The position numbers were made by a program, and so were the translations under genes. Shown in pieces: positions 1-64,000 of a stretch of 64,000 nt of DNA. How positions within the stretch are numbered: position 1 is the stretch's first letter; the number at the start of each line of letters is the position of its first letter. A model generated the notes under the pieces. It searched no databases, was not told where the DNA came from, and was given only the letters and a program-made list of their open reading frames with translations. The stretch lies in the NCBI GenBank assembly GCA_021775805.1, contig JAJFHD010000011.1, positions 110,887-174,886 of the forward strand, in the 5' to 3' direction. Origin of the DNA: Alphaproteobacteria bacterium. Its GTDB lineage: Bacteria > Pseudomonadota > Alphaproteobacteria > Rhizobiales > JAJFHC01.

Positions 1-104
1 CAAGCTGCGTCGAAACTAACAGACCGGGTGAGTGCAGTGGCCGGCTGTGTACTGGTCGCCGACGAAGGCGGCTGATGCCGCCTGGCGAAAACTGGTGTCC
101 GTTG

Positions 105-1202
105 TCAGGTCACAAACGATGCCATGAGATCGGCAACGATGTCGTTTTCTTCGGCGCTGCCGAGAGATACTCTGAGGTAGTCCTCCAGTCCGTAGTCCTC
201 ATTGGTGCGTGTGATGACGCCGTTGCGCGCCAGGTATTTCAACGCATCAAGAGCTGTGCGGCCCGGCTGTGGAGGGAAGTGCAGGAACAGGAAATTGGTG
301 GCGCTGGGCAGAACCTCAATGCCGAGTGCCTTGAGAGCGTTGGACAGGCGGATCCTTTCCGCCGTCGATTTGGCGCAGACGTCTCTAACAAACTCCGGGT
401 TGCGGACGGCGACAATGGCCGCCGCCTGGGCACAGCCGTTGACATTGCCGATGCCGCGCACATTGTTCAGCGCCGCCATGATTTCCGCCGGGCCGTAAGC
501 CCAGCCGGCCCTCAAGGCCGCCATGCCGTAGGCCTTTGAGAACGTCCGGGTCACGACGATGTTGGGATGCCGGTCGACATATTCCAATCCGTCGCAATAG
601 TCCGGCGCGTCGCAATACTCGGCATAGGCCGAATCGAGAACCAGCAGAATGTGCGAGGGCAAGCGTTCGATCAGGTCTTCGATATCGCTGCGGCTGTCAT
701 AGACGCCCGTGGGATTATTCGGATTTGCCACAAAAACCACGCGGGTCCGATCGGTCACCCGGTCCATCAGGGCATCCACATCGATCGTGAAGTCGGGCTT
801 TGTCGGTGCCGTGACGGCGGTCGCGCCGATCCGGTAGGCGACGATCGAGAACTGCAGAAAGGAGTACTCAGGAAACAGGATTTCGTCGCCGGCACGGGCG
901 AATACGCGGCCGACCACGTCGAGCAGTTCTTCCGACCCGTTGCCGCAGACCACGCGCGAGGCATCAAGCCCGAACTGTCCGGCAATGGCTTCACGCATTT
1001 CCCGGTTGCTGGGGTCGGGATAGAGGTGGGCGGTGCGTGCGCGCTCGGCGGCGGCCTCGACGACGCCGGGGGCGGGGCCGTAACAGCTTTCGTTCTGAGC
1101 CAGATTGATGATGCGGTCGACCTCGCCGGTATCGACCGGCTTCACAACTGTCAGGGTTTTCCCCCGGACGTAAGGTTGAGGTGCGGTGCTAACGTGTTTC
1201 AT
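105..1202 (-). CDS. HisC-like (histidinol-phosphate-type) PLP aminotransferase
   Basis: Motifs NES, YPD, GNGSEELL, ANPNNPTG, DSAY and PLP-lysine TRTFSKAYGMAALRAG. It is not in a his operon, so the substrate is uncertain. Confidence 0.88.
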   Translation of the reverse strand: MKHVSTAPQPYVRGKTLTVVKPVDTGEVDRIINLAQNESCYGPAPGVVEAAAERARTAHLYPDPSNREMREAIAGQFGLDASRVVCGNGSEELLDVVGRVFARAGDEILFPEYSFLQFSIVAYRIGATAVTAPTKPDFTIDVDALMDRVTDRTRVVFVANPNNPTGVYDSRSDIEDLIERLPSHILLVLDSAYAEYCDAPDYCDGLEYVDRHPNIVVTRTFSKAYGMAALRAGWAYGPAEIMAALNNVRGIGNVNGCAQAAAIVAVRNPEFVRDVCAKSTAERIRLSNALKALGIEVLPSATNFLFLHFPPQPGRTALDALKYLARNGVITRTNEDYGLEDYLRVSLGSAEENDIVADLMASFVT

Positions 1203-1280
1203 GGGTTCGATCCCTGGATGAGTCTGGTGATTTTTCGGAGTTCTATTCGCGAGCTTTGCGTGTCTTGCCGCTCCCGACGA

Positions 1281-2090
1281 TCAATCAAGGTCCTTGAACG
1301 GGGCCTCTCTGATTTCGAGGAATTCCTTGAGCGAGTGTTCCTTGAGCATGCGCATCCAATGGCGCCCGGACTCGCCGGCATGCAGGCTTGCTGTCGTCTC
1401 CACATTGTAGGCCCAGGAACTGGTCATGCCCGATGTTTCCTGATGATGGTTGAGGGCCGCCTTGGCGAACTTGATGGCGGGTTGCGGCATGCGGGCAAGC
1501 TTGCGGGCCAAACGGCGGCACTCTTCCATGAGCCGGTCCCCGGGGACTGCCTTGTTCACAAGGTGAATCCTTTCGGCTTCCCGGCCGTCGATCATGTCGC
1601 CGGTGTACATCAGCCAGCGGGCGTGGCGCATCGGAACCGTCCAGGGCAGCATCAGGGTGGGAGGTGCGGAAACGTGGCGGACCTCCGGTTCGCCCAATTG
1701 TGCGTCCTCTGCCGCGATCGCCAGGTCGCAGCACATCATCAGCTCCAGACCGCCTGCCAATGCGTAGCCGTTGACCGCGGCAATGACCGGAATGGGTGCG
1801 TTCCAGAGCGTGCGAAGCCTGGTCGCGTTGGCGGAAATGTCGTCGCGCCAGCCTTCCACATCGAGTTCAAAATCCTCGCCTTCAAGGTCATAGCCCGCTG
1901 AAAACGCTCGACCGGCGCCGGTCAGAATGACAGCCCGAATATCCGGGTCCGCGCTTGCTGATCTGATGGCGTCATCGAGCGCATCCGACAGCGCATTGTT
2001 CATGGCGTTCATCTTGTCGGGACGGTTCAAAGTGAAGGTTGCAAAGGCGTCTTTTTCGTCTTTTTCAACCAATACGAGGTCTTGTTTCAT
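1281..2090 (-). CDS. Enoyl-CoA hydratase/isomerase (crotonase) family protein
   Basis: TLNRPDKMNA, AFSAGYDL, AAVNGYALAGGLEL, GEPEV. Start moved to the ATG at 2090, which has GGAG upstream. Confidence 0.9.
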   Translation of the reverse strand: MKQDLVLVEKDEKDAFATFTLNRPDKMNAMNNALSDALDDAIRSASADPDIRAVILTGAGRAFSAGYDLEGEDFELDVEGWRDDISANATRLRTLWNAPIPVIAAVNGYALAGGLELMMCCDLAIAAEDAQLGEPEVRHVSAPPTLMLPWTVPMRHARWLMYTGDMIDGREAERIHLVNKAVPGDRLMEECRRLARKLARMPQPAIKFAKAALNHHQETSGMTSSWAYNVETTASLHAGESGRHWMRMLKEHSLKEFLEIREAPFKDLD

Positions 2091-2615
2091 TGGCAACGGT
2101 CTCCGGGTTTTCCGCAAAACAGGCGGCATTCATATTGGAAGGATCGGATCACTAAGGGGATCTCATCCGTCAAACAACCGCTGGTTATGCAACTCAGGCG
2201 GGGATCGGCGGATTCTGCCGGGTCGGCGCACTCGGTGCGGACAGTTGTCTTTGCTCTGTTATCCGAAAAACTGTTTGCGCCGGTGATAGGCATGGCGGGG
2301 AATGACCGGGGATGTCGGGCAGGCATACCAGTCCGGCGAGTCCGCGCCGGCTTCGACCCGAACACTCCGCAACCTACCGGCCTGACATGAATTCGACATA
2401 TGGATTTTCCGGCAAGCGCCTTTTGCTTTCTGCCACTGTGTCACAGATGTACGGCCGGTTCAACGGCGTATGGAACTGCCATAGCCGATTCACATGATTG
2501 GGGTTGACCGCGGCGGCGAACCGATATTGAAGGGGTGCGCAGCAGGGCCGTCAACATCGTGCCGTTGTGTTTCTGGCAACGGAATGATCTTGAAACCGTG
2601 GCCAAGGAGAAACCC

Positions 2616-3827
2616 GTGACTGTTCAACAAGAGAAAGCCGAACTGGGGATTGGCGAATTTGTCGTGCTCATGGCTCTCATGAGCTCGCTGGTGGCCTTGT
2701 CGATCGATGCCATGCTGCCGGCTTTGCCGGACATCGGTGCGGAACTGGGTGTCGCCGAGGCCAACGACAATCAGCTTGTCCTGTCGGTCCTGTTTCTGGG
2801 GCTTGCGGTTGGCCAGATGATTTACGGACCGGTGTCGGACGCTGTCGGGCGCAAGCCGGCGATCTATGCCGGTCTCGCCCTCTTTGTCGTTGGGTGTCTC
2901 CTGTCGATATTCGCCACCGACTTCAACACGATGCTGGCCGGGCGCTTTCTTCAGGGCATCGGTGCGGCGGGACCGAGGATCGTGACGATTGCTCTGATCC
3001 GCGATGGCTACGAAGGCCGGGCCATGGCCCGGATCATGTCGTTTGTCATGGCGGTGTTCATTCTCGTGCCGACACTGGCGCCGGCGCTGGGACAGCTTGT
3101 GCTTCTGGTGGCGCACTGGCGGGGTATCTTTGTCTGCTTTCTGCTGCTCGCTTTGCTGGCATTTGCGTGGTTTGCCGTTCGCCAGCCCGAAACCCTGCCG
3201 CCGGCCAAACGCATACCGTTCTCGGTCGGGGGCCTGTTCGCAAGCATCGCGGAGACCTGCGGCAATCGCAAGGCGCTGGGCTACACGATCGCTGGCGGTC
3301 TGATTTTCGGTGCCTTTGTCGGCTACCTCAACACGAGCCAGCAGATGCTGCAACAGCAGTATGGTCTTGGAACCCAGTTCGCCCTCTATTTTGCCGTCCT
3401 TGCCCTGGCGATCGGGGGGGCGAGCTTCATCAATGCCAAACTGGTTATGAAGTATGGCATGCGGCTTCTGTCGCGCTGGGCCCTGCAAGTGTCGTGTGTG
3501 CTGTCGATCGGGTTCCTGGTCGTGGCGGTAGTGACGTCCGGTCACCCGCCGTTGTGGGCACTGATGACCTATTTCATGGCGGCGTTCTTCTGCATGGGGC
3601 TGTTGTTCGGCAACTTCAACGCCCTGGCGATGGAACCGATGGGCCACATCGCCGGCGTCGCGGCGGCAGTGATCGGATCGCTGACAACGTTCATCTCGCT
3701 CTTTCTGGGAACCGTTATCGGCAGGTTCTACGACGGCACAGTGGTTCCCCTGGTTGCCGGATTTGCTGTGCTGGGGATTGCCTCCTACGTTGTGATGCAC
3801 ATTATCGAGCGCGGCGACTCTGACTGA
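2616..3827 (+). CDS. Bcr/CflA-family MFS efflux transporter
   Basis: ALSIDAMLPALP, GQMIYGPVSDAVGRKP, GRFLQGIG and many hydrophobic segments. GTG start at 2616 follows AAGGAG. Confidence 0.92.
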   Translation: MTVQQEKAELGIGEFVVLMALMSSLVALSIDAMLPALPDIGAELGVAEANDNQLVLSVLFLGLAVGQMIYGPVSDAVGRKPAIYAGLALFVVGCLLSIFATDFNTMLAGRFLQGIGAAGPRIVTIALIRDGYEGRAMARIMSFVMAVFILVPTLAPALGQLVLLVAHWRGIFVCFLLLALLAFAWFAVRQPETLPPAKRIPFSVGGLFASIAETCGNRKALGYTIAGGLIFGAFVGYLNTSQQMLQQQYGLGTQFALYFAVLALAIGGASFINAKLVMKYGMRLLSRWALQVSCVLSIGFLVVAVVTSGHPPLWALMTYFMAAFFCMGLLFGNFNALAMEPMGHIAGVAAAVIGSLTTFISLFLGTVIGRFYDGTVVPLVAGFAVLGIASYVVMHIIERGDSD

Positions 3828-3870
3828 GGCAGGTATTCGGTTGCGTTAACGTCTTTTTGATCAAGGCTTG

Positions 3871-4401
3871 TCAGAGCAGTTTGTACATTATGGTCGTCGG
3901 ATCGTAGCGGTTCTCAATCGGATCTCTGGCAAATGAGGGGATGGCTCCGACGCGCTGATAGCCCAGGGACAGATAAAGCCGTTCCGCCTTGCCGCTGGCA
4001 GTGTCGAGCGTGATCAGGCTTCGGCCCCGTCGCCTGGCGTGCTCTTCAAGCTCGATCATCAACGCCCGAGCGATACCGTGCTTACGAAAATCCGGATGTA
4101 CCAGAAGTTTTGACACTTCCGCCCGATGGGGCTGGTTGGGCGGTGTATCGCAGTCCAGCTGCACCGAACCGGCCACGCGTTCTCCCACCCTTGCTGCCAG
4201 GACGACCCGGTCGCCGGACATCACGCCGGGGCGTACCTTGTCGGTCCAGAACGCCATGCTGTCGTCCAGTGTGTGGGGCAGGACAAAACTGACACTGGCG
4301 CCGTCGGCGACACAGACATTCAGTATTTCTGCAAGCGCTCCGATATGGCCGTCGATGGTGTCGGGAGAAACTACTTCGATCTGAAAATCCTGGCTGTGCA
4401 T
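3871..4401 (-). CDS. GNAT-family N-acetyltransferase
   Basis: PNQPHRAEVSKLLVHPDFRKHGIARALM acetyl-CoA-binding motif, plus LYLSLGY. Confidence 0.9.
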   Translation of the reverse strand: MHSQDFQIEVVSPDTIDGHIGALAEILNVCVADGASVSFVLPHTLDDSMAFWTDKVRPGVMSGDRVVLAARVGERVAGSVQLDCDTPPNQPHRAEVSKLLVHPDFRKHGIARALMIELEEHARRRGRSLITLDTASGKAERLYLSLGYQRVGAIPSFARDPIENRYDPTTIMYKLL

Positions 4402-4407
4402 TGGCTG

Positions 4408-4980
4408 TCACACGATCACGAGAATGTATTTTGCCGGTTGGTCCTGAGGCGTTTCGAAGACGCTTCCGCCATGGAGCTGATAGCGCAGGCAGTCGCCCTT
4501 GCTTAACGTGTAAACATGATCGTCGACAGTTATCCGAAGGGCTCCGTCGAGGAGATAGAGATGATGTTCGAGGCCGGGCAGGGGCGGCTCCAGATACTCG
4601 ATACGGTTGCCGGCCGGCAATACGCACTCCAGGACTTCGGCGCCGAGCGTGTCTGACGGAGGCGAAATGGTTTTGCGCAGGAATCCGGTTTCCGGATCCT
4701 GCCAGCTTGCCTGCTCCTTCGCTGCGACCAATGGCGCGAAGCCGGTTTCGACCATGGCCATCAGGCGTGACATGGTGAGACCGTAGATTGCGCACAGCTT
4801 GCCAAGTACAGATGTTGTGGGGCTTACCTGTCCCACTTCCAGCCGTGACAGGGTAGCGCGGCTGATGCCGGATTTTCGCGCAAGCGTATCGAGCGACCAT
4901 TTGCGTTTGCCGCGCAGTACCTTCAGGCGTTCGGCGATTCGGCCGTCAAGGGATTGGTCTAGGGTTTGCGAATTTTCCAT
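4408..4980 (-). CDS. XRE-family HTH + cupin transcriptional regulator
   Basis: RLKVLR..WSLDTLA..SGISRATLSRLE.G.VSPT HTH, followed by a C-terminal cupin-like domain. Confidence 0.9.
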   Translation of the reverse strand: MENSQTLDQSLDGRIAERLKVLRGKRKWSLDTLARKSGISRATLSRLEVGQVSPTTSVLGKLCAIYGLTMSRLMAMVETGFAPLVAAKEQASWQDPETGFLRKTISPPSDTLGAEVLECVLPAGNRIEYLEPPLPGLEHHLYLLDGALRITVDDHVYTLSKGDCLRYQLHGGSVFETPQDQPAKYILVIV

Positions 4981-5007
4981 ATATGGAAATTTATCTCATA
5001 TATGGAA
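4974..5007. promoter_or_regulatory. Putative autoregulatory operator of the XRE regulator
   Basis: Perfect 16-bp palindrome TTTCCATATATGGAAA (4974-4989) spanning the start codon. CATATATGGAA recurs at 4997-5007. Confidence 0.6.
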
Positions 5008-5067
5008 CAATTGTCAAGAGTACCAATCCCACACTCCTGGCATTTTGAGTATCAGAAGCACGAACAT

Positions 5068-6600
5068 CTACTTCGTTACATTGAACTGCCGCACCGGCGA
5101 TTGCGAGCCGTCCCGATAGGTCAACTGGACCTGCAGGGCAGCGGCCTTGTTCGGCGTCTTCATATGGATCTTGGTGTTCTGCGGCACGCCATAGGGTTTG
5201 GCAGGATCGCAGGGCGGCAGAGGCCAGACTTTGTCCAGGGGACCGCCGTTCAATCCGTAGCGAATTTCCTTGATACCGCAGCGATAGCTAATCAGGTGGG
5301 AGAAATAGGTCCGCCCTCCACCAAACGCGATCCAGGCCGTCCAGACCTGATCAAGGATTTTCTTTTGATGATCGGCAAGATCCCCGATTGGATTGAAACT
5401 TACGGGGAAAATATCTGCTTGCTCACCGCGCTTGTCGCGCCATGTAACGTAGAGCGTCACCGGTCCCTGGTCGCCCGGCAACATAAAATTCGTCTTCGGC
5501 TGGCGCTGACCCGTGCGCTGGTCGAGATGGTCGTGGAGACCGGGGTCCTGGAATTCTCCGTCTTCGCCGATCCGGTAGCCGAACTGGGTCGCGGGTTCGG
5601 GCAGGGAAACATTCACCAGCCAGTCGGTGTTGGTACGGTTGAAACTGACCAGCGGCTTGGCCGAACCGAGTGGCAGGGCGGCCAGTTTCTGAGCCGGTTT
5701 CGGCAGAACACTGGCGCCGCCGCCTTCCTCCAGCGAGGTGACCGTGCCCTTGGCTCTTTTGTCCTCCGGTGTCAGATAAAGGTCGCCGATGATCTGGTCG
5801 TAGTAGGCGGGTGTCTGTTCATGCCCGACCTTGCCGGCGAGCTTTCTCACCTGCACTTGGGTCCGCTTGGCAATCTGCACCATGGAAAGCTCCGGCTTGG
5901 CCAGTTCGACCAGCAGGGTCCGGGTAAAGACGGAATTTTCATTGGCGTCGTTGTCGCCCAGCCGATCGAGTGCTGCCTGTCCGGATCCTGCCGAGTAAAG
6001 CACGAACATGCCTTCGGCCGGCGACATGCGGGCCAGTCCACGGGTGCCCGAAAGGCTGCGCTTGCCCTTTGCGGCAAACGGGTTGTCCCGGCAGGCGTCA
6101 AGGATCATGACGGCTGTGGCAGCACCCTTGTCACGCATCCGGTCGGCAAGACCGTTGGCGGCAAACGAGGCGTCGCGCACGAGCCCTTCTTCTCCGGGAC
6201 CCGCTTCAGGCACGTCGACCGGCAGCAGGTAGTTGGTGCCTTCTATGGCAAATCCATGGCCGGCAAAAAACAGCAGGGCCGTGTCGCCGGGGCCAATCTT
6301 GCGTTCGAACTCGACCAGCGCCCGGCTCATGGCCCGGCGGCCGACATCGCTGGCGGAAATAACATCGAAGCCCAGCGATGTCAGGGCATTTGCCATCGCC
6401 CGGGCATCGTTACGTGCCTTCTGCAGTTCCGGCACGCTCTCGTAGGTATCGTTGCCGATGACCAACGCCACGCGCTTGGCAGCATCGGCGGGCAAAGGCA
6501 AAGTGAGCAGGAGTACGGCAACAGCAAACGCGAAGAACGAAAGCCGTAAGGGTCCCGCGGGGTCGTTGTTCCGATTTGGGGCTGGGCTGACAAAATTCAT
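5068..6600 (-). CDS. Secreted caspase-like (peptidase C14) protein with an uncharacterised C-terminal domain
   Basis: Signal-like N-terminus, then KRVALVIGN, FFAGHG (His), ILDACRDNP (Cys), NSVFT and QTP. Confidence 0.88.
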   Translation of the reverse strand: MNFVSPAPNRNNDPAGPLRLSFFAFAVAVLLLTLPLPADAAKRVALVIGNDTYESVPELQKARNDARAMANALTSLGFDVISASDVGRRAMSRALVEFERKIGPGDTALLFFAGHGFAIEGTNYLLPVDVPEAGPGEEGLVRDASFAANGLADRMRDKGAATAVMILDACRDNPFAAKGKRSLSGTRGLARMSPAEGMFVLYSAGSGQAALDRLGDNDANENSVFTRTLLVELAKPELSMVQIAKRTQVQVRKLAGKVGHEQTPAYYDQIIGDLYLTPEDKRAKGTVTSLEEGGGASVLPKPAQKLAALPLGSAKPLVSFNRTNTDWLVNVSLPEPATQFGYRIGEDGEFQDPGLHDHLDQRTGQRQPKTNFMLPGDQGPVTLYVTWRDKRGEQADIFPVSFNPIGDLADHQKKILDQVWTAWIAFGGGRTYFSHLISYRCGIKEIRYGLNGGPLDKVWPLPPCDPAKPYGVPQNTKIHMKTPNKAAALQVQLTYRDGSQSPVRQFNVTK

Positions 6601-6917
6601 TGCGATTCCTCATCTACCGGTTCAGCCCAGAGGTAAGTATAGCGGTAAACATATGGCAGTTCATCCAGGAACGGCTGCCCATCTTTCGGAAAGACTCGGG
6701 GTTGACCGGGTCTTCCCTTGATTCCGTCAGCGACCCATTCGGACAGGAGTTTCGAGTCGTCGCACGCCACCGAACCATGGTCGAGGCGGATGGTGGCGAC
6801 TGTCTCAATCGACGTGTCACCGCACAACTTGCATATGCGAACCTGGTCTCCGACCCACCCTGCCGTGCCTTTGATCACCTGTTCGCCTTTCTGTTGGTAT
6901 GGCCGGGAATTTTTCAC
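6597..6917 (-). CDS. Hypothetical protein coupled to the caspase-like gene
   Basis: 106-aa ORF whose stop overlaps the caspase start (ATGA). Contains CxxC (CKLC). No family recognised. Confidence 0.5.
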   Translation of the reverse strand: MKNSRPYQQKGEQVIKGTAGWVGDQVRICKLCGDTSIETVATIRLDHGSVACDDSKLLSEWVADGIKGRPGQPRVFPKDGQPFLDELPYVYRYTYLWAEPVDEESQ

Positions 6918-7049
6918 CGGATCTCCTCAAACGAACCATCAACATAATGCAGGTTTTGCCATGCAGAAAGCGACTGAGGTTTGAGCGAGACATTGAACGG
7001 TAGTCCGTCGGGGCTATAGTATCGCAGCAATCATTGCAGGATCGGTTTC

Positions 7050-7838
7050 ATGCTCCTTTCTCAACAGCAGCTTGCGAAATTCAGGGAAAACGGATTTCTC
7101 GTTCTACCTGACCTGTTCTCACGGGACGAAGTTGCGATTCTCAACCGGGCGCGGGAAGCTGTCTTTAGTCAGTCGACCGAGGCCGATATCATTGAGAAAA
7201 AGAGCGGTGAGGTGCGCACGGCCATGGGACTTCATCTGAGGCACGAGGTGTTCGACGCCCTGACACGTCACCCCCGGCTGGTTGAACCGGCGTGCCAACT
7301 CCGTGGTGACGATCTCTACATCCAGCAGGTCAAGATCAACGTCAAGGCGGCCTTCGACGGCGAGGCCTGGCAGTGGCACTACGATTTTGCCACCCATCAT
7401 GCCGATGACGGCGTGCCGGAACCGCTGGCGCTCAACCTGCATGTGTTCCTTGAAGACATCAGCGAGTTCAACGGCCCGCTCTACTTCATTCGCGGCTCCC
7501 ATAATCACGGCGCTGCACGTGCCCACCACGATACCACGACCACGAGCTATCCCTTGTGGTGTGTCGATCAGGACGTGGTGGCGGGGCTTGTGGAGAAGGG
7601 AGGGCTTGTTTCAGCCCAGGGGCAGGCCGGGACCGGGCTGATCTTCGGCGACATCATGGTCCACGGCTCGCCGCCGAACATGTCGCCCTGGGACCGTCCG
7701 ATCTTTTCGCTTATCCTGAATCCGGTGGCCAACAGACAGACGACGTTTGCCCGGCCGGAATTCAAGCACCACACCGACTTCACGCCGGTGGCGCCGCTCG
7801 ACGATGACTGCCTCACGCGTCTGCACGAGGCGGAGTAG
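7050..7838 (+). CDS. Phytanoyl-CoA dioxygenase (PhyH)/EctD-like Fe(II)-2OG dioxygenase
   Basis: FRENGFLVLPDLF, KINVK, WHYD (HxD), NGPLYFIRGSH, distal HGS..N.SPWDR. Confidence 0.88.
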   Translation: MLLSQQQLAKFRENGFLVLPDLFSRDEVAILNRAREAVFSQSTEADIIEKKSGEVRTAMGLHLRHEVFDALTRHPRLVEPACQLRGDDLYIQQVKINVKAAFDGEAWQWHYDFATHHADDGVPEPLALNLHVFLEDISEFNGPLYFIRGSHNHGAARAHHDTTTTSYPLWCVDQDVVAGLVEKGGLVSAQGQAGTGLIFGDIMVHGSPPNMSPWDRPIFSLILNPVANRQTTFARPEFKHHTDFTPVAPLDDDCLTRLHEAE

Positions 7839-7853
7839 CGGAGTCCGCAGTTT

Positions 7854-8834
7854 CTACAGAACCGGCGGGCGGGCGAGGTCCATGTGCTTCAGAAGGTCGA
7901 CAAACCGGCCCAGGGTTTCGCGGCGGTAGGCCGGTATGTCCCGGTCCTTGAAGTTGTAAAAGCCCTCGCCGGATTTCATGCCGATCCGGCCGGCTTCCAT
8001 ATTCTCTGCAACGATTGCCGGTGACTCAAAACGCGACGAACCCGTGGCTTCGGTCATGTAGCGGCTGGCATAATAGAGAATGTCACCGCCACCCCAGTCG
8101 ATGAATTCCACCAGGCCGAGGATGGCGAACCGGAATCCGAAGCCATACTTCACCGCCTTGTCGATGTCTTCCGGTGTGGCAATGCCTTCCTCGACGATCC
8201 GGGCGGCCTCGTTCATGGCCAGGGCCTGGATCCGCGGCACGATGTAACCCGGTCCAGGCGCACAGACCACCGGTACCTTGCCGACGTCTTCGAGGATTGT
8301 CTTGAGCTGCTCGACGCATGCCGGATCGGTAACATCCGACGGGCTGAGTTCGACCAGAGGAACGATGTAGGCCGGGTTCAGCCAGTGGGCATTGAGAAAC
8401 CGTTCCGGTCTGGTGACCATGTTGCTCAAGGTGGTGGCAAGGATTGTCGAGGTGGTCGAGGTCACGATGGCCTTGTCGGAAACGTGCGAACTCACGAAGT
8501 CGAAGGCTTCGTGCTTGAGTTCAAGAACTTCCGGTACTCCTTCGAAGACGATGTCCGTATTCGCCAGAGCCAGGGGTGCATCCTCCCGGGAAACAAATGT
8601 GATACGGCTCAGGATTGTTGCTATGGCCGCACCGTCGAACAATCCCAGACCGCTCAGCATCTCGAGCGACTCGCGGATTTCACCAAGGGCCTCTTGTTCG
8701 AGAGCGTCCCGCGCTGCCTGGTCGCGGTGTTTCAGGTCGATGAGTTGCACCGGATACCCGGCATAGGCAAAAACATGGGCAATGCCGCGGCCCATACGAC
8801 CGGCGCCGACGGCGCTGATGACCGGCTTCTTCAT
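7854..8834 (-). CDS. 3-hydroxyacyl-CoA (3-hydroxybutyryl-CoA-type) dehydrogenase
   Basis: GAGRMGRGIA, EGVPE.LELK, HWLNP..VPLVE, PGYIVPRIQ, EDIDKAV, G.KSGEGFY. The ATG at 8834 overlaps the upstream stop. Confidence 0.9.
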   Translation of the reverse strand: MKKPVISAVGAGRMGRGIAHVFAYAGYPVQLIDLKHRDQAARDALEQEALGEIRESLEMLSGLGLFDGAAIATILSRITFVSREDAPLALANTDIVFEGVPEVLELKHEAFDFVSSHVSDKAIVTSTTSTILATTLSNMVTRPERFLNAHWLNPAYIVPLVELSPSDVTDPACVEQLKTILEDVGKVPVVCAPGPGYIVPRIQALAMNEAARIVEEGIATPEDIDKAVKYGFGFRFAILGLVEFIDWGGGDILYYASRYMTEATGSSRFESPAIVAENMEAGRIGMKSGEGFYNFKDRDIPAYRRETLGRFVDLLKHMDLARPPVL

Positions 8835-9925
8835 GACGAGGGTATCCCGTTGGCCAGAATGTTTCGCAAGGCCTCCAGTCCCTGATCCTTCACTTCGATG
8901 GTCTCGACAGTTCGGCCCGTCGACCTGAAGTCTGTCTCCGCCACGGCAGATCCCAAAGCCAGCAGCCCGCGAGCGACAGGGCAGGGGACACCGGTCCATT
9001 CGGCCACGGAGACCAGAAAAGCCAACCCGAAGCCGATGTCCTCGACCATGTAGCGGTGAGTCTTCAGGTCGAGGGACTCGCGCCAGTCGCCGCTGTCGAC
9101 CAGCTTGTCGTGGGCCAGATTGCCGTACATCCACTCGTCCGCCTCGTCATCATAGTGATCGGCTAGGGGGAAATGGGGAGCGCCGTAACCCAGAGCCTTC
9201 CGGGTAGCGATCCGTTCGGCGTCCAGCGCCGTGGTCACGCGGCGTATGGCCGGTTGGGTGCCCTCGGCATGGATATCCCAGTGATCGAAGTGCTCGATCG
9301 GGCCGGCATTCATCATGATGAGCGGGGGATGGATAATTGGCCCGGCGTTCATCAGCGCGCCGGACAGGGCATCTTCGACGGGTTCGATCGCATTTGGAAA
9401 AGCTTGTGAGATGGCTGCGATCGCGCGGTCGTGGAGCCGTGTGGGCAGCACACCGGTCGGCAGCCGTGTGGCGCGGGTGGTTATCGCCACGGTGTTTTCG
9501 CCATGTTTTCGCACCAGCCAGGGCAGTGTCCCGGTTTCGGCGAACGCGACGTCGGCGCGGCATCCGGCCTTGCGGGCGGCGCTCAGCATGACGTAGCTGC
9601 CGAACGTGCCGGGTGGCAGGAAGATTACCTGACCGTCGCTCAGGTGAGGCGCCATGCGGATTGCCAGATCCTCCTGGGCAAACGCCGGCAGGGGAATCAC
9701 GATCAGTTCGGCGCCGTTCATCGCTTGACCGAGATCCGATGTCGGCAAGGCTATGGGCACGTCGCGTTCGCTCTGGAAATCCTTGATTGTCATGCAGCCG
9801 GTATCGAGCAGCGGCGCCAGGGCGTCGGCGTCGCGGCGCCAGTACCGCACCCGATGGCCGCGTTCAGACAGGTCGGCGGCAGCGGCAAAACACCCGTTAC
9901 CGCCGCCCAGAACAGCAATTTCCAT
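8831..9925 (-). CDS. NAD(P)-dependent opine (octopine/nopaline) dehydrogenase family protein
   Basis: IAVLGGGNG, AETGTLP, NAGPIIHP, LDAER, HRYMVEDIGFGL. Confidence 0.87.
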   Translation of the reverse strand: MEIAVLGGGNGCFAAAADLSERGHRVRYWRRDADALAPLLDTGCMTIKDFQSERDVPIALPTSDLGQAMNGAELIVIPLPAFAQEDLAIRMAPHLSDGQVIFLPPGTFGSYVMLSAARKAGCRADVAFAETGTLPWLVRKHGENTVAITTRATRLPTGVLPTRLHDRAIAAISQAFPNAIEPVEDALSGALMNAGPIIHPPLIMMNAGPIEHFDHWDIHAEGTQPAIRRVTTALDAERIATRKALGYGAPHFPLADHYDDEADEWMYGNLAHDKLVDSGDWRESLDLKTHRYMVEDIGFGLAFLVSVAEWTGVPCPVARGLLALGSAVAETDFRSTGRTVETIEVKDQGLEALRNILANGIPSS

Positions 9926-9932
9926 GTTCGGT

Positions 9933-10535
9933 CTACTCCATAGTCGGTGTGATGATGTCGGCATCCGGGACCGTCAGTCCTGTCGACGCCATGAGAAAGA
10001 AGCTCTCGGCAACCTTGTGAATCGGCACCTCTCCGTGGGGGTCGTACCAACGGCTGACCCAGTTGCACATGCCTAGCAGGCCGAAGGCTGCCAGTTTGGC
10101 GTCGATTTCCCGACGCAACTGCCCTGCGGCCTGTCCCTCTTCGATAAGGGCGACCCACAAACCGCCATATGTGTCCCAGACCGTTTTCAGATCATCCAGT
10201 TTCCTGTGATCGTCGACAAAGTGATTTTCCCGCAGGGCGACGCTCATTTCCAGATAGCTGGGGTTGTAGGCGTCGAGGTGACTTTCAATGGCAGCGCGCA
10301 GTTTCTCGCCGGATGTTCGGTTTGACTGAACGATGTTCTGAAGGTTCTTCAGTAGCGAGTTCGACTGCGGGAGGATGATCTCGAGCAGGATATCGCCACG
10401 GTTTCGAAAGTAGTAGTAAACCCCTTCGCGCTTGATGCCGACCGCGCGGGCAATATCTTCCATCGACGTTTGTGCGACGCCTTGACGGGCGAAGACTTCC
10501 GCTGCCCGGCGAAGGATTTCCGTCCGGCGGTTCAT
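9933..10535 (-). CDS. TetR-family transcriptional regulator
   Basis: ILRRAAEVFARQG..TSMEDIARAVGI...VYYYF HTH and LLGMCNWVSRWYDP (KstR2-like C-terminus). Confidence 0.92.
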   Translation of the reverse strand: MNRRTEILRRAAEVFARQGVAQTSMEDIARAVGIKREGVYYYFRNRGDILLEIILPQSNSLLKNLQNIVQSNRTSGEKLRAAIESHLDAYNPSYLEMSVALRENHFVDDHRKLDDLKTVWDTYGGLWVALIEEGQAAGQLRREIDAKLAAFGLLGMCNWVSRWYDPHGEVPIHKVAESFFLMASTGLTVPDADIITPTME

Positions 10536-10612
10536 GAGCGCACGGAGGCTTCTATGTGTTGCGGCACGCCGGCAGACTCCCCAAGAGTGACCATGGTGCA
10601 TTCAAGCACAGT

Positions 10613-10630
10613 TTTTACAGGTACGTAAAA
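10613..10630. promoter_or_regulatory. Putative TetR operator 1 (TTTTAC-N6-GTAAAA)
   Basis: TTTTACAGGTACGTAAAA upstream of tetR. A near-identical copy lies at 11691-11708. Confidence 0.65.
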
Positions 10631-10851
10631 TCTTTCTTGCGCCTGGCTCCGATAGCAGGAATGATCATCTCCTCCGCCGTCAGGGATAGTCATCACAATG
10701 ATGCGCGTTTCGCTCAATGACAAATGCGAAAAGACAGCCGGAACCATTCTGTTGCCGGGGACGCAGGCACAGGTCCGGTCCATGTTGATGCTACAAGGCC
10801 AGGACCTCCGCGGCGATCTTCAGAGAGTGACGAGCGAACAGAACCAAGGGT

Positions 10852-11595
10852 ATGGTGGTTAAACCGATGAAACATGCGCTGTTCCTGACATACTCGGGAA
10901 ATGTTGCCCTTGCGGCAGATCTGGCGAATTGGTTCACCCAGGATTTGGCGCCGCTTCTGCAGGCCGAGTCCCACGGCATTGTCATCGACGTTTTTTCACC
11001 TGACCCCGAATGCAACGAGGTTCTGTTCTTTGGTGATGATCCGGACCGGCCGGTTCTGATGGTTCAGATTTCGGGTGACACGATTACAGATATCTCCGAA
11101 GCGTTGGCCCGGGCGGTCGGGATGGATGCGAGTGTTGCCCGGTGCCCGTTCGAAGGCATAGCGACGGCGGCAGGCATGTTCGAGATACTGGAGACGCCGG
11201 TCGGGGGTAGTTCAGACGCAAGACCACGCGCTGCGGCGATGTCGTTCATGGTGCAGTATTTCGGGCCGACAGAAAACGATCAGGCGTTTGCGGCCCATTA
11301 CGCCGCCAACCATCCTCCGATCCTGGCGGGCTTTCCCGGCATCAGGAATGTATTCTGCTACGTGCCGGTTGCCTGGGACAATCCGGGGTTTCCGCAATCC
11401 GGGGTCATCGTCGGCAATGAAGTTGTGTTTGACGATGTCAGGGCTCTCAACACGGCGCTCCGGTCCGATGTTCTCGCCGATCTCAGAGCCGATTCCGCCG
11501 GTTTTCCATCGTTTGGCCACAGCACGCATCACGCCATGCGACGGCGACTGTTTTCTGACCGGTCAGGGTCGACATGTGTGGTCAATTTTACATAA
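10852..11595 (+). CDS. EthD-like (dimeric alpha/beta barrel) protein
   Basis: C-terminal half FAAHYAANHPPILAGFPGIR..NEVVFDD...LNTAL.S matches the EthD pattern. The N-terminal half looks like a degenerate repeat. Confidence 0.65.
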   Translation: MVVKPMKHALFLTYSGNVALAADLANWFTQDLAPLLQAESHGIVIDVFSPDPECNEVLFFGDDPDRPVLMVQISGDTITDISEALARAVGMDASVARCPFEGIATAAGMFEILETPVGGSSDARPRAAAMSFMVQYFGPTENDQAFAAHYAANHPPILAGFPGIRNVFCYVPVAWDNPGFPQSGVIVGNEVVFDDVRALNTALRSDVLADLRADSAGFPSFGHSTHHAMRRRLFSDRSGSTCVVNFT

Positions 11596-11602
11596 CGTAA
11601 AA
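11586..11602. promoter_or_regulatory. Putative TetR operator 2 (TTTTAC-N5-GTAAAA)
   Basis: TTTTACATAACGTAAAA overlapping the stop codon of the EthD-like gene. Confidence 0.5.
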
Positions 11603-11690
11603 TCACCAAACTGTTTCTGTCATCCTTTTTGGCGTTTATGGCGGAACCTGTTGCAGGAATTCAAAACAGTCGACCTTTTCGGTCTGAAAA

Positions 11691-11708
11691 ATTTACAGGT
11701 TCGTAAAA
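11691..11708. promoter_or_regulatory. Putative TetR operator 3
   Basis: ATTTACAGGTTCGTAAAA, 16/18 identical to operator 1, ~90 bp upstream of the long catabolic operon. Confidence 0.65.
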
Positions 11709-11794
11709 TTCAGTTTGCGTCTCCTGATTGGTCGTGAAAAGATGGTCGGCGCGATGAGGTGCTGGTCTGTTCGTAACAGGTCACAAGGAGGGCC

Positions 11795-12241
11795 GTGATG
11801 AACTATGACGCTTTTATCGGCAAGGAATACGAACCTTATTCGGCAACCGTCGATGAGGGCCGGATAAGGCAGTTTGCCGCGTCAGTAGGCCTGACGGATG
11901 CGGTCTATCATGACTTGCAGGCGGCACAATCCGCGGGGTATGCGGCCATTCCGGCGCCGCCAACCTTCGCCTTCACGATAGCCCTCGATGCCGGCCAACT
12001 CTTCAACATTACCGAAGACATGGGAATTCCGGCGACGCGGACCGTGCATGGAACCCAAGGGTTTTCGTATCACCGTCCGATTGTGGCCGGCGACGTGCTG
12101 CGTGGCCGGCAGAAGATCGCGCGATTGTACGAGAAGAAGGGCGGGGCACTGGTATTCATCGATGTTGAAAACAGACTTGAAGATGCCGATGGCGAACCGG
12201 TGTGCGACGTGCTTTCAACAGTGGTCGTGCGGGCAGGTTAA
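11795..12241 (+). CDS. MaoC-N/HadA-like hotdog dehydratase subunit
   Basis: IRQFAASVG, APPTF, VHGTQGFSYHRPIVAGD. Confidence 0.88.
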   Translation: MMNYDAFIGKEYEPYSATVDEGRIRQFAASVGLTDAVYHDLQAAQSAGYAAIPAPPTFAFTIALDAGQLFNITEDMGIPATRTVHGTQGFSYHRPIVAGDVLRGRQKIARLYEKKGGALVFIDVENRLEDADGEPVCDVLSTVVVRAG

Positions 12242-12261
12242 GGTGCGAGAGACTGGATAGC

Positions 12262-12678
12262 ATGACAGGAAATCTGGCTGATCTTGAAATTGGCGCATCG
12301 ATCCCGGAATGGGTTTGCGGCGCAATCACAAAGCAAGATCTTGCGGCCTTTGCGGCGGCCTCCGGCGATCACAATCCAATTCACCTGGACGAGTCCGCTG
12401 CGCAGGAAGCCGGGTTGCCTGGAATTATAGCACACGGCATGTACAACATGGCGCAGATGAGCCAGTTGTTGCTCCAGAATGTACCCCAGCGGGATATCCG
12501 CGCCTTTGAGGTGCGGTTCAAGGCGATGAGTCTCCCAGGCGATGTTGTCACCTGCGCCGGGGTTGTCACGAGTCGCAAGCCGGCTTCCGGCGAAACCCAT
12601 GTAGTGCTGTCGATATCGGCGCGCAACCAGGACGGCGTTGATATTCTTGCCGGATCGGCAACAATTGCGGTCAGGTAA
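12262..12678 (+). CDS. MaoC/HadB-like (R)-specific enoyl-CoA hydratase catalytic subunit
   Basis: Hydratase-2 motif FAAASGDHNPIHLD...IAHGM. Confidence 0.9.
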   Translation: MTGNLADLEIGASIPEWVCGAITKQDLAAFAAASGDHNPIHLDESAAQEAGLPGIIAHGMYNMAQMSQLLLQNVPQRDIRAFEVRFKAMSLPGDVVTCAGVVTSRKPASGETHVVLSISARNQDGVDILAGSATIAVR

Positions 12679-12728
12679 CAGATACAAGGCCCGGACGTCA
12701 CCGGGCACACTGAGCGATTGCGAAAACC

Positions 12729-13934
12729 ATGATGTACAAGGCAGAAATACCTTATGGCGCGTACTGGAGTACGCCTTACGCCAAGTGGCAGGGCAGTCTC
12801 GCCAATCTGAACAGCATCGAATTTGCAGCTCACGTGGCCAAGGCGGAACTGGAGAAACGGAGCATCGATCCGGCGTCCTTCGACTACGGCGTGCTTGGAA
12901 CCACGGTCCCCCAAAAACATTCGTTTTATGGTCTGCCCTGGTTCATGGGACAGATCGGTGCCGGCGGTGTCGGCGGTCCGACGATCAACCAGGCCTGTGC
13001 GACCGGGGTTAGATGTGTACTGGCGGCCGCCCAAGAGATCGAAAGCGGCATGGCATCCTGCGTCATGTCGGTTGCCGCGGACCGGACATCAAACGGTCCG
13101 CATATCTATTATCCCAGACCCGACGCGCCAGGCGGCACCGGCGATCATGAAAACTGGGTGATGGAAAATTTCAGCTGCGATCCCCTGGGCGGTCACTCGA
13201 TGCTGCAGACCGCGGAGAACGTGGCGGCCAAGCATCAGATCTCGACGGCGGAACAGCATGACGTCGTTTTGCGCCGCACCGAGCAATACGCCGCGGCACT
13301 GGATGACAAGTGCGCGTTTCAGGAACGCTACATGACATTGCCCTTCGATGTGCCCGACCCGAGATACCGGAAGGTTTCGGCATCCCTTCACGGCGATGAG
13401 GGGATAACGGATTCCAGTCAGGAAGGATTGTCGAAACTGCGCCCGGTGCTCCCCACCGGTACGGTTACGTTTGGCGGCCAAACCCACCCCGCTGACGGAA
13501 ACTCGGCAATCGTTGTCACAACGTCCGACAAGGCAAGGGAGTTGCGCAGAGATGACGGTATCCGGGTGCGTCTTCTTGGGTTCGGGTTGTCGCGGGTAGA
13601 TCTGGCCCATATGCCCGAAGCGCCTATTCCCGCGGCCAGGAACGCACTCGATCAGGCGGAAACTGATATTCAACACATCGACTGCGTCAAGACGCATAAT
13701 CCCTTTGCGGTCAATGACATTGTATTTTCCCGCCAAACAGGCTTCGATGTCTTGAAGATGAACAATTTCGGCTGTTCACTGATCTGGGGACACCCGCAGG
13801 GGCCGACGGGTGTGAGGTCGATCATCGAGTTGATCGAGGAACTCAAACAACGCGGTGGCGGCACTGGGTTGTTCACGGGCTGCGCGGCCGGCGATACCGC
13901 AATGGCGGTGGTACTGCAGGTGACAGAGGGGTAA
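12729..13934 (+). CDS. Thiolase
   Basis: INQACATG (catalytic Cys), GHPQGPTG, GCAAG. The usual NEAF motif is replaced by HNPF. Confidence 0.9.
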   Translation: MMYKAEIPYGAYWSTPYAKWQGSLANLNSIEFAAHVAKAELEKRSIDPASFDYGVLGTTVPQKHSFYGLPWFMGQIGAGGVGGPTINQACATGVRCVLAAAQEIESGMASCVMSVAADRTSNGPHIYYPRPDAPGGTGDHENWVMENFSCDPLGGHSMLQTAENVAAKHQISTAEQHDVVLRRTEQYAAALDDKCAFQERYMTLPFDVPDPRYRKVSASLHGDEGITDSSQEGLSKLRPVLPTGTVTFGGQTHPADGNSAIVVTTSDKARELRRDDGIRVRLLGFGLSRVDLAHMPEAPIPAARNALDQAETDIQHIDCVKTHNPFAVNDIVFSRQTGFDVLKMNNFGCSLIWGHPQGPTGVRSIIELIEELKQRGGGTGLFTGCAAGDTAMAVVLQVTEG

Positions 13935-13961
13935 CGCCATGCCAAGGATGAGGAGCAGATA

Positions 13962-16649
13962 GTGGGCACATCTGTCGGCATCGATGTTGGGGGCACGTTC
14001 ACGGATTTTCTGTTCGTGTCCGACGATGGCGTGCCGCGTATCCACAAGACGTTGTCGACGCCGCACGATCCCTCGATTGCAGTGATAACGGGGCTCTCGG
14101 AACTGGCCGCGGCCATGGACCCGCCGGTGTCCCTGAAGGATCTGGTGGCCGGTATCGAAACCATCGTGCACGGGACGACCGTGACCACCAATGCGACACT
14201 GACGCGGCATGGGGCAAAGACCGGCCTGATCACGACCGAAGGCGTGCGTGACGCGCTTGAAATGCGGCGCGGCATTCGCGAGGAACAGTACAACAACCGT
14301 TACACCAACGTGGAACCTCTCGTGCCGCGGTATTTGCGGGTGGGCTTGAGAGGCAGGCTCGATCGCAACGGACGGGAAATATCGGCGCTCAACCTGGACG
14401 CGCTTGATGATGCCATCGCCCTGTTTCAGGAAAACGACATTGAGGCCGTGGCAATCTGCTTCATGAACGCCTATGCCAATCCCGATCACGAGAAGACGGT
14501 GGCGCAACGGGTGCGCCAGTCCATGCCCGATGCCTATCTGAGCGTCTCTTCCCAGTTACTGCCGTCGATCAGGTTCTATGAACGCGTCAGCACCACTGTT
14601 TTGAACGCCTATATCGGTCCGATCCTCGATCGTTATCTGTCGAGCCTGGAAAACCGGCTCGAGCAGGAAGGGTTCGCGGGCAAGCTTCTTATCATGCAGT
14701 CCAATGGCGGGGTCACGGAACCCCGGACTGCCAGGGAAAGAGCTGCCTCAACGCTTTTGTCCGGGCCGGCTGCAGGACCCAGAGCCAGCCTTCACTATGC
14801 CGGCGCGCTTGGCCAGACGAAATGCATTGTCGTCGACATGGGCGGGACAAGCTTCGAGGCATCCCTCGTGGTCGATCGTCCGCTGATGGCGTCGACCGGA
14901 GAGATCGACCGCTTTCGTCTTGCACTACCGATGCTTGACATAAACACCATCGGGGCCGGTGGCGGTTCGATCGGCTGGATCGATAACGGCGGGCTCTTGC
15001 AGATGGGGCCGCAAAGTGCCGGTGCCGCACCTGGCCCCGCCTGTTACGGAAAAGGGGGCAAGAAGCCGACCACCACCGACGCCAACGTCATCCTCGGGTA
15101 TCTCGACCCGGGCTACTTCGCCGGGGGAACCATGTCGCTCGATGCGGTGGCCGCGCGCGCAGCGATTGACGAGTATGTGGCCAAGCCGCTGGGCCTCACC
15201 GTCGAACAGGCGGCGGCGGGCATGTACAAGGTCGCCTGCACGAACATGGCGGAAGGTGTGCGGGAGGTGACCGTCAAACGGGGACATGATCCCAGGGAGT
15301 TTGCCATGGTCGTCGCCGGTGGCGCCGGTGCGATTCATTCGAGCGAGATCTGCCGGGAGCTTGAAATCCCGATGCAGATTATCCCGCGGGAAGCGTCCAT
15401 TTTGTGTGCCGCCGGGATGTTGATGAGCGACCTCGAACACGATCATGTGCATACCTATGTGCGCCGCCTCGATACTCTCGATTTTGAGGATCTGGACAAG
15501 ATCGTCAAAGGCATTGTTGAAAGAGCTACACTGAAATTTGCCGCGGACCGAATTGCCGAAGAAAAGCGCTCGTTCCTGTGCACACTCGAGTGCCGGTACC
15601 TCAAGCAGTATCACGAGGTCGGCTTTCTGGTGCCCCTTGAGCAGATTGAAAATGGCGACCGCGAGGCCATTGCCAGTGCATTCCACGAGCAGCACAACAG
15701 TCTTTACGGCTACTCCTTGCGCGAACAGGGGGCGCCGATTGAAGTTGTCAATGTCCGCATTACGGCCATCGGCAAGACCGACAGACCGTCTTTCGCAAGG
15801 TCCATGCGTTTTGACGGAAATGTAGAACGGGCAAAAAAGGGCGCACGTTCAGTCTACATACCCGAAAGCGGCAGATTCGAAGCTGTGCAGATCTACAATG
15901 GCCACGTGCTCGGCCATGGCGACCTGGTCAAGGGTCCGGCCATAATCGAGCAGGAAACCACGGCAATCTTCGTCAGTCCGACGTACAACTGCGTGTGCGA
16001 CAGGTTCGGATCGTTTGTGGTCTTCGACAAGAAGCGACCGGAACTTGCATTGCTGGTCGCGACGGATGAGGAAAACATTGCTGAGGCAACTTCCGGCGAC
16101 GAAGGTTCGGTCGCGGGAGAGGATAGGGAAAACGGCTCGGCAGCACCGGACGCGGCATCTGTCACGGATGCGGAAACAGGTATCGCGGAGGAGCCTGCCG
16201 GCGTCGGCGCCGAGGAAGAAGACGAAGACGGAGCGTCGACCGGCAACCAACCCGATAACCTGGAAGCCGATGTGAACCCGGCGGCAACGGAGCCGTCAGG
16301 CGACCACACGACTTCGGTGGAAGAAGTCTCGGAAGAAGTGGCCGATGAGGCGACCGGCGGTGAGACGGGAGCCGGTGGTGACGAGGCCGGCGGCGACACC
16401 ATCGAACCGGCGAAGAGCGACGAGGATACCGGTGCAGACGACGTTAAATCCGGGGCGGACAGCGATGACGAAGGCTCAGAAGACGATGGGCCGGCGGAGG
16501 CGGTCGAAGCAGAGGCGGTTGGTGGCGCGGAAGCGGGTCGCGAAGAACAGGCCGAACCGGACGATGCCGTTGAAGACAGCACCGCTGGGGACGGCAACGA
16601 CGGGGATGACCGTCCGAACATGACGTCAGAACCGGAGGTGGTGTCGTGA
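13962..16649 (+). CDS. Hydantoinase A/oxoprolinase-family ATP-binding subunit with a long acidic C-terminal extension
   Basis: GIDVGGTFTD, HGTTVTTNA, SGPAAG, DMGGTS, IGAGGGSIG, GP.SAGA.PGPACYG, GPAIIE. The last ~200 aa are D/E/A/G-rich. Confidence 0.92.
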   Translation: MGTSVGIDVGGTFTDFLFVSDDGVPRIHKTLSTPHDPSIAVITGLSELAAAMDPPVSLKDLVAGIETIVHGTTVTTNATLTRHGAKTGLITTEGVRDALEMRRGIREEQYNNRYTNVEPLVPRYLRVGLRGRLDRNGREISALNLDALDDAIALFQENDIEAVAICFMNAYANPDHEKTVAQRVRQSMPDAYLSVSSQLLPSIRFYERVSTTVLNAYIGPILDRYLSSLENRLEQEGFAGKLLIMQSNGGVTEPRTARERAASTLLSGPAAGPRASLHYAGALGQTKCIVVDMGGTSFEASLVVDRPLMASTGEIDRFRLALPMLDINTIGAGGGSIGWIDNGGLLQMGPQSAGAAPGPACYGKGGKKPTTTDANVILGYLDPGYFAGGTMSLDAVAARAAIDEYVAKPLGLTVEQAAAGMYKVACTNMAEGVREVTVKRGHDPREFAMVVAGGAGAIHSSEICRELEIPMQIIPREASILCAAGMLMSDLEHDHVHTYVRRLDTLDFEDLDKIVKGIVERATLKFAADRIAEEKRSFLCTLECRYLKQYHEVGFLVPLEQIENGDREAIASAFHEQHNSLYGYSLREQGAPIEVVNVRITAIGKTDRPSFARSMRFDGNVERAKKGARSVYIPESGRFEAVQIYNGHVLGHGDLVKGPAIIEQETTAIFVSPTYNCVCDRFGSFVVFDKKRPELALLVATDEENIAEATSGDEGSVAGEDRENGSAAPDAASVTDAETGIAEEPAGVGAEEEDEDGASTGNQPDNLEADVNPAATEPSGDHTTSVEEVSEEVADEATGGETGAGGDEAGGDTIEPAKSDEDTGADDVKSGADSDDEGSEDDGPAEAVEAEAVGGAEAGREEQAEPDDAVEDSTAGDGNDGDDRPNMTSEPEVVS

Positions 16650-18355
16650 GCACAGTCGATCCCATCCTGCTGTCGGTCTATTCCAGAACCTTCAAGTCGA
16701 TTACCGACGAGATGAGCAATTCGGTTGCCCGCACGACGCGCTCGCCGATCCTGTGCGAGGCCAAGGACTTCGTGACCGGTCTTTACGACGAAGCGGGGAA
16801 TATGCTGGAGCAGACGGAGAACCTGCCGATCCTTGCGTTCTCTCTGGCACCGGTTTGCAAGTACATCATCGAGTTTTTCGGTGACGATATTCATCCCGGC
16901 GACGTGATCTTTCACAACGATGTCTTCAGCTTCGGCAACCAGAACAACGATGTTGCCGTCTACAAGCCGATCTTTCTCGAAGACGACCTGATCGGCTGGG
17001 CCGCGGTCAAGGGCCATCAGGCCGATATCGGCGGGGCGGTCCAGGGGGGCTACAATCCCAAGGCCACGGAAGTTTGGCAGGAAGCCCTTCGGATTCCACC
17101 GGTCAAGGTCTACGACAAGGGTGTGTTCCGCAAAGATGTCTGGGGCATGATCTTTGCCAATATCCGCCTGGAAATCGTCGAGCACGACATGCGCGCCCAG
17201 ATGGGTGCCGCCACCGTCGGCGAACGCCGCGTTCAGGCCCTCGTGGGCAAATACGGTGCCGAGCACTACCGGGCCCACAAGCAGGCCCTGTTCGAGTCGT
17301 CGCAGAAAATGATGGAAGCCGAAATCGAAAAGATTCCGAACGGCACCTATTCAGGACAGGGCAAGGTCTATTTCGATGGCCATCACGAAGGCACCATCTT
17401 CACGATCCGGGTAAAGATTACCGTCGAGGACAAGCGTATCCGGTTTGACTATTCCAACACCGACGCCCAGACCGACGGTTTCGTCAACGGCACTTACACC
17501 TCCAGTGCGTCGGCCACGGTGCTTACCCTGCTGCAACTGGTCGACCCGAACATTCCGCACAACCAGGGAATGCTCGAGCCCCTCGAGATCATCATTCCCG
17601 AGGGCACTATCCTCAATGCGAGTTATCCCAAAGCCACAACCTTCGGCAATCATCTGTGCCCACCGAACGCCGATGCGATCACACGCGCCCTGGCGCCGGC
17701 AATTCCCGATCGTGTCACGGCAGGATGGAACAACCTGCTGTGCTCCCTGACCACCGGCGTCGATCCGGAAAAGAACGAAACCTATGTCGATATCGGATTC
17801 ATGGGCCTCAAGGGCGGGTCGGGCGCCATGAAGGGGACCGACGGATACGACCACATCGGCATGATCGACGCCTCCGGCGGTGTGCTGGACCAGGATTACG
17901 AAATGTTCGAAGTCATGACGCCGCATATTCTATTGAAACACGAATATATCGAGGATTCCGGCGGCGCCGGACAGTGGCGCGGCGGACTCGGCGTCGAAAC
18001 CGGCTTTGTCATCGGGTCCCCGGACACGCAACTCGTGACGTTCGGCGATGGCGATTTCGAAGGCGCTTTCGGTCTATTGGGGGGGCGCGGCAGTATTCTG
18101 AACAGCATTGTCCTTGAATACCCGGACGGAACAAGAAGGGTCCCAAAGAACAAGGACCTGATCACCGGCGTTCCCAAAGGCACATACTATCATCAAGTTG
18201 CCGGTGGCGGCGGCGGTTACGGCGACCCGAAGAAACGGGACCGGGACAAACTCAGGGCCGAGGTGCGCAACGGTGTGATTTCCGAAAAGGCTGCGCGGGA
18301 GATATACAACCTTGCGGATGCCGACGTGTCCGGCGAACCTGCGGCCGAGTCGTGA
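16646..18355 (+). CDS. Hydantoinase B/oxoprolinase-family catalytic subunit
   Basis: EM...V.RT.RSP..E.KD, PGDV...ND, HQADIGG, DSGGAGQWRGGLG, GGGGYGDP. The GTG overlaps the upstream stop. Confidence 0.93.
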   Translation: MSTVDPILLSVYSRTFKSITDEMSNSVARTTRSPILCEAKDFVTGLYDEAGNMLEQTENLPILAFSLAPVCKYIIEFFGDDIHPGDVIFHNDVFSFGNQNNDVAVYKPIFLEDDLIGWAAVKGHQADIGGAVQGGYNPKATEVWQEALRIPPVKVYDKGVFRKDVWGMIFANIRLEIVEHDMRAQMGAATVGERRVQALVGKYGAEHYRAHKQALFESSQKMMEAEIEKIPNGTYSGQGKVYFDGHHEGTIFTIRVKITVEDKRIRFDYSNTDAQTDGFVNGTYTSSASATVLTLLQLVDPNIPHNQGMLEPLEIIIPEGTILNASYPKATTFGNHLCPPNADAITRALAPAIPDRVTAGWNNLLCSLTTGVDPEKNETYVDIGFMGLKGGSGAMKGTDGYDHIGMIDASGGVLDQDYEMFEVMTPHILLKHEYIEDSGGAGQWRGGLGVETGFVIGSPDTQLVTFGDGDFEGAFGLLGGRGSILNSIVLEYPDGTRRVPKNKDLITGVPKGTYYHQVAGGGGGYGDPKKRDRDKLRAEVRNGVISEKAAREIYNLADADVSGEPAAES

Positions 18356-18365
18356 TGAGGGTCTG

Positions 18366-19499
18366 ATGGACTTCAGTCTGAGTGCGGAGCAGAATCAGAT
18401 ACGGGAAACATTTGCACGTTTTTGCGATGAAGACATTGTTCCGCAGGCTGAGGCCCTAGACGAGGCCCATGCGTTTCCCAAAGACCTGTTCGAGAAACTC
18501 GGCACGTTGGGGTTTTTCGCCATGCGTTATCCCGAGGACCTCGGCGGTATCGACAGCGACCTGGTGACCCTTTGCATTGCGCTTGAAGAAATCGCCCGGG
18601 GATCGATGTCGCTGGCCGGCTGCGTGACGATGCAGTCGCTGATGGGCACCAAGTTTTTGCACATGCTCGGCAATGCGGACGTTCGCGAGCGGCTTCTTCT
18701 GCCGGCGCTCAAGGGCCATAAGATCGGCGGCATCTGCATGACCGAGCCGAATGCCGGCAGCGATCTGGGCGGGATTGCAACCAGGGCAACTAGAGTGGAT
18801 GGCGGCTACAGGCTCAACGGTCAGAAGATGTGGGTGACGTCGGCGCCTGTGGCGGACTTCTTTACGGTCTTTGCTAAAGCCGGTGATGAGGACGGGCTTA
18901 CGATTTTTCTGGTCGAGAAAGACTTCGATGGCCTGAAGGTCGGTCGCTCCATTGAAAAGATGGGTGTGCGGGCATTGCCGACGTCGGAAGTGGCCTTCGA
19001 GGACTGCTGCGTGCCTGACAGTCACGTGTTGAGCCGGGAAGAGGGCGACGGTCAGGCCCACTTGCGCCAGCTTCTGGCCGAAATCCGGATCGTGACCGGT
19101 GCCCTTGCCGTGGGCGGCGGGCGGGCGGCTCTCGACGAGGCCGTGCGGTACGCCGGCGAGCGGGCGCAGTTCGGCAAGCCGATCAACCGGTTTCAGGCGA
19201 TCCAGATGAAACTGGCGGAAATGGCGACCGATCTCGAAGCCGCGCGCCGGCTGGTGCACTACGCGGCCTGGCTCAAGGACGAAGGCAAGCCCCATCTCAA
19301 GGAAGCGTCGATGGCAAAGCTGTTTGCCTCGGAAGCCGCTGCCGATATCTGCGACAAGGCCGCCCGTGTTTTTGCGTCCTATGGATTTGCCATGGAGTAT
19401 CCGGTTCAACGTTTTCTGCGCGACATCCGTTTTACCCTGATTGGCGGCGGCACAAGCGAGATCTTGAAACTCGTCATCGCCAAGGAGGTGTCGTCATGA
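18366..19499 (+). CDS. Acyl-CoA dehydrogenase
   Basis: MTEPNAGSD, LNGQKMWVT, R.QFGKPI..FQAIQ, SMAKLFASE, IGGGTSEI. Confidence 0.93.
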   Translation: MDFSLSAEQNQIRETFARFCDEDIVPQAEALDEAHAFPKDLFEKLGTLGFFAMRYPEDLGGIDSDLVTLCIALEEIARGSMSLAGCVTMQSLMGTKFLHMLGNADVRERLLLPALKGHKIGGICMTEPNAGSDLGGIATRATRVDGGYRLNGQKMWVTSAPVADFFTVFAKAGDEDGLTIFLVEKDFDGLKVGRSIEKMGVRALPTSEVAFEDCCVPDSHVLSREEGDGQAHLRQLLAEIRIVTGALAVGGGRAALDEAVRYAGERAQFGKPINRFQAIQMKLAEMATDLEAARRLVHYAAWLKDEGKPHLKEASMAKLFASEAAADICDKAARVFASYGFAMEYPVQRFLRDIRFTLIGGGTSEILKLVIAKEVSS

Positions 19500-19891
19500 G
19501 TGATGCCAGGGTCCGTGTCCTTGTGGCGAAGCCGGGACTCGACGGTCATGATGTGGGCGCCAAGGTCGTTGTGCGGGCTCTCGTCGATGCCGGTTTCGAG
19601 GTCATCTATTCCGGCCTGCATCAGACACCGGAGAGCATTGCCAATGCAGCTCTGGAAGAAAGCGTCGATGTGATCGGACTATCGGTACTGTCGGGTGCGC
19701 ACATGCCGTTGTGCGAAAGGCTTCATGCGCTGATGATCGAACAGGGTCTGGAAGACAGGTTGTGGATCATCGGGGGCAACATTCCCGAAGCCGACCGGGA
19801 GGCGGTCAAGGCGTTCGGGTTCAGGGGCGTGTTTCCAACCTCCAGCAAGCTCGACGACATTGTCGGGTTCATACGGGAGAATGTGGCATGA
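19496..19891 (+). CDS. Cobalamin-binding small subunit of an acyl-CoA mutase
   Basis: AKPGLDGHDVGAKVV (DxHxxG), GLSVLSGAH, GGNIP. Confidence 0.95.
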   Translation: MSDARVRVLVAKPGLDGHDVGAKVVVRALVDAGFEVIYSGLHQTPESIANAALEESVDVIGLSVLSGAHMPLCERLHALMIEQGLEDRLWIIGGNIPEADREAVKAFGFRGVFPTSSKLDDIVGFIRENVA

Positions 19892-21501
19892 ACAAACATA
19901 CCAGTCCCGAAGACGTCGACCGGGTGGTCAACGAATCCGGGATCGAGATCAAGTCTCTTTATACGCGTCACGATATTCTGGAAAGTGGCGGGATCGATGA
20001 AAGCCGGTCGGGAGAGGCTCCTTTCACCAGGGGCATCCACTCGGAAATGTACCGAAAGCGCCCGTGGACCATGCGCCAGTATACCGGGTTCTCCAATGCT
20101 GCCGACACCAATGAGCGGTTCAAATACCTGATCGCAAACGGTCAGACCGGACTGAATGTGGCCTTCGACCTGGCAACCCAGTGCGGCTACGATTCCGATG
20201 CGCCCGAGGCCCTGGGCGAAGCCGGGCGGGTCGGCATGGCGGTCGACACGCTGCGGGATTTCGAGGTCGCTTTTGACGGTATCGATCTCGACCGGATCAC
20301 GGTGTCGCTGACCGTCAACGGGTCTGCAGCGATTTTGATTGCCATGTACCTGGCCATGGCGGAGAAACGCGGCTTCAACGTGGCCCAGTTGCGCGGCACG
20401 GCCCAGAACGATATCCTGAAGGAGTTCATCGGGCGCGGCACCTGGATCTTTCCTGTGGAGCCGTCGGTCAAGCTGGTCGCCGACACGATCGAATACTGCG
20501 CTGAGCATGCGCCGAAATACAGCCCGGTCAGTATCTGCGGCTATCATATCCGCGAGTCCGGAGCGAACCCGGCCGAAGAGATGGGGTTCGCGTTTGCCAT
20601 AGCGAAGGCCTACACGGATGCGGCCCTGGCGCGGGGCCTTGACATCGACGCTTTCGCCAACCGGCTTTCCTTCAATTTCAACATATTCGGCAACCTGTTC
20701 GAGCAGGTGGCAAAGTTCCGGGCGGGCCGGCGTCACTGGGCCAAGATCATTCTCGATCAGTACGGCGCGATTGATCCAAAGTCCGGCTGGATGCGGATGA
20801 TTGCCGGCGGCGGCGGCTTTGGTCTGACGATCGAACAGCCCGAGAACAATATTATGCGCGGGGCCTATTATGCGCTCATTGCAGCATTGGGCGGCGCCCA
20901 GACCATGGCGCTTTGCTGTTATGACGAGGCCTACACGATCCCCACACCCAAGGCTCAGCGACTCTCTTTGAGAACCATGCAGCTTCTGATCGAGGAAGTC
21001 GGCCTGTGCGACACGGTGGACCCGCTCGGGGGGTCGTATTATGTGGAAACCCTGACCAACCAGATGGAAGACAAGATCGTCGAGGCCATGGACTGGGTCG
21101 ACCAGGCCGGTGGTATCGTCCAGGCCGTCAGCGATGGGACGATCCAGGCCAAGGTTTCCCGGCAGGCATACCAGCGTCACAGGGACCTCGAATCGGGGGT
21201 CATGCGCAAGGTCGGGGTCAACTGTTACGAGGACGGCGACGAGGAAGACCATCAGGTGGAGCTTCACCCTTATGACCAGCATGGTGCCAAGACCCAGGTT
21301 GCCGCCCTGCACAAAATTCGCACCGAACGGGACAACGCTAAAGTGGATGCTGCGCTCAAGCGGCTACGGGTGGATGCAGAGGCCGGGTGCAACGTCATGC
21401 CGGCGCTGGTCGAGGCCGTAAAAGCCTACGCCAGCGTCGGTGAAATGACAGAGGTCCTGGTGGGATGTTACGGCCGCTACAAGGAGAAGTTCGTCATATG
21501 A
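19888..21501 (+). CDS. AdoCbl-dependent acyl-CoA mutase, large (substrate-binding) subunit, methylmalonyl-CoA mutase family
   Basis: PFTRG, WTMRQYTGF, GLNVAFDL.TQ.GYDSD, GTAQNDILKE, GYHIRE, DPLGGSYYVE. The ATG at 19888 overlaps the small-subunit stop. Confidence 0.95.
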   Translation: MNKHTSPEDVDRVVNESGIEIKSLYTRHDILESGGIDESRSGEAPFTRGIHSEMYRKRPWTMRQYTGFSNAADTNERFKYLIANGQTGLNVAFDLATQCGYDSDAPEALGEAGRVGMAVDTLRDFEVAFDGIDLDRITVSLTVNGSAAILIAMYLAMAEKRGFNVAQLRGTAQNDILKEFIGRGTWIFPVEPSVKLVADTIEYCAEHAPKYSPVSICGYHIRESGANPAEEMGFAFAIAKAYTDAALARGLDIDAFANRLSFNFNIFGNLFEQVAKFRAGRRHWAKIILDQYGAIDPKSGWMRMIAGGGGFGLTIEQPENNIMRGAYYALIAALGGAQTMALCCYDEAYTIPTPKAQRLSLRTMQLLIEEVGLCDTVDPLGGSYYVETLTNQMEDKIVEAMDWVDQAGGIVQAVSDGTIQAKVSRQAYQRHRDLESGVMRKVGVNCYEDGDEEDHQVELHPYDQHGAKTQVAALHKIRTERDNAKVDAALKRLRVDAEAGCNVMPALVEAVKAYASVGEMTEVLVGCYGRYKEKFVI

Positions 21502-21534
21502 GTTTGGAGTATTGATGCCGGATACGACACGGAC

Positions 21535-22779
21535 ATGATTACCGGTACAATCATTTCGATGGAACAGGCGTTGTCGATGACCTATGCGACCCTGCGGTTC
21601 GTTCAACTGGGGTGGCGGGTGATCAAGGTCGAAGCCACGCCGCATCATCCAGGTGCACTGCCGGGCGATCCGAACCGGTATATCGGGTCGGTGGTGGCGG
21701 ACGAAGGCCGGCGTTCTTACTTCGTGGCGCCGAATGTGGGCAAGGAGTCGATCGCGCTCAACCTCAAATCCGAGGAAGGGCAGGCCGCGCTCGCGCGCAT
21801 CATCAAGGAACTCCAGGCAGACGTCTTCTGCTGCAACACACTACCGGCACGCTACGAGGAACTGGGGATTTCCTACCACCGCCTGAAACAGGTGAAACCC
21901 GATCTGATCTGGGCTGGGATCTCGGCCATGGGACCGGATTATCCTGATGCTGCTGGTTATGATCCGGCAATCCAGGCAATGGCCGGTTTCATGGATGTCA
22001 CCGGATCGGCTGACGGACCGCCGACGCTTTCCGGTATTCCGCTGGTCGATCTCAAGGCCGGCGATGAAGTGTTTTCCAACGTTTGGATGGCGCTTGCCGA
22101 AAGGGCTGTCAACGGAACCGGCAAACGGATCGATGTGTCGATGGTGCAATCCGCAGCATCCTGGCTGATCACCCTGCTGCCCCTGATCGACTTCGGCTGC
22201 GAGGACTGGGAACTGGGACGATGCGGCAACGAACACCGCAAGTTTGTGCCGACAAACGCCTACCCGACGCGCGACGGTGCCGTGCTGTTGGCGATCGGCA
22301 GCGACGCCCTGTGGCAACGGCTGGTGTCGCTGCCGAGGTTTGCCGGTGTGGCCAATGATGTTCGTTCGACCAATCAGGGCCGGGTTGCCGATCGTCATGC
22401 CATACACACCGACATTGCCGCGGCCACGAAGGCGCACACCACCGAGGAAGTCGTCGGCGACCTGAAACAGGCACGCATTCCCCATGCGCCGATCCGGACC
22501 GTGCGTGAAGCCATGGAGCTGGCGGCGATCTCGGACAAGCTGACATCGACGACGACCCCGGACGGGACGGTTGTCCGCATGCAGCCTTCCGCCGTCGATA
22601 CCGGTTTCGAGAAAAGCCATTTTTCATTTCCACCGCAATATGGCGAACACACGGAGGCGGTGCTTCGGGAGGTCGGATACGGCCCGGATGAAATAACAGC
22701 GCTCAATCGCCAGGGCGCCATAGCCGGTCCGGATGCGATCACTCCCCGGAACGACACGCAGGAGAAAGTCGGGACATGA
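21535..22779 (+). CDS. Class III (CaiB/BaiF) CoA-transferase
   Basis: [39 protein letters not shown] (catalytic Asp region), GEHTEAVL. Confidence 0.9.
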
Positions 22780-23603
22780 CAAAACTTGAAGGCAAGGTCG
22801 CCCTGGTGTCGGGCGCGGGACGGGGTATCGGGCAGGCGATTGCCCTCAAGCTTGCGAGTGAAGGGGCCAGGGTCGTGCTCAACGACATCGATGCCGATCC
22901 GGCCGCCGAGACGGTCGAGAAGATCAAAGCCCTGGGCGGCGACGCGGTGGCAGTGGTCGGCGATGTCACGCAAACCGATTTCGTGGCGACTTTCGTCAAC
23001 GCCGCCACGGAAAAGTTCGGCGGGCTGGACATCATCGTCAATAATGCAGGGTATTCCTGGGATACGGTCATCCAGAAGACCAGCGACGAACAGTTCGATG
23101 CCATGATGGATATCCACGTCAAGGCGCCGTTCAAGATATTGCGGGCAGCGGCCGACCCGATCCGGGCCATGGCGAAGGCGGAGGCCGCAGAGGGCAGAAG
23201 GGTGCATCGTAAGGTCGTCAACATTTCCTCTATCGGAGGGTTGTTCGGAAACGCCGGCCAGATCGGGTACGCCTCGGGTAAGACCGCCGTGGTTGGCATG
23301 ACCAAGACTCTGGCCAAGGAGTGGGGACGTTACGCCGTCAATGTCAACTGTGTGGCCTTCGGGTTTATCCAGACGCGGATGACGGAAGTCTTCGAGGCAG
23401 AGCCAAAACTCACCCAGGTTGGTGACCGGGAAATCCAGATGGGCGTGCCGGAGGAATTTGTCAAAGGGCTGAGCCGGATGATCCCTCTGGGAAGGCCCGG
23501 TACACCCGAGGACGCCGCTAATGCCGTCTATCTGTTCTGCATCCCGGAATCTGACTACATCAGCGGCGAGGTCGTGGTTGTCAGCGGAGGGCTCGTCATC
23601 TGA
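22776..23603 (+). CDS. SDR-family oxidoreductase (FabG/3-oxoacyl-CoA reductase-like)
   Basis: [29 protein letters not shown] (YxxxK). Confidence 0.92.
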
Positions 23604-23786
23604 TGGAAAGCCTGTGTTCTTTTGTGCAGAACAATGATTGAATTGGCGCTATCACGTTTGACCGGAATAAACTGCTCCGGTTACTGATGGGGCCAACATT
23701 CGAGCGGGAGGGCGTTGCAACCCTCCGAATAATTGTGACCGAGGGAGGCGGAGTTCGTCTGCAGGTCATCCAAAAGGAGGAAAAAA

Positions 23787-24803
23787 GTGTTGCACGATAA
23801 ATCAATTCTCAAATCCCTGGCCGTGGCCGCCGTCGTTACAGCGTCGGCCCTCATGCCAGGCAAGGCTCTGGCTGTCGACAAAGTGACGGCTGTTCACGCC
23901 TTCCCACCCTTCCTGGTCTACACCAAGACGTTTCTTGCCATGGTCGAGGACATCAACAAGAAGGGCAAAGGCGTCGTCGAGATCACCGTCAAGGGTGGTC
24001 CCGAAGCGATCGGAATGTTCCAGCAACCCAACGCCGTCAGTACCGGTGTTGTCGATATGGTTCACACGCCGGGCAGTTTCTATGGAGCCGAAGTGCCTGA
24101 AATCGATGCCATGGTGGCCTCAAAGTCAACGCCCATGGAAGTCCGCGCCAACGGTGGTGCGGCGATCATGGACGAAGTCCACCAGAAGCGCTTCAACGTC
24201 AAGCATCTGGGTTGGATCGATGCCGGCGTGCATTTCCACATCTATTCGGTCAATCCGCCGAAATTCCGGGACAACGGTCTGGTTGACCTCACTGGTGTGA
24301 AACTGCGCGACAATCCGATCTACCATGCCTTCTTCGAGGCCCTGAACGGCACAACGGCGTCGATGAAGGCGACGGAAGCATATGCTGCCCTCGAAAAGGG
24401 CACGATCGATGCCGCGGCCTGGACGTCCATCGGACTGATGCAGCTCAAGTGGGACAAGTTCCTGAAATACAGGGTCGATCCGGCCTTCTACACGACCGAC
24501 CTTGGCGTCATCATGAACAAGGATTCCTGGGACGGTCTGTCGGCTGAGTCCAAGAAGGTCATTCAGGACACGATCATCGAGTGGGAACAGAAATCCTTCG
24601 ATGCCCGCCAGGAAGACATCAAGAACGATGCCGCCGAACTCCAGAAACGCGGCATGAAATTTGTCTCACCCAGCGACGAGGGTGCTGCTGCCTATCTCAA
24701 ACTCGCCAACGATGCGTCGTGGGCGCGGATGAAGGGCCGTCTTGAGAAAAAGGGCGGTATGGAAAACTACGACAAACTGCGCAAGACCTATTTCAAGGAA
24801 TAG
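23787..24803 (+). CDS. dctP: TRAP transporter substrate-binding protein (DctP family)
   Basis: Signal peptide, DLTGVKLR with the carboxylate-binding Arg, EAYAALEKGTIDAA. AGGAGG RBS before the GTG. Confidence 0.9.
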   Translation: MLHDKSILKSLAVAAVVTASALMPGKALAVDKVTAVHAFPPFLVYTKTFLAMVEDINKKGKGVVEITVKGGPEAIGMFQQPNAVSTGVVDMVHTPGSFYGAEVPEIDAMVASKSTPMEVRANGGAAIMDEVHQKRFNVKHLGWIDAGVHFHIYSVNPPKFRDNGLVDLTGVKLRDNPIYHAFFEALNGTTASMKATEAYAALEKGTIDAAAWTSIGLMQLKWDKFLKYRVDPAFYTTDLGVIMNKDSWDGLSAESKKVIQDTIIEWEQKSFDARQEDIKNDAAELQKRGMKFVSPSDEGAAAYLKLANDASWARMKGRLEKKGGMENYDKLRKTYFKE

Positions 24804-24848
24804 GCAAGACTGAGCCCGAGCGAACGGTAACGAAGGAAACGTCCTGAT

Positions 24849-25343
24849 ATGCGGGTGATTGATCGAGTCTGTGATGCACTGGCGGTCCTTGCGGGGATCT
24901 ATCTGGTCGGCATCATGTTCGGCATCATCTTTCAGGCGACCGCCCGTTCGCTCGGGTATTCCGGTTCATCTCATGTTTTCACGTTCATTGAATTTGGACT
25001 GCTCTACATCGTCATGGCGGCCTCGCCCTGGCTGGTGCGCGAAAAGGGCCATGTCTTCATCGAGCTTCTGACAGCAGCCCTGCCGTCGTCGCTTACTGCG
25101 GGGTTCTCGAGGTTCGTATCGCTGCTCTGCGTGGTCCTGTGCCTTCTGCTGGTCTGGTACACGGGCGAGGCAACCTACAAGTCATTCCTCAAGGGCGATG
25201 CCGACATGCGTTCGATCGACATGCCGCGTTGGCTTCTTCTGATCAGCATGCCGATCTGTTTCGGACTTATGGCCTGCCAGTTTTCGCGTTTTGTCTTCGG
25301 ACCGGAGACCCTTCACAGCGGCGAAGCCGGTGTCCATGAATAG
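24849..25343 (+). CDS. dctQ: TRAP transporter small permease (DctQ)
   Basis: Four hydrophobic segments, REKGHVFIELL, located between dctP and dctM. Confidence 0.88.
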   Translation: MRVIDRVCDALAVLAGIYLVGIMFGIIFQATARSLGYSGSSHVFTFIEFGLLYIVMAASPWLVREKGHVFIELLTAALPSSLTAGFSRFVSLLCVVLCLLLVWYTGEATYKSFLKGDADMRSIDMPRWLLLISMPICFGLMACQFSRFVFGPETLHSGEAGVHE

Positions 25344-25385
25344 GGACAGGGCGGCAACGCTGAAGATGCCGGAAGGGGGGCAGAG

Positions 25386-26723
25386 ATGGAGTGGTATGTA
25401 GCCCTCGGCTTTCTGCTGGGTACCGTCCTGTTCTTCATGGCATTGGGGCTGCCCGTGGCCCTCGCGTTCCTGGCGGCGAATGTGTTTGGGGCAATCTATT
25501 TCATGGGCGGGAGCGGCGACCTGACCGTGCAGATGACGCGAGGCATATCCCAGCTTGCCCGCAATGCGATCCCGACGGTGTCGACCTTCAATCTTGTGCC
25601 GGTGCCGATGTTCCTTCTGATGGGAGAGCTGTTTTTCCATACCAGGTTGGCCAACCGGATGTTCAGTGCGATCGAACAGCTGATGGGCAGCATCCCTGGA
25701 CGACTGTCCTACGTTACGGTCGCCGGTGGCACGGCTTTCGCCACCCTGTCAGGTTCCTCCATGGGCAGCACCGCCCTTCTGGGTACCCTGATGGTGCCGG
25801 ACATGACGGGACGGGGCTACAAGAAACACATGGTTATCGGGCCGATTCTCGGTACCGGCGGGCTGGCCATGCTGATCCCGCCGTCGGCGCTTGCGGTGTT
25901 GCTGGCGACGCTCGCCAATCTCGATGTGGGCAGATTGCTGATCGCGGGCGCCGGGCCAGGACTGCTTCTGGCGTGTTTCTACGTCGTCCTGATTTACGTT
26001 CAGTGCCGGATTGATCCCAGTGCTGCACCAAACTACGACGTGGAAAGGATTTCGCTAGGCGCACGGGCGCTGCTGTTTGTGCGCGACGTGCTTCCCATGC
26101 TTGCCATCGTGGTTGCCGTCATCGCCCTGATGCTGATCGGCTGGGCGACGCCGTCGGAATCTGCCGCTTTCGGCTGTCTTGGGGTGCTGATCGCGGCCAT
26201 TGCCTACCGGTCGCTCACCTGGGACAGCATCAAGAAGTCTGTGATGGGCGCCCTGCGGGTCACAACCATGGCGCTGCTGATCATATTCGGATCGGCGACG
26301 TTTTCAGCCCTGCTTGCGTTTTCAGGCGCCAGTTCAGGGCTGATCAACTGGGCGACCGGATATGAGCTGGCGCCGATTGCCATGCTGCTTGTGATGTTCT
26401 GCATCCTTCTCGTGCTCGGCATGTTCATGGACCAGCTTTCCATGATGCTGCTGACGGTGCCGATATTCTTTCCCCTGGCGGAGACGCTCGGGTTCGATCT
26501 GATCTGGTTTGCGGTTATAATTCTGCTGGCACTGGAGATCAGCTTTACGACGCCGCCATTCGGACTTCTGCTGTTCGTCATGAAGGGCGTGTCGCCGCCG
26601 GGGACAACCATGCGTGAAATCTACATGGCGGCGATCCCGTTCATGGCCTGCGCGATGCTGGTTGTGGCACTGCTGATCCTGTTTCCCCAGATTGCCCTGT
26701 TCCTGCCCGGACTCGGGAACTGA
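25386..26723 (+). CDS. dctM: TRAP transporter large permease (DctM)
   Basis: PVPMFLLMGEL, SGSS, LIPPS, ATPSESAA, TPPFG. Confidence 0.93.
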   Translation: MEWYVALGFLLGTVLFFMALGLPVALAFLAANVFGAIYFMGGSGDLTVQMTRGISQLARNAIPTVSTFNLVPVPMFLLMGELFFHTRLANRMFSAIEQLMGSIPGRLSYVTVAGGTAFATLSGSSMGSTALLGTLMVPDMTGRGYKKHMVIGPILGTGGLAMLIPPSALAVLLATLANLDVGRLLIAGAGPGLLLACFYVVLIYVQCRIDPSAAPNYDVERISLGARALLFVRDVLPMLAIVVAVIALMLIGWATPSESAAFGCLGVLIAAIAYRSLTWDSIKKSVMGALRVTTMALLIIFGSATFSALLAFSGASSGLINWATGYELAPIAMLLVMFCILLVLGMFMDQLSMMLLTVPIFFPLAETLGFDLIWFAVIILLALEISFTTPPFGLLLFVMKGVSPPGTTMREIYMAAIPFMACAMLVVALLILFPQIALFLPGLGN

Positions 26724-26763
26724 AGGCAGACGACAATTTCAAAGGTTTTGAAGAAGGCATTCG

Positions 26764-28143
26764 ATGATGGACTACGGACGGATCGAAGGACAGATACAGG
26801 CTGAACTCACAGCGGTATTCGGAGACCGGCTGACCCTGTCGCCCGGTATTTTGGAACAGCATGGCCGTGATGAGTCCTACCATCCGGTACGCGCGCCCGA
26901 CGCGGTCGCGTTTCCGCGGTCCACCGACGAGGTCGCCCAGGCGATGCGTATCTGCACCAAGCATCGTGTGCCGGTTGTCCCGTTCGGCGCCGGAACCTCG
27001 CTGGAGGGGCATATCTCCGCGGTCCATGGCGGGCTCTGCATCGACTTTGCCGAAATGAACGAAGTGCTCAGCGTCAGCGCCGAGGACATGGACGCCACAG
27101 TTCAGCCCGGCGTGCGGCGGCGCCAACTCAACGAATATCTTCGCGACACCGGACTGTTCTTCTCCGTCGACCCGGGAGCCGATGCCTCGATCGGCGGCAT
27201 GGCTTCGACTAGGGCGTCCGGGACCAATGCGGTACGTTACGGCACCATGCGCGAAGTCGTGATGGGGCTGACGGTCGTGCTGGCCGACGGCCGTGTCATC
27301 GAAACCGGGGGACGCAGCCGGAAGTCGGCCGCAGGTTATGATCTCACGCGGTTGCTGGTGGGGGCTGAGGGAACGCTGGGCGTTATCACCAGCCTGACCG
27401 TCCGGTTGTTCCCGCAACCTGAGCAGATACTCTCCGCGGTGGTGACGTTTGACACCATGGGCGACGCCGTCACATCGGTGATCGAGACCATGCAGATGGG
27501 CGTCCAGGTGGCGCGCATCGAGTTCGTCGACGAAGTCCAGATCGATGCCATCAACCGGTACTCGAAACTCAACCTGGCGCTAAAGCCCACCCTGTTTCTT
27601 GAGTTTCACGGGTCAGAAATCGTCACGCGCGAGCAGATCGGGATCGTCACGGAAATCTGCGAAGGCAATGGTGGTGGCGATTTCGAGTGGGCGTCACAGC
27701 TTGAAGACCGGAACCGGTTGTGGCGTGCGCGACACGATGCGGCCTACGCCGCCCTTGCCGTCAGGCCCGGATGCCGCGCGGTGGTGACGGACATCTGCGT
27801 ACCGATTTCGCAATTGAGCGAATGCATCCTCGAAGCGCGCCGGCTGATCGATGCCTCGCCGCTCACCGGTATGAATGTCGGTCATGCGGGCGACGGCAAT
27901 TTCCATTCCGTCCTGCTGGTTGACCCAAAAGACAAGAGCGAGGTCGAAACGGCAAAGAACGTCAATGCCCAACTGGTGGAATTGGCCTTGTCGAAGGGCG
28001 GGACGTGTACCGGCGAACACGGGATTGGTCTCGGCAAGCGCGAGTTTCTGGCTCAGGAAGCAGGCGAAGGAATCGATGTCATGCGCGACATCAAGACGGC
28101 ACTCGACCCGCTCGGTATTCTCAACCCCGGCAAGATCATGTGA
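26764..28143 (+). CDS. FAD-linked oxidase (D-lactate/2-hydroxyacid dehydrogenase, GlcD-like)
   Basis: PFGAGTSLEGH, DPGADASIGGM, RKSAAGYDLT, GHAGDGNFH, TGEHGIG, LNPGK. Confidence 0.92.
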   Translation: MMDYGRIEGQIQAELTAVFGDRLTLSPGILEQHGRDESYHPVRAPDAVAFPRSTDEVAQAMRICTKHRVPVVPFGAGTSLEGHISAVHGGLCIDFAEMNEVLSVSAEDMDATVQPGVRRRQLNEYLRDTGLFFSVDPGADASIGGMASTRASGTNAVRYGTMREVVMGLTVVLADGRVIETGGRSRKSAAGYDLTRLLVGAEGTLGVITSLTVRLFPQPEQILSAVVTFDTMGDAVTSVIETMQMGVQVARIEFVDEVQIDAINRYSKLNLALKPTLFLEFHGSEIVTREQIGIVTEICEGNGGGDFEWASQLEDRNRLWRARHDAAYAALAVRPGCRAVVTDICVPISQLSECILEARRLIDASPLTGMNVGHAGDGNFHSVLLVDPKDKSEVETAKNVNAQLVELALSKGGTCTGEHGIGLGKREFLAQEAGEGIDVMRDIKTALDPLGILNPGKIM

Positions 28144-28200
28144 CTGCTTTTCATTCTGTCTGTCAAAGGCGGTGTGGTCGGGCAAACAAGCAACAAAATT

Positions 28201-28316
28201 CCGTTCACCGGGCTTGGCCCGATGCCTATTCGCGTTTGTCCCTTGCACAACACTGGAAGTGATGAAAATCCAGATGTGAGTGGGTCCCGGCTCGAGCTTT
28301 GCTCGTCCGGGAAACG
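28201..28316. repeat. REP-like intergenic palindromic repeat, copy 1
   Basis: Ends CCGTTCACCGGGCTTGGCCCGATGCCTATTCG ... TGGGTCCCGGCTCGAG..GTCCGGGAAACG match the reverse complement of the ends of 35368-35455. Lies between convergent genes. Confidence 0.7.
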
Positions 28317-28348
28317 AAGGTTGTGATCGCGAATTCCGAAAGTGCCGA

Positions 28349-29770
28349 TCACTCGAAACTGTCATAGGCGGCAGGGCCATCGGACATCAGGCGGCTGAGC
28401 CGTTCAAAGCCCCGGCGAACATCGTCGAAATCGCGCGGCACGGAAAAGCCGATCCGCACATTGTGGTAGATCTTGTCATCCTGGCCAATCCTGAATTCAT
28501 CGGCACTGTCGATCAGAATGTCACGGTCGTAGGCCGCACTTTTGAAGGTGCCGGGCAGCCAGGGGTTGGGCAGGGCCAGCCACAGGAACGGGCTGTAAGG
28601 GTGCGATGTGAAAGTCTGCTTGGCAAAGATCTCCCTTGCCAGCGCTTCGCGCCGGGCGGTCTCTGCCTTGACCTTCTCGCGCAACTCACCCGCCTCACCG
28701 CTGAGCACCAGGCGTGAGGCGAGTTCGGCCAGAACGTAGGGCAGGCCGCCGGTCATCATCTTGTGTGCGGTGAACACCCGGTTCGTCATGTTGGGCGGAC
28801 AGGCGACCCAGCCACCGCGCGCGCCGGCGCTGACCGACTTGGAAAGGCCGCCCAGGTGAAATGTCTGGTCCGGGGCCAGTTCCGCTAGACACGGCAACGG
28901 TTCATCCAGGGAAGCGCCGTAGATGTTGTCTTCGATGATCCAGACATTATGCCGGTGCGCAATGTCGATGATCTTGCGGCGGCGGTCTTCCGGCATAATC
29001 GCCAGTGTCGGGTTCTGCAGCGAGGGAATGACCACGAGGACCTTGGGGTGCTGCTGGGCACAGACCCGTTCAAAGGAATCCGGATCGATGCCATATTCGT
29101 CGATTGTCACGGGGATCGGCCGCCTGCCCATAACGGCGACACTGCGGGCGATCGAACTGTAGGTCACGTTTTCGAAGGCAATCTTGTCGCCGGTAGCGGT
29201 TATGGCGGACACAACGGCAATCATGGCGGCGTGGACGCCAAGGGTGGGCACGACGCTTTCGGGTGACGGCGACCAGCTTCCCGATCTGAGCCAGGTACAA
29301 CCGGCCTCACGCCATGACGGCTTGATCCGGCGTGTGTAGTCCGCCGCCTCGTAGGGCTGTTGCGTGAAAATGTCATTCATGAGCCGCTGCAGGACAAGTG
29401 CCTGGCCGGTTTCGGCGGCGGCCGTCGTATCCAGCCGGAGTTTGTTGGGTGTCGACTCCTGCATGAACGGGTGAAAGATCGCGGGCGGGGCTTCGTCAGG
29501 ACCGGAGAACGGGGCCTCCGGCGTGCCGACATCCAGGATATAGGTGCCGCGTCCGACTTCGCCGGATACCAGCCCGCGCTGTCGTGCCAGGGCATAGGCT
29601 CTGCCGACGGTACCGATGGTAACGCCCAGATCGTAGGCGAGATCGCGCTGAGGCGGCAGTTTGTCGCCGGGTTTGAGGCGAAGAGTAGCGATGTCGGCTT
29701 CGACCGCGTCCGCGATGGCGATGTAACGCGGGAGGCGTTTCTGGGAAATCTGAGGCATCCAATTTGTCAT
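28349..29770 (-). CDS. MocR/GabR-family PLP-dependent GntR regulator
   Basis: PRYIAIAD...LKPGDKLPPQRDLA..LGV.GTV.RAY wHTH, plus an aminotransferase-like domain (QNPT, IIEDNIY, LSKS). Confidence 0.93.
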   Translation of the reverse strand: MTNWMPQISQKRLPRYIAIADAVEADIATLRLKPGDKLPPQRDLAYDLGVTIGTVGRAYALARQRGLVSGEVGRGTYILDVGTPEAPFSGPDEAPPAIFHPFMQESTPNKLRLDTTAAAETGQALVLQRLMNDIFTQQPYEAADYTRRIKPSWREAGCTWLRSGSWSPSPESVVPTLGVHAAMIAVVSAITATGDKIAFENVTYSSIARSVAVMGRRPIPVTIDEYGIDPDSFERVCAQQHPKVLVVIPSLQNPTLAIMPEDRRRKIIDIAHRHNVWIIEDNIYGASLDEPLPCLAELAPDQTFHLGGLSKSVSAGARGGWVACPPNMTNRVFTAHKMMTGGLPYVLAELASRLVLSGEAGELREKVKAETARREALAREIFAKQTFTSHPYSPFLWLALPNPWLPGTFKSAAYDRDILIDSADEFRIGQDDKIYHNVRIGFSVPRDFDDVRRGFERLSRLMSDGPAAYDSFE

Positions 29771-29863
29771 GGTGACAATGTTATCCTTGATTCATTGATT
29801 GTGTCAATTCATATAGTCAATCGTCTAGTCAATGATGACAATTTGAATGCAGGAGACGCTACA

Positions 29864-30106
29864 ATGAATACAATCAGAACGCAAATCCCGTCGACGGGAC
29901 CATCGTACAATGCAAGTTCCCCGGTATTTGCCACGATTGCATCGATTGTCACACTTGTGGTGGCCTTCGGGCACAAATTGATGGGCCTAGCCGACAAACA
30001 ACGCAGCCGTCGTGCGCTCTTGCGCCTGACCGACCAGCAGCTTGCCGATATCGGCATCAATCGGTTCCAAGCGGAACGGGAATCATCCCAGCCCTTCTGG
30101 AGGTAG
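29864..30106 (+). CDS. DUF1127 (YjiS-like) small protein
   Basis: RSRRALLRLTDQQLADIGINR..A..E..QPFWR. AGGAG RBS; divergent from MocR, as is typical. Confidence 0.88.
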   Translation: MNTIRTQIPSTGPSYNASSPVFATIASIVTLVVAFGHKLMGLADKQRSRRALLRLTDQQLADIGINRFQAERESSQPFWR

Positions 30107-30164
30107 CTCACAAGAGTGCCGTGCCCGATTGCAGCATGGCCACCAGCTTCAAGTCCCTCACCTT

Positions 30165-30198
30165 CCCCGCCGGCGTCCCACCGGCGGGGTCTTTTTTT
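30165..30198 (+). terminator. Rho-independent terminator
   Basis: CCCCGCCGG-cgtccca-CCGGCGGGG stem followed by TCTTTTTTT. Confidence 0.85.
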
Positions 30199-30323
30199 GT
30201 CACAACGTGTCGCCGTTGCCCAAGCCGGGCGCGGATTTTTGTGAGAATTGAGGACAATCGAATTGATATTCGGTTGAGGCGTGCGCAGAGTGTGGCGCGG
30301 GAGTTCAAGGGGAGAGGTTTTGA

Positions 30324-31220
30324 ATGGCAACGTTGAAGGAAAAACTTGCGCGCGGCGATTTCGTGGTGACGGCGGAGATCACGCCGCCCCTGTCGGCTTC
30401 GGCGGACGTGCTGCTGGCACGCGCGGAACCTTTGAAGGGTCTGGCCGATGCCGTCAATGTGACCGACGCGCCCAGTGCCAAGGCGACCATGGCCAGCCAG
30501 GCGTCAGCAGCCATCCTGGCGGCAAACGGTATCGAGCCTGTTCTGCAGTTCACCTGCCGGGACAGAAACCGGATTGCCCTTGCCGGCGACCTTCTGGGGG
30601 CGGCCGCCCAGGGCATCCAGAACCTGCTGATCCTGCACGGCGACGATCCCAAGGGCGGCGACATGCCGGACGCCAAACCGGTCTACGAGCTTGATTCACG
30701 CGGGCTCATGACCCTGGCCCGCGACATGGGCGAAAAGGGGACCCTGCCGTCAGGGCGCGAAATCAAGCCAGCGCCGGATTTTTTCATCGCCTGCGCGGAT
30801 GCGCCGATGGACCCGGCCGATGACTGGGAACCCAAGGGGCTTGCGGGCAAGATCGACGCCGGCGCCCAGTTCGCCCAGACCCAGTTCTGCTATGATCTGG
30901 GTATTGCCGAACGCTATTTTGCCCGTCTTCGGGAGCACGGCATAACAGATCGGATCAAGTTCATTGTCGGTATAGGTCCGCTGCTGTCGGCAAAGCAGGC
31001 CCGTTTCATGGATGAGAATCTTTTCGGTGTAACGGTGCCGGCGCACATTCTCGACAGACTCGACAAGGCCGACGACCAGAAGGCCGAAGGCCGGGCGATC
31101 TGTGTCGAGCTGATCAAGGGCCTGAAAGAGATCGATGGAGTTTCAGGGGTTCACATCATGGCGCCGATGCAGTCGGCCACAGCGATTGCCGAGACAATCG
31201 AAATGACGGGCCTGAAGTAA
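30324..31220 (+). CDS. Methylenetetrahydrofolate reductase (MetF)-family protein
   Basis: VTAEITPP, NVTD, LQFTCRDRNRIAL, L.GD, KIDAGAQFAQTQ, GVHIM. Confidence 0.9.
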   Translation: MATLKEKLARGDFVVTAEITPPLSASADVLLARAEPLKGLADAVNVTDAPSAKATMASQASAAILAANGIEPVLQFTCRDRNRIALAGDLLGAAAQGIQNLLILHGDDPKGGDMPDAKPVYELDSRGLMTLARDMGEKGTLPSGREIKPAPDFFIACADAPMDPADDWEPKGLAGKIDAGAQFAQTQFCYDLGIAERYFARLREHGITDRIKFIVGIGPLLSAKQARFMDENLFGVTVPAHILDRLDKADDQKAEGRAICVELIKGLKEIDGVSGVHIMAPMQSATAIAETIEMTGLK

Positions 31221-31389
31221 GCAGACAAAATTCACAAATTTTGCTGCCGTCGCGCACGGACGCGTGGACCTGCCCCGAAGTCTCGTTTGATCGCCGCGGG
31301 CACGCGCGTGCGTCGGATCACGCGTCGCTTGTCCGGAATAAAGTTCCTTTGGCTGAGCCTGGCCGATCAAGCCGTCAGCCGGGATGATA

Positions 31390-32415
31390 TCATCGGGATA
31401 TCGCCGATTCCCGGGTCGCGGGGTCTGTTTCGATCGCTCGCCCGGCAAGGATCTTTGTGTCCTCGATGATCTCGCCGACCAGATGCTCGCGCCGGTAGGC
31501 CATGATGTGGACGCCGGCAACGCCTTCGATTTCCCTGATCTGCTCGATCAGGTCGACGCAGAGTTTTTTACCCTCGAGGCCCGGCTTTTCAGCGCGCTCC
31601 ATGCGGTCGATGATATCGTCGGGAATGTGGATGCCGGGCACGTTGGCGCGCATCCAGCGGGCGGCCTTGGCCGATGCCAAGGGACCGACGCCCGGCAGGA
31701 TAAAGACCTTTTCGTGAAGACCCAGATCACGTACGCGTTTCATGAACTCGCGAAACACCTCGATGTTGTAGACATAGTTGGTCTGGATGAAGTCGGCGCC
31801 GGCGGCGACCTTCTTGGCTACGCGATCTGCGCGGAACTGCAGGGGCGGGATGCACGGGTTGGCCGCCGCTCCCAGAAATATGTTGGGCGGTGTCGAGAGC
31901 TTTCGGCCCGACAGGAACGTGCCGTCGTCGCGCATGGTCTTCAGGGTGCGGAGCAGGGACACGGCATCAAAATCGAATACCGGCTTGGCACCCGGCTGGT
32001 CGCCGACCGCAACACCGTCGCCGGTCAGGCACAGCACATTGCCGACGCCCATCGATGCGCCGCCAAGGACGTCGCCCTGGATGGCGATGCGGTTACGGTC
32101 CCGGCACGAGATCTGCAGGACGGTTCCCAGGCCATAGCGCGACAGAATCGAACAGATGCCCATGGACGACATGTGGCAGTTGGCGCCAGAGGCGTCGGTT
32201 GCGTTGATGGCGTCGGTGACGTCCTTCAGGGGTTCGGCGGCGGCGAGCACGTCACGGGGGTCGGCGGAGTCCGGCGGGTTGAGTTCAGCGGTCACCGCGA
32301 ACCAGCCCTTGCGCAACGTGCGTTCCAGGATCGATGCCGACTTGTGGCCCTCGGGCGGCGTTGGTAACGGCATCTCGATGGGATCGTAGGGATCGAGATC
32401 ATGAAGCTTGATCAT
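31390..32415 (-). CDS. Second MetF-family methylenetetrahydrofolate reductase
   Basis: VTAELNPP, NATD, LQISCRDRNRIA, CLTGD, KKVAAGADFIQTN, GVHIM. Confidence 0.9.
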   Translation of the reverse strand: MIKLHDLDPYDPIEMPLPTPPEGHKSASILERTLRKGWFAVTAELNPPDSADPRDVLAAAEPLKDVTDAINATDASGANCHMSSMGICSILSRYGLGTVLQISCRDRNRIAIQGDVLGGASMGVGNVLCLTGDGVAVGDQPGAKPVFDFDAVSLLRTLKTMRDDGTFLSGRKLSTPPNIFLGAAANPCIPPLQFRADRVAKKVAAGADFIQTNYVYNIEVFREFMKRVRDLGLHEKVFILPGVGPLASAKAARWMRANVPGIHIPDDIIDRMERAEKPGLEGKKLCVDLIEQIREIEGVAGVHIMAYRREHLVGEIIEDTKILAGRAIETDPATRESAISR

Positions 32416-33050
32416 TTTGCCTGCTCCCCGTCTTCGGTGGCGGTGAATTTTGACGAGCGCTCTCCAACCACATGATCGGCAAGCGCCGCGCTGGGCTCTT
32501 CCGCGATCGGGGCGGCGGTCGGTTCGATGCCGCGGGCCTTTGAGAAGGCTCTTGCCAGAGCAAACCGCGATTTCTCGCCGGACTGCTTCATCTGGCGTTT
32601 TTCAGCGGCTATTTCTCGAGCGACCCTGAGCCAGCTGGATGAGCCTTCGATCGACCGGTCCACGGGGGGTTGCACCACCGCAATGCGGTCGAGGCCGTCT
32701 TTCATGCGCGTCGCACCATCCCAGGCTTCGACCCAGGCGCATCGCATCCAGGGTTTGACCTCGCAATTGCCATCTTCACGAACACCGCCGCACGGACCGT
32801 TGCGCAGATTCTTCGGGCAGTTCATGGGACATGACATGCCGGTGGACGACAGCACGCACTGGCCGCACATCTTGCAGTCGAAGAGCAGGCCCTTGACACC
32901 GCTCTCGACCACCGACATCGGCTTTTCCAGTCGCTCGTAACCGATCTTCTGAAAGACCGGGTCCATGGCAACCATGCTTGCCTCGAAAACCTGATAGATC
33001 TTCTGGAAAGCACGGGAGTGCCGGACGGCAAACAGTCGCAAGGCATACAT
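32412..33050 (-). CDS. MTHFR C-terminal-domain / MetV-like Cys-rich protein
   Basis: CKMCGQC...CPMNCPKNLRNGPCGG...CEV....CAW. The stop overlaps the metF-like start. Confidence 0.88.
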   Translation of the reverse strand: MYALRLFAVRHSRAFQKIYQVFEASMVAMDPVFQKIGYERLEKPMSVVESGVKGLLFDCKMCGQCVLSSTGMSCPMNCPKNLRNGPCGGVREDGNCEVKPWMRCAWVEAWDGATRMKDGLDRIAVVQPPVDRSIEGSSSWLRVAREIAAEKRQMKQSGEKSRFALARAFSKARGIEPTAAPIAEEPSAALADHVVGERSSKFTATEDGEQAK

Positions 33051-33301
33051 TTGTCTGGTCCATTCCAGGTCAGTGTCGCGAACGTTGCGTTCGCTAAGCC
33101 AAAACCGAAAAATCAGTCTCAGTGTTTATTGATGCAAACAAGGCCAAATCTGATGCACACAAGCGACATTTGATGAAACGGAGACGCCCTTCCTGCAGAA
33201 ATAGGAAGTCTGGCGGGGGTTTGTTTTTCAGCCTATGGACAAAATCGCCGGCCGGCTTCAGAGTCGACCTGTCTTGCGGCACAGATATTTGGAGATCACC
33301 C

Positions 33302-35353
33302 GTGGAAGCAAAGTCAGTCAAGGCGTCAAAGGATCCGTTGCTGCAACCGTTTCAACTCAAGGGCCTGACGATAAAGAACAGGATCGTCAGCACGCCGCAT
33401 GCGCCGTCCTACGCGGAAGACGGCATGCCGAAGGAACGCTACCAGCTCTACCATGAGGAAAAGGCCCGTGGCGGCATCGGCATGACCATGTTCGGCGGTT
33501 CGTCTTGTGTCGGACCGGATTCGCCGTCGGTGTTCGGCCAGCTCAATGTCGGTGTCGACGAGATTATTCCCTATCTCCAAGGGTTTTCCGATCGGGTACA
33601 TGCTCATGACTGTCGCCTGATGTGCCAGATTTCGCACCTGGGCCGGCGGACCACCTGGAATGTGGCCGACTGGCTGCCGATCGTGGCGCCATCGCGTGTC
33701 CGGGAACCGGCCCACCGGGGGTTTCCCAAGGAAATGGATGCCGCGGATATCAAGCGGGTGATCGGCTATTACGCAGCGGCCGCCGTGCGCTGCAAGGAAG
33801 GTGGGCTTGACGGTATCGAGATCCTGCAGAACGGTCATCTGCCGGGCCAGTTCCTGTCGCCGGACACCAACCTTCGCACCGATGGTTACGGCGGCTCGCT
33901 GGCCAACCGTGCCCGGTTCATGCTCGAAATCTACGATGCGGTCCGCGAAGCCGTCGGCAGCGCGTTCATCGTCGGCGCCCGGGTCGAGATGGACAGCAAG
34001 CTCAAGGACGGCCTCCAGCCCGACGAGTCTCTCGAGTCGCTGCGCATGGTGGAGGCCGGCGGCTGCATAGATTTTTTCAACATGAATGTGGGGCGTTCCG
34101 ATACGGAGTACATGCTGGCCAACTATGCCGTGCCGGCGATGTTCCAGAAACTGGCGCCGTGGCTGCAACTGGCCGGCAAGTTCAAGCAGGAACTCAAGCT
34201 ACCGGTCATTCACGCCACAAGGATATCGGATCTGGCGACGGCGCGTTATGCAGTCGAGGAGGGGCTGCTCGATCTGGTCGGCATGACGCGCGCGCATATC
34301 GCGGACCCACATCTGGTCAACAAGATGACTGCCGGTGACGAGCATCGAATCCGCCCTTGTGTCGGTGCGGGATACTGCATCGACCGGATCTACGGCGAAG
34401 GCGAAGCGTTGTGCGCCCACAATGTGGCGACGGGTCGTGAGAAGACCGTGGCACAGGCAATTTCGCCGTCGGAATCGCCCGGCCGCAAGATCGTGGTCGT
34501 CGGCGGCGGCCCGGCCGGCCTGGAGGCTGCAAGGGTGTCGGCGGAACGCGGGCACAAAGTGGTGCTGTTCGAGGCCAACAGCGAGCTGGGCGGGCAGGTC
34601 AGGCTGGCGGCACAGGCGGCTGCGCGCAAGGATCTGATCGGGATTACCGACTGGCTGTCAGCGGAAGTCGACCATCTGGGCATCGATGTGCGCTGGAACA
34701 GCTTTGCCGATGCCTCAGATGTGCTTGCCGAACAGCCCGATGTGGTCATCGTTGCAACCGGCGGCCTGCCGGATACGGAAATTGTCGACGGCGCTGAACC
34801 GTGCCTCAGCACGTGGGATGTGCTGGGCGGCACGAAGCTCTCCGGCAAGGTCCTGGTCTACGACGACCACGGCCAGCACCAGGCGGCATCCGCGGTCGAC
34901 CACATTGCGGGAGACGGCATCGAACTGGAGCTCATGACGCCTGACCGTCATGCGTGCGCGGAAATGGGGTCGTCCAATTTTCCGATGTATCTCCAGCGTT
35001 TCCATGAAAAGGGGGTCACGGTGACACCCGATCATCGGATGATCCGGGTCGAACGATCGGGAAACCAGCTCAAGGCGGTTTTTGAAAACGATTACGGCGG
35101 ACGTCAGATAGAACGGACGGTCGATCACATCGTGGTCGAGCACGGCACGGTGCCGCTGGACGATCTGTTCCAGGAGTTGCGTGAGGGATCTTCCAATAAT
35201 GGAGATCTGGACTACGAGCTGCTGCTTGCGGGAAAACCACAGCCCTCAGCGCCACAGGGCGGCTACGCGCTCTTCCGGGTCGGCGATGCGGTCGCAAGCC
35301 GGAACATTCATGCGGCGATCCTCGATTCCAGAAGGCTGTGTCAGTATTTGTGA
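33302..35353 (+). CDS. OYE-family NADH:flavin oxidoreductase (N-methylproline/dimethylglycine demethylase-like, StcD/DgcA group)
   Basis: KNRIVSTPH.P.Y.EDGMPKERYQLYHEEKARGG, QISHLGRR, N.RTD.YGGSL.NR, RPCVGAGYCID...C.HN, GGGPAGLEAAR. GTG start at 33302 follows GGAG. Confidence 0.88.
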   Translation: MEAKSVKASKDPLLQPFQLKGLTIKNRIVSTPHAPSYAEDGMPKERYQLYHEEKARGGIGMTMFGGSSCVGPDSPSVFGQLNVGVDEIIPYLQGFSDRVHAHDCRLMCQISHLGRRTTWNVADWLPIVAPSRVREPAHRGFPKEMDAADIKRVIGYYAAAAVRCKEGGLDGIEILQNGHLPGQFLSPDTNLRTDGYGGSLANRARFMLEIYDAVREAVGSAFIVGARVEMDSKLKDGLQPDESLESLRMVEAGGCIDFFNMNVGRSDTEYMLANYAVPAMFQKLAPWLQLAGKFKQELKLPVIHATRISDLATARYAVEEGLLDLVGMTRAHIADPHLVNKMTAGDEHRIRPCVGAGYCIDRIYGEGEALCAHNVATGREKTVAQAISPSESPGRKIVVVGGGPAGLEAARVSAERGHKVVLFEANSELGGQVRLAAQAAARKDLIGITDWLSAEVDHLGIDVRWNSFADASDVLAEQPDVVIVATGGLPDTEIVDGAEPCLSTWDVLGGTKLSGKVLVYDDHGQHQAASAVDHIAGDGIELELMTPDRHACAEMGSSNFPMYLQRFHEKGVTVTPDHRMIRVERSGNQLKAVFENDYGGRQIERTVDHIVVEHGTVPLDDLFQELREGSSNNGDLDYELLLAGKPQPSAPQGGYALFRVGDAVASRNIHAAILDSRRLCQYL

Positions 35354-35367
35354 ATTGGCCACTCTTT

Positions 35368-35455
35368 CCGTTTCCCGGACTCGATCCGGGATCCAATTTT
35401 CGCGCCGCGGTCTGAAGCGGTTGCGAGTAGGCACCGGGTCGAGCCCGGTGAACGG
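35368..35455. repeat. REP-like intergenic palindromic repeat, copy 2
   Basis: CCGTTTCCCGGACTCGATCCGGGATCCA...TAGGCACCGGGTCGAGCCCGGTGAACGG: two hairpins with inverted termini, between convergent genes. Confidence 0.72.
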
Positions 35456-35456
35456 T

Positions 35457-36410
35457 TTATCTCGTCAAACCACAGGCCTCGAATGCCGCCCGAGTGGTGG
35501 CTCGTTCTTCTCCGGTGAGCTGCAGCAGGGGACGTCTTACCGGACCGCCGACCTGGCCCAGCAGGTCCTGCCAGTATTTCTGATGGGCCTGGGGCTTGCC
35601 GCCCGGGCGGGTGGCTTTCAGCGCGTCGCGGACCGGGTCGAGGCTGGCGCTTACCGCGCGCGCTCTTTCGACATTGCCGGCCAGCGCCAGGTCGGTGTAT
35701 TCGCGCATGCGCTGGTCGGCTTTTGTCTGCAGCAGATAGGGTGGGGTTGAGCACAGATAGAGCTGCCAGCCGAGCTCGACGATGTTGTCGAGCCATTCGT
35801 GTTCGGCCGCCGTGCTGACGAGAATCCGGTCGCCGGCCAGCTTTGTGAGTTCGGCATACATGTCGCGGGGTACGCTGTACTTGATGGCGACAATGTTGGG
35901 CAGATCGGCGACGCGCGAGCACAGTTCCGGACTCATGAGATAGCCGCTGTCGGGATGGCTCCACATGGCGATGCCGATGTCGACCTGCTCGGAGATATGG
36001 CGATAATACTCATAGACCGTGTCGTCGACGTCGGACAGGAAATGCAGGATCGGGGCGTGGACGACGATGTAGTCGGCGCCGATGTTCTGGGCGTGGCGGG
36101 CGAGGTCGATGACCGTGTCCAGGTTCTGGTCGGAGCATGACATGATCGTACCGGAGGCATCGCCGGTTTCTTCCACGGCAATCTCGAAGGTGCGTTTGCG
36201 TTCTTCGATCGACATGGAAAAGAATTCGCCCTGCTTGCCGGAGATGAACAGGCCGTCGAGTTTCAGGTCGTCGATCCAGTGCCGAATGTTGGCGCGAAAG
36301 CCGTCCTCATCGATTGTGAGGTCGGGATTGAACGGTGTCAGAGCGGCCGCCCAGATGCCCTTCATGTTTCGTCGCGAGTAGGCCTTGGCGTCCGGTTTGC
36401 TGTACTTCAT
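35457..36410 (-). CDS. Dihydrodipicolinate synthase (DapA/NAL)-family aldolase
   Basis: ALTPF, G..GEF.SMS.EERK, PNIVAIKYS (Schiff-base Lys). The GTTGE motif is altered to GKQGE, so this is not a true DapA. Confidence 0.85.
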   Translation of the reverse strand: MKYSKPDAKAYSRRNMKGIWAAALTPFNPDLTIDEDGFRANIRHWIDDLKLDGLFISGKQGEFFSMSIEERKRTFEIAVEETGDASGTIMSCSDQNLDTVIDLARHAQNIGADYIVVHAPILHFLSDVDDTVYEYYRHISEQVDIGIAMWSHPDSGYLMSPELCSRVADLPNIVAIKYSVPRDMYAELTKLAGDRILVSTAAEHEWLDNIVELGWQLYLCSTPPYLLQTKADQRMREYTDLALAGNVERARAVSASLDPVRDALKATRPGGKPQAHQKYWQDLLGQVGGPVRRPLLQLTGEERATTRAAFEACGLTR

Positions 36411-38617
36411 GGTTCCGTTTTTTCCTTTTTGGCAGAACGTATCGCCTGCCAGATAGTCTCGCTTGTCAACGGCATTTGCAGGTCTTCGACACCGAGCGGC
36501 TGCAAGGCATCGATTGCCGCATTCAGGATGGCCGGCGGCGCGCCGATCGTGCCGGCCTCGCCAATACCCTTTGCGCCGAGCGGATTGAAGGGGGCCGGCG
36601 TCTCAATCTTGTCCAGCGTGATCGGTGGCATGTCGGTCGCCCGGGGCAGGGCATAGTCCATCAGCGAGCCGGTCACAAGCTGGCCCTGGTCGTCGTAGAC
36701 GATGCGCTCCATCATGGCCTCGCCAAGACCCTGGGCAATGCCGCCGACAATCTGGCCTTCCGCCAGCATCGGGTTCACGATGACGCCGGCGTCGTCCACG
36801 CACCAGATATGTTCAACCACAAGAACGCCGGTTTCAACATCGATGCTGACGACGGCAATGTAACATCCAAACCCCCAGGCCTCGGAAGATGTTTCAAAGA
36901 TGGCGCTACCCTCAAGCGGCGCCGAGAGGCTTTCGGCGATGCCGGTCCAGGAGTTGCCGACATCTGCCCGGCCGATCAGATCGTTTGCGGCGGCATGAAC
37001 CGCACTGCCGCCGATTGCTGTGCTGCGGCTGGCCAGCGCGCCGATTCCGGCCGGGCAGGTCTGGGTGTCCCCATGCAACACCGTTATGACGTCCGGGGTG
37101 ACGCCGAGCACATCTGCTGCGATCTGGGCGTAGGCGGTTTCGCGGGCCTGGCCCTGCGCGCTCGATCCGGTCATGAGGGTGAACCGGCCGTCATTTTCCA
37201 GCCGGATGCGCGCACTTTCCCAGCCTCTGCCGCTCGGCTCGACATAGCAGGATACACCGATACCGACATGCTCGCCCCGTGCCCGCCGGTCAGCCTGTTC
37301 GCGGCGCAGTTGTTCGTAGCCACTCAGGGCACAGGCCTTGTCCAGGGTTTCGATATAGCGGCCTGAATCGAGCTTGACATCGTCGCTTCGTTTGAGCGGG
37401 AACCGGTGGCTGGCCACCAGATTCCGTCGCCGGAAAGCCACCGGATCGAGGTTGCAGGCGCGGGCTGCCTTGTCGACCAGGCGTTCCATGAGCATGGCGG
37501 CTTCGGGCCGGCCGGCGCCACGATAAATACCGACCGGGCCTGTGTTCGACAGATGTGCGCTGGTCGACGAGGAGACGATGTCGACATCATAGGGCCCGGG
37601 CAGGATGCGGCCTGCGTTCCAGGCCGGCACTGCCGCGCTGAAGGGCAACCAGTGCCCCAGGGGTGTCTCGACAGATGCCCGGAGGGCGTCAATGTATCCG
37701 GTCGAGGAGAATGCCAGCTGTCCCTGCGCCTCGCCGCCGCGTCCATGGGTGGCGGCAAGCAGATCCTCGCTGCGCGAGGATATCCATTTTACGGATCGCT
37801 TGAGCTTGAAGGCAGCCCAGGCCACAAGAATGTCCTCGGGGTACAAAGACGCCTTCATGCCGAACGCGCCACCGACATCACAGGCTGTCACCCTGATCCG
37901 GTGTTTCTCGATGCCGATGATATGCGACAGGTCATCGCGGGCGCGGTGCGGGGTCTGGGTTGAAAGCCGGATATGCAGGGTGGCCTCAGCCGCGTGCCAG
38001 GACGCATGGATGCCGCGGGGCTCGAGCGGGTTTGGGGCGAGGCGCGGGTGGCGGAGCGATACGGAAACGATGTAATCGGCGTTCTCGAACACCGACCGGT
38101 TCCGGCCGGTTGTCCAGCTTTGTTCGAGAACTTTATTGTCGGGGACGGAGTCAAACAGATCCCCGGCGCCTGCGGATCCGACCAGGCCCAGCACGGGCTC
38201 GAGGGGGGCGTAACCGACCACTACGGTTTCGGCGGCATCCGCTGCCATCGCACGGGTGCGGGCCAGAACCGCTGCCACCGGTTGCCCGACGGCAAACACT
38301 TTTTGCCGGGCCAGAATTAGTGTATCCGGGCATGCCATGGCGTCAAAAATTTCGTTCACACCGGGGCCCTTCAGACGGTGCACATCATCGCCTGTGATGA
38401 CCTTGACGACGTCTGGATGTGATTGGGCCGTTGAAACATCCATGCTTGTGATGCGCGCGTAAGCGTGAGGACTCCTGACGAAGGCGACATGAACGCACTC
38501 TTCATCGGTGATGTCGTCGGCAAAGCGGCCCTGCCCAAGGACGAGACGTCCGTCCTCGCGCCGGATCTGGCCCATGCCAATCCAGCGCGGTATCGTGTCG
38601 TCCCTTTTCTCGGTCAT
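36407..38617 (-). CDS. Xanthine dehydrogenase-family molybdopterin large subunit (CoxL form II-like)
   Basis: RREDGRL, RSPHAYARI, DVGGAFGMK, IYRGAGRPE, GQIVGGIAQGLG, GAKGIGE. Confidence 0.92.
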   Translation of the reverse strand: MTEKRDDTIPRWIGMGQIRREDGRLVLGQGRFADDITDEECVHVAFVRSPHAYARITSMDVSTAQSHPDVVKVITGDDVHRLKGPGVNEIFDAMACPDTLILARQKVFAVGQPVAAVLARTRAMAADAAETVVVGYAPLEPVLGLVGSAGAGDLFDSVPDNKVLEQSWTTGRNRSVFENADYIVSVSLRHPRLAPNPLEPRGIHASWHAAEATLHIRLSTQTPHRARDDLSHIIGIEKHRIRVTACDVGGAFGMKASLYPEDILVAWAAFKLKRSVKWISSRSEDLLAATHGRGGEAQGQLAFSSTGYIDALRASVETPLGHWLPFSAAVPAWNAGRILPGPYDVDIVSSSTSAHLSNTGPVGIYRGAGRPEAAMLMERLVDKAARACNLDPVAFRRRNLVASHRFPLKRSDDVKLDSGRYIETLDKACALSGYEQLRREQADRRARGEHVGIGVSCYVEPSGRGWESARIRLENDGRFTLMTGSSAQGQARETAYAQIAADVLGVTPDVITVLHGDTQTCPAGIGALASRSTAIGGSAVHAAANDLIGRADVGNSWTGIAESLSAPLEGSAIFETSSEAWGFGCYIAVVSIDVETGVLVVEHIWCVDDAGVIVNPMLAEGQIVGGIAQGLGEAMMERIVYDDQGQLVTGSLMDYALPRATDMPPITLDKIETPAPFNPLGAKGIGEAGTIGAPPAILNAAIDALQPLGVEDLQMPLTSETIWQAIRSAKKEKTEP

Positions 38618-38847
38618 CGACGGAACTGGCTATCCTTGAAGTTTGGCGACAGGGACCGGGACGGTCAAAACGGCTCGGAGCTCAGCGTAGGGGACCATTT
38701 TCCGACAATATCTACGACAGCTCAATAAAAATGGCGGCAAGCCGATATGGTGAAATTGCATACCGTGGGCGGGCCGTCGCGTTGTTATAAGAACTCAGGC
38801 AGGCCGGTGGGGCCTGTTACGGGCAATCGGACGTGAAAGGGTAGGGA

Positions 38848-39645
38848 ATGTTGAGACTTGCAATCGTTGGACACGGAGCGATCGCCCGGTATGTGGCGCG
38901 GGCCCTGAAGAATGACCCTTCGGTCCGGATTGCCTATGTGCTGTGTCGGGACGGCCGCGAGCCGGCCGCCCGCGATGCGATCGGCGGCGCAGTGGAGGCT
39001 GTGACCTCGGTCAGCCAGATCACCGGTGATGTTGACGTGGCGGTGGAATGCGCGGGCCACGGAGGTTTGATTGCCCATGGGCCCGGATTTCTGGAACAAG
39101 GTGTCGATGTCATCACGGTGTCGGTCGGCGCGCTCGCCGATCCTGCCGTTGCCGACATCCTCACCGATGCCGCCAAGCGCGGCAACGCCCGCCTGGAACT
39201 CGTGCCGGGTGCCCTGGGCGGCATCGATGCTCTGGCCGGGGCGCGTTGGGGCGGTCTTGACTCGGTGACTTATGAAGGGCGTAAACCGCCGTTGAGCTGG
39301 GTTGGAACGCCAGCCGAAGACCAGACCGATCTTGCCTCGCTTACGGAAGCGTTCGAGCATTTCAACGGATCTGCGCGGGATGCCGCGACGCGCTATCCCA
39401 AGAACGCAAACGTGGCTGCTGCTGTGGCCATCGCCGGACTCGGACTGGATGACACCATGGTTAGACTGATTGCCGATCCGTCGGTGAAGGGCAACCAGCA
39501 TGTGGTGATCGCCGAGGGTACCTTTGGCCGGTTTCGGTTTGAGATCGAAGGCAAGGCCCTGCCGGAGAACCCACGCACGTCGGCCCTGGCTGCTATGAGC
39601 CTGCTGCGGGCGATCGGCAACCGGGGATCCGGGATTGCTACGTGA
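38848..39645 (+). CDS. nadX: L-aspartate dehydrogenase (NadX) family
   Basis: VG.GAI, ECAGH, SVGALAD, GALGGIDAL, RKPP, YPKNANVAA, NPRTS.LAA. Confidence 0.88.
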   Translation: MLRLAIVGHGAIARYVARALKNDPSVRIAYVLCRDGREPAARDAIGGAVEAVTSVSQITGDVDVAVECAGHGGLIAHGPGFLEQGVDVITVSVGALADPAVADILTDAAKRGNARLELVPGALGGIDALAGARWGGLDSVTYEGRKPPLSWVGTPAEDQTDLASLTEAFEHFNGSARDAATRYPKNANVAAAVAIAGLGLDDTMVRLIADPSVKGNQHVVIAEGTFGRFRFEIEGKALPENPRTSALAAMSLLRAIGNRGSGIAT

Positions 39646-39665
39646 AGTGGAACCCGCTTGGAGAG

Positions 39666-40637
39666 TTACAGTATGCCCTGGGCAACCATGTCGGAGGCAG
39701 TTTTGCGCAGGCATGCCAGGAAGGCCTGTGCGGCGGGTGACAAGCCTTCCTCGCTGCGCAGGCAGACGCCGACGGGCTGTGATGTATCGCTGACTTCAAT
39801 CGGCAGTACTCTGAGCAGTCCGCGTTCAATGTCATCCTGCACGACGTGGTAAGGCCAGACACCGATCATGTCGGTGTTCACGATGAGATACCGATTGGTC
39901 AGATAGGAAATCGATTCCAGCGGATTTGCCGGAGGCGCTACGCCCTGGTCGTGAAACAGCTTGTCGATCTGGCGCCGTAACGTTGTGTCGGGAGGCGGCA
40001 ATATCCACTCCCGTGCGCTCAAAATCGCCTCAGGCGTTACAGCGTCCTGTTTGGCCAGCGTGTGCCCGGAACGGGCAACCACGCACATTGGCTCATCGTA
40101 GAGGGGCTCCTGCACAAGATCCTGTCGGTAGCGATATTGCGGCAGCCGTCCGACGACCAGATCCAGCTTGCCGTCATGCAATGCCGGAATCAGCCGCTCG
40201 TTGGTACCTTCCGTGACGGCAATTGAAACGTTGGGCCGTTGTTCGCGGATTCGGGCAATGGTGGCGGGGAGAATTATCGCGGAAGCAGCCAGCAGAGTGC
40301 CGACGACAATACGGCCGCCGGTGCCTTCCACGAGGTCGTCGAGTTCCTGGGCCGCATGGGACAACTGAGCCAGAACCAATCTGCCGTGGCGGATGAGGGC
40401 GGTTCCGTAGCTGGTGGGAAAGGCCCCGCGATTGGTGCGTTCGAATAAGGTGACCCCAAGGTCGATTTCCAGATCCTGTAGAAGCTTGGTGGCCGTCGGC
40501 TGGGAGATACTGAGTACCTTTGCCGCATGCAGCAGGCTGGCATGATCGCAGATGGCAATCACCAGGCGAAGCTGCTTGAGCTTCATCCGGGTAAGTATTC
40601 GGTCGGAGATTTCGATTCCTGATCGTGTGCCGGACAT
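39666..40637 (-). CDS. LysR-family transcriptional regulator
   Basis: LKQLRL...SLLHAA..L.ISQP..TK.LQDLE..LG..LFER, LDLVVGRL. Confidence 0.94.
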   Translation of the reverse strand: MSGTRSGIEISDRILTRMKLKQLRLVIAICDHASLLHAAKVLSISQPTATKLLQDLEIDLGVTLFERTNRGAFPTSYGTALIRHGRLVLAQLSHAAQELDDLVEGTGGRIVVGTLLAASAIILPATIARIREQRPNVSIAVTEGTNERLIPALHDGKLDLVVGRLPQYRYRQDLVQEPLYDEPMCVVARSGHTLAKQDAVTPEAILSAREWILPPPDTTLRRQIDKLFHDQGVAPPANPLESISYLTNRYLIVNTDMIGVWPYHVVQDDIERGLLRVLPIEVSDTSQPVGVCLRSEEGLSPAAQAFLACLRKTASDMVAQGIL

Positions 40638-40786
40638 GGTTTCGATATGCTATAAAGATATATCTGTGTCGATATTTTTATGATTTTTCTATATCGAAGA
40701 TGAGCAACGTGCGGATGGACGTAATCACGCGCTTTCCATCACAGCATTCGCAAACAAGCATTCGTCTGGACGTGCCTGTGCGGAGG

Positions 40787-42334
40787 CTACTGGCACTGAT
40801 TGTTGGCCTTCAACGTCCGGTACTGATAACCGCAGACCCGTCTGAGTTTGAGGTCGTTTTGTCTCCAGCACTTGCCGCAACCCGTGCCGACGGTCTTGCT
40901 CGACTGCTTCTTGCGGGGCTTCTGTCTTTTTTTGAGTTTGGTTTTCGCCCGGCTCTTTTGCTTTGTTGTTGGACTGGCCGTCTCAGGCTCGGTGATCCGG
41001 CCGGCGTGCGCCAACACGGCGTTGCGGCTACCGGGGCCCCATTTCCCGTCGATCCGGGCGCGGTATAGCCCCAGCGCCTTGAGGCGCTGCTGGACTGCCT
41101 TGAGGAAATCCGGATCCGTCCGGGTATCCGTCCGGGTCAATGCCTCTATGGCCGGTTCATGGTTCAAAGCGACGGCATCGAGGATATGGATCGATGCCTC
41201 CGTCCAGCTTCGGCCCACACCCAGGCCACGGTAATACAAGGTGCCAAGACGGTACTTCGCCGCCGCGTGGCCTCGATTGGCGGCCTCGCGGTACCAGTGT
41301 GCCGCCTTCAGATAGCTCTGGACGACGTCGTCGCCGATCTCGTAACGGCGGCCCAATGCCGTCATCTGCGATGCCGTCTCCGGCGCCGAACCCTCGGTGA
41401 GGGCGGCGTGCTGCGTTGATTTTGCCGGCTGGTCTACCGGTTCCTCCAGCGCGAAGCTTTCATTGGTGGCCGCCCGCTGTGTCGATTGCGACAACAGGTC
41501 TTCAGAGGTGGTCGGCGCCAGGGCCGCCAATTCCAACTTCTTGGGCTTTTCTGACTTGGCGACCAGCGTTTCCTTACCATTGGTGGCTTCCGGCACGAAA
41601 TAGAAATCGCCGCGCAATGAAGACTCTTCCCAAGGTGTCTGGGCACCACCGGTCACTTCTTCCACGACGACCCGGACCCGCTTGAAAACATGTTCGACTG
41701 CAAGCCCAGGCAGCAGAATCGTCTCGGCCAAAGCTGTCGTAAACGGCGAGTTGCCGCCCCGACCGTCAAACGCGACCTGACCCGGTGCTGCGGAAAACGC
41801 GATCAAGGATCCGGAAACCGCCGTGATCCGGGCGAGGCCACGCCGATCCGAACGGGTTACGCCCTTGAGCGGGTTGTTGCGGCAGGCATCGAGGATGACA
41901 ATGTTCAGCCCGTTGCCTGCAGTTTCCATCTGACGCAATACATCGGAGGCACTGATTGCTTCAAGGTCGAGATCGGCTTCGTCGTCAATCTGTGCCGCCA
42001 GAGGGATGAGGTAGTTGACGCCCTGTGCCTGAATGCCATGACCGGCAAAGTAGAACAGGCCGACCGCATCCTTGCCGGCCCGTCTCAGGGCCCTGCCGAA
42101 TTTCTTGACGGCGCGGCCCATCTCGCGGCGGTCGACGTCGATCGCGGCGACAACTTCAAAACCGACCTCATTCAATGTCGAGGCAATCAAAAGGGCATCA
42201 TTTTTGGGATTGCTCAAACGCGAGATCGACTCGTAGTCCGAGTTGCCGATAACCAGAGCGACGCGCTTCGCGGCATGGGCAATGCTGACCGAAGCAATCA
42301 AAATCGCCAGGCTGAGAATGATCCTCAAGTTCAC
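40787..42334 (-). CDS. Secreted caspase-like (C14) protein with Sel1 repeats and a peptidoglycan-binding-like domain
   Basis: Signal peptide, KRVALVIGNS, YFAGHG, ILDACRNNP, QTPW. Sel1-like LGRRYEIG..AAHWYREAA..G..AKYRLG.LY..G.GV. PG_binding-like VQQRLKALG.Y...IDG.WGP.S..A. GTG start at 42334. Confidence 0.88.
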   Translation of the reverse strand: MNLRIILSLAILIASVSIAHAAKRVALVIGNSDYESISRLSNPKNDALLIASTLNEVGFEVVAAIDVDRREMGRAVKKFGRALRRAGKDAVGLFYFAGHGIQAQGVNYLIPLAAQIDDEADLDLEAISASDVLRQMETAGNGLNIVILDACRNNPLKGVTRSDRRGLARITAVSGSLIAFSAAPGQVAFDGRGGNSPFTTALAETILLPGLAVEHVFKRVRVVVEEVTGGAQTPWEESSLRGDFYFVPEATNGKETLVAKSEKPKKLELAALAPTTSEDLLSQSTQRAATNESFALEEPVDQPAKSTQHAALTEGSAPETASQMTALGRRYEIGDDVVQSYLKAAHWYREAANRGHAAAKYRLGTLYYRGLGVGRSWTEASIHILDAVALNHEPAIEALTRTDTRTDPDFLKAVQQRLKALGLYRARIDGKWGPGSRNAVLAHAGRITEPETASPTTKQKSRAKTKLKKRQKPRKKQSSKTVGTGCGKCWRQNDLKLRRVCGYQYRTLKANNQCQ

Positions 42335-42423
42335 CGTCTTACGCCAAATTTGCCGAGAGCTTTGCGTGCAATTTGTAATCACGTTCACATAATGGCACAT
42401 AATCGATAACAACCAAAATTCGC

Positions 42424-43437
42424 ATGTCGTTTCAACTCGGCATCCTGCAGGCAAATCTGACACACATGTTCGATCGAGCAATCTTCTGGCTGGTAAACGT
42501 TTCTGCTTATCTCCGGCACTTTCGCAACATCATGCTGTTCAGGCGCGCGGTCGGCTATTTCCCCAACGTCGCTGTGCCCAGGCGGTACAATGAAAAAATG
42601 TTGTGGCGGAAGATCTTTGATCATAATCCGCTGTTCGTGACGTTCTCCGACAAACTGGCTACCAAAAAACTCTGGGCTGACCGGCGCCCGGATTTAGCTA
42701 CGGCGGCAGTTCTTTGGACCGGCTGTGACGCCGCGCACATTCCGGGTGATCTGTTCAAGCGGCCCGTGGTGATCAAGGCAAATCACGGCTCCGGTATGAA
42801 CACAGCGATCGACGATTTGCATGACCCCCAATCGCTGCCGGTGGATCGCATCAACAGTTGGCTGGACTGGGACTTTGGGAAACATCAGTTTGAGTGGGCG
42901 TACGAACAGGTCGACAGGCGACTTTTCTTGGAAGAGCTCATTGCTTGTTCGAAGGAATTTCCGGTCATTGATATTTCGATTCACGCCTGCGACGGTCATG
43001 GCGTGTTCGTGGAGGTGATCTGTGCAAACAAGACAGATGACCAACAAAAGGCCTATTTCAAAACGGACGGGACACGTTGGAGGGAAATTGAGAGAAGCAG
43101 TATCGATGGCGATGACGATTCAAGTTTACCCGAGACGTTTTCGATACCCGCAAACTATCGGAAGGCTCTGGATCACGTACGCGATCTGAGTTCCGGTATA
43201 GACTACGCGCGGTTCGATTTTCTGTCGGTTGCGGACCGTCTATTCGGCGGGGAAATCACTGTCTATCCGAATTCCGGCCTGACACCGCACGCTCCGTTTA
43301 TCACGTACAACAAATATCTCACCGAACACTGGGATTTGTTAAAGTCATGGTTTCTGACCCGCCGGCAGCCTTGGATGATTCAAGTCTATGCCAGCGCTTT
43401 GCGCCGGCAGTTGGCTCGGGAAACCGGACGACATTGA
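42424..43437 (+). CDS. TupA-like ATP-grasp amidoligase
   Basis: P..YNEKMLWRK..D......SDK, VIKANHGSG, FLEELI, YARFDFL....FGGEITVYPNSG. Confidence 0.85.
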   Translation: MSFQLGILQANLTHMFDRAIFWLVNVSAYLRHFRNIMLFRRAVGYFPNVAVPRRYNEKMLWRKIFDHNPLFVTFSDKLATKKLWADRRPDLATAAVLWTGCDAAHIPGDLFKRPVVIKANHGSGMNTAIDDLHDPQSLPVDRINSWLDWDFGKHQFEWAYEQVDRRLFLEELIACSKEFPVIDISIHACDGHGVFVEVICANKTDDQQKAYFKTDGTRWREIERSSIDGDDDSSLPETFSIPANYRKALDHVRDLSSGIDYARFDFLSVADRLFGGEITVYPNSGLTPHAPFITYNKYLTEHWDLLKSWFLTRRQPWMIQVYASALRRQLARETGRH

Positions 43438-43472
43438 ACAGGGTGTCAAACGTGGCCGACAGTGATCCATCC

Positions 43473-44636
43473 ATGAGACGCCGACTGGTCATTGGCCAGG
43501 TTTGTCACGGCAGCCTGGGGGGCAGTTCGCGGGTGGCCTGCCGGCTTGCCAACGCCCTTGCCCGGCGGCGCCACCGTGTTCACGTTTTTTCTCGCGAGAT
43601 CCTGCCCTGGGCAATGGGCCCGGATGTCCATCAACATGCCTGCCCGAACATGACGCCCTGTGACCCCGGTTCTCTTTGCCTCGACTGGCCAGAAGGCGAC
43701 CGGACTGCCTTTGCGCACATGCTGACAGTATGGCTGACGCGCGAGCGCTTCGACGTTCTGCATTTTCATTACGTTCACCCGTTTGCCGGAATCGTCCGCC
43801 AGGTTGCGGAAAGCCTGGGCGATCGTGCGCCGGTTCTGGTCGGGACACTCCATGGCACCGATCTTACCCAATGCCTTGACAACACCGCTGAGCTTGCGTT
43901 GCTGAGCCGCGATCTTGCCGCAATCGACGAACTGACGACCGTGTCGGAACACATGCAGACGCTGTCCATGCGACTGATGCGGCAGAATCGGGCTGTCCGC
44001 GTGATGCCGAATTTCATTGAGGACACGTGGCCGCAACCGGTTCGACGATCCACTCAGCTAGCGCCAACCCGTCAGAAACCAGGATTTCTTCATGTCTCGA
44101 ATTTCCGGGCGGTCAAGGATGTCGAGTTGCTGGCAAGGCTGTTTCTGCAGATATATCAGCAGACAGATGCCGAACTCTGGCTTGTGGGGGACGGCCCGGG
44201 CTTGCCGGCGTTAAGGCGGTCGTTCGACCGATCACCCGCCAAGGCGGCCGTTCGTTATCACGGTGCGATTGCGGACCCGGCACCGTATTTCGAACAGGCC
44301 ACGGCTCTGTTGTCGACCAGCCGCCAGGAGAGTTTCGGTCTGGCGGTACTTGAAGCGATGGCAAGCGGGACCGTCGCGGTGGCAACCGCAGTAGGCGGTG
44401 TACCGGAACTGGTCGAGGACGATGTCACGGGCATTCTCTTTCATCCAATCGACCTGGATGTGACGGTTGCACGGATATTATCTCTGCTGGACACGCCGGC
44501 CGAACTGGAAGCCATGCGCGCCCGTGCCTTCCAGCGGACAGAGCGGTTGCGGGAGGCGCAGGTGATTGGCCTCTACGAGGATCTTTACCTGCGAACCGCC
44601 CGAAGCCCGGCCGACCAACTGGGCGCTATAGCCTGA
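43473..44636 (+). CDS. BshA-like GT4 glycosyltransferase (N-acetyl-alpha-D-glucosaminyl L-malate synthase-like)
   Basis: IGQVCHGSLGGS, DVLHFHY..P, TLHGTDLT, HVSNFRAVK, ESFGLAVLEAMASG match BshA signatures. An alternative GTG start lies at 43452. Confidence 0.8.
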   Translation: MRRRLVIGQVCHGSLGGSSRVACRLANALARRRHRVHVFSREILPWAMGPDVHQHACPNMTPCDPGSLCLDWPEGDRTAFAHMLTVWLTRERFDVLHFHYVHPFAGIVRQVAESLGDRAPVLVGTLHGTDLTQCLDNTAELALLSRDLAAIDELTTVSEHMQTLSMRLMRQNRAVRVMPNFIEDTWPQPVRRSTQLAPTRQKPGFLHVSNFRAVKDVELLARLFLQIYQQTDAELWLVGDGPGLPALRRSFDRSPAKAAVRYHGAIADPAPYFEQATALLSTSRQESFGLAVLEAMASGTVAVATAVGGVPELVEDDVTGILFHPIDLDVTVARILSLLDTPAELEAMRARAFQRTERLREAQVIGLYEDLYLRTARSPADQLGAIA

Positions 44637-45769
44637 TGCGCGCCCTGATTGACCTGCAGGCGTCCCGCGCGGGCAGGCTTTTGCTTGAAGACTCGATGAT
44701 CTTTGACGATCCGTCAGCGCTTCTGGCATGCCTTCGAGCACCGCGTCGCGATACCGGCACTCAAGGCGGTCCCAACAACCGGCCTGTGTATGTCCACCAG
44801 CAGGCCTATCTCGACTACAGGTCGTCGGTGGTCGCAAAAATGTTGGCTTTGCGTGGTCTTCATGACCGGTCGATGGATGTACAGGCTGACTTCATCTGGA
44901 TCGATACCGACCGGGCGGGATCGGACAAACTCGGTCTGCGCCTCTATCTGCCTGGACGCCATGGCAAAGTCCCGATACGGTTTGCGCCAAGCGGTTGCGA
45001 CCGGCTTGAGTCCCGGTTTATTGCGCTGGATCCTGCTGTCGTGCGTCGCGCAATGAACCGGATGAAGCAGATGGTCCACCATTTGCCGGGCGCACGAAAG
45101 GAGTTACTTGCACGGTTTGACATATTGCGTCCGGTGCTTGAAACCGAAGGTTCCCTGACGAAACTCAGTCGTGCCCTCTCGGATTTTCTGTTTGATGAGG
45201 TCCTTTCGTTCAAACCCCGGCCGGTGCTGGTCTCCAGTCTGATCGACGCCGGCGTTTTGAATGACGTTCTGGAGAAAATCCTGAACCGGCAGCGGGCGTT
45301 CGTCGATGCCGTCAATATACGCATTCGGCACCTGCAATCGTCTGATATCGCACCTCAGTTAAAACCGCTTCCTGACGATTACCTGCCCCTTTTCATGCCC
45401 TGCCCGGCCGATGGCAGACGTCTGCGCCTGCGTCTGGAAATCGACGGAGCGACAAAACTTGCCTGCGCCACGGACAGCGCCGGGGAACAGCACAGCTTCG
45501 AGTTGGGGCGAACCGATCTTTCACTGCAAACCTTGAGCGGGCAGGTTCAATGGAGTCCCGACATTTCGTTGCCCATGCTTGTCAATTGTCATTACAGTGG
45601 CATGGTGGCTGGAAAAAGCTCCGCACTCTATATGATGGTTTTCGGCCCGGTGATGCAAAGGGTATTGGAACTGGATCCGATACCCGTTTTTGTGCCGTCC
45701 AGTTGGGATGTCTTTCCGGGTCAGTTTGACAGTCTGTTGTGCGCGTATCTGTCCGGCAATCGGATTTAG
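44636..45769 (+). CDS. Uncharacterised protein, putative divergent and shortened BshC-like ligase
   Basis: Coupled to bshA-like and upstream of bshB1-like. VYVHQQAYL......K, FIWIDTD, YLPLF and WSPDISLP..AGKSSALY are weakly colinear with the BshC motifs GQQAGL..GPLY..K, FW.A.EDHD and FS.NV..RP..AGPGE..Y. Confidence 0.5.
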   Translation: MRALIDLQASRAGRLLLEDSMIFDDPSALLACLRAPRRDTGTQGGPNNRPVYVHQQAYLDYRSSVVAKMLALRGLHDRSMDVQADFIWIDTDRAGSDKLGLRLYLPGRHGKVPIRFAPSGCDRLESRFIALDPAVVRRAMNRMKQMVHHLPGARKELLARFDILRPVLETEGSLTKLSRALSDFLFDEVLSFKPRPVLVSSLIDAGVLNDVLEKILNRQRAFVDAVNIRIRHLQSSDIAPQLKPLPDDYLPLFMPCPADGRRLRLRLEIDGATKLACATDSAGEQHSFELGRTDLSLQTLSGQVQWSPDISLPMLVNCHYSGMVAGKSSALYMMVFGPVMQRVLELDPIPVFVPSSWDVFPGQFDSLLCAYLSGNRI

Positions 45770-45804
45770 TCGGGCAACCAACGGAAAGGGACGGCTGGTT
45801 TCAG

Positions 45805-46545
45805 ATGACTATTGACCTTCTGGCATTTTCTCCTCACCCCGACGATGCGGAAATCGGTTGCGGCGGCCTGCTCCTTCTGGCCGCCCGGCAAGGCCTGAGC
45901 ACCGCAATCGTCGATCTGAGCGAGGGGGAAAAGGCAACGCTGGGGACACCGGCCGTCCGCCGTCGGGAGAAGATGGCGGCCGGAGAAATGCTCGGTCTGA
46001 CGGCACGGCGTGGGCTCGAACTGCCCGACACCCAAATCGGACTCGATCCAAATCACGAAATCGACGTCGTCGCCTGCCTGCGGGAATTGCGGCCACGGAT
46101 GGTTCTTGCGCCGAATTTTGAAGATCGTCATCCCGATCATGAGGCAGCGGCGCGCCTGATCAAACGGGCGGCATTCTTTTCCGGCGTTGCAAGTGTTGGT
46201 ACCGGCGCGCCGCACCGGATTGAACGAATGCTCCACTACTGCGTTCACAGTCCCTTCACGCCCAGCCTCGTGTTTGACGTGTCCAGTGTCTGGCCTGAAT
46301 ACACGAAGGCCGTGGAAGCCTACGAGAGCCAGTTCTGTCAACTTGGCGAGAAGGACGACGAAGCCACGCCTCTGAGCAATGGAGATTTCCTGAAAACCCT
46401 TGAGGCGCGGGGCAGGCATTATGGCGCCATGATCAACACAGAGTTCGGCGAGCCCTACTATTCTTCGTCGCCGCTATCGCTCGACTCGCCTGCCGCTTTG
46501 TTTCCATCAGAAAAATCAAGAACAGCGTACGGATCGTTTTCCTGA
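45805..46545 (+). CDS. BshB1-like PIG-L/LmbE family N-acetylglucosaminide deacetylase
   Basis: DLLAFSPHPDDAEIGCGG, VDLSEGE..T.GT...RRRE, DRHPDH, AYESQF, EARGRHYG, FGEP. Confidence 0.85.
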   Translation: MTIDLLAFSPHPDDAEIGCGGLLLLAARQGLSTAIVDLSEGEKATLGTPAVRRREKMAAGEMLGLTARRGLELPDTQIGLDPNHEIDVVACLRELRPRMVLAPNFEDRHPDHEAAARLIKRAAFFSGVASVGTGAPHRIERMLHYCVHSPFTPSLVFDVSSVWPEYTKAVEAYESQFCQLGEKDDEATPLSNGDFLKTLEARGRHYGAMINTEFGEPYYSSSPLSLDSPAALFPSEKSRTAYGSFS

Positions 46546-46754
46546 GATTATGGTGCTGCGAACTTCGGGCACTCGGTAGTATTGACATGAAGTTGAGCAC
46601 AACCGGTCAACAACTCAAATCGCTTCGCTCGAACCCGGGCTGGAGCCTTGCCGGCAGCGAGGTCAACCGATTGAGAAACGTCGTGACGGTCTCCATCGGC
46701 ACTGGAAAACTGTCCTTCGCTGCGGCGAACAATTGCTGAAGAAGGATCCAAGCC

Positions 46755-46991
46755 TTGAAAGTTTCAGAGATTCCCAAGACCAAGGGCGCAAAGGTCATGA
46801 CCGTGTCACCCGACGACAGCATTGCCGATGTGGCAAGGACGATGACCCAGCGGCGAATTCGGCACCTACCTGTGCAATACGGCGCGAAGCTTGTGGGTAT
46901 CATCAGTGTCGGCGATGTGGTCAAGCATCGCCTCGATGAGTTGCCGCTGGAAGCAAATGTCCTGCGCGACTATGCGGTTGGCAGTCATTGA
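46755..46991 (+). CDS. Single-CBS-domain protein, apparently an internally deleted CBS pair (possible pseudogene)
   Basis: 78 aa, TTG start. The first-repeat N-terminus (VSEI.KTKG.KV.TVSPDDSI) runs directly into the second-repeat core (MT.RRIRHLPV...LVGIISVGDVVKHRLDEL..E...LRDY). Confidence 0.6.
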   Translation: MKVSEIPKTKGAKVMTVSPDDSIADVARTMTQRRIRHLPVQYGAKLVGIISVGDVVKHRLDELPLEANVLRDYAVGSH

Positions 46992-47206
46992 CTTGCGATC
47001 GGGGGGGGGGCGCTGTTCGCCGGGTATTCTGCTGCCGGTCGGTCTCGATCAGCATGTCATCTACGGTAGTGCACCGGGCATTCCGCTGGGGATGATCCTC
47101 AAGGGACGTTGCCTTTTGTGTTGTGCATGGTATTTGGCACAGTACTACTTTGTGTGTTTTCCGGCTTGGCGACAGGGCTGCCGGATCTGCTGACGGGATC
47201 GGGCGT

Positions 47207-48397
47207 ATGAACAACAATACCTCTCAGGAAAACAGCGGCCCGGCCGGTCCGCTTGACGACCTGCTTGTGATCGACATGTCGAGAGTCCTGGCCGGACCGT
47301 ACGCGACGATGGTGCTTGCCGATCTCGGCGCCCGCGTGATCAAGGTCGAAGTGCCGGGAACCGGCGATGATGCTCGCCATTTCGGCCCCTTCATCAACGG
47401 CACGTCGGCCTATTTCATGTCTCTGAATCGGGGCAAGGAGAGCATCGCCCTTGATCTCAAGGCCGATGCCGATCGTGACCTGTTCGAAGGCCTTGTGGCC
47501 AGGGCGGATGTGCTGGTCGAGAACTACCGTGCCGGCACCATGGACAAGCTTGGGTTCGGCTGGGACCGTCTGCAGGAACTGAATCCGAAACTCGTCTATG
47601 CGGCGATTTCCGGATTCGGACAAACCGGTCCCTACAAGGAACGGGCGGCCTATGACATGGTGGTCCAGGGGATGGGCGGGATCATGAGTGTCACCGGTCA
47701 CCCGGATGCCCCGCCTACGCGGGTCGGGACATCTGTTGGCGACATTACGGCGGGACTGTTTGGGTTGTCGGGAATTCTGGCCGCAGTCATCGAACGCCAG
47801 CGCACCGGCCGGGGCACGATGGTCGATGTCGGCATGCTCGACTGTCAGGTGGCGATCCTTGAAAACGCGATTGGGCGCTATCTGGCCGAGGGCGTCGTCC
47901 CGGGTCCGCTGGGTGCGCGGCATCCCTCCATCACACCGTTCGAAGCATACCACGCGAAGGATGGATATGTGATCATCGCGGCAGGCAACAAGTCGCTCTT
48001 CGACAAGCTGTGTTCGGCCCTCCAACGGCCTGACCTGGCGTCGGATCCGGACTTTGAAACCAACGAGCTCAGAACACGCAACCACGAGAAACTCAAAGAT
48101 CAGATCGAGAAACGGCTGGCAGAGAGGCCGGTCGAGGAGTGGCTGGACATCATCGGTGCCGCCGGCGTGCCATGCGGGCCAATAAACAATGTCGAGCAGG
48201 TAGTGAACGACAGCCATGTTCTGGCACGCAACATGATCGTTTCTTCGAACCACGTCACGGCCGGGCCCGTGCGTATGGCTGGAAACCCCATCAAACTCTC
48301 CGGCCATGAAGATCCGCTTGAACGGGCGGCGGCGCCGGAACTGGACGGCAACCGGGACGCGGTGCTGCGCCTGTTGCGGGACAGGGACCCGGTGTGA
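47207..48397 (+). CDS. Class III (CaiB/BaiF) CoA-transferase
   Basis: LVIDMSRVLAGPYATMVLADLGARVIKVE.PG.GDD.R, NRGKESIALDLK, DVLVENYR.G, SVGD. Confidence 0.93.
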   Translation: MNNNTSQENSGPAGPLDDLLVIDMSRVLAGPYATMVLADLGARVIKVEVPGTGDDARHFGPFINGTSAYFMSLNRGKESIALDLKADADRDLFEGLVARADVLVENYRAGTMDKLGFGWDRLQELNPKLVYAAISGFGQTGPYKERAAYDMVVQGMGGIMSVTGHPDAPPTRVGTSVGDITAGLFGLSGILAAVIERQRTGRGTMVDVGMLDCQVAILENAIGRYLAEGVVPGPLGARHPSITPFEAYHAKDGYVIIAAGNKSLFDKLCSALQRPDLASDPDFETNELRTRNHEKLKDQIEKRLAERPVEEWLDIIGAAGVPCGPINNVEQVVNDSHVLARNMIVSSNHVTAGPVRMAGNPIKLSGHEDPLERAAAPELDGNRDAVLRLLRDRDPV

Positions 48398-48620
48398 TTT
48401 CAGTTTTCTGAACCCGATCGATACAGAAAATCATAAGACAAGCGTTTCGCGTTCGATCATACTCATCACCAGATTTCGAGGCTACACGATGTCCTCAAAA
48501 ACTGTCATGTACGTGCTTGACACGTTCATCTTCAGAAATGCAACGCACAAGGACGACAGTTAAGACGGACGGTAAAGCCGCCGCACTGGTGGCGCAGCGC
48601 GTTCGTCCACGGCGACTCGC

Positions 48621-49796
48621 CTACTCAAACGGCAGCCCGACGTAATTTTCTGCAAGTGTGGTCTTGGCCGCCCTGGAGCCGATCAGGTAATCAAGCTCGG
48701 CGCGCTGGATATTGAGATCGAAGGCGCTTGCATCGGGAAAATTGTGCAGCAGGGAGGTCATCCACCATGAAAACCGTTGCGCTTTCCAGATACGTTTCAA
48801 ACAGGATTGAGAGTACCGGTCGAGGGGACCGCTATCGGCGGATCGGTAAAAAGCTGTCAGTGCATCATACAGGACACGGACATCCGCCGCGGCCAGATTG
48901 AGACCCTTGGCGCCGGTCGGGGGCACGATGTGGGCGGCATCGCCGGCAAGGAACAACCTGCCATGGCGCATGGGTTCGGCAACAAAACTGCGCATGGGTG
49001 TCACACTTTTCTCAAGCGAAGGTCCGGTTTCCAGCCGGTTCGTGCAATCCCCGCCCAGCCGGATCTGCAATTCTTCCCAGATTCTGTCGTCAGGCCATTC
49101 TTCCAGATCCTCATCCGGGCGGCACTGGATGTACAAACGGCTGACGGTTTTCGATCGCATGCTGAACAGGGCAAAACCGCGGTCATGCCGGGCATAAACG
49201 ATCTCGTCACTCACGGGCGGCGTGTTGGCCAGAATGCCGAGCCAGGCAAACGGGTAGACTTTTTCATAGGTCTTCAAGATCGGATCGGGAATTGATTTGC
49301 GGCAGACACCATGGAAACCGTCGCATCCGGCGATAAAGTCACAGACGACCTCGTGTTGTTGTCCATCCTTGTGGTAACGGACGCGTGGTGTATCCGTCTC
49401 AATATCATGCAGGCTCACGTCCAAGGCATCAAACACGACCCCGCGGCCCATCTCGTCGTGTGTCCGGTTGAGATCCTTGGTAATCTCCGTCTGACCGTAA
49501 ACCATGACAGTGCTGCCGCCGGTCAACTCGCGCAGGTCTATACGGTGACGGGTCCCGTCGACGCTCAATTCGATGCCGTCGTGAACCAGACCATTGCGGT
49601 CCATGTTGGCGCCGGCCTGTGCCTGATGGATCAGGTCGACGGTGCCCTGCTCGAGAACACCCGCCCGAATGCGGCCTTCGACATAGGCGCGATCGCGCCT
49701 TTCCAGAACGATGGCATCTATGTCCGACAGATGAAGCAGTCTGGACAGGAGAAGCCCGGATGGACCCGCTCCAATGATGGCAACCTGGGTACGCAT
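48621..49796 (-). CDS. pobA: 4-hydroxybenzoate 3-monooxygenase
   Basis: MRTQVAIIGAGPSGL, RIRAGVLEQG, GCDGFHG, LAGDAAHIVPPTGAKGLNLA, RFSWWMT, LAENYVGLP. Confidence 0.96.
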   Translation of the reverse strand: MRTQVAIIGAGPSGLLLSRLLHLSDIDAIVLERRDRAYVEGRIRAGVLEQGTVDLIHQAQAGANMDRNGLVHDGIELSVDGTRHRIDLRELTGGSTVMVYGQTEITKDLNRTHDEMGRGVVFDALDVSLHDIETDTPRVRYHKDGQQHEVVCDFIAGCDGFHGVCRKSIPDPILKTYEKVYPFAWLGILANTPPVSDEIVYARHDRGFALFSMRSKTVSRLYIQCRPDEDLEEWPDDRIWEELQIRLGGDCTNRLETGPSLEKSVTPMRSFVAEPMRHGRLFLAGDAAHIVPPTGAKGLNLAAADVRVLYDALTAFYRSADSGPLDRYSQSCLKRIWKAQRFSWWMTSLLHNFPDASAFDLNIQRAELDYLIGSRAAKTTLAENYVGLPFE

Positions 49797-49970
49797 ATTG
49801 TGATTCTCCGGCGTGAAATCGGTGCCCTGTGCGGCGCAAAGTCAATATGCCGAGCTTTACCCCAAGACGTCTACCGGCGCAGGGTGCGGTTTTCCGGAAA
49901 AGATATCAGTTTGACGTCAGCAGTCGCCGGGCGGCGCCGCACAATTTCCGCTTGGTGGAAGTCGATTTAG

Positions 49971-49994
49971 TCAGTATTATGCGCATAGTGCTGA
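49971..49994. promoter_or_regulatory. Palindromic operator candidate (MarR?) in the pobA / 3HB6H divergent region
   Basis: TCAGTATTATGCGCATAGTGCTGA, a 24-bp inverted repeat with 2 mismatched pairs. Confidence 0.45.
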
Positions 49995-50036
49995 GCAAAT
50001 CGCCACTATGGATCCGTCAAACTATTGAATATGGGC

Positions 50037-51233
50037 ATGACCAACGACAATCCGATTTTGATTTCAGGGGGAGGTATCGGCGGTTTTGCTGCGGCTCTTG
50101 CCCTGAGCCGGGAGGGATACCGGGTTCGTCTGCTGGAGCAATCAGACACTTTTTCCGAAGTCGGTGCAGGCATTCAGCTTGGACCCAACGTCTTCAGAAT
50201 GTTCGACCGGCTGGGCGTGACAGAAGCGGTCAACGAGCTCGCCTGTTTTCCCGATGCTCTGGTCATGATGGATGGATTGAGCGGTGAACAGATTACCAGA
50301 ATCCCGCTCGACGGGGATTTCCGGAAGCGCTTCGACAAACCCTATGGCGTCATTTTTCGACCGGACTTGCACACGGTGCTGATCGATGCCTGCGAAGCGT
50401 CGCCGTTGATTAGCCTGTCGGTCAACCAGAAAGTGGAACGCTTCGAGGAAACACACGACGGTGTGCTGGCCCATACCAGGGAGGGACGCTCTCACGCCGG
50501 CGCGGCGTTGATTGGCGCCGACGGTCTTTGGTCTCGGGTCCGCGAGCAGATCGTCGGCGACGGCCCGCCGAACGTATCCGGTCACATCGCCTATCGGGCC
50601 GTGCTGCCGATTGACGAGGTGCCGGAACATCTGCGGATCAATTCAGCGGTCCTGTGGGCAGGGCCGAAAACCCACCTGGTTCATTATCCCCTTCGCCGTG
50701 GCGAGCTCTTCAACATCGTGGCTGTGTTCCACAGCGACCGCTACGAAGAAGGCTGGGACAGCTACGGCGATCCGGCTGAGCTCACGGAAAGGTTTGCCGG
50801 TCAACATGACAGCGTGCTGCAGCTGTTGGACAAAATCGAGTCGTGGCGCATGTGGGTGCTGTGCGACCGTGAACCGGTCAAGGCATGGGGCAAGGGCCGG
50901 GTGACCCTGCTCGGCGATGCGGCCCACCCGATGCTTCAGTATCTCGCGCAAGGGGCATGCATGGCGACCGAGGATGCGGTCTGCCTGGCCAGCCGGGTTG
51001 TTCACCACGACGGTGACTTCGAGACGGCCTTCGAGTCCTATCGAGACGCCCGCTACCTGCGCACCGGAAGGGTCCAGCTTACTGCCCGTTTGTACGGCGA
51101 CATCTATCATGCGGCTGGCGTTACGGCCGAGTTGCGCGACATAATGCTGAACGGGCGCACGCCCGATCAGGCCTATCAGGGTGTCTCCTGGCTCTACGGC
51201 GGCATTGACGACGATGGCGCCCAGATAGTGTGA
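50037..51233 (+). CDS. 3-hydroxybenzoate 6-monooxygenase-like flavin monooxygenase
   Basis: GGGIGG, EVGAGIQLGPN, GADGLWS, SGHIAYRAV, HLVHYPLR, GDAAHPMLQYLAQGA. Directly upstream of gtdA. Confidence 0.88.
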   Translation: MTNDNPILISGGGIGGFAAALALSREGYRVRLLEQSDTFSEVGAGIQLGPNVFRMFDRLGVTEAVNELACFPDALVMMDGLSGEQITRIPLDGDFRKRFDKPYGVIFRPDLHTVLIDACEASPLISLSVNQKVERFEETHDGVLAHTREGRSHAGAALIGADGLWSRVREQIVGDGPPNVSGHIAYRAVLPIDEVPEHLRINSAVLWAGPKTHLVHYPLRRGELFNIVAVFHSDRYEEGWDSYGDPAELTERFAGQHDSVLQLLDKIESWRMWVLCDREPVKAWGKGRVTLLGDAAHPMLQYLAQGACMATEDAVCLASRVVHHDGDFETAFESYRDARYLRTGRVQLTARLYGDIYHAAGVTAELRDIMLNGRTPDQAYQGVSWLYGGIDDDGAQIV

Positions 51234-51266
51234 CCCGGCATTTTCGATTTCAGAGGGAGAACCAAC

Positions 51267-52325
51267 ATGACACACGGCGCCCCGGCACAAACAGATGAAC
51301 GCCGCGCCTTCTATAACCAGATTGACGGATTTTCCATGACGCCGCTATGGGAGGTGCTCGATGCTCTGGTGACGCCGGTGCCGGCGAGCCCGTGCCTGCC
51401 GCACCTGTGGCGTTACGACGATGCCAGGCCTCATCTCATGAAGTCGGGGGAACTGATCACGGCGCAGGAAGCGGTGCGCCGTGTGCTGGTGCTGGAGAAC
51501 CCGGGCATGCGCGGCGATTCCTGTGTGACGCGGTCTCTCTATGCCGGGCTCCAGCTCATATTGCCCGGCGAAGTGGCACCGGCCCATCGCCATACCCAGT
51601 CGGCGCTGAGGTTTGTGGTCGAAGGGCGCGGCGCCTATACGGCTGTCGATGGCGAGCGGCGGACGATGGAGCCGGGCGATTTCATCATCACCCCGTCGTG
51701 GACCTGGCACGATCACGGCAACCCGTCGGACGAGCCGGTGATCTGGCTCGATGGGCTCGACATTCCCGTGGTCCGCTTTCTGGACGCCGGTTTTGCAGAA
51801 AACCTTCCCGACGACACGCAACCGGTGACACACGACGAGGGGCGCTCCCTGACACGTTATGCCAATAACATGGTGCCTGTGGGCTACGAACCGGAGTCGC
51901 TGACGTCACCGATATTTGCCTACCCCTACGCCCAGTCGAGGGCGACATTGCATGATATGGCGCGTCATGAAAATCCCGATCCCGCCTATGGCTACAAGAT
52001 GCATTTCATCAATCCGGTAACAGGCGGATATGCCATGCCGACCATGGCCACATTCATGCAGTTTCTGCCTGCCGATACTCAGACCAGCACATATCGATCG
52101 ACGGACGGGACCGTATACAGCGTGGTCGAGGGAGGTGGGGAGGCCGAGGTCGGAGAGGGAGACGACAGGGTCGTCATGGAGTTCGGGCCGCGCGATCACT
52201 TCGTGGTGCCGTCATGGGCCCCCAACCGTATCAAGGTGCGCGAAGATACCGTCCTGTTCAGTTTTTCGGACCGGCCGATGCAGAAGGCACTGGGACTCTG
52301 GCGCGAGGACCGCGGCAATGCCTGA
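51267..52325 (+). CDS. gtdA: Gentisate 1,2-dioxygenase
   Basis: PLWEVL, RRVLVLENPG, LYAGLQLILPGEVAPAHRH..SALRF, WTWHDHGN, WLDGLDIP. Confidence 0.95.
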   Translation: MTHGAPAQTDERRAFYNQIDGFSMTPLWEVLDALVTPVPASPCLPHLWRYDDARPHLMKSGELITAQEAVRRVLVLENPGMRGDSCVTRSLYAGLQLILPGEVAPAHRHTQSALRFVVEGRGAYTAVDGERRTMEPGDFIITPSWTWHDHGNPSDEPVIWLDGLDIPVVRFLDAGFAENLPDDTQPVTHDEGRSLTRYANNMVPVGYEPESLTSPIFAYPYAQSRATLHDMARHENPDPAYGYKMHFINPVTGGYAMPTMATFMQFLPADTQTSTYRSTDGTVYSVVEGGGEAEVGEGDDRVVMEFGPRDHFVVPSWAPNRIKVREDTVLFSFSDRPMQKALGLWREDRGNA

Positions 52326-52803
52326 CCAGGCAAGTGTTGCGGCTGGCGTGTTTGATGAAACATTGGATATGCCCGGCCACTTGCTGCGCCGGTGTCAGCA
52401 AATTGCCGTTTCGATATTTCTGACCGAATGTCGTGAGCTCGATCTCACGCCATTGCAGTTTGCCGTCCTCAGCGCCCTCGAACAGCACGAATCGCTCGAC
52501 CAGGTTCGCCTGGCCGGATTTGCCGCACTGGATCGCACGACCGTTGGTGTCGTGACCCGAAAACTCGAGGAGCGAGGTCTTGTCTCGCGCCGGCAATCGG
52601 TCAGGGACCGTCGCTCGGTTCTGATTGAATTGACCGCGGCCGGTCACGAGGTTCTGATGCGCGCGTTGCCAAAGGTACGGGCTGCACAAAGCCGCATTCT
52701 TGCGCCGCTTGGTCCAGACGAGCAGGCCGCCTTCACGGAGATGCTGGCGCGCATTGCGAAGGTCAACAATGCCGCCAGCAGAGCTCCGTTGCGATCTTCG
52801 TAG
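52318..52803 (+). CDS. MarR-family transcriptional regulator
   Basis: PGHLLRRCQQ, LTPLQFAVL, LDRTT, LEERGLV.R....DRR. Overlaps the gtdA stop. Confidence 0.92.
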   Translation: MPDQASVAAGVFDETLDMPGHLLRRCQQIAVSIFLTECRELDLTPLQFAVLSALEQHESLDQVRLAGFAALDRTTVGVVTRKLEERGLVSRRQSVRDRRSVLIELTAAGHEVLMRALPKVRAAQSRILAPLGPDEQAAFTEMLARIAKVNNAASRAPLRSS

Positions 52804-52836
52804 GACCCTCCCTCGTAGAAGACCAAGCCCGGACCA

Positions 52837-53826
52837 TCAGGCCGATTGTGTTTTGCGCTGGATGATCTGCTTGCCGAAGGCGCTGCCGGCAAGGTCGACC
52901 ATAAGTTCGGCACTGCGGTTATGCTCGTCGAGGCACGGGTTGAGTTCGACCAGATCAAGCGATCCCAGAAGTCCGGACTCGTGGATCATTTCCATGCAGA
53001 TGTGGGCCTCGCGGTAGGTGGCGCCGCCGGGCACGGTTGTGCCGACGCCGGGAGCAAGCGATGGATCGAGCATGTCGACATCGAAACTCACATGCAGGTG
53101 ACCGCCGGTCTGCGCTACCCGGTCGAGAATTGTGCGCATAACCGACACCATGCCGTGTTCGTCGATCGTGCGCATGTCGAAGACGTTGGCGCCACTGTCG
53201 ACGACCCGTGCCTTTTCTATCGGATCAACCGAGCGTATGCCGGCGAGGTAGATGTTTGTCGGGTCGATCAGTTGCGGCTGAGTGCCGATGTTGAGCTGGT
53301 CCGCATCGATGGCGCCGCACAGGATTGCCAGCGGCATACCGTGGATGTTGCCGGAAGGAGAGATGTCGGGCGTGTTGAAGTCGGCGTGGGCATCGAGCCA
53401 CAGGACCGAGACCGGCGTATCGGTTCTCGCACAGTGTTCGGCGACGCCGGCGATCGAGCCGATTGACAGGCTGTGGTCGCCGCCCAAAATGACCGGTTTG
53501 TGGCCGATGTCGAGAACGTGGCGGACCTTGTCGCGAATGTTGCGCGACCATTCGGCAACTTCCGGCAGATGGCGAAACCCGTTTACCGGATCGGACTGGG
53601 GGTTGCGCGGGCCTGCCACGTCGCCATGATCGACGACATTGTGTCCAAGCTCGCCAAAAGCCTGTTCGATGCCCGCAATGCGGAGCGCCTCCGGCCCCAG
53701 GCTGGCGCCACGGCGTCCGGCGCCGACGTCGATCGGGGCGCCGATCAGACCCAGCGGTCTTGCCACTTTGGTTGCGTTTTCCAGCTTTTGCTCTGTGGAT
53801 TGATGTTTCATATGCTGAATACCCAT
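52837..53826 (-). CDS. rocF: Arginase
   Basis: GPEALR, LGGDHS, WLDAHADFNTP..SPSGNIHGMP, HVSFDVD.LDP..APGVGT.V.GG.TYRE, VELNP. Confidence 0.93.
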   Translation of the reverse strand: MGIQHMKHQSTEQKLENATKVARPLGLIGAPIDVGAGRRGASLGPEALRIAGIEQAFGELGHNVVDHGDVAGPRNPQSDPVNGFRHLPEVAEWSRNIRDKVRHVLDIGHKPVILGGDHSLSIGSIAGVAEHCARTDTPVSVLWLDAHADFNTPDISPSGNIHGMPLAILCGAIDADQLNIGTQPQLIDPTNIYLAGIRSVDPIEKARVVDSGANVFDMRTIDEHGMVSVMRTILDRVAQTGGHLHVSFDVDMLDPSLAPGVGTTVPGGATYREAHICMEMIHESGLLGSLDLVELNPCLDEHNRSAELMVDLAGSAFGKQIIQRKTQSA

Positions 53827-53966
53827 GTGGGACTCCGTTTGCGTTGTGCTTGATTGCTATTGGGGGCGATAATGTCAGATGTGTCGCAAAATGGGCTGGC
53901 GAATGTGGTGGGGATGGCGGCAGATTCTGCGGCTTGACCGGCCCCCGGCAAAAGGAAGTGTTGGAC

Positions 53967-54464
53967 ATGGCAAAAGGGACCGTTCGTCTGGATCGCATCG
54001 ACCTGAAGATTCTCGGTGTTCTCCAGACCGATGCGCGAATCACGAACCAGGCGCTTTCCGACAAAGTTGGCCTTTCGCCAAGTCCATGTCTTCAGCGGGT
54101 CAAGCGGCTGGAACAGGAGGGGCTGATAACGGGATACCTTGGACAGATTGATCTCGGACGGCTTGCCCGTACGATCTCGGTGATTGCGACCGTGACGCTG
54201 GCCAGTCACAGCCAGGACGATTTTGACGCCTTTGAAGCGGCTGTCGCCGATGTGCCCGAACTGGTCGATTGTTTCAAAGTCAGCGGCCAGTTCGATTACT
54301 TCATGCGGTTCGTGTGTCCTGACATCACGACCTATGAGCAGATCAGCGACGGTTTGGTTCGCAACGGTCCCGAGGGCATCCGTGTCAGCAGTCACGTGGT
54401 GTTGCGGGTGACGAAACAGTTTGACGGTTACCCTGTTGAACAACTTGTCACATTCGATTGTTAA
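53967..54464 (+). CDS. Lrp/AsnC-family transcriptional regulator
   Basis: LDRIDLKIL..LQ.DARITN..L...VGLSPSPCL.RVKRLE..G.I. Divergent from arginase. Confidence 0.93.
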   Translation: MAKGTVRLDRIDLKILGVLQTDARITNQALSDKVGLSPSPCLQRVKRLEQEGLITGYLGQIDLGRLARTISVIATVTLASHSQDDFDAFEAAVADVPELVDCFKVSGQFDYFMRFVCPDITTYEQISDGLVRNGPEGIRVSSHVVLRVTKQFDGYPVEQLVTFDC

Positions 54465-54558
54465 TATAATATAATTTGACGGTTCGAGGCCGCCGTTTCA
54501 CAGTGGTGGTTTCAATCCCGAGATCGAGAGTTTCACTTGGGTAAACAGGGAGAAAATA

Positions 54559-56157
54559 ATGGGAAGCCTAAAGGAACTGAAATACAAACTGGGGAAGGGT
54601 CTGATTGACCGGCGCCAGTTCATGCAAGGGGCGCTCGCCGCGGGCGCCACATTCACTGTGGCAAACACCATTGCATCAGGCATAGCAAAAGCCGCACCAA
54701 AGAAGGGCGGGCACTACGTTCAGGGCCTGACCGGCGGTGGTACGGGCGATGTGCTCGATCCGGCCCAGACGCTTGACTCGTTCATGATCAACGTCAGCGC
54801 CGGACAGCTTCGTAACAACCTGACTGAAATCGGCCCCGATGGCCAGATCAGGGGCGAGCTTGCAGAAAGCTGGGAGCCATCAGACGATGCCGTGACCTGG
54901 GTCTTCAACCTGCGCAAGGGTGTCGAATTCCATAACGGCAAGACCATGGAAGCCAAGGACGTGGTTGCCTCGCTCAACCATCACCGGGGCGAGACGACCA
55001 AGTCAGCCGCCAAAGGCATCGTCAAGCCGATCAAGGACATCAAGGCCGACGGCAAGGACAAGGTGGTTGTTGAACTGGAAGGTGGCAATGCCGACTTCCC
55101 GTTCCTGGTGAGCGATTATCACCTCACGATCTGCCCGTCCAAGGACGACGGCACGATGGAATGGGAATCCGGTGCCGGTACCGGCGGTTATGTGCTTGAG
55201 AAGTTCGAGCCTGGCGTATCGGCGAAATTGAAGCGGAATCCGAACTACTGGAAGGAAAACGCCGCATTCTTCGATTCGGTCGAGAACCTGTTCATCGCCG
55301 ATGCCGGTGCGCGAACCAACGCGTTGCGGTCCGGTCAGATTCACTCGATGTCGAACCTCGACCTGAAGACCGTGCATCTGCTCAAGCGTGAAGCGGAGAT
55401 CCAGGTGTTCCCGTCATTCGGTAACAAACATGCAACTTTGCCTATGCTGTCGAATGCCCCACCATTCGACAACAACGAGGTTCGCCTGGCGCTCAAATAT
55501 TCTATCAACCGGCAGGAAATGCTCGATAAGATCGTCAAGGGTCAGGGCGAACTGGGCAATGACAGCCCTGTCGGTCCGGCCAACATCTACCGGGCAACTG
55601 CAGATGAAATGCCTCAGCGGCCTTACGATCCGGAAAAGGCCAAATTCCACCTCAAGAAGGCCGGCCACGACGGGAACTTCCAACTGCACCTTGCCGATAC
55701 GGCTTTCGAAGGGGCGGTCGATGCCGGTCAGCTTTACACTGAATCCGCGAAAGCAGCGGGGATCAATATCAAGATCGTTCGCGAACCCAATGACGGTTAC
55801 TGGTCAAATGTCTGGCTCAAGAAGCCCTGGTCGGGCAGCTACTGGGGCGGACGTCCGACGGAAGACTGGATCTTCTCGCAGATCTATTCCTCGGGTGCGG
55901 ACTGGAACGAATCGAAGTGGGAGCATGAGAAGTTCAACAAGTTGCTGGTTGAAGCCCGCGCCGAACTTGATCCGAAAAAACGCCGCGCCATTTACGTGGA
56001 AATGCAACAAATCCTCCACACAGAAGGCGGGTCCATCATTCCGCTGTTCATGGCTTACACCCATGCTGCGAGCAAAAAGATCATGCTGCCGGAACAGATG
56101 GCAAGCAACTGGGAGCTCGATGGCCACAAGAATGCTGAACGCTGGTCGTTCGCATAG
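54559..56157 (+). CDS. ABC transporter substrate-binding protein, family 5 (Opp/Dpp-like), Tat-exported
   Basis: Tat motif DRRQFMQG, LAESWE, LRKGVEFHNG, GTGGY, PPFDNNEVRLAL. No permease or ATPase adjacent. Confidence 0.92.
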   Translation: MGSLKELKYKLGKGLIDRRQFMQGALAAGATFTVANTIASGIAKAAPKKGGHYVQGLTGGGTGDVLDPAQTLDSFMINVSAGQLRNNLTEIGPDGQIRGELAESWEPSDDAVTWVFNLRKGVEFHNGKTMEAKDVVASLNHHRGETTKSAAKGIVKPIKDIKADGKDKVVVELEGGNADFPFLVSDYHLTICPSKDDGTMEWESGAGTGGYVLEKFEPGVSAKLKRNPNYWKENAAFFDSVENLFIADAGARTNALRSGQIHSMSNLDLKTVHLLKREAEIQVFPSFGNKHATLPMLSNAPPFDNNEVRLALKYSINRQEMLDKIVKGQGELGNDSPVGPANIYRATADEMPQRPYDPEKAKFHLKKAGHDGNFQLHLADTAFEGAVDAGQLYTESAKAAGINIKIVREPNDGYWSNVWLKKPWSGSYWGGRPTEDWIFSQIYSSGADWNESKWEHEKFNKLLVEARAELDPKKRRAIYVEMQQILHTEGGSIIPLFMAYTHAASKKIMLPEQMASNWELDGHKNAERWSFA

Positions 56158-56201
56158 AACTAATCAAACACTCGTGACCCGTCACGAGTCTTAGAGCACG
56201 A

Positions 56202-56246
56202 CGATACCTCGCATCATCATCCCGATGGTGCGAGGTATTGATTTTT
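56202..56246 (+). terminator. Probable intrinsic terminator hairpin
   Basis: CGATACCTCGCATCATC / GATGGTGCGAGGTATTG stem followed by ATTTTT. Confidence 0.55.
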
Positions 56247-56572
56247 GGGGCATATTATGCCTAGCTAACTAGGGCCATCTGATGGACTTACCGGAAAATC
56301 GTGGCCCGAAAGGTGCGGTTGAAGGAGCTCTTAGAGAACGGAACTAGCTAGGATTTCCAGACAAACTCAGTTGTCTGTCGTCAAACGGGGTTGCGATTGA
56401 GTTTTACAGTTTCCTGCTGTTTCCGTCTGAATGTCGTACAAAATGCGCCAATTCATGTGCGGACCTGGCCCTTCGAGCAGAAGTACCGTCATCTCCCTAA
56501 AAACACTGGATTGGTTCACACCCGAATGGTCTCGGATGTGTAATTTTGTTATCCCAGTTGGAAGAGGGAAAT

Positions 56573-56782
56573 ATGCCAAAGGGAACAGTGAAGTGGTTCA
56601 ATCCTGAAAAAGGATACGGTTTTATTGCACAGGAAGATGGGTCGACTGATGCGTTCGTTCACATCTCCGCAGTGGAACAATCCGGTCTGTCAGGACTGAA
56701 CGAAGGGCAGGAAGTCGAATATGAACTAGCGCCCGGGCGAAATGGAAAAATGGCAGCACAAAACCTGAAGGTTTCCGGTTGA
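56573..56782 (+). CDS. cspA: Cold-shock protein (CspA family)
   Basis: KGTVKWFN.EKGYGFI, DAFVHISA. GAGGG RBS. Confidence 0.95.
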   Translation: MPKGTVKWFNPEKGYGFIAQEDGSTDAFVHISAVEQSGLSGLNEGQEVEYELAPGRNGKMAAQNLKVSG

Positions 56783-57111
56783 AGCCGTGCTCCGACCGGC
56801 TGGATTCATTTTCGGAATCTGCCGGTATTGCTGAAAACTGACGCAGGCATCAGTGCAGACAACGTTCACGCTGATGCCAGTGATCTGATTGAGCCATTGC
56901 TCAGAGAGAGCGACCGTGTCTTGCGGTCGCTCTTTTCTTTTGCTGATGGCTTCAAAAAACTGACGAACAGAAAATGACCACAGGAATTGCAACCGCGGAT
57001 AACAGTTGTAGTTGACTCCAGCGGCTGCTTTCTCAATCGTGGCCGTTCGGATTGTGCAATTTGGACGGCAACTGCGGGACGCAAGGGGACTTCAGAAATT
57101 GAAGAACAACA

Positions 57112-58107
57112 ATGACGGGTGACATGGTTGATCTCGATGAGGTCACCGCGGCAAGGGTTCGCATTCGGGACCGGGTCAGGATAACGCCGGTGGAGGCGTC
57201 TGAGCGCCTCAGTGCCAGGGCGGGTGTGCCGGTGATCCTTAAACTCGAACACCAGCAACGCACCGGAAGTTTCAAGCTGCGTGGTGCAACCAATGCTGTT
57301 CTCGGGCTGACGCAGGAGCAGCGGGAAAGAGGCGTCGTCGGTGTGTCGACCGGTAACCACGGGCGCGGGCTTGCGTCGGCGGCGCACGATGCCGGGGTGC
57401 ACTGCATTATCTGCATGTCCAACCTGGTGCCTCAGAACAAGATAGACGGTATCAAGAGCCATGGGGCGGAAGTGCGCATCGTTGGCTCTTCCCAAGATGA
57501 TGCACAGGTCGAAGTGGATCGGCTTGTGAAGGAAGATGGCATGACGATGCTGCCACCCTTCGATCATCGCAATATCATTGCCGGCCAGGGCACGCTCGGT
57601 CTCGAGATTCTGGAGCAGGTACCCGAAGCGGAAACCATCGTGGTTCCGGTTTCAGGTGGGGGACTGGTTTCCGGCCTGGCCCTTGCGGCAAAGGCGCAAC
57701 GGCCGGAGGTGCGGGTGATCGGCGTTTCCATGGAACGCGGGGCGGCGATGTATGAATGCCAGAAAGCCGGTCGGCCGATCCACGTGGAAGAATGCGCCAC
57801 CCTGGCGGATTCTCTCGGCGGTGGGATTGGTCTCGACAACGTCTACACCTTTCCCATGGTTCGCGATCTGGTCGACGATCTCGTGCTCGTCAGCGAAGGG
57901 CAGATTGCCCAGGCGATCCGGCACGCGTATTGGCATGAACGCCAGATCGTCGAGGGCAGCGGCTCGGTTGGCATCGCGGCAATCGAAGCCGGTCTTGTTA
58001 CGGGTGAAGGGCCGATTGTCGTCCTGACCAGCGGCGGCAATATCGACATGGGTCTGCATCACCGGATTGTTTCGGGCGAAGACGTTGATGTAACGGCCGA
58101 AAGCTAG
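57112..58107 (+). CDS. eutB: Hydroxyectoine utilization dehydratase (threonine dehydratase-like)
   Basis: LKLEH.Q.TGSFKLRGATNA, STGNHGR, GQGTLGLE, TLADSLGGGIGLDN. Precedes eutC and doeA. Confidence 0.88.
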   Translation: MTGDMVDLDEVTAARVRIRDRVRITPVEASERLSARAGVPVILKLEHQQRTGSFKLRGATNAVLGLTQEQRERGVVGVSTGNHGRGLASAAHDAGVHCIICMSNLVPQNKIDGIKSHGAEVRIVGSSQDDAQVEVDRLVKEDGMTMLPPFDHRNIIAGQGTLGLEILEQVPEAETIVVPVSGGGLVSGLALAAKAQRPEVRVIGVSMERGAAMYECQKAGRPIHVEECATLADSLGGGIGLDNVYTFPMVRDLVDDLVLVSEGQIAQAIRHAYWHERQIVEGSGSVGIAAIEAGLVTGEGPIVVLTSGGNIDMGLHHRIVSGEDVDVTAES

Positions 58108-58119
58108 GAAGAGATCACG

Positions 58120-59112
58120 ATGGCAATTATTAGGGTTTTGACGGAAGCCGATCTGCAAGGACAGGTGCGCCTTGACGAGAATGCAGTGACGTGCGTGGAA
58201 AGTGCCTTCAGTGCGCTGGCATCAGGTGGTGTCGTGATGCCGCCGATCCTGAGGCTCGACATTCACGAAAACAACGGCGAGGTCGACGTCAAGACAGCCT
58301 ACGTGCCTGGTCTCGACAGTTTCGCGATCAAGATATCGCCCGGGTTCTTCGACAATCCAGCGATCGGTCTGCCGAGTACCAACGGACTCATGGTGTTGTT
58401 CAGTGCAAAAACCGGCCTGGTGGAAGCCCTGCTTCTTGACAACGGTTATCTGACGGATGTGCGAACGGCAGCAGCCGGTGCCGTCGCCGCGCGGTGCCTC
58501 AGTCGAGAGGACTCCGAAACAGCAGCAATCTTTGGTGCCGGAGCCCAGGCCAAGCTGCAACTGGAAGCCCTGACGCTGGTCAGGCCGATCAGGCAAGCTC
58601 GCATCTGGGGACGCCGGCACGACGCGGCGCAAGAAACAGCGGCGGCGTTGTCGGAAAAACTGGGTTTTGAAGTCAGTGCCATCGACGAGCCGGAAGAAGC
58701 GGTTCGCGGTGCCGATATCGTGGTCACCTCAACGCCTTCCACCGAACCTCTCCTCAAGGCTGACTGGCTGGAAGCCGGCCAGCATGTGACGGCGATGGGA
58801 TCGGATGCCGAGCACAAGAACGAACTGGAACCCGCCATATTGAAGCGTGCCGATCAATACGTCTGCGACCGGTATTCCCAGTGTGCAACACTTGGTGAGC
58901 TTCACCATGCCATTGCGGCGGGCAGTGTCAGCAAGGACGCGGAATTTCCGGAACTGGGTGACGTTATCGCGGGCAAGCACCCGGGACGCATTTCAGAAGA
59001 CCAGCTCACGGTCTGCGATCTAACCGGCACGGGGGTTCAGGACACGGCAATTGCCACCTTTGCACGCGAGCGTTGCGACGCTGCAGGCATTGGTTCGCAA
59101 TTCAATTCATGA
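58120..59112 (+). CDS. eutC: Ectoine utilization cyclodeaminase-like protein
   Basis: GEVDVKTAYVPG, KISPGFFDNP, LLDNGYLTDVRTAAAGA, MGSDAEHKNE, DLTGTGVQD. Confidence 0.9.
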   Translation: MAIIRVLTEADLQGQVRLDENAVTCVESAFSALASGGVVMPPILRLDIHENNGEVDVKTAYVPGLDSFAIKISPGFFDNPAIGLPSTNGLMVLFSAKTGLVEALLLDNGYLTDVRTAAAGAVAARCLSREDSETAAIFGAGAQAKLQLEALTLVRPIRQARIWGRRHDAAQETAAALSEKLGFEVSAIDEPEEAVRGADIVVTSTPSTEPLLKADWLEAGQHVTAMGSDAEHKNELEPAILKRADQYVCDRYSQCATLGELHHAIAAGSVSKDAEFPELGDVIAGKHPGRISEDQLTVCDLTGTGVQDTAIATFARERCDAAGIGSQFNS

Positions 59113-59158
59113 CTTACGGACAACTTCACTTACAAAAAACAATCGGGCAGGGAACATC

Positions 59159-60340
59159 ATGACGGACGTGGAGCTGAATTTCACGAAGGAAGAATACGAA
59201 CAGCGCATTGCCAAGACGCGGGCCGCGATGGTCGCGAAGGGTGTGGAGTTGATGATCATCGCCGACCCGTCGAACATGTCGTGGCTAACGGGTTATGACG
59301 GGTGGTCGTTCTATGTGCACCAGGCAGTGGTTCTGGGCCTCGACGGCGATCCGGTCTGGTTCGGCCGGGGCATGGACGCCAATGGCGCCAAGCGGACCGT
59401 GTTCATGGGGCACGACGACATCATCGGTTATCCCGATCACTATGTGCAGTCCACTGAACGCCATCCCATGGACTATCTGTCGGCGCGCCTCCAGGAACGG
59501 GGCTGGGACAAACTGGCGACCGGCGTCGAGATGGACAATTACTATTTTTCTGCAGCCGCTTTTGCGTCGTTGCAGAAGAACCTGCCCAACGCGACGTTCA
59601 AGGATGCGACGGGGCTTGTTAACTGGCAACGGTCGGTAAAGTCACCTGCCGAGATCGAGTTCATGCGTCGGGCGGCACGGATCGTAGAGGCCATGCATGC
59701 CAAGATCTTCGAACTGGTCGAGCCCGGGTTGAAGAAGAATGACCTGGTTGCGGAAATCTATCACACCTCGATTGCCGGCGCCGATGGATATGGCGGCGAC
59801 TATTGTGCATTCGTGCCGATGCTGCCGTCAGGTATCGACGCCACGGCGCCCCATCTGACGTGGGATGAGAAACCTTTCAAGTCGGGCGAAGGTACGTTCT
59901 TTGAAATCGGCGGCTGTTATCGTCGTTATCATTGTCCGCTGTCGCGCACGGTCTATCTGGGCCGGCCACCGCAGAAGTTCCTTGATGCCGAGAAGGCCGT
60001 GCTCGAAGCTACCGCTGCCGGGCTCGACAAGGCGAAACCAGGCAACACCTGTGAGGACGTCGCCATTGCCTTTTATCAGACGCTCGGAAAGTTCGGTTTC
60101 GAAAAGGACAGCCGTGTCGGTTATTCGATCGGCCTTTCCTATCCGCCTGATTGGGGCGAGCGTACCATGAGCCTGCGGGCGGGCGATCTGACGGAACTCG
60201 AGCCTGGCATGTGTATCCACTTCATGCCCGCACTTTGGCTGGACGACGGCGGCCTGGAGATCACCGAAAGCATCCTGATCACGGACACCGGAATGGAATG
60301 CCTGGCCGATGTGCCGCGCAAACTTGTCATCAAGGACTAG
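59159..60340 (+). CDS. doeA: Ectoine hydrolase (M24 family)
   Basis: DPSNMSWLTGYDGWSFYVHQ, YPDHYVQS.ERHPM, APHLTW, GYSIGLSYPPDWGERT.SLR (EutD/DoeA signatures). Confidence 0.92.
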   Translation: MTDVELNFTKEEYEQRIAKTRAAMVAKGVELMIIADPSNMSWLTGYDGWSFYVHQAVVLGLDGDPVWFGRGMDANGAKRTVFMGHDDIIGYPDHYVQSTERHPMDYLSARLQERGWDKLATGVEMDNYYFSAAAFASLQKNLPNATFKDATGLVNWQRSVKSPAEIEFMRRAARIVEAMHAKIFELVEPGLKKNDLVAEIYHTSIAGADGYGGDYCAFVPMLPSGIDATAPHLTWDEKPFKSGEGTFFEIGGCYRRYHCPLSRTVYLGRPPQKFLDAEKAVLEATAAGLDKAKPGNTCEDVAIAFYQTLGKFGFEKDSRVGYSIGLSYPPDWGERTMSLRAGDLTELEPGMCIHFMPALWLDDGGLEITESILITDTGMECLADVPRKLVIKD

Positions 60341-60430
60341 GTGTGAGTTTTCAGAACCCGATTGTGCCGAGCACGGGCCCCTTCGCCTGCCTTGAAGCCG
60401 CGGCCAAAGATTGCAAATGCCGAACACAAG

Positions 60431-61216
60431 TCAGCTGATGTCCGGCAGAGCGCCGCGGTGCAGGAAAAACTCCTGGTGGATGACGATGTTCTCTCCGTTG
60501 GCAAGCACGGCCGCGTAGGCCGGTGGTTCGTTGTTGTAAGCCATGACGGGGGTAACGGAATCGTAAGGCACCTGATGGTTCAGGGCGGGCAGGGCTGAAT
60601 GTGGCACCCGGTTCCAGGACCCAGAGACGGGCCGATGGACATGACCGAAAAACAGATGCCGGATGTTCTGCCTGTGCCGGGTGACGATCGATGTGAATGC
60701 GCCGGGTTGCTCAAGCCGGATCACGTCTAGCCTGGGAATGCCGATGTCGAACGGCGGATGATGCATGAAGAGCAGAACCGGTCGCTCTTGCACCTGCTCG
60801 AGTTTTTGCTGAAACCAGTCGAGCCTTTTCTGACAAAGTTCGCCTTCACGTCTTCCCGGTGCCAGGGTGTCGAGGCACAGGATCTCGCCCCAGCTTGTCT
60901 GCGTTGACGACTGGACAAAGCCGTTGTCATCGACGGGGTAATCGGAAAAAACGGATCGGAAGTTCTCCCGGTTGTCGTGGTTCCCGAGCATTAGGACGAC
61001 GGGCAAGGGAAAGTTCTCCAAGCGGGTTTTCAGGGCGTCATAGGCGGACGGTTCGCCGCGGTCCGTCAGGTCACCGGAAATGACACAGATCTCGGCGTCG
61101 GCGTGACGGGTGGCGACATCGTCGAGGCACCTGTCGAGGCGGCCCAGCGGATCAAGTCCGTGCAGACGAGACCCTGGCACCACGAGGTGCAGGTCGGTGA
61201 TCTGTATGAGTTTCAT
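60431..61216 (-). CDS. Calcineurin-like metallophosphoesterase (CpdA/GpdQ-like)
   Basis: QITDLH, SGDLTD.G, GNHD, MHHPP, GHVHR. Confidence 0.92.
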   Translation of the reverse strand: MKLIQITDLHLVVPGSRLHGLDPLGRLDRCLDDVATRHADAEICVISGDLTDRGEPSAYDALKTRLENFPLPVVLMLGNHDNRENFRSVFSDYPVDDNGFVQSSTQTSWGEILCLDTLAPGRREGELCQKRLDWFQQKLEQVQERPVLLFMHHPPFDIGIPRLDVIRLEQPGAFTSIVTRHRQNIRHLFFGHVHRPVSGSWNRVPHSALPALNHQVPYDSVTPVMAYNNEPPAYAAVLANGENIVIHQEFFLHRGALPDIS

Positions 61217-61338
61217 GATCCTTGTGTCCGCAAACTATTTGCTGCATTGATGAAATACGGTGCTGACAATGGCGCGTCAAATCTGCCATGGTTTGCACGG
61301 GTATATTGAGACGATACATTAACTCGCCGAGGACGTTC

Positions 61339-62400
61339 ATGAGCATTCGTACGACTTGCATCGGGGCCTATCCGAAACCTGACTATGTGCCGGTAAGTGA
61401 CTGGTTTATATTGAAAGATGGGGCAACCTCCGCCGGCGGCGAAGTCACCCGCGGTTACAGCTCCGTGATGGATGAGGCGGACGAGGATACCGAGGCGCGC
61501 TTTGTTAAAGCAACCCGCGAAGTGATCGAGGACCAGGTCGAAGCTGGCATTGACGTGCCGACCGACGGCGAGATTCGTCGCGAAAATTACATCCATTATC
61601 ACTGCCGCCATCTGGAAGGATTCGACTTTGAAAACCTGACCGCAAAGTCTTCGCGCAATGATGCTTATGTCGCGGAGTTGCCGACCATCCGTGGAACGGT
61701 CGCGCCGGTCGACATGTCGTTCCTGGTGAGGGATTTTCAGACTGCACAATCCTTCACCGACCGTCCCGTCAAGATTACGGTGCCAGGACCGGTTACGATC
61801 ATGGATACGACGGTTGACGCCTTCTACAATGATCCGCGCAAACTGGCGTTTGAACTTGCCACAGCGGTGAATGTCGGAGTTCGGGCGCTGGCGGAAGCAG
61901 GCTGCAAGAACATTCAGGTGGATGAACCGGTCTTTGCCCGCAAGGTCGACGTGGCTCTTGATTATGGCGTCGAATGTCTCGAACGCTGCTTTGACGGTGT
62001 TCCGGGTGACGTGACGAAGGTCATGCATATGTGCTGCGGCTACCCCAACCACCTCGACGACGAGGATTATCCGAAAGCGGATCCGGCCGGTTATCTGAAA
62101 CTTGCGAAAGCAGTAGACGGATCGTGCGTCGACCAGATCTCGATCGAGGATGCTCACCGCCACAACGATCTCACACTTCTGGAACTGTTTGAGAATTCGA
62201 CCGTGATCTTTGGAGCGATTGCCGTGGCGCGAAGCCGGGTCGAGACCGCCGAAGAAGTTCGTGACCGGCTTTCTGCAGCGCTCAATCATATCGACGCGTC
62301 AAGGCTGATCGCGGCACCCGATTGCGGGCTGGGCTTTCTTGGCGGCACCCTGGCACGCAAGAAGCTCAAAGTCCTTTGCGATGCGGCCCACTCGTTGTGA
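61339..62400 (+). CDS. Single-domain cobalamin-independent methionine synthase II (MetE C-terminal) family protein
   Basis: TT.IGAYPKP, Q..AGID..TDGE.RR, IQVDEP, Zn ligands HMC and PDCG. No N-terminal folate-binding barrel. Confidence 0.85.
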   Translation: MSIRTTCIGAYPKPDYVPVSDWFILKDGATSAGGEVTRGYSSVMDEADEDTEARFVKATREVIEDQVEAGIDVPTDGEIRRENYIHYHCRHLEGFDFENLTAKSSRNDAYVAELPTIRGTVAPVDMSFLVRDFQTAQSFTDRPVKITVPGPVTIMDTTVDAFYNDPRKLAFELATAVNVGVRALAEAGCKNIQVDEPVFARKVDVALDYGVECLERCFDGVPGDVTKVMHMCCGYPNHLDDEDYPKADPAGYLKLAKAVDGSCVDQISIEDAHRHNDLTLLELFENSTVIFGAIAVARSRVETAEEVRDRLSAALNHIDASRLIAAPDCGLGFLGGTLARKKLKVLCDAAHSL

Positions 62401-62489
62401 TCGCCAAAGGGCCGAAAGGGGTAGATGACGTGAGCGCAAGTCCGCGCGGTCTTCGGCGTCCCTTGGATCCGGGGGTTAGGAGCTGACAC

Positions 62490-63263
62490 ATGAGCCGGAA
62501 CGACAGGGTGTTGGACGATGCCGATTCAGCGGCTGAAAAAATGTTCAGGATGCTGGATATCCTGGCGCATTCTCCTGTACCGCTCGACGCCAACGATGTG
62601 TGTGACGTCATGGATGTCAACAAGCCGTCGGTTGTCCGCATGATGCGGCAGATGGAAGATGATGGAATCATCAAGCGCCAGCTTGGTAGTAAGGGGTTTA
62701 TCCCCGCGCGGCGTTTGGCCGATCTGGCCCTTCAGTCATTGCTGTCGTGGGCAGCCACCCCTCCGGTGCGTAATTTGCTCGCCGGTGTTGTCGACAAGAC
62801 CCGTGAGACCTGCAATTTCGGAATTCTGTTTGACGGTGAGATTGTCTATCTGGAGCGGGTCGAATGCGAACGGCCGATCCGGGTGCATCTGACCGCCGGG
62901 TCGTCGGTACCGGTGCACTGCACGGCGATCGGCAAGATCATGCTCTCGCATATGCCAGCGGACAAGAGACAGCAATTTCTCAAATCGGGTGCCTTGAGCG
63001 CTCATACGGCATTGACGGTTACACGATGGCCGGCACTCGAGGAACAGGTTGCCGGCATCATGGATCGCGGATTTGCGCTCGACAGGGGCGAGTATGTCGA
63101 CGGTCTTGGCGGCATCGCAGTGCCCGTCAGAGACGCGGATGGTGACGTTTTTGCCGGTATTGCCGTTCACGCACCTGTAGACAGGTTGCGCGACGATGAC
63201 GTCAAGGCTCACGTGCCGGTTCTGCAAGACGCCGCCGACAGGCTGTCGGCCTGTTTGCCGTAG
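62490..63263 (+). CDS. IclR-family transcriptional regulator
   Basis: N-terminal HTH, ETCN, YLERVE, PVHCTAIGK, RGFALD..E...L..IAVPV. Confidence 0.92.
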   Translation: MSRNDRVLDDADSAAEKMFRMLDILAHSPVPLDANDVCDVMDVNKPSVVRMMRQMEDDGIIKRQLGSKGFIPARRLADLALQSLLSWAATPPVRNLLAGVVDKTRETCNFGILFDGEIVYLERVECERPIRVHLTAGSSVPVHCTAIGKIMLSHMPADKRQQFLKSGALSAHTALTVTRWPALEEQVAGIMDRGFALDRGEYVDGLGGIAVPVRDADGDVFAGIAVHAPVDRLRDDDVKAHVPVLQDAADRLSACLP

Positions 63264-63275
63264 AGGTCAACCGTT

Positions 63276-64000
63276 TCAGGCGCGCCGATCCTCCAGAATC
63301 ATGTCAGAGGCCTTTTCCCCGATCATGATGGTCGGCGCATTTGTGTTGCCTGACACGATCGTCGGCATGATCGAGGCATCGGCGACTCTCAGACCCTTGA
63401 TGCCGTGGACACGGAGCCGGTCGTCAACCACGGCACGTTCGTCCTGACCCATTTTGCACGTGCTGGTCGGGTGATAGATGGTCTGGGAAATCTCACGGGC
63501 CTTCTGCAACAGGTCCTCTTCCGTGTCGACTGAGTAGCCAGGCAGTTTTTCGTCGACGACGAACTTCGACATGGCACTTGTCTTCACCAGGTTCCGGGTC
63601 ATTTGCATGCTGGCGACAGCGGTTTCCTGATCGGCGGCTGCAGAAAGGTAATTGGGGTGAATTGCCGGGTAATCGCGGGCGTCGGGTGTGCGCACGTTGA
63701 TATGGCCCCGGCTTTCCGGGCGCAACTGGCAGGCAGACAGGGTAACGCCGGAGAACCTGTGCATTTCGATGCCGGGTTTGTCGGTGCTCAAAGGCTGAAA
63801 GTGATACTGGATGTCCGGGGTGTCGAGTTCCTGCCTGGTCTTGGCAAAGATGCAGACCTGGCTGGCCCCCATGGCCATGGGACCGGTTCGGAAAAGGGCA
63901 TAGCGGGCTCCAATGAGACCACGGCGGAAAAGATTGTTGATTTCATCGTTCAGCGTGGAAACGTTGACTTCGTAGATCATGCGTATCTGCAGGTGGTCCT
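63276..64000 (-). CDS. GMC-family (choline dehydrogenase-like) oxidoreductase, 3' part; gene starts beyond the window
   Basis: DHLQ at the window edge, PDIQYHF, LRPESRG, YHPTSTCKMG, VVDDRLRVHGI.GLRVADASIMP..VSGNTNAP. Confidence 0.92.
   Translation of the reverse strand, partial: DHLQIRMIYEVNVSTLNDEINNLFRRGLIGARYALFRTGPMAMGASQVCIFAKTRQELDTPDIQYHFQPLSTDKPGIEMHRFSGVTLSACQLRPESRGHINVRTPDARDYPAIHPNYLSAAADQETAVASMQMTRNLVKTSAMSKFVVDEKLPGYSVDTEEDLLQKAREISQTIYHPTSTCKMGQDERAVVDDRLRVHGIKGLRVADASIMPTIVSGNTNAPTIMIGEKASDMILEDRRA

Follow-up and report, generated by a model that had tools for sequence, protein, structure and literature searches.

A probable rearranged counterpart of the Aromatoleum indoleacetate (iaa) cluster in an alphaproteobacterial genome

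The anaerobic iaa pathway for indoleacetate in Aromatoleum was reportedly described by Ebenau-Jehle in 2012 and Schuhle in 2016. According to PMC8360864 and PMC9613470, the iaa locus (iaaABCDEFGHIJKLMPQR) of A. aromaticum EbN1 and A. evansii KB740 converts indoleacetate anaerobically to 2-aminobenzoyl-CoA. PMC8360864 names GGG in place of YEG as the signature of IaaF, and gives WP_011664634 of Rhodopseudomonas palustris as an IaaF orthologue. We located the iaa locus of Aromatoleum buckelii with the published EbN1 iaaF primer, and its Pfam content fits the order A-B-C-E-F-G-H-I-J-K-L-M. Identities to Aromatoleum given below refer to this locus and not to the A. aromaticum or A. evansii proteins on which the biochemistry was done.

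The window, a stretch of 64,000 nucleotides, belongs to an alphaproteobacterial MAG of 6.6 Mb with an estimated contamination of 7.86% (G000). Between positions 11795 and 28143 it carries about 15 genes, all on the plus strand and in one co-directional run: a MaoC pair, a thiolase, hydantoinase A and B, an acyl-CoA dehydrogenase (ACAD), a split B12 mutase, a class III CoA-transferase, an SDR, a TRAP PQM transporter and an FAD oxidase. The initial annotation had listed these genes, and we found all of them in place, with Pfam scores far above the curated cut-offs; it was also correct that the run itself lacks a molybdenum enzyme and a CoA ligase. The consecutive junctions are +20, +50, +27, −4, +10, −4, −4, +33, −4, +183, +45, +42 and +40 bases (negative values are overlaps); none overlaps by more than 4 bases, and the 183-base gap 5' of dctP is the only one above 50 bases. 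A consensus scan found 7 promoter-like sites against 6.0 in shuffles and 20 terminator-like sites against 16.1, no excess over the shuffles and thus neutral as to a single transcript. No RNA run contained this stretch.

IaaA, C, E, F, G, H and L of A. buckelii matched seven window proteins collinearly at 60.9-75.9% identity, and each of the seven is the sole strong match within the G000 genome. Judged from these sequence comparisons, the core is orthologous to iaa, which is more than mere similarity. The likeness to Aromatoleum proposed earlier was thus closer than assumed, with 61-76% identity, the same order and the GGG motif in the ACAD. The thiolase (12729..13934, Pfam Thiolase_N/C) is 69.5% identical to IaaA over 400 aa; this match scores 580 bits in the G000 genome, and the next best 108. 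The IaaC orthologue (13962..16649), the hydantoinase-A-type subunit of a predicted ATP-dependent lactam hydrolase, carries Hydant_A_N, Hydantoinase_A and Hydant_A_C at residues 5-682 and is 62.8% identical to IaaC over 705 aa. Its C-terminus is an unusual poly-acidic tail of 191 residues (16074-16646), and such a tail is also present in the sister genome G002. The IaaE orthologue (16646..18355), of the hydantoinase-B type, scores 470 bits with Hydantoinase_B and is 75.9% identical to its counterpart.

The IaaF orthologue (18366..19499), a putative decarboxylating (2-aminobenzyl)malonyl-CoA / benzylmalonyl-CoA dehydrogenase, has four ACAD Pfam domains and is 74.3% identical to A. buckelii IaaF and 78% to a R. 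palustris BisA53 protein. Its ORF opens at 18312, the likely start being M19 at 18366. LIGGGTSEI replaces the IYEGTSE of ordinary ACADs, and the GGG is conserved in all 15 relatives examined. The split B12-dependent acyl-CoA mutase consists of the small B12-binding subunit IaaG (19496..19891; Pfam B12-binding, TIGR00640 at 135 bits, above cut-off; 61.9% identity) and the large subunit IaaH (19888..21501; MM_CoA_mutase, 624 bits; 70.5%), whose ATG lies in an ATGA overlap. This architecture is shared with 2-hydroxyisobutyryl-CoA mutase HcmAB (4r3u is the best solved relative of the window IaaH, 474 bits) and methylmalonyl-CoA mutase; however, IaaH reaches only 519.9 against the methylmalonyl-CoA mutase equivalog cut-off of 876. 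By orthology, it would convert 2-aminophenylsuccinyl-CoA to 2-aminobenzylmalonyl-CoA. The IaaL orthologue (21535..22779), a class III CoA-transferase of the phenylsuccinyl-CoA transferase type, scores 225 bits with CoA_transf_3 and is 60.9% identical to IaaL.

Around this core, G000 differs from Aromatoleum in several respects, the acidic IaaC tail being one. iaaB and iaaIJK lie outside the cluster, in other operons on other contigs, and we found no match to an IaaM-type binding protein in the G000 genome. Added are the MaoC pair, the SDR, an EthD-like protein, a TetR with a palindromic operator, an opine-dehydrogenase-like protein, a 3-hydroxyacyl-CoA dehydrogenase and the D-lactate-dehydrogenase-like oxidase. 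Alphaproteobacterial iaa clusters were mapped as well, including those of G027, G459 and G521.

The MaoC pair, the SDR, the TetR with its conserved palindrome and the TRAP recur in these clusters. A HadA-like, non-catalytic-type MaoC/hot-dog hydratase subunit (11795..12241; FAS1_DH_region, 126 bits; the NCBIfam HadA-like model below cut-off) opens the run, as it opens those of G027 (51%) and G459 (56%). It is followed by the HadB-like subunit of a putative (R)-specific enoyl-CoA hydratase (12262..12678; MaoC_dehydratas, 81 bits; 47% and 56%), whose ORF spans 12202-12678 with a likely ATG start at 12262. The SDR (22776..23603, adh_short) has a homologue (63-67%) immediately 3' of iaaL in G027, G140, G293 and G459, and, as judged from its sequence, probably acts as a 3-hydroxyacyl-CoA dehydrogenase in beta-oxidation. 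This recurrence fits the earlier proposal of beta-oxidation by (R)-specific MaoC/SDR enzymes.

The TRAP transporter comprises DctP (23787..24803), the small membrane subunit DctQ (24849..25343) and the large membrane subunit DctM (25386..26723; TIGR00786 above cut-off), each recognized by the Pfam domain of the same name. Identities to G002 and G027, where the transporter also adjoins the iaa cluster, are 79% and 69% for DctP, 85% and 73% for DctQ, and 90% and 79% for DctM; the TRAP near the A. buckelii iaa genes is more distant (DctP 33%, DctM 46%). The carboxylate-binding Arg that the initial annotation had noticed in DctP is present, LTGVKLRD aligning with K-I-R of 4mnc, the closest solved TRAP binding protein (152 bits). 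The last gene of the run (26764..28143; FAD_binding_4 and FAD-oxidase_C) encodes an FAD-linked D-lactate / D-2-hydroxyacid dehydrogenase-like oxidoreductase.

Upstream of the run lies a divergent operon on the minus strand. It begins with a TetR-family regulator (9933..10601; TetR_N and TetR_C_24), continues with an opine (octopine) dehydrogenase-family protein (8831..9964; Octopine_DH and NAD_Gly3P_dh_N) and ends with a 3-hydroxyacyl-CoA dehydrogenase (7854..9134; 3HCDH_N and 3HCDH; NF006125, 503 bits against a cut-off of 427). The domain of the latter begins near residue 103 of the ORF, and its true start is therefore probably about 8830. Homologues of both enzymes adjoin iaa clusters in G002, G302 and G422 (79%, 61% and 58% for the opine dehydrogenase; 59%, 45% and 44% for the 3-hydroxyacyl-CoA dehydrogenase). 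Between tetR and the MaoC genes, an EthD-like protein is encoded on the plus strand (10852..11595; TIGR02118 weak, 30.9 bits against 30.5), with homologues beside TetR in G002 (49%) and G027 (40%). Three palindromes are candidate operators: TTTAC-N6-GTAAA at 10614..10629, 13 bases 5' of where tetR starts; TTTAC-N5-GTAAA at 11587..11601, upstream of the MaoC genes; and TTTAC-N6-GTAAA at 11692..11707, which precedes the first catabolic gene by about 90 bases. Only 0.03 such palindromes are expected in the window, and three of the six matches in the 6.6-Mb genome lie at this locus. Of 14 mapped relatives, seven have a TetR homologue (47-60%) next to their iaa cluster, and six of these seven carry the palindrome in the TetR-iaa intergenic region. 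TetR is probably a repressor of the iaa unit that would act through these three palindromes.

Outside the window, IaaI, IaaJ and IaaK were found at 18328-21963 of contig C73 with 51, 58 and 55% identity (next best matches 32-43%), and the match is reciprocal-best (925 against 454 bits). The C73 IaaK is 81% identical to the cluster-linked IaaK of G459, 72% to that of G293, 70% to that of G791 and 69% to that of G140. On C73, iaaIJK are tightly packed in one operon, preceded by genes for an Rrf2 regulator, a benzoate-CoA-ligase-family protein, an SDR and a B12-radical-SAM protein. On contig C49, a ligase with 47-48% identity to IaaB is likewise reciprocal-best (457 against 193 bits); in the tree it falls inside the IaaB clade (support 100/99) as a separate long-branched subclade. 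Its operon, syntenic with G002 (62-90%), also encodes an alpha/beta hydrolase, an ACAD-like protein and a TRAP of its own. The composition of both contigs is typical for the G000 genome; that they come from the same cell as the core rests on binning, composition and a similar divergence from G002. The palindrome is absent from the C73 and C49 loci, even with one mismatch allowed.

Among 18 alphaproteobacterial genomes with IaaF, 17 have IaaK and 12 have it inside the cluster, with iaaIJK sitting between iaaH and iaaL where the window has a 33-base spacer; five of 14 mapped clusters retain iaaB. The window and G002 clusters contain neither. IaaK was found in none of 38 relatives without IaaF. 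G459 joins all three pieces: the MaoC pair precedes A-B-C-E-F-G-H, and across a contig break follow K-L-SDR, a TRAP of the C49 type and NnrS. G002, whose complete genome is a single contig, carries the same cluster, also without IJK, with about 22 bases between iaaH and iaaL; it has no IaaK at E<=1e-150, and apart from one piece of 73 bases its DNA shows no match to the IJK stretch. An iaa core can thus persist without IaaIJK.

The initial annotation had proposed a different entry step, with a preformed lactam as substrate. The core, however, is highly identical to Iaa proteins, and other loci of the genome encode IaaIJK and an IaaB-clade ligase; the run is therefore better read as a rearranged iaa cluster, as the initial annotation itself had expected for such a finding. 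One could still suppose that the G000/G002 core works independently of IaaIJK and IaaB: the TRAP would import 2-oxindole-3-acetate, a plant auxin catabolite, IaaCE would open it directly and IaaL would activate the product from succinyl-CoA, while the C73 genes served another pathway or organism. The close iaaH-iaaL junctions without trace of IJK, the missing IaaK orthologue in the complete G002 genome, the separate regulator and partner genes of C73 and C49 together with their lack of the palindrome, and the acidic lactamase tails of both genomes are in its favour, as is an intermolecular CoA transfer by IaaL from succinyl-CoA, reported in the Fig. 1 legend of PMC8360864. We nevertheless consider it unlikely, as G000 does possess an IaaIJK 69-81% identical to cluster-embedded sets, IaaK was absent from the 38 relatives without IaaF, and G000 and G002, being kin, count as one evolutionary event. 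The transporter, earlier taken to indicate a preformed substrate, is no pointer to one, because the same TRAP (69-79%) lies behind the same palindrome beside the IJK-containing cluster of G027. Given the state of G002, entry of a preformed lactam in the G000/G002 family is weakened but retains some probability.

It seems very improbable that the substrate is an unrelated carboxylated lactam or a hydantoin-like compound, such as a pyrrolidone or caprolactam-type acid, broken down by the same reaction logic, and that the likeness to iaa stems only from shared enzyme families. The two hydantoinase subunits do belong to the two-subunit Hydantoinase_A/B family of caprolactamase CapAB, ATP-dependent hydantoinase, oxoprolinase and acetophenone carboxylase, and their best NCBIfam models are caprolactamase alpha and beta; moreover, GGG-type ACADs are paired with divergent hydantoinases in G091 and G264 (27-34% to IaaC/E) and in a paralogous set on contig C4 of G293. 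However, the caprolactamase scores of 684.6 and 378.3 bits are well under the equivalog cut-off of 1000, whereas the 63-76% identity to Aromatoleum IaaC/E in a context of seven collinear genes favours IaaC/E and is far above the 27-55% of the sets that are truly divergent. PMC8360864 reports the IaaF subclass solely from iaa operons. Scarcely credible as a whole is the view that the run holds two units, with the TRAP and FAD oxidase serving to take up and oxidize a D-2-hydroxyacid independently of the adjoining iaa genes. The 183-base SDR-dctP gap contains a GC-rich hairpin and, in the genome-wide motif search, no cluster palindrome; the oxidase is nearest to mitochondrial D-lactate dehydrogenase (8jdc, 519 bits) and in each of the 12 genomes searched has homologues (53-61%) that are not linked to iaa. 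Against it, the palindrome-preceded TRAP of G027 travels with the iaa cluster without an oxidase, and the A. buckelii iaa genes also have a TRAP nearby. This view plausibly holds for the FAD oxidase alone, which is in-cluster only in G000 and G002 and is probably no pathway enzyme but a co-directional passenger specific to this family.

Taken together, the run is probably a true iaa-cluster counterpart, a rearranged member of the known indoleacetate pathway rather than a new pathway, with its modules spread over three contigs. We propose that the TRAP imports a carboxylate, most likely indoleacetate, and that IaaIJK from C73 would hydroxylate indole C2 to give the 2-oxindole lactam, possibly after CoA activation by the C49 ligase. 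The steps past the lactam are modeled on the characterized Aromatoleum enzymes. ATP-dependent ring opening by IaaC/IaaE would give (2-aminophenyl)succinate or its CoA ester, and IaaL may set CoA on the correct carboxyl or transfer it from succinyl-CoA. The CoA transfer, B12 rearrangement and beta-oxidation foreseen by the initial annotation follow from orthology of the core to iaa, as does a decarboxylating dehydrogenation. IaaGH would thus form (2-aminobenzyl)malonyl-CoA, and the GGG-type IaaF would oxidize and decarboxylate it to 2-aminocinnamoyl-CoA. The MaoC pair, the SDR and the thiolase IaaA may then shorten the side chain to yield 2-aminobenzoyl-CoA and acetyl-CoA, in a genome whose downstream capacity includes benzoyl-CoA reductase subunit A (795 bits) and BoxB (897 bits), both above cut-off.

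The gene run that the initial annotation described at 11795-28143 on the plus strand was recovered by Pfam analysis. It opens with a FAS1_DH/MaoC-N protein (11795-12241) and a MaoC dehydratase (ORF 12202-12678, likely start 12262), followed by a thiolase (IaaA, 12729-13934), Hydantoinase_A (IaaC, 13962-16649), Hydantoinase_B (IaaE, 16646-18355), an acyl-CoA dehydrogenase (ACAD; IaaF, likely start 18366), a B12-binding protein (IaaG, 19496-19891), a MM_CoA_mutase large subunit (IaaH, 19888-21501, with an ATGA start), and a class III CoA-transferase (IaaL, 21535-22779). An SDR (22776-23603), the TRAP subunits DctP, DctQ, and DctM (23787-26723), and an FAD-linked oxidase (26764-28143) complete the run, all on the plus strand. 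From first to last, the junctions measure +20, +50, +27, −4, +10, −4, −4, +33, −4, +183, +45, +42, and +40 bases. A scan with consensus promoters and terminators showed no enrichment over shuffles (7 against 6.0 promoter-like and 20 against 16.1 terminator-like sites). On Pfam content, the run contains neither a ligase nor a Mo-enzyme gene, as had been stated. No AMP-binding gene was found by Pfam between 7854 and 28143, which places iaaB outside the cluster, and the 33 bases between iaaH and iaaL hold no IaaIJK genes.

PMC8360864 describes IaaF as the iaa-operon enzyme for decarboxylating dehydrogenation of benzylmalonyl-CoA, reports that it and all its orthologues have GGG in place of the catalytic YEG motif of acyl-CoA dehydrogenases, and states that genes of this subclass always lie in iaa-type operons. 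The window dehydrogenase has the GGG, its LIGGGTSEI aligning with IYEGTSE of 4n5f, the closest solved ACAD. For a reference locus, we used the 22 gene-specific bases of the EbN1 iaaF primer, as published, to scan genome contigs. One of the 29 matching loci (L028, Aromatoleum buckelii U120) was of the iaa type, and the other 28 were unrelated ACADs with the same N-terminal codons. A. aromaticum itself was absent from these matches, and A. buckelii was taken as its stand-in. Within 40 kb around this locus (Pfam and blastp), the order is thiolase, AMP ligase, HydA, HydB, ACAD, B12 subunit, mutase, FAD subunit, 2Fe-2S subunit, Mo subunit, CoA-transferase, and a Peripla_BP_6 binding protein; a TRAP QMP set lies beyond these genes. 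This order agrees with the iaaA-M lettering in the relevant part of PMC9613470.

Identities between the window and A. buckelii, which is not one of the biochemically studied strains, were 69.5% for IaaA, 62.8% for IaaC, 75.9% for IaaE, 74.3% for IaaF, 61.9% for IaaG, 70.5% for IaaH, and 60.9% for IaaL, all seven being collinear. In the reverse search, each of these A. buckelii proteins had one outstanding match in the genome under study (G000), inside the window. Competing NCBIfam names scored below their cut-offs: the caprolactamase (CapAB) equivalogs gave 684.6 and 378.3 bits against 1000, and the methylmalonyl-CoA mutase equivalog NF006944 gave 519.9 against 876; for the mutase, the generic domain models TIGR00640 and TIGR00641 alone passed. 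Given the collinear identities, the single reverse matches, and these scores, sequence comparison indicates that the core is orthologous to iaa, beyond the mere similarity of core order noted in the initial annotation.

The genome, a MAG recovered from a biofilm metagenome, comprises 152 contigs (98.9% complete, 7.86% contamination), and the window is C3:110887-174886. A. buckelii IaaI, IaaJ, and IaaK match three adjacent genes on another contig, C73, at 50.7, 57.9, and 55.3% identity, the next best matches being at 32-43%. In the return search, the top A. buckelii match of the C73 large subunit is IaaK at 925 bits, with the runner-up at 454. This reciprocal-best set places IaaIJK in the genome but outside the cluster. 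In a whole-genome search, the match to IaaB was a contig C49 ligase (46.7% identity; next, 31%), whose best match in A. buckelii is in turn IaaB (457 against 193 bits). In a maximum-likelihood tree of 22 sequences, the C49 ligase and its counterparts in the sister genome G002 and the relative G027 form a subclade (100/99), nested in a clade (100/99) with A. buckelii IaaB and cluster-embedded IaaBs and set apart from five paralogue lineages. The idea of a different entry step, acting on a preformed lactam, had been offered together with what would speak against it, namely high Iaa identity in a genome that has iaaIJK and iaaB at other loci, and this is what was observed.

The C73 genes form a tightly packed operon behind an Rrf2 regulator (L035:5552-15196), comprising a benzoate-CoA-ligase-family gene (TIGR02262, 807 bits), an SDR, a B12-binding radical-SAM gene (HpnR/BchE-like), an unknown gene, the IaaI-J-K-like genes, and NnrS. 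NnrS also follows iaa genes in three relatives (G140, G293, and G459), and in A. buckelii it is found some 14 kb away from iaaL. The IaaB-clade ligase of C49 shares its operon (L036:6959-14630, minus strand) with genes for an unknown 353-aa protein, an alpha/beta hydrolase, and an ACAD-like protein, as well as with a second TRAP PQM set. This operon has a syntenic counterpart in G002 (62-90% identity). Ligase and TRAP occur together in G027 too, and the C49 TRAP type is found inside the G459 iaa cluster.

Two genes in the window itself were considered as substitutes for the Mo-hydroxylase. A 736-aa Mo-binding large subunit of the xanthine-dehydrogenase family (36407-38617, minus strand) has a LysR regulator and an unknown 309-aa ORF on one side and a DHDPS-family gene on the other; it was rejected as an IaaK substitute on its 28% identity, its LysR/DHDPS context, and the lack of an adjacent FeS/FAD subunit. 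The FAD-linked oxidase has mitochondrial D-lactate dehydrogenase as its best solved relative (519 bits). Its homologues (53-61%) are unlinked to iaa in 12 of 12 genomes searched, A. buckelii included, and a copy inside the cluster occurs in G000 and G002 only. Being D-lactate-dehydrogenase-like, with homologues unlinked to iaa, it is unlikely to replace the Mo-hydroxylase, and we treat it as a family-specific passenger.

IaaF-type genes are patchy, occurring in 3 of the 41 closest relatives, in 11 of 401 class-sampled genomes (E≤1e-140), and in 8 of 401 order-sampled genomes (E≤1e-170), which combine to 18 distinct genomes including G000. A search with the C73 IaaK finds an orthologue in 17 of these 18. 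In 12 of them (G027, G042, G140, G188, G205, G293, G302, G422, G450, G521, G559, and G791) it shares a contig with the ACAD, 4-6 kb past that gene; in G459 the cluster is broken by nothing but a contig end; and in G091, G127, and G264 the contig with the ACAD stops at the cluster, leaving linkage beyond judgement. G000 has IaaK on a different contig, with the iaaH-iaaL junction intact. G002, a single complete contig, yielded no IaaK orthologue at E≤1e-150, and its sole DNA match to the IJK stretch was a 73-base piece. At the same threshold IaaK was found in 0 of 38 relatives without IaaF, indicating that IaaK is specific to the pathway.

Gene order was mapped in 14 of the 17 other genomes, with G450, G559, and G791 judged from coordinates alone, and in 9 of the 14 iaaB is not part of the cluster. 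In G027, TRAP, EthD-like, and TetR genes on the minus strand are followed by MaoC pair-A-C-E-F-G-H-I-J-K-L-SDR. In G459, TetR is followed by MaoC pair-A-B-C-E-F-G-H, a contig break, K-L-SDR, the C49-type TRAP, and NnrS, and its IaaK is 81% identical to that on C73. The three G000 loci (core on C3, IJK-NnrS on C73, and ligase-TRAP on C49) thus match pieces of a single relative's cluster. C73 and C49 are ordinary for G000 in GC content and tetranucleotide composition, and the DNA of the C73 genes shares about 76% identity with genes of G002. Some relatives carry divergent sets. On its contig C4 (L071), G293 has a second, paralogous set for ligase, mutase with its B12 subunit, and both hydantoinase subunits (HydB and HydA), with an identity to Iaa proteins of only 36-55%; in G091 and G264 (L046/L053), a GGG-type ACAD (66-67%) is paired with hydantoinase subunits that share 27-34% identity with IaaC/E. 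These sets look like candidates for an iaa-like pathway on another substrate.

Uptake here is by TRAP, and an IaaM-type binding protein was not found: tblastn with A. buckelii IaaM (Peripla_BP_6 type) against the whole of G000 gave 0 matches at E≤1e-10. The nearest solved relative of DctP is 4mnc (152 bits); 4mnc and the weaker matches 4nap, 4pgn, and 4pgp are presumably binders of aromatic 2-oxo or indole acids. All three TRAP subunits (Pfam DctP, DctQ, and DctM) are present, and the carboxylate-binding Arg noted for DctP was confirmed, the Arg of LTGVKLRD aligning with that of 4mnc, as in TRAP systems for carboxylates. This conserved Arg is understood, in part from PMC4646407, as a selectivity filter. 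The TRAP had also been taken as a sign of a pre-oxidised substrate. That view finds no support, since a TRAP 69-79% identical to the window's accompanies the IJK-containing cluster of G027.

Further downstream in the pathway, G000 has genes for benzoyl-CoA reductase subunit A (795 bits with TIGR02259, cut-off 578), neighboured by a second BcrAD-type ATPase gene, and BoxB (897 bits against 499), so that 2-aminobenzoyl-CoA could undergo further processing. Several other window loci may be recorded here. Two MTHFR-family genes on opposite strands (30324-31220, plus; 31390-32415, minus), a DUF5981 'MTHFR C-terminal' gene (32412-33050, minus), and a 743-aa Oxidored_FMN plus Pyr_redox_2 protein (33122-35353, plus) may constitute a methyl-group or demethylation module. 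Aerobic hydroxylation and cleavage of aromatic rings nearby is suggested by the region 48621-52325, which encodes two aromatic hydroxylases of the FAD_binding_3 type (one scoring 292 bits) along with a 352-aa cupin protein. Caspase-domain (Peptidase_C14) proteins are encoded at 5068-6600 and 40787-42481 (both minus), and the latter also has a Sel1 repeat.

Among the 14 mapped relatives, the MaoC pair heads the cluster in two and an SDR directly follows iaaL in four, a recurrence that supports the role proposed for them in beta-oxidation of a cinnamoyl-type intermediate. A divergent TetR gene occurs in seven, an opine-DH-like gene with a 3-hydroxyacyl-CoA dehydrogenase in three, and the window-type TRAP in two. 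Three copies of the palindrome TTTAC-N5/6-GTAAA lie in the window (10614-10629, 11587-11601, and 11692-11707), against 0.03 expected, and the entire 6.6-Mb genome has six. The sites flank an EthD-like gene, one lying 13 bases before tetR (9933-10601, minus) and two before the MaoC genes. The palindrome recurs in the TetR-iaa intergenic region of six of the seven relatives with an adjacent TetR (G027, G188, G302, G422, G459, and G521), and G027 has a further copy before its TRAP genes; it is not present in the TetR-iaa intergenic region of G002. It is a plausible candidate operator of the iaa-linked TetR regulator. None was found at the C73 and C49 loci or in the SDR-dctP gap with one mismatch allowed, and its absence from C73 and C49 gives no support for common regulation of the dispersed modules.

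IaaC ends in an in-frame, low-complexity, poly-acidic C-terminal tail of 191 residues (16074-16646; E34, A31, D28, G27; net charge −57). In G002 it is the hydantoinase-B subunit instead of A, IaaE (L040/L041), that has a tail, of 300 residues (D84, E46; net −111). The remaining 12 mapped IaaC/E pairs leave no room for a tail, and lactamase tails occur in exactly these two genomes.

One way of reading these features is that the iaa core of the G000/G002 family became detached from the Mo-hydroxylase and now salvages plant-made 2-oxindole-3-acetate. The compound would be taken up by the TRAP, its lactam opened directly in an ATP-dependent manner by the acidic-tailed IaaCE, and CoA supplied via IaaL from succinyl-CoA. 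G002, without any IaaK, would be the pure form, and G000 a mixed form that would have regained the IJK-NnrS module by transfer. Such a transfer is drawn from the relationships of the two proteins: the C73 IaaK is 69-81% identical to those of G459, G293, G140, and G791 and 53-56% to those of G188, G027, G450, and G521, and the window's IaaF is as close or closer to the latter group (74-86%) as to the former (71-76%). We consider this reading, taken as a whole, rather unlikely. To judge from gene content and order, the run is a real, coherent catabolic cluster, an iaa member with lineage-specific rearrangement and not a pathway with a new entry step. What is left as new is the IJK-less state common to G000 and G002, the conserved TetR operator, and the lactamase tails. 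No description of IJK-less clusters was found in the literature searched, and the gene comparisons of Ebenau-Jehle 2012 and Schuhle 2016 may already have them.

Compared with the mapped A. buckelii locus, the alphaproteobacterial version usually adds the MaoC pair, the SDR, and the TetR gene with its conserved TTTAC-N6-GTAAA operator; the TRAP is also counted among these features. The main value of the analysis lies in annotation. By a simple naming rule, the GGG motif plus neighbourhood, the labels 'butyryl-CoA dehydrogenase', 'hydantoinase', and 'methylmalonyl-CoA mutase' can here be replaced by iaa names, and a well-supported iaa-type auxin degradation system is placed in an uncultured biofilm alphaproteobacterium.

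Follow-up and report, generated by a model that had tools for sequence, protein, structure and literature searches.

A cassette of four genes from an alphaproteobacterium, consisting of a TupA-type ATP-grasp ligase, a BshA-like GT4 glycosyltransferase, a short BshC-like protein and a BshB1-type deacetylase, is proposed to encode a bacillithiol-type pathway. We put the chance at about even that its product is a decorated (amidated) bacillithiol, made alongside glutathione. The cassette occupies positions 42424-46545 of the window, the whole 64,000-nucleotide stretch that was analysed. New here are the unannotated short BshC-like family and the extra ATP-grasp; the three-step bacillithiol-type logic is already known. 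The initial annotation read the locus as a bacillithiol-like operon with a variant product. Its outline is upheld by the BshB1 assignment, the BshA-nearest GT4, the BshC fold and the recurrence of the ATP-grasp gene, and it needs correction in three respects: the GT4 misses the BshA cut-off, the ATP-grasp is lineage-specific, and the unusual ligase is mainly the short BshC.

Organization of the cassette

All four ORFs are on the + strand, in the same direction and tightly spaced, as originally described. The first gene, encoding the ATP-grasp ligase (42424..43437, 337 aa), is separated by 14-35 nt from the GT4 gene (43473..44636, 387 aa from the ATG at 43473; the ORF opens at 43347). The GT4 stop codon overlaps the ATG of the short BshC-like gene (44636..45769, 377 aa) by one base, TGATG. 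The predicted BshB1-type GlcNAc-malate deacetylase gene (45805..46545, 246 aa from the ATG at 45805; the ORF opens with a GTG at 45739) follows after a 35-nt gap, or overlaps by 31 nt if translation begins at the GTG. The arrangement exceeds chance, because the four-gene order and its three-gene core recur elsewhere.

Scanning the cassette region for promoters and terminators gave sites no more numerous than in shuffled sequence, and an Rfam scan gave nothing close to the gathering score. A 19-nt direct repeat flanks the cassette (42311 and 47085, 17/19 identical); it was taken as chance, the rough expectation being ~0.2 such pairs in 8 kb. In genomes of the same family, the genes flanking the cassette fall on separate contigs or replicons.

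The deacetylase and the glycosyltransferase

The deacetylase scores 238.5 bits against the NCBIfam BshB1 model TIGR04001 (cut-off 182.5; model positions 1-225 of 226) and 79.6 bits against PIG-L (Pfam). By the NCBI curated cut-off it is thus BshB1 rather than a generic PIG-L protein, as had been supposed, and it is the only TIGR04001 match in the window's genome. The likely start is the ATG at 45805, downstream of the GGAAAGGGA stretch within the ORF 45739-46545. Counted from this methionine, the PIG-L zinc ligands are found in the HPDD and HPDH motifs as H11, D14 and H112, a one-residue offset from the His12/Asp15/His113 quoted for BshB1 in PMC5790435.

The ORF at 43347-44636 carries GT4 domains (Pfam). 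Since the BshA model aligns from ORF residue 49, translation probably starts at the ATG at 43473 or the GTG at 43452. BshA is the best family at 204 bits, the runner-up GT family reaching 75 bits, and the NCBIfam BshA model TIGR03999 aligns end to end (model positions 3-372 of 375); the score of 204.4 bits is below the equivalog cut-off of 273.7. The closest PDB sequence matches are 2jjm, 3mbo, 5d00, 6n1x and 6d9t. The motifs GGS, HFHY, HGTD and SNFRAVK can be read in the translation, and 67 of the 99 columns that are near-invariant in 15 neighbouring BshAs over the cut-off are kept. Retained residues include GGS16-18, H97, TLHGTD125-130, S158, H207, SNFR209-212, VK214-215, E286, E294 and E312. 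The window's GT4 and its alphaproteobacterial orthologues all remain under the cut-off at 198-209 bits. Because of this shortfall malate is not secured as the acceptor, and from the sequence the acceptor may be a different one. The identification as BshA, made in the initial annotation, therefore stands as to family and motifs, not as to equivalog status or malate.

A short BshC-like protein

No family in Pfam or NCBIfam matches the 377-aa protein, and neither PF10079 nor TIGR03998 gives a hit. Searches with its relatives were no more productive: 39 members of the short family gave no BshC match in Pfam at E up to 1, a profile of the family (A1) gave only noise against PDB sequences (best E 0.34, no BshC), and an iterated search from distant members (A2) found no bridge to PF10079. 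The A2 search reached only a sister family of ~450 aa without annotation.

The fold is suggested by structure models. ESM Atlas models of two relatives, P0036 (35% identical) and P0011 (54% identical), superpose on the Rossmann-like domain of BshC, with TM scores of 0.79-0.84 by query and 0.56-0.65 by target; 96-97% of the members of the matched structural clusters carry PF10079. The matches span the whole short protein and only part of the 500-545-aa BshC models. With 377 aa against a 529-position BshC model, the protein has no C-terminal coiled-coil dimerisation domain. Because the relatives' models superpose in this way, we regard it as BshC-like but short, with the coiled coil missing. The divergent bshC-like gene postulated earlier is thus borne out by modelled fold, the sequence match to PF10079 and TIGR03998 being absent. 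After BshC, the next structural match of a relative's model is LysRS (TM about 0.6).

The short family is rare, accounting for 168 clusters in a set of 1.84 billion representatives. None of the 26 genomes that hold it showed a canonical BshC, and neither did the window's own genome (98.9% complete). Two further searches for canonical BshC, over overlapping sets of genomes whose phylum is uncertain, matched 0/31 and 0/61. The simplest interpretation of the complementary occurrence of the short family and canonical BshC is that the two have the same function. A literature search found no published work on a short or alternative BshC; survey supplements might list such genomes.

Recurrence of the trio

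In 20 of the 26 genome loci, from several phyla, the short BshC gene has a BshA-type and a BshB1-type gene no more than 6 kb away. Of the neighbouring GT4s, 19 were scanned and 15 are over the BshA cut-off; of the neighbouring deacetylases, 13 of 15 are over the BshB1 cut-off. Outside the alphaproteobacteria, the short family stands beside GT4s over the BshA cut-off without any ATP-grasp, and the adjoining deacetylase is over the BshB1 cut-off in most loci. The "non-standard ligase set" of the initial annotation is indeed non-standard; it is mainly the short BshC family, which is also found outside the alphaproteobacteria. Chloroflexota-type loci link the trio to an IDO-reductase fusion and a giant cNMP-binding PIG-L protein, neighbours that hint at a function different from simple thiol buffering.

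The TupA-type ATP-grasp

The product of the first gene scores 43.5 bits against Pfam ATPgrasp_TupA (PF14305), above the gathering cut-off of 25. Its predicted catalytic residues are conserved: K118, E157, E170, D260, R263, D265 and E277 are invariant across the 14 sequences of alignment A3. Orthologues of 41-56% identity lie directly upstream of the same trio in six further loci (L013-L017 and L042), so the association with the other three genes that the earlier reading presupposed is real. The four-gene order with the TupA-type gene is found in 5/26 genome loci and 1/48 metagenome loci, and more distant relatives (27-40% identity) are in unrelated gene contexts. In the short-BshC tree, all seven loci that carry a TupA-type ATP-grasp fall into a single clade (support 99/98). 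The sister pair to this clade, L018 and L026, has a different, unrelated ATP-grasp in its place, whose profile (A4) matches 36 PDB ATP-grasp enzymes (best E 1.8e-5). The same trio thus acquired ATP-grasps from two families. More often the trio has no ATP-grasp near it (18 of 27 tree rows), and the ATP-grasp is a lineage-specific addition to the trio.

These data bear on whether the cassette makes ordinary bacillithiol, with the ATP-grasp either aiding the short BshC, for example by supplying activated cysteine, or being a functionally separate neighbour. Such a reading draws on the greater frequency of the bare trio, on the BshA motifs retained in the window's GT4 and on the statement in PMC5790435 that the BshC reaction has never been reconstituted and may depend on a further protein or on a substrate in activated form. 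A general requirement is contradicted, however, by the lack of an ATP-grasp in most loci and in classical bacillithiol producers, and the presence of two unrelated families in one clade points to an extra chemical step and not to a common helper. GT4 divergence from BshA, moreover, peaks where the TupA-type gene is present (198-209 bits there, 257 in L018, 281-324 in the other loci). We consider ordinary bacillithiol unlikely.

Proposed pathway

The amidated bacillithiol proposed above is built on the family or fold of the four proteins, their conserved linkage and the absence of canonical BshC, all of which rest on data. For the scheme that follows we infer the substrates and products, what cysteine does and where the ATP-grasp acts. 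The BshA-like GT4 would move GlcNAc from UDP-GlcNAc onto L-malate or a close hydroxy-acid analogue, and the BshB1 enzyme would then deacetylate the GlcNAc conjugate. In place of canonical BshC, the short BshC-like protein would join an amino acid, assumed by analogy to be cysteine, to the freed glucosamine amine. Finally, the TupA-type ATP-grasp would form one more amide bond, most likely on a malyl carboxylate, which it would convert to an acyl phosphate before coupling it to an amine or amino acid. The reading we favour for the product is a bacillithiol-type conjugate carrying a modification, which may be an amidation; as a decorated bacillithiol it would be a second, specialised thiol beside glutathione.

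Some features of the hosts' thiol genes speak against the scheme. Glutathione synthetase is kept in the window's genome and in 5/5 cassette-bearing relatives tested, while a YpdA-type reductase over the cut-off and a bacilliredoxin match are both absent from the window's genome; a role as general redox buffer is therefore unsupported. The 26 holder genomes also lack a bacillithiol reductase (YpdA) over the cut-off.

The lack of a reductase over the cut-off would suit a product that is not a thiol, in which the short BshC-like ligase loads another amino acid onto a GlcN-hydroxyacid to give an aminoacyl glycoside (a solute, chelator or signal) that the ATP-grasp extends. The short family is too distant from BshC to be detected by any sequence model, its modelled fold is shared with class I aminoacyl-tRNA synthetases, as the LysRS match illustrates, and in the Chloroflexota-type loci the trio is joined by an IDO-like dioxygenase fusion and by signalling domains (cNMP/FHA/CBS). 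Against this, five Anaerolineae holders have a YpdA-like gene near the cut-off (288-313 bits versus 339.9), and none of the five Anaerolineae holders tested, two of which also have such a gene, has a glutathione synthetase over the cut-off; both observations fit a thiol role there. The complementary occurrence with canonical BshC also speaks for a shared function, and a non-thiol product seems improbable.

Generic surface-polysaccharide genes (GT4, PIG-L deacetylase and TupA-type amidoligase) that decorate a cell-envelope glycan, with no small-molecule conjugate, are very improbable even though TupA-like ATP-grasps are usually found in polysaccharide loci according to PMC12632600 and the GT4 is under the BshA cut-off, because the cassette and its neighbours, by Pfam and NCBIfam annotation, include no gene for a flippase, polymerase, initiating transferase or export, the deacetylase is BshB1 by the curated cut-off, the third gene has a modelled BshC fold, and the trios of other phyla carry GT4s over the BshA cut-off.

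Comparison with known systems

The amidated-bacillithiol scheme follows, by analogy, the three-step logic of the Bacillus subtilis-type pathway: glycosylate, deacetylate, aminoacylate. The cassette resembles BshA/BshB1/BshC in its BshA-nearest GT4, its qualifying BshB1 and a third protein that, from the relatives' models, has the Rossmann-like domain of BshC. It differs in that the three genes are in one operon with an added ATP-grasp gene, the GT4 is under the BshA cut-off, and the host has glutathione synthetase and no YpdA over the cut-off. The BshC-like protein is ~150 residues shorter than canonical BshC, lacks the coiled-coil dimerisation domain and is missed by PF10079 and TIGR03998.

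Lineage-specific extra steps on Cys-GlcN conjugates are described in PMC6282198 and PMC12719100, namely acetylation by MshD and methylation by NmbA. The extra modifying step proposed for the cassette after the core steps would parallel those of mycothiol (MshA-D) and N-methyl-bacillithiol (NmbA), but here an ATP-grasp ligase, an enzyme that makes amides from carboxylates, takes the place of the acetyl- or methyltransferase. [quoted passage not shown] This domain belongs to the same Pfam family as the first cassette gene, a likeness drawn at the level of the family. Cj1438 modifies a glucuronate of the capsule and carries a fused GT2, whereas the cassette ATP-grasp is stand-alone beside bsh-type genes.

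Significance

A wider proposal, which we hold more tentatively than the pathway itself, is that a minimal BshC family without the coiled coil is the missing last enzyme where BshA and BshB1 occur without BshC (Chloroflexota and others), and that in alphaproteobacteria the trio acquired an ATP-grasp amidoligase on two occasions, the two belonging to unrelated families, and there makes a new amide-extended bacillithiol that coexists with glutathione. According to PMC5790435, the addition of cysteine to GlcN-malate by canonical BshC has never been reconstituted in vitro. A naturally minimal BshC-like enzyme beside its upstream enzymes, and in one clade beside an ATP-dependent ligase, offers a small gene set for this chemistry. 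Published surveys that require canonical bshC (PMC6282198, PMC12719100) would miss these lineages. If the proposal is true, the known range of bacillithiol-type compounds widens, and glutathione-using alphaproteobacteria would gain a possible second, decorated thiol.

Gene content of the cassette

The cassette (42424-46545) consists of four co-directional ORFs on the forward strand. The first (42424-43437) encodes a TupA-type ATP-grasp ligase (ATPgrasp_TupA; Pfam, 43.5 bits against a cut-off of 25), the second (43347-44636) a protein with GT4 domains in Pfam and BshA as its best NCBIfam family, the third (44636-45769) a 377-aa protein without a Pfam match, and the fourth (45739-46545) a PIG-L protein (Pfam) assigned to BshB1 by NCBIfam. 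The likely starts of the GT4 and the deacetylase are ATG 43473 and ATG 45805, and the GT4 stop overlaps the ATG of the 377-aa ORF as TGATG. The gene arrangement and the GT4 motifs reported in the initial annotation (GGS, HY, HGTD and SNFRxVK) were confirmed by the ORF coordinates and the translation. Its BshB1-type deacetylase was also borne out, at 238.5 bits over an equivalog cut-off of 182.5. Its naming of the glycosyltransferase as BshA stands in part: BshA is by far the best family (204.4 bits over model positions 3-372 of 375; next glycosyltransferase family, 75 bits) and 67 of 99 near-invariant BshA columns are retained, including all motifs checked, but the score falls under the BshA cut-off of 273.7.

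The flanks are unrelated to the cassette. The product of a divergent gene on the reverse strand (40787-42481) looks secreted and combines Peptidase_C14 (caspase), Sel1 and peptidoglycan-binding domains (Pfam); in the other loci this gene does not accompany the cassette. Genes of aromatic-acid catabolism flank the cassette on both sides (36407-40637 and 47123-52325), those downstream being accompanied by a family III CoA-transferase. The flanking set includes a PcaQ-like LysR regulator, 4-hydroxybenzoate 3-monooxygenase, 3-hydroxybenzoate 6-monooxygenase, gentisate 1,2-dioxygenase, the CoA-transferase and a molybdenum hydroxylase large subunit. Directly 3' of the deacetylase, a small forward-strand ORF (46740-46991) encodes a single CBS domain (PF00571, 47.9 bits); since CBS domains are usually paired, this ORF may be a remnant. 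A 19-nt direct repeat surrounds the cassette (42311-42329 and 47085-47103, 17/19 identical) and is, on a rough estimate, compatible with chance.

The short BshC family

The 377-aa protein had 52 matches, including itself, among 5.8 billion proteins; all are unnamed or hypothetical and none carries a Pfam domain. An alignment (A1) was made from 39 of these; the 13 omitted sequences were incomplete or closely resembled ones that were kept (P0004, P0008, P0010, P0013, P0016, P0021, P0023, P0026, P0027, P0029, P0030, P0041 and P0047). When 1.84 billion cluster representatives were searched with a profile of the family, 168 clusters matched at E up to 0.001, 98 of them at E up to 1e-30; the family is thus real but rare. 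Even at E up to 1, Pfam assigns none of the 39 A1 members to BshC, and the A1 profile gave only noise against PDB sequences. Distant members of 416-495 aa are likewise without any family, and an iterated search seeded with them reached only their own unannotated ~450-aa family of 34 proteins, which has no Pfam or NCBIfam match. This sister family (P0155, P0158, P0161, P0164, P0174, P0175, P0183, P0191 and P0197-P0227) has the motifs GQQxYxDY and G(K/R)SSxxY in common with the short BshC family. Two database proteins, P0142 (575 aa), which joins part of a short BshC to part of a BshB1, and P0152 (417 aa), which joins part of a short BshC to the C-terminal end of a GT4, may be true fusions or gene-calling artefacts.

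The fold evidence comes from stored ESM Atlas models whose sequences are exactly those of two relatives, not of the window's own protein: P0036, a Chloroflexota protein (35% identity to that of the window; pTM 0.85), and P0011, labelled alphaproteobacterium (54% identity; pTM 0.87). Beyond their own family, the nearest structures are clusters with PF10079 (Rossmann-like_BshC) in 96-97% of members, at a TM by query of 0.79-0.82 over 347-369 residues, and a cluster in which 49% of members carry PF10079, at TM 0.83-0.84; class I lysyl-tRNA synthetases come next at about 0.6. TM by target is only 0.56-0.65 (500-545-aa targets), which fits a short protein predicted to span the BshC Rossmann core without the C-terminal coiled coil. 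The two comparisons are one line of evidence, as they concern one family and both models are predicted. The BshC-like role first proposed for this ORF therefore holds for the fold of two relatives' models, but the BshC sequence models are silent.

Canonical BshC was searched for with TIGR03998, which was positive in Bacillus, Thermus and Deinococcus controls. It has no match in the window's genome (98.9% complete, 7.9% contamination) or in any of the 26 genomes that encode the short family. According to the available portions of two surveys, the pathway is counted as complete only when canonical bshC is present (PMC6282198, PMC12719100), so surveys of this kind would not count lineages with the short BshC. 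A literature search, supplements lying outside it, found nothing relevant on short, alternative or missing BshC.

Linkage of the trio

When one genome per species was scanned, 26 loci encoded the short BshC family. Going by record titles, the loci belong to Alphaproteobacteria, Chloroflexota (mostly Anaerolineae), Zixibacteria, Actinomycetota and Thermodesulfobacteriota, with single representatives of other groups. With the window proteins as tblastn queries, a GT4 relative was found in 24 of the loci and a BshB1 relative in 20; both occur together in the same 20, mostly adjacent and co-directional, and several of the remaining loci are truncated by contig ends. Of 19 neighbouring GT4s scanned with NCBIfam, 15 exceed the BshA cut-off (281-324 bits); those of L013, L014 and L016 (198-209 bits) and of L018 (256.7 bits) fall short. 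Among 15 neighbouring deacetylases, 13 exceed the BshB1 cut-off, both failures coming from one archaeal-labelled locus. The scan left out the GT4s of L015 and L017 (merged ORF calls), L028 (a duplicate of L027) and two L038 fragments. GT4 divergence is greatest in the TupA-linked loci; this would fit a changed acceptor or an amidated intermediate and is proof of neither.

Relatives of the window's genome carry the family only sporadically: it occurs in none of 40 genomes from its family or order and in one of 400 other genomes of the class, where the DNA concerned is that of locus L026. The L026/L096 record, titled Candidatus Kuenenia MAG, shares 12 kb of identical sequence with a stretch of a genome ranked in the window's class, and the nearest tree relative of L026 is a Sphingomonadales MAG; the title is probably not the true lineage of this contig.

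Recruitment of ATP-grasp ligases

Recurrence of the four-gene set was a check proposed in the initial annotation, and the set does recur. In L013-L017 the trio is preceded by a TupA-type gene (45-56% identity, tblastn), as it is in one of 48 metagenome loci fetched with the ATP-grasp query (L042, 41%). The other 47 (27-53% identity, many short) have no bsh-type gene by tblastn, and the neighbours in 11 of them are mixed (Pfam): heme genes, GT2, asparagine synthase and glutamine synthetase. A maximum-likelihood tree of 27 short BshC sequences places the seven that are linked to a TupA-type gene in a single clade (support 99/98), the sister of which is the pair L018 and L026 (100/99; joint clade 100/98).

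The TupA-type gene is absent from L018 and L026. A 372-374-aa gene follows BshB1 in both (L018:7955-9073 and L026:7922-9046; copies 58% identical). It belongs to an unannotated family of 36 proteins, one of which a source named glutathione synthase/RimK-type ligase. Its ATP-grasp nature was recognised solely by comparing a 24-sequence profile (A4) with the PDB: 36 sequences matched at E up to 1, all ATP-grasp-containing by name, the best being a PurD-like enzyme (1.8e-5), carbamoyl-phosphate synthetase (3e-5), RimK (1.5e-4) and D-Ala-D-Ala ligase (1.6e-3). A comparison of A4 with the alignment of TupA-type proteins by hhalign showed no relationship, and the called ORFs of the other 18 loci contain neither ATP-grasp family. 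Within one clade the trio has thus acquired an ATP-grasp ligase on two occasions, each time from a different family, which argues that the ligase is part of the pathway in that clade.

The window ATP-grasp keeps K118, E157, E170, D260, R263, D265 and E277, which are invariant in a 14-sequence alignment. In the accessible part of one report, the TupA-like C-terminal domain of Cj1438 carries out ATP-driven amidation of the glucuronate C6 carboxylate, with serinol phosphate or ethanolamine phosphate as the amine (PMC11800379). According to a preprint, TupA-like proteins are predicted to decorate surface polymers with amino acids (PMC12632600).

Partners outside the alphaproteobacterial clade

Other genes often join the trio elsewhere. 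Of the 26 loci, 14 encode a ~1015-aa protein with PIG-L, NPCBM_assoc (NEW3) and cNMP-binding domains, 12 a ~1300-aa fusion of FHA, IDO (indoleamine 2,3-dioxygenase), FAD/NAD reductase and cytochrome b5 domains, and five a 153-aa CBS-pair protein. Partner genes are found in L020-L025, L027-L029 and L032-L038, for example at L037:1985-5881 and L037:7272-10319. The resemblance of the window's single-CBS ORF to the CBS-pair gene of these Chloroflexota-type loci is generic only.

Proposed pathway and physiological setting

Alongside the observed family and fold assignments, gene linkage and absence of canonical BshC, a pathway can be proposed by analogy with the established bacillithiol pathway, as outlined in the available part of its description (PMC5790435). 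GlcNAc would be transferred to malate, the conjugate would be deacetylated, and the short BshC-like enzyme would aminoacylate the glucosamine amine. On the Cj1438 precedent, the ATP-grasp ligase may activate a carboxylate of the conjugate to form an amide, the two malyl carboxylates being the obvious candidate sites.

The bacillithiol-like interpretation survives, with amendments, the computational tests proposed beforehand. The thiol reading is weakened by the lack of a sequence-level tie to BshC, by the ~1015-aa and ~1300-aa partners, and by the lack of a reductase over cut-off in the window's genome, where the best match to YpdA-type bacillithiol disulfide reductase scores 43 bits. Bacilliredoxin also has no match in that genome, which is weak evidence because among the controls the model was positive in Bacillus only.

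Glutathione synthetase has two matches over cut-off in the window's genome (assembly contamination 7.9%) and is over cut-off in five of five further genomes that carry all four cassette genes (G001-G005); none of five Anaerolineae holders tested has it over cut-off. A YpdA-like gene just under cut-off (288-313 against 339.9 bits) is present in five of the 26 holder genomes, with loci titled Anaerolineae or Anaerolineales. From this distribution, the product of the trio may be the main thiol of those Chloroflexota; the alphaproteobacterial clade would make it in addition to glutathione. The main interest lies in the short BshC family and the repeated recruitment of ATP-grasp ligases.

Follow-up and report, generated by a model that had tools for sequence, protein, structure and literature searches.

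What is encoded by the 377-aa open reading frame that lies between bacillithiol-type genes in a 64,000-bp stretch of Rhizobiales DNA (hereafter, the window)? Bacillithiol is a protective sugar-cysteine thiol, and BshC (YllA) is the putative cysteine-adding enzyme, the last and a poorly understood one of its synthesis; bshC is needed for bacillithiol formation, and its loss leads to accumulation of GlcN-Mal. The first-pass annotation of the window suggested that this ORF, here called X (positions 44636–45769, plus strand; ATG at 44636 and TAG at 45767–45769), is a truncated BshC with a rewired active site. From its ORF, protein family, structural model and profile alignment, X is a BshC-like Rossmann-domain protein lacking the coiled-coil domain. 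We consider it probable that X is a distant BshC homologue reduced to the Rossmann-like domain and supplies the third enzyme activity of a compact bacillithiol-type operon. According to the accessible text of one review, the BshC reaction has never been reconstituted in vitro and the activated cysteine donor is unknown (PMC5790435).

X is a real gene rather than a chance ORF. A full-length homologue shares 66% identity with it (E 2.5e-153), a word search retrieved 52 proteins at E ≤ 0.001, X itself included, and in a set of 1.84 billion proteins the family accounts for 167 representative clusters. Its members are 350–393 aa long and are conserved over the full length in dozens of genomes spread over several phyla, with 13 fully invariant columns and pocket-type residues that stay constant across phyla. 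The invariant or near-invariant positions include Q55, Q56, D60, K68, W88, D90, D92, R93, S307, D309, P313, G326, S328, S329, Y332, P350, and P354, and 42 of the 43 members carry a K or R at position 327. The segments singled out by the first-pass annotation, i.e., VYVHQQAYLDYRSSVVAK (residues 51–68), DFIWIDTDR (85–93), YLPLF (249–253), WSPDISLPML (306–315), AGKSSALYM (325–333), and PIPVFVP (348–354), are indeed present in colinear order and fall on these columns, and the protein ends soon after the last of them, 23 residues further on.

The family was previously unnamed. All X homologues that bear a source name are labelled "hypothetical protein", and neither X nor the named homologues match any Pfam or NCBIfam model; Pfam scans of every family member, with a limit as loose as E 10, brought up no relevant domain. 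The BshC models PF10079 and TIGR03998 were found neither in X nor in 43 family members even at E ≤ 10, which counts against its assignment to BshC. Searches of PDB sequences by phmmer and hmmsearch, started from X, from the family alignment and from a wider alignment, returned chance matches only, with BshC absent, and no sequence match of X to aminoacyl-tRNA synthetases rose above chance. In the ESM Atlas, clusters bearing PF10079 appear for X only at 0.85–0.88, under the trust level of that resource, and serve as a lead only.

The fold gives a clearer answer. An AlphaFold (AF2) model of X, built with no templates, has pLDDT 93.8 and pTM 0.92. Its top Foldseek match is B. subtilis BshC (4WBD; E 6.4e-12, TM 0.65 over the query), which is also the top VIA match (Z 28.7, rmsd 3.0 Å, 349 of 377 residues of X). 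The next structure is the class I lysyl-tRNA synthetase 1IRX (Foldseek E 3e-9; VIA Z 20.5, rmsd 3.3 Å over 270 residues), which has an anticodon-binding domain not found in X and shares 10–12% identity with it. The predicted structure thus contains a Rossmann-type core superposable on B. subtilis BshC, the comparison on which the first-pass annotation had made its proposal depend, and profile alignment likewise places a BshC-type Rossmann-like core in X. MshC, the ATP-dependent Cys:GlcN-Ins ligase of the mycothiol pathway, catalyzes an analogous step by adding cysteine to a glucosaminide and shares the superfold with X; however, MshC (3C8Z; VIA Z 11.3) and CysRS (Z 11.2) are far below BshC, match X much more weakly in structure than either BshC or the class I LysRS, and have no sequence match to it. 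MshC is a paralogue of CysRS and works through a Cys-adenylate.

For comparison at the sequence level, we used 38 metagenomic BshC proteins of 537–608 aa, all with PF10079 and PF24850, which were gathered by scanning metagenome contigs for the pattern W.AGEDHD, a choice that makes this motif invariant in the set from the outset. The BshC consensus given in the first-pass annotation was borne out in this alignment (GGQQAGLxTGPLYTIxK, FWIAGEDHD, RFSNNVVTRPLMQE, GGPGEIAYW, MPxxxPR). Profile-profile alignment (hhalign) of the X family against the 38 BshC proteins gave probabilities of 95–98% (95.3%, E 2.3e-8, 298 columns; in reruns, 96.1% for local and 97.8%, E 4.7e-12, for global alignment). X and BshC share ~11–14% identity. 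The motifs pair as had been proposed: HQQ..K with GQQ..K, WIDTD with WIAGEDHD, WSPDV with FSNNV, GKSSALY with GPGEIAY, and P..VP with P..PR.

Of 42 columns conserved in BshC, 15 are kept in X (Q92, Q93, K106, F129, W130, D135, D137, L285, R295, S333, V336, G355, Y361, P377, and P381 in BshC numbering), 18 differ, 3 are opposite a gap, and the remaining 6 are not reached by the alignment. The shared elements QQ..K, DxD, R, S, and G..Y are invariant in X. On the other hand, six invariant charged or polar residues of BshC (E134, H136, E140, R339, E358, R382) are replaced, which speaks against a simple equivalence, as the chemistry of X may differ; the replacement of E134, H136, and E358 agrees with the substitution of EDHD and GPGE reported in the first-pass annotation. 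Its term "active-site-rewired" is apt insofar as conserved polar residues of BshC differ, but does not imply that these residues are catalytic. X has invariant residues of its own (D60, R93, E125, R127, S200, N227, S328), and reads G-[K/R]-S-S where BshC has G-P-G-E.

BshC is longer than X by ~165 residues and carries a C-terminal coiled-coil dimerization domain (PF24850, in 38 of 38), whereas X ends where PF10079 ends, and the window's genome has no match to PF24850 at E ≤ 1. The absence of the coiled coil, as stated in the first-pass annotation, is therefore real, and its word "truncated" holds as a description of the architecture of an entire conserved family, though not of a broken gene: the family is a shortened relative of BshC. 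Lacking the coiled coil, X should not dimerize in the way BshC does.

A second uncharacterized subfamily, of ~416–495 aa, is related to X (E 1e-12 to 5e-25) and aligns with BshC by hhalign at 85% (E 5.9e-6). It shares GQQ..DY..K and G-[K/R]-[S/G]-S..Y with X but carries additional segments at both the N and the C terminus and has DYD.FGSD where X has DTDRAGSD. A word-index search from this subfamily did not reach BshC, and none of its members was found among 300 genomes of the window's phylum in a search that had no positive control.

The genomic context of X is that of thiol biosynthesis. All genes of the operon are on the plus strand, in the order ATP-grasp, BshA-like GT4, X, BshB1. The first (42424–43437; PF14305, E 3.6e-11) encodes a TupA-like ATP-grasp amidoligase, the leading operon gene in the window's clade, with 245 homologues, some of which are named "ATP-grasp fold amidoligase" by their sources. 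The second (43347–44636) encodes a BshA-like glycosyltransferase with GT4 Pfam domains; its family match sets in only at residue 49, so that translation probably begins near 43473. The best NCBIfam model for it is TIGR03999 (BshA) at 204.4 bits, under the cut-off of 273.7, a point against a bacillithiol operon. The gene ends in a TGA that shares one base with the ATG of X (TGATG), an arrangement of translational coupling that favors the operon reading. The BshB1 deacetylase (45739–46545; TIGR04001, 238.5 bits over the cut-off of 182.5; PIG-L, PF02585) likely starts at the ATG at 45805, 35 bases past the stop of X. Downstream of the operon is a small ORF with a single CBS domain (46755–46991, plus strand; PF00571, E 1.4e-12), whose membership in the operon is uncertain. 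The frame of this ORF is closed upstream; a Pfam-confirmed CBS protein of 153 aa is present in one Chloroflexota-type locus (L011).

The arrangement is conserved in 26 other loci, which were chosen for having X and all come from metagenome-assembled genomes. A BshA-like gene is present in 24 and BshB1 in 20 of the 26, and in 13 loci X is directly flanked by both. The curated equivalog cut-off was passed as BshA by 11 of 15 linked glycosyltransferases tested and as BshB1 by 10 of 12 deacetylases, while the glycosyltransferases of the window's clade score 198–209 bits, under the BshA cut-off. None of the 26 carrier genomes has a hit to canonical BshC (TIGR03998) above the cut-off, and the window's genome (98.9% complete) has none even at E ≤ 10. 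In the phylum of genomes G070 and G072, BshC was found in 0 of 41 and 0 of 61 genomes (the samples overlap), and a motif scan of viral contigs for BshC yielded four loci with no BshC-sized ORF. X and BshC are both linked genomically to bshA and bshB1; bshC itself was first identified via co-occurrence and co-localization with bshA and bshB, and X shows the same co-localization, although its gene sits within the bshA-bshB1 operon, unlike B. subtilis bshC, which is located elsewhere (both points from the accessible text of PMC5790435).

Neither X nor the gene cluster turned up in 60 relatives, and X was not found in plasmids. The cluster is rare in Chloroflexota (1 of 201 and 2 of 121 genomes in two samples); in the sample of 121 genomes, all of one order, the two with X are the same two that have an above-cut-off BshB1. 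The cluster is therefore an accessory trait, not the standard thiol of the lineage. A copy of the ATP-grasp gene upstream of the BshA-like gene is seen in five of the 26 loci (L002–L006); in L009 and L017, BshB1 is followed by an ORF of another kind with weak similarity to ATP-grasp. These same seven carriers with an ATP-grasp gene in the cluster are the ones that have gshB. The presence of gshB in the window's genome, and the failure to find BrxA/B or YtxJ there, count against bacillithiol; BrxA/B was also found in 0 of 26 carrier genomes, with a marker that among controls detected only B. subtilis.

In the proposed pathway, the BshA-like GT4 enzyme would link GlcNAc with malate or an acid like it, BshB1 would take off the acetyl group, and X, as the predicted ligase of the third step, would attach an amino acid (most probably cysteine) to the amine thus exposed on glucosamine. 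The Rossmann-like domain of X is of the class I aminoacyl-tRNA synthetase type and would be catalytic. Class I synthetases carry KMSKS in the loop behind their last core strand. At the sites that follow the first and last core strands by secondary-structure order, X reads [H/G]QQ and G[K/R]SS, neither of which is a canonical HIGH or KMSKS signature; the position of the latter makes it a reasonable guess that X activates the amino acid as an adenylate using ATP. In the window's clade, one may speculate from the divergent BshA-like enzyme and the added ATP-grasp amidoligase that the product is a modified bacillithiol.

An explanation that we rate as unlikely, while taking it seriously, is that X is a true BshC homologue with different chemistry, attaching another amino acid or acyl group or acting on another aminosugar acceptor, so that it makes something other than bacillithiol, perhaps no thiol at all. 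The changed and gapped BshC columns, the invariant residues peculiar to X, the sub-threshold glycosyltransferase and the added amidoligase of the window's clade, and the coincidence of gshB with ATP-grasp in the carriers would all fit it. However, most carrier loci have both BshA and BshB1 equivalogs above curated cut-offs, no other cysteine-adding candidate was found in the carrier genomes, and the core residues that X has in common with BshC do not vary within the X family. A further reading is specific to the window's clade: the ATP-grasp amidoligase would form the glucosamine amide bond, with X as an accessory non-ligase for substrate delivery or regulation. ATP-grasp enzymes join carboxylates to amines, and the gene heads the operon in the window and in L002–L006, while L009 and L017 have their weakly ATP-grasp-like ORF; in the accessible text of PMC5790435, moreover, ligase activity in vitro has never been shown for BshC. 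Yet no ATP-grasp gene was detected in the other 19 of the 26 loci (by tblastn with that of the window and by Pfam on a subset of neighbors), X is present in all 26, if by selection, and its invariant pocket-type residues across phyla argue for catalysis. We hold this reading to be very improbable.

A trivial explanation, that X is what is left of a truncated and decaying full-length bshC, or an ORF that arose by chance, has next to no probability. The shortness of X and its lack of any family-model match are what such a remnant might display, and the X gene of one carrier (G084) does contain two in-frame stops. This is contradicted by the full-length conservation across phyla with its invariant columns, by the confidence of the structural model, by the junction with BshB1, which leaves no room for the remains of a coiled coil, and by the failure to find PF24850 in the genome. 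The observation made in the first-pass annotation is confirmed and its interpretation as a BshC fold is supported.

Beyond the view of X as a distant, coiled-coil-free BshC homologue, a more far-reaching combination of claims can be put forward, tentatively and with considerable doubt that all of it holds. X would be a self-sufficient, monomeric, ATP-dependent ligase that completes a thiol of the bacillithiol type in uncultured bacteria, Chloroflexota among them; the ATP-grasp and divergent BshA enzymes would give a new, further-acylated thiol in glutathione-making Alphaproteobacteria; and X, because it has no coiled coil and carries a basic residue in the KMSKS-like loop, would be the form in which the BshC reaction could finally work in vitro.

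Surveys of bacillithiol synthesis have demanded BLAST E ≤ 1e-20 and a length similar to that of BshC, and, in their accessible text, Chloroflexota and the other uncultured hosts of X are not listed as producers (PMC6282198, PMC12719100). Genomes with bshA, bshB1, and X would therefore be scored as pathway-less. In the accessible literature, searches on short forms of BshC and on bacillithiol in Chloroflexi, Anaerolineae or anammox bacteria turned up no account of the X family; Supplementary Dataset 1 of PMC12719100 could list such genomes. X exposes a blind spot in these surveys, and Chloroflexota and some Alphaproteobacteria may be making bacillithiol-type thiols with its help. As a natural minimal BshC consisting of the catalytic domain only, X reveals the residues that both lineages have in common, and it would offer a second, simpler protein for assays and crystals of the least-defined step of bacillithiol synthesis.

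The ORF running from an ATG at 44636 to a TAG at 45769 on the forward strand encodes a 377-aa protein, P0001, in which all segments quoted in the first-pass annotation are found in the order stated there; its C-terminus lies 23 residues past PIPVFVP. The ORF is a real gene, and its family is small but solid. A word-index search yielded 52 proteins at E ≤ 0.001 (P0001 itself counted), mostly of 350–393 aa and aligned end to end, the top match showing 66% identity (E 2.5e-153). An exhaustive HMMER search of the family profile against 1.84 billion representatives gave 167 proteins at E ≤ 0.001, 145 at ≤ 1e-10 and 98 at ≤ 1e-30. All homologues with a source name are called "hypothetical protein". 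Thirteen columns are invariant among 43 aligned members (Q56, D60, D90, D92, R93, S200, N227, P251, G322, V324, G326, S328, Y332), and position 327 is K or R in 42 of them. Cys256 is present in 31 of the 43, and a C-x-C pair at about columns 280–282 (P0001 numbering) in 21, the non-alphaproteobacterial half, P0001 itself having no such pair; these cysteines may form a zinc site in the beta-hairpin subdomain. The homologue on a complete Anaerolineales chromosome (G084, 719393–720532, locus L025) is interrupted by in-frame TGA and TAG codons, one of each, and represents either a pseudogene or assembly errors.

P0001 has no match to the BshC models, Pfam PF10079 and NCBIfam TIGR03998; BshC is the putative cysteine-adding last enzyme of bacillithiol synthesis. 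The 43 family members scanned one by one gave no Pfam domain and no match to either model, a PF10079 search of the window's genome at E ≤ 10 gave none, and phmmer and profile searches of PDB sequences returned chance matches only. For profile–profile comparison, which the first-pass annotation had proposed, metagenome contigs were scanned with a back-translated W.AGEDHD pattern, and 38 complete ORFs of 537–608 aa with the motif in frame were retained, all carrying both PF10079 and PF24850. Against these, hhalign related the P0001 family to BshC with 95.3% probability (E 2.3e-8, 298 columns), rising to 96.1% in a further local run and 97.8% (E 4.7e-12) in a global one. A second uncharacterised subfamily of about 416–495 aa (P0150, P0156, P0159, P0161, P0168, P0170, P0181, P0188) is related to P0001, and more weakly to BshC (hhalign 85%); its profile search found 34 members, none with a Pfam domain.

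The motifs pair in order (P0001 family and BshC, respectively): [H/G]QQ.Y.DY..SV..K with GGQQAGL.GPLY.I.K, FIWIDTD with F-WIAGEDHD, WSPDV.LP with FSNNVVTRP, SG.VAG[K/R]SSALY with LAFVGGPGEIAYW, and P.P.LVP with MP...PR. Of the 42 BshC columns conserved at ≥ 90%, 15 have the same residue in the P0001 family (BshC numbering: Q92, Q93, K106, F129, W130, D135, D137, L285, R295, S333, V336, G355, Y361, P377, P381), 18 are changed (e.g., G91 to H/G, G95 and G99 to Y, H136 to T, E140 to G, N335 to D, R339 to P, E358 to S, R382 to variable residues), three are gapped (A132, G133, E134), and six fall outside the alignment, five of them in the coiled-coil domain. Of the EDHD and GPGE residues for which substitutions had been proposed, E134 falls in the gap and H136 and E358 are changed, W130 and A132–D137 being invariant in the pattern-selected reference set by construction.

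Modelled with AlphaFold2 from the alignment of 43 sequences and with no templates, the protein gave a confident structure (mean pLDDT 93.8, pTM 0.92). The core superposable on BshC that the first-pass annotation postulated is indeed predicted: in a Foldseek search of the PDB, B. subtilis BshC (4WBD) ranks first (E 6.4e-12, TM 0.65 on query), followed by class I lysyl-tRNA synthetase 1IRX (3e-9), with all others at E > 0.007. VIA-align superposes 349 of the 377 residues on 4WBD (Z 28.7, rmsd 3.0 Å), compared with Z of 20.5 for 1IRX and about 11 for MshC and CysRS.

BshC dimerises via its coiled coil, as described in a review (PMC5790435). In a 544-aa BshC, PF10079 covers residues 1–383 and PF24850 residues 385–544, and P0001 stops where the first of these domains stops. 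Since the bshB1 gene follows after 35 bases and PF24850 has no match in the window's genome, lack of the coiled coil characterises the family and does not reflect a local truncation; the earlier word "truncated" thus applies to the architecture of the whole family, not to a broken gene. Together with the rank of 4WBD and the hhalign probabilities, the lack of PF24850 supports the reading of P0001 as a BshC-fold core without the coiled coil.

The gene is the third of four co-directional ones, encoding a TupA-like ATP-grasp amidoligase (42424–43437, PF14305), a BshA-like GT4 glycosyltransferase, P0001 and the deacetylase BshB1, BshA and BshB1 catalysing the first two bacillithiol steps. BshA is the best model for the GT4 (204.4 bits, under the 273.7 cut-off), BshB1 scores 238.5 bits, over its 182.5 cut-off, and the GT stop overlaps the P0001 start as TGATG. 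Divergent from the operon lies the gene of a 564-aa protein (40787–42481, reverse strand) in which a Sel1 repeat and a peptidoglycan-binding domain accompany a caspase-like peptidase C14 domain. Neither BshC nor BrxA/B and YtxJ were found in the genome (completeness 98.9%, contamination 7.9%), and P0001 was not found in 60 relatives from the same family and order. Two full-length gshB loci exceed the cut-off (C52:51840-52763 and C27:1819-2742), one of which, given the contamination, may belong to a different organism.

A scan of one genome per species identified the family at 26 other loci, all in MAGs, labelled Alphaproteobacteria, Chloroflexota/Anaerolineales, Actinomycetes, Solirubrobacterales, Syntrophobacteria and others. 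Not all of these labels look trustworthy, some being inconsistent with the groupings found: the "Bacteroidota" G070 (L011) and "Zixibacteriota" G072 (L013) drew the same phylum sample, the order of G070 is that of the Anaerolineales chromosome G084, and the "Kuenenia" MAG G076 (L017) has gshB of proteobacterial type and a GST adjoining the cluster. By tblastn with the window's proteins, several loci being cut by contig ends, a BshA-like gene is present at 24 of the 26 loci (absent at L015 and L025), BshB1 at 20, and the window-type ATP-grasp at L002–L006 only; in G070, the fetched locus narrowly misses a BshB1 gene on the same contig. Both BshA-like and BshB1 genes directly flank the P0001 homologue at 13 loci. 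The BshA equivalog cut-off is reached by 11 of 15 linked glycosyltransferases tested, the remainder being three proteobacterial ones (198–257 bits) and an ORF pick at L023 without a score, and the BshB1 cut-off by 10 of 12. Canonical BshC exceeds its cut-off in none of the 26 carrier genomes, with a single 15.7-bit chance match. Among 121 genomes of G070's order, a sample centred on a known carrier and with few positives, the family occurs in two, and BshB1 over the cut-off in exactly the same two; weaker PIG-L paralogues occur in 91.

The carriers are split by the glutathione-synthesis gene gshB. Seven of 26 (G061–G065, G068, G076) have gshB over the cut-off, and these are exactly the loci with an ATP-grasp gene in the cluster, TupA-like in L002–L006 and a different ORF of 372–374 aa directly after BshB1 in L009 (7955–9073) and L017 (7922–9046). 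The two copies of the latter share 58% identity and have no Pfam match, no sequence relation to the window's TupA-like protein, and weak PDB sequence matches to ATP-grasp enzymes (biotin carboxylase, E 0.012). The BshA-like enzyme is under the cut-off in the gshB carriers tested (L002, L005, L009) and in the window. In gshB hosts, the window's genome included, the pathway may yield a modified product beside glutathione.

Several loci contain large fusion proteins. One of about 1000–1060 aa, combining an N-terminal PIG-L deacetylase, a NEW3/NPCBM-associated domain (undetected in L023) and a C-terminal cyclic-nucleotide-binding domain, adjoins the P0001 homologue or BshA at 10 loci (L010:1530-4634, L011:7237-10272, L012:6521-9568, L013:3759-6761, L016:1677-4715, L019:1483-4530, L021:1112-4168, L022:2829-5882, L023:1152-4337, L026:7272-10319) and is split or partial in L008, L014 and L027; it may act in this pathway as an amidase regulated by cNMP. 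Another of 1100–1330 aa (FHA, indoleamine-2,3-dioxygenase-like, FAD/NAD reductase and cytochrome b5) adjoins the homologue in Chloroflexota-type loci (L011:2167-5985, L012:1159-5145, L015:1970-5896, L025:1850-5167, L026:1985-5881; split in L008:2162-5988), with partial copies at the edges of L016, L021 and L022. It is preceded in L011 by a 153-aa CBS protein (Pfam), and 153-aa ORFs occupy the same position in L012 and L015. At L020, in a MAG labelled Woesearchaeota, the homologue accompanies a BshA equivalog (307 bits), an adenylate/guanylate cyclase domain protein and two PIG-L proteins, both under the BshB1 cut-off.

Given the homology, the place in the operon and the negative searches for BshC, the simplest reading is that P0001 supplies the BshC step, for which we infer the substrate and chemistry: BshA and BshB1 would make GlcN-malate, and P0001 would then couple cysteine to the amine. 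Weighing against such a role, six invariant polar BshC residues are not retained, bacillithiol-associated redoxins were not found in the window's genome (BrxA/B, YtxJ) or in the 26 carrier genomes (BrxA/B, a marker that among the controls scored in B. subtilis alone), and the occurrence of the family is rare and patchy. In the model, the G-[K/R]-S-S loop sits after the last core strand (E322–324), which by topology would place it at the KMSKS site of class I synthetases and would make adenylate-type activation plausible. The BshC reaction itself is described in reviews as unknown and never reconstituted (PMC5790435).

A full-text literature search turned up no account of a BshC family that lacks the coiled coil. 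Surveys of bacillithiol distribution required BLAST E ≤ 1e-20 and similar length (PMC6282198, PMC12719100), and with such thresholds would miss P0001. The protein defines an unnamed short BshC-like family within bshA–bshB1 operons, whose role is a prediction and which is clearly interesting for research on low-molecular-weight thiols.
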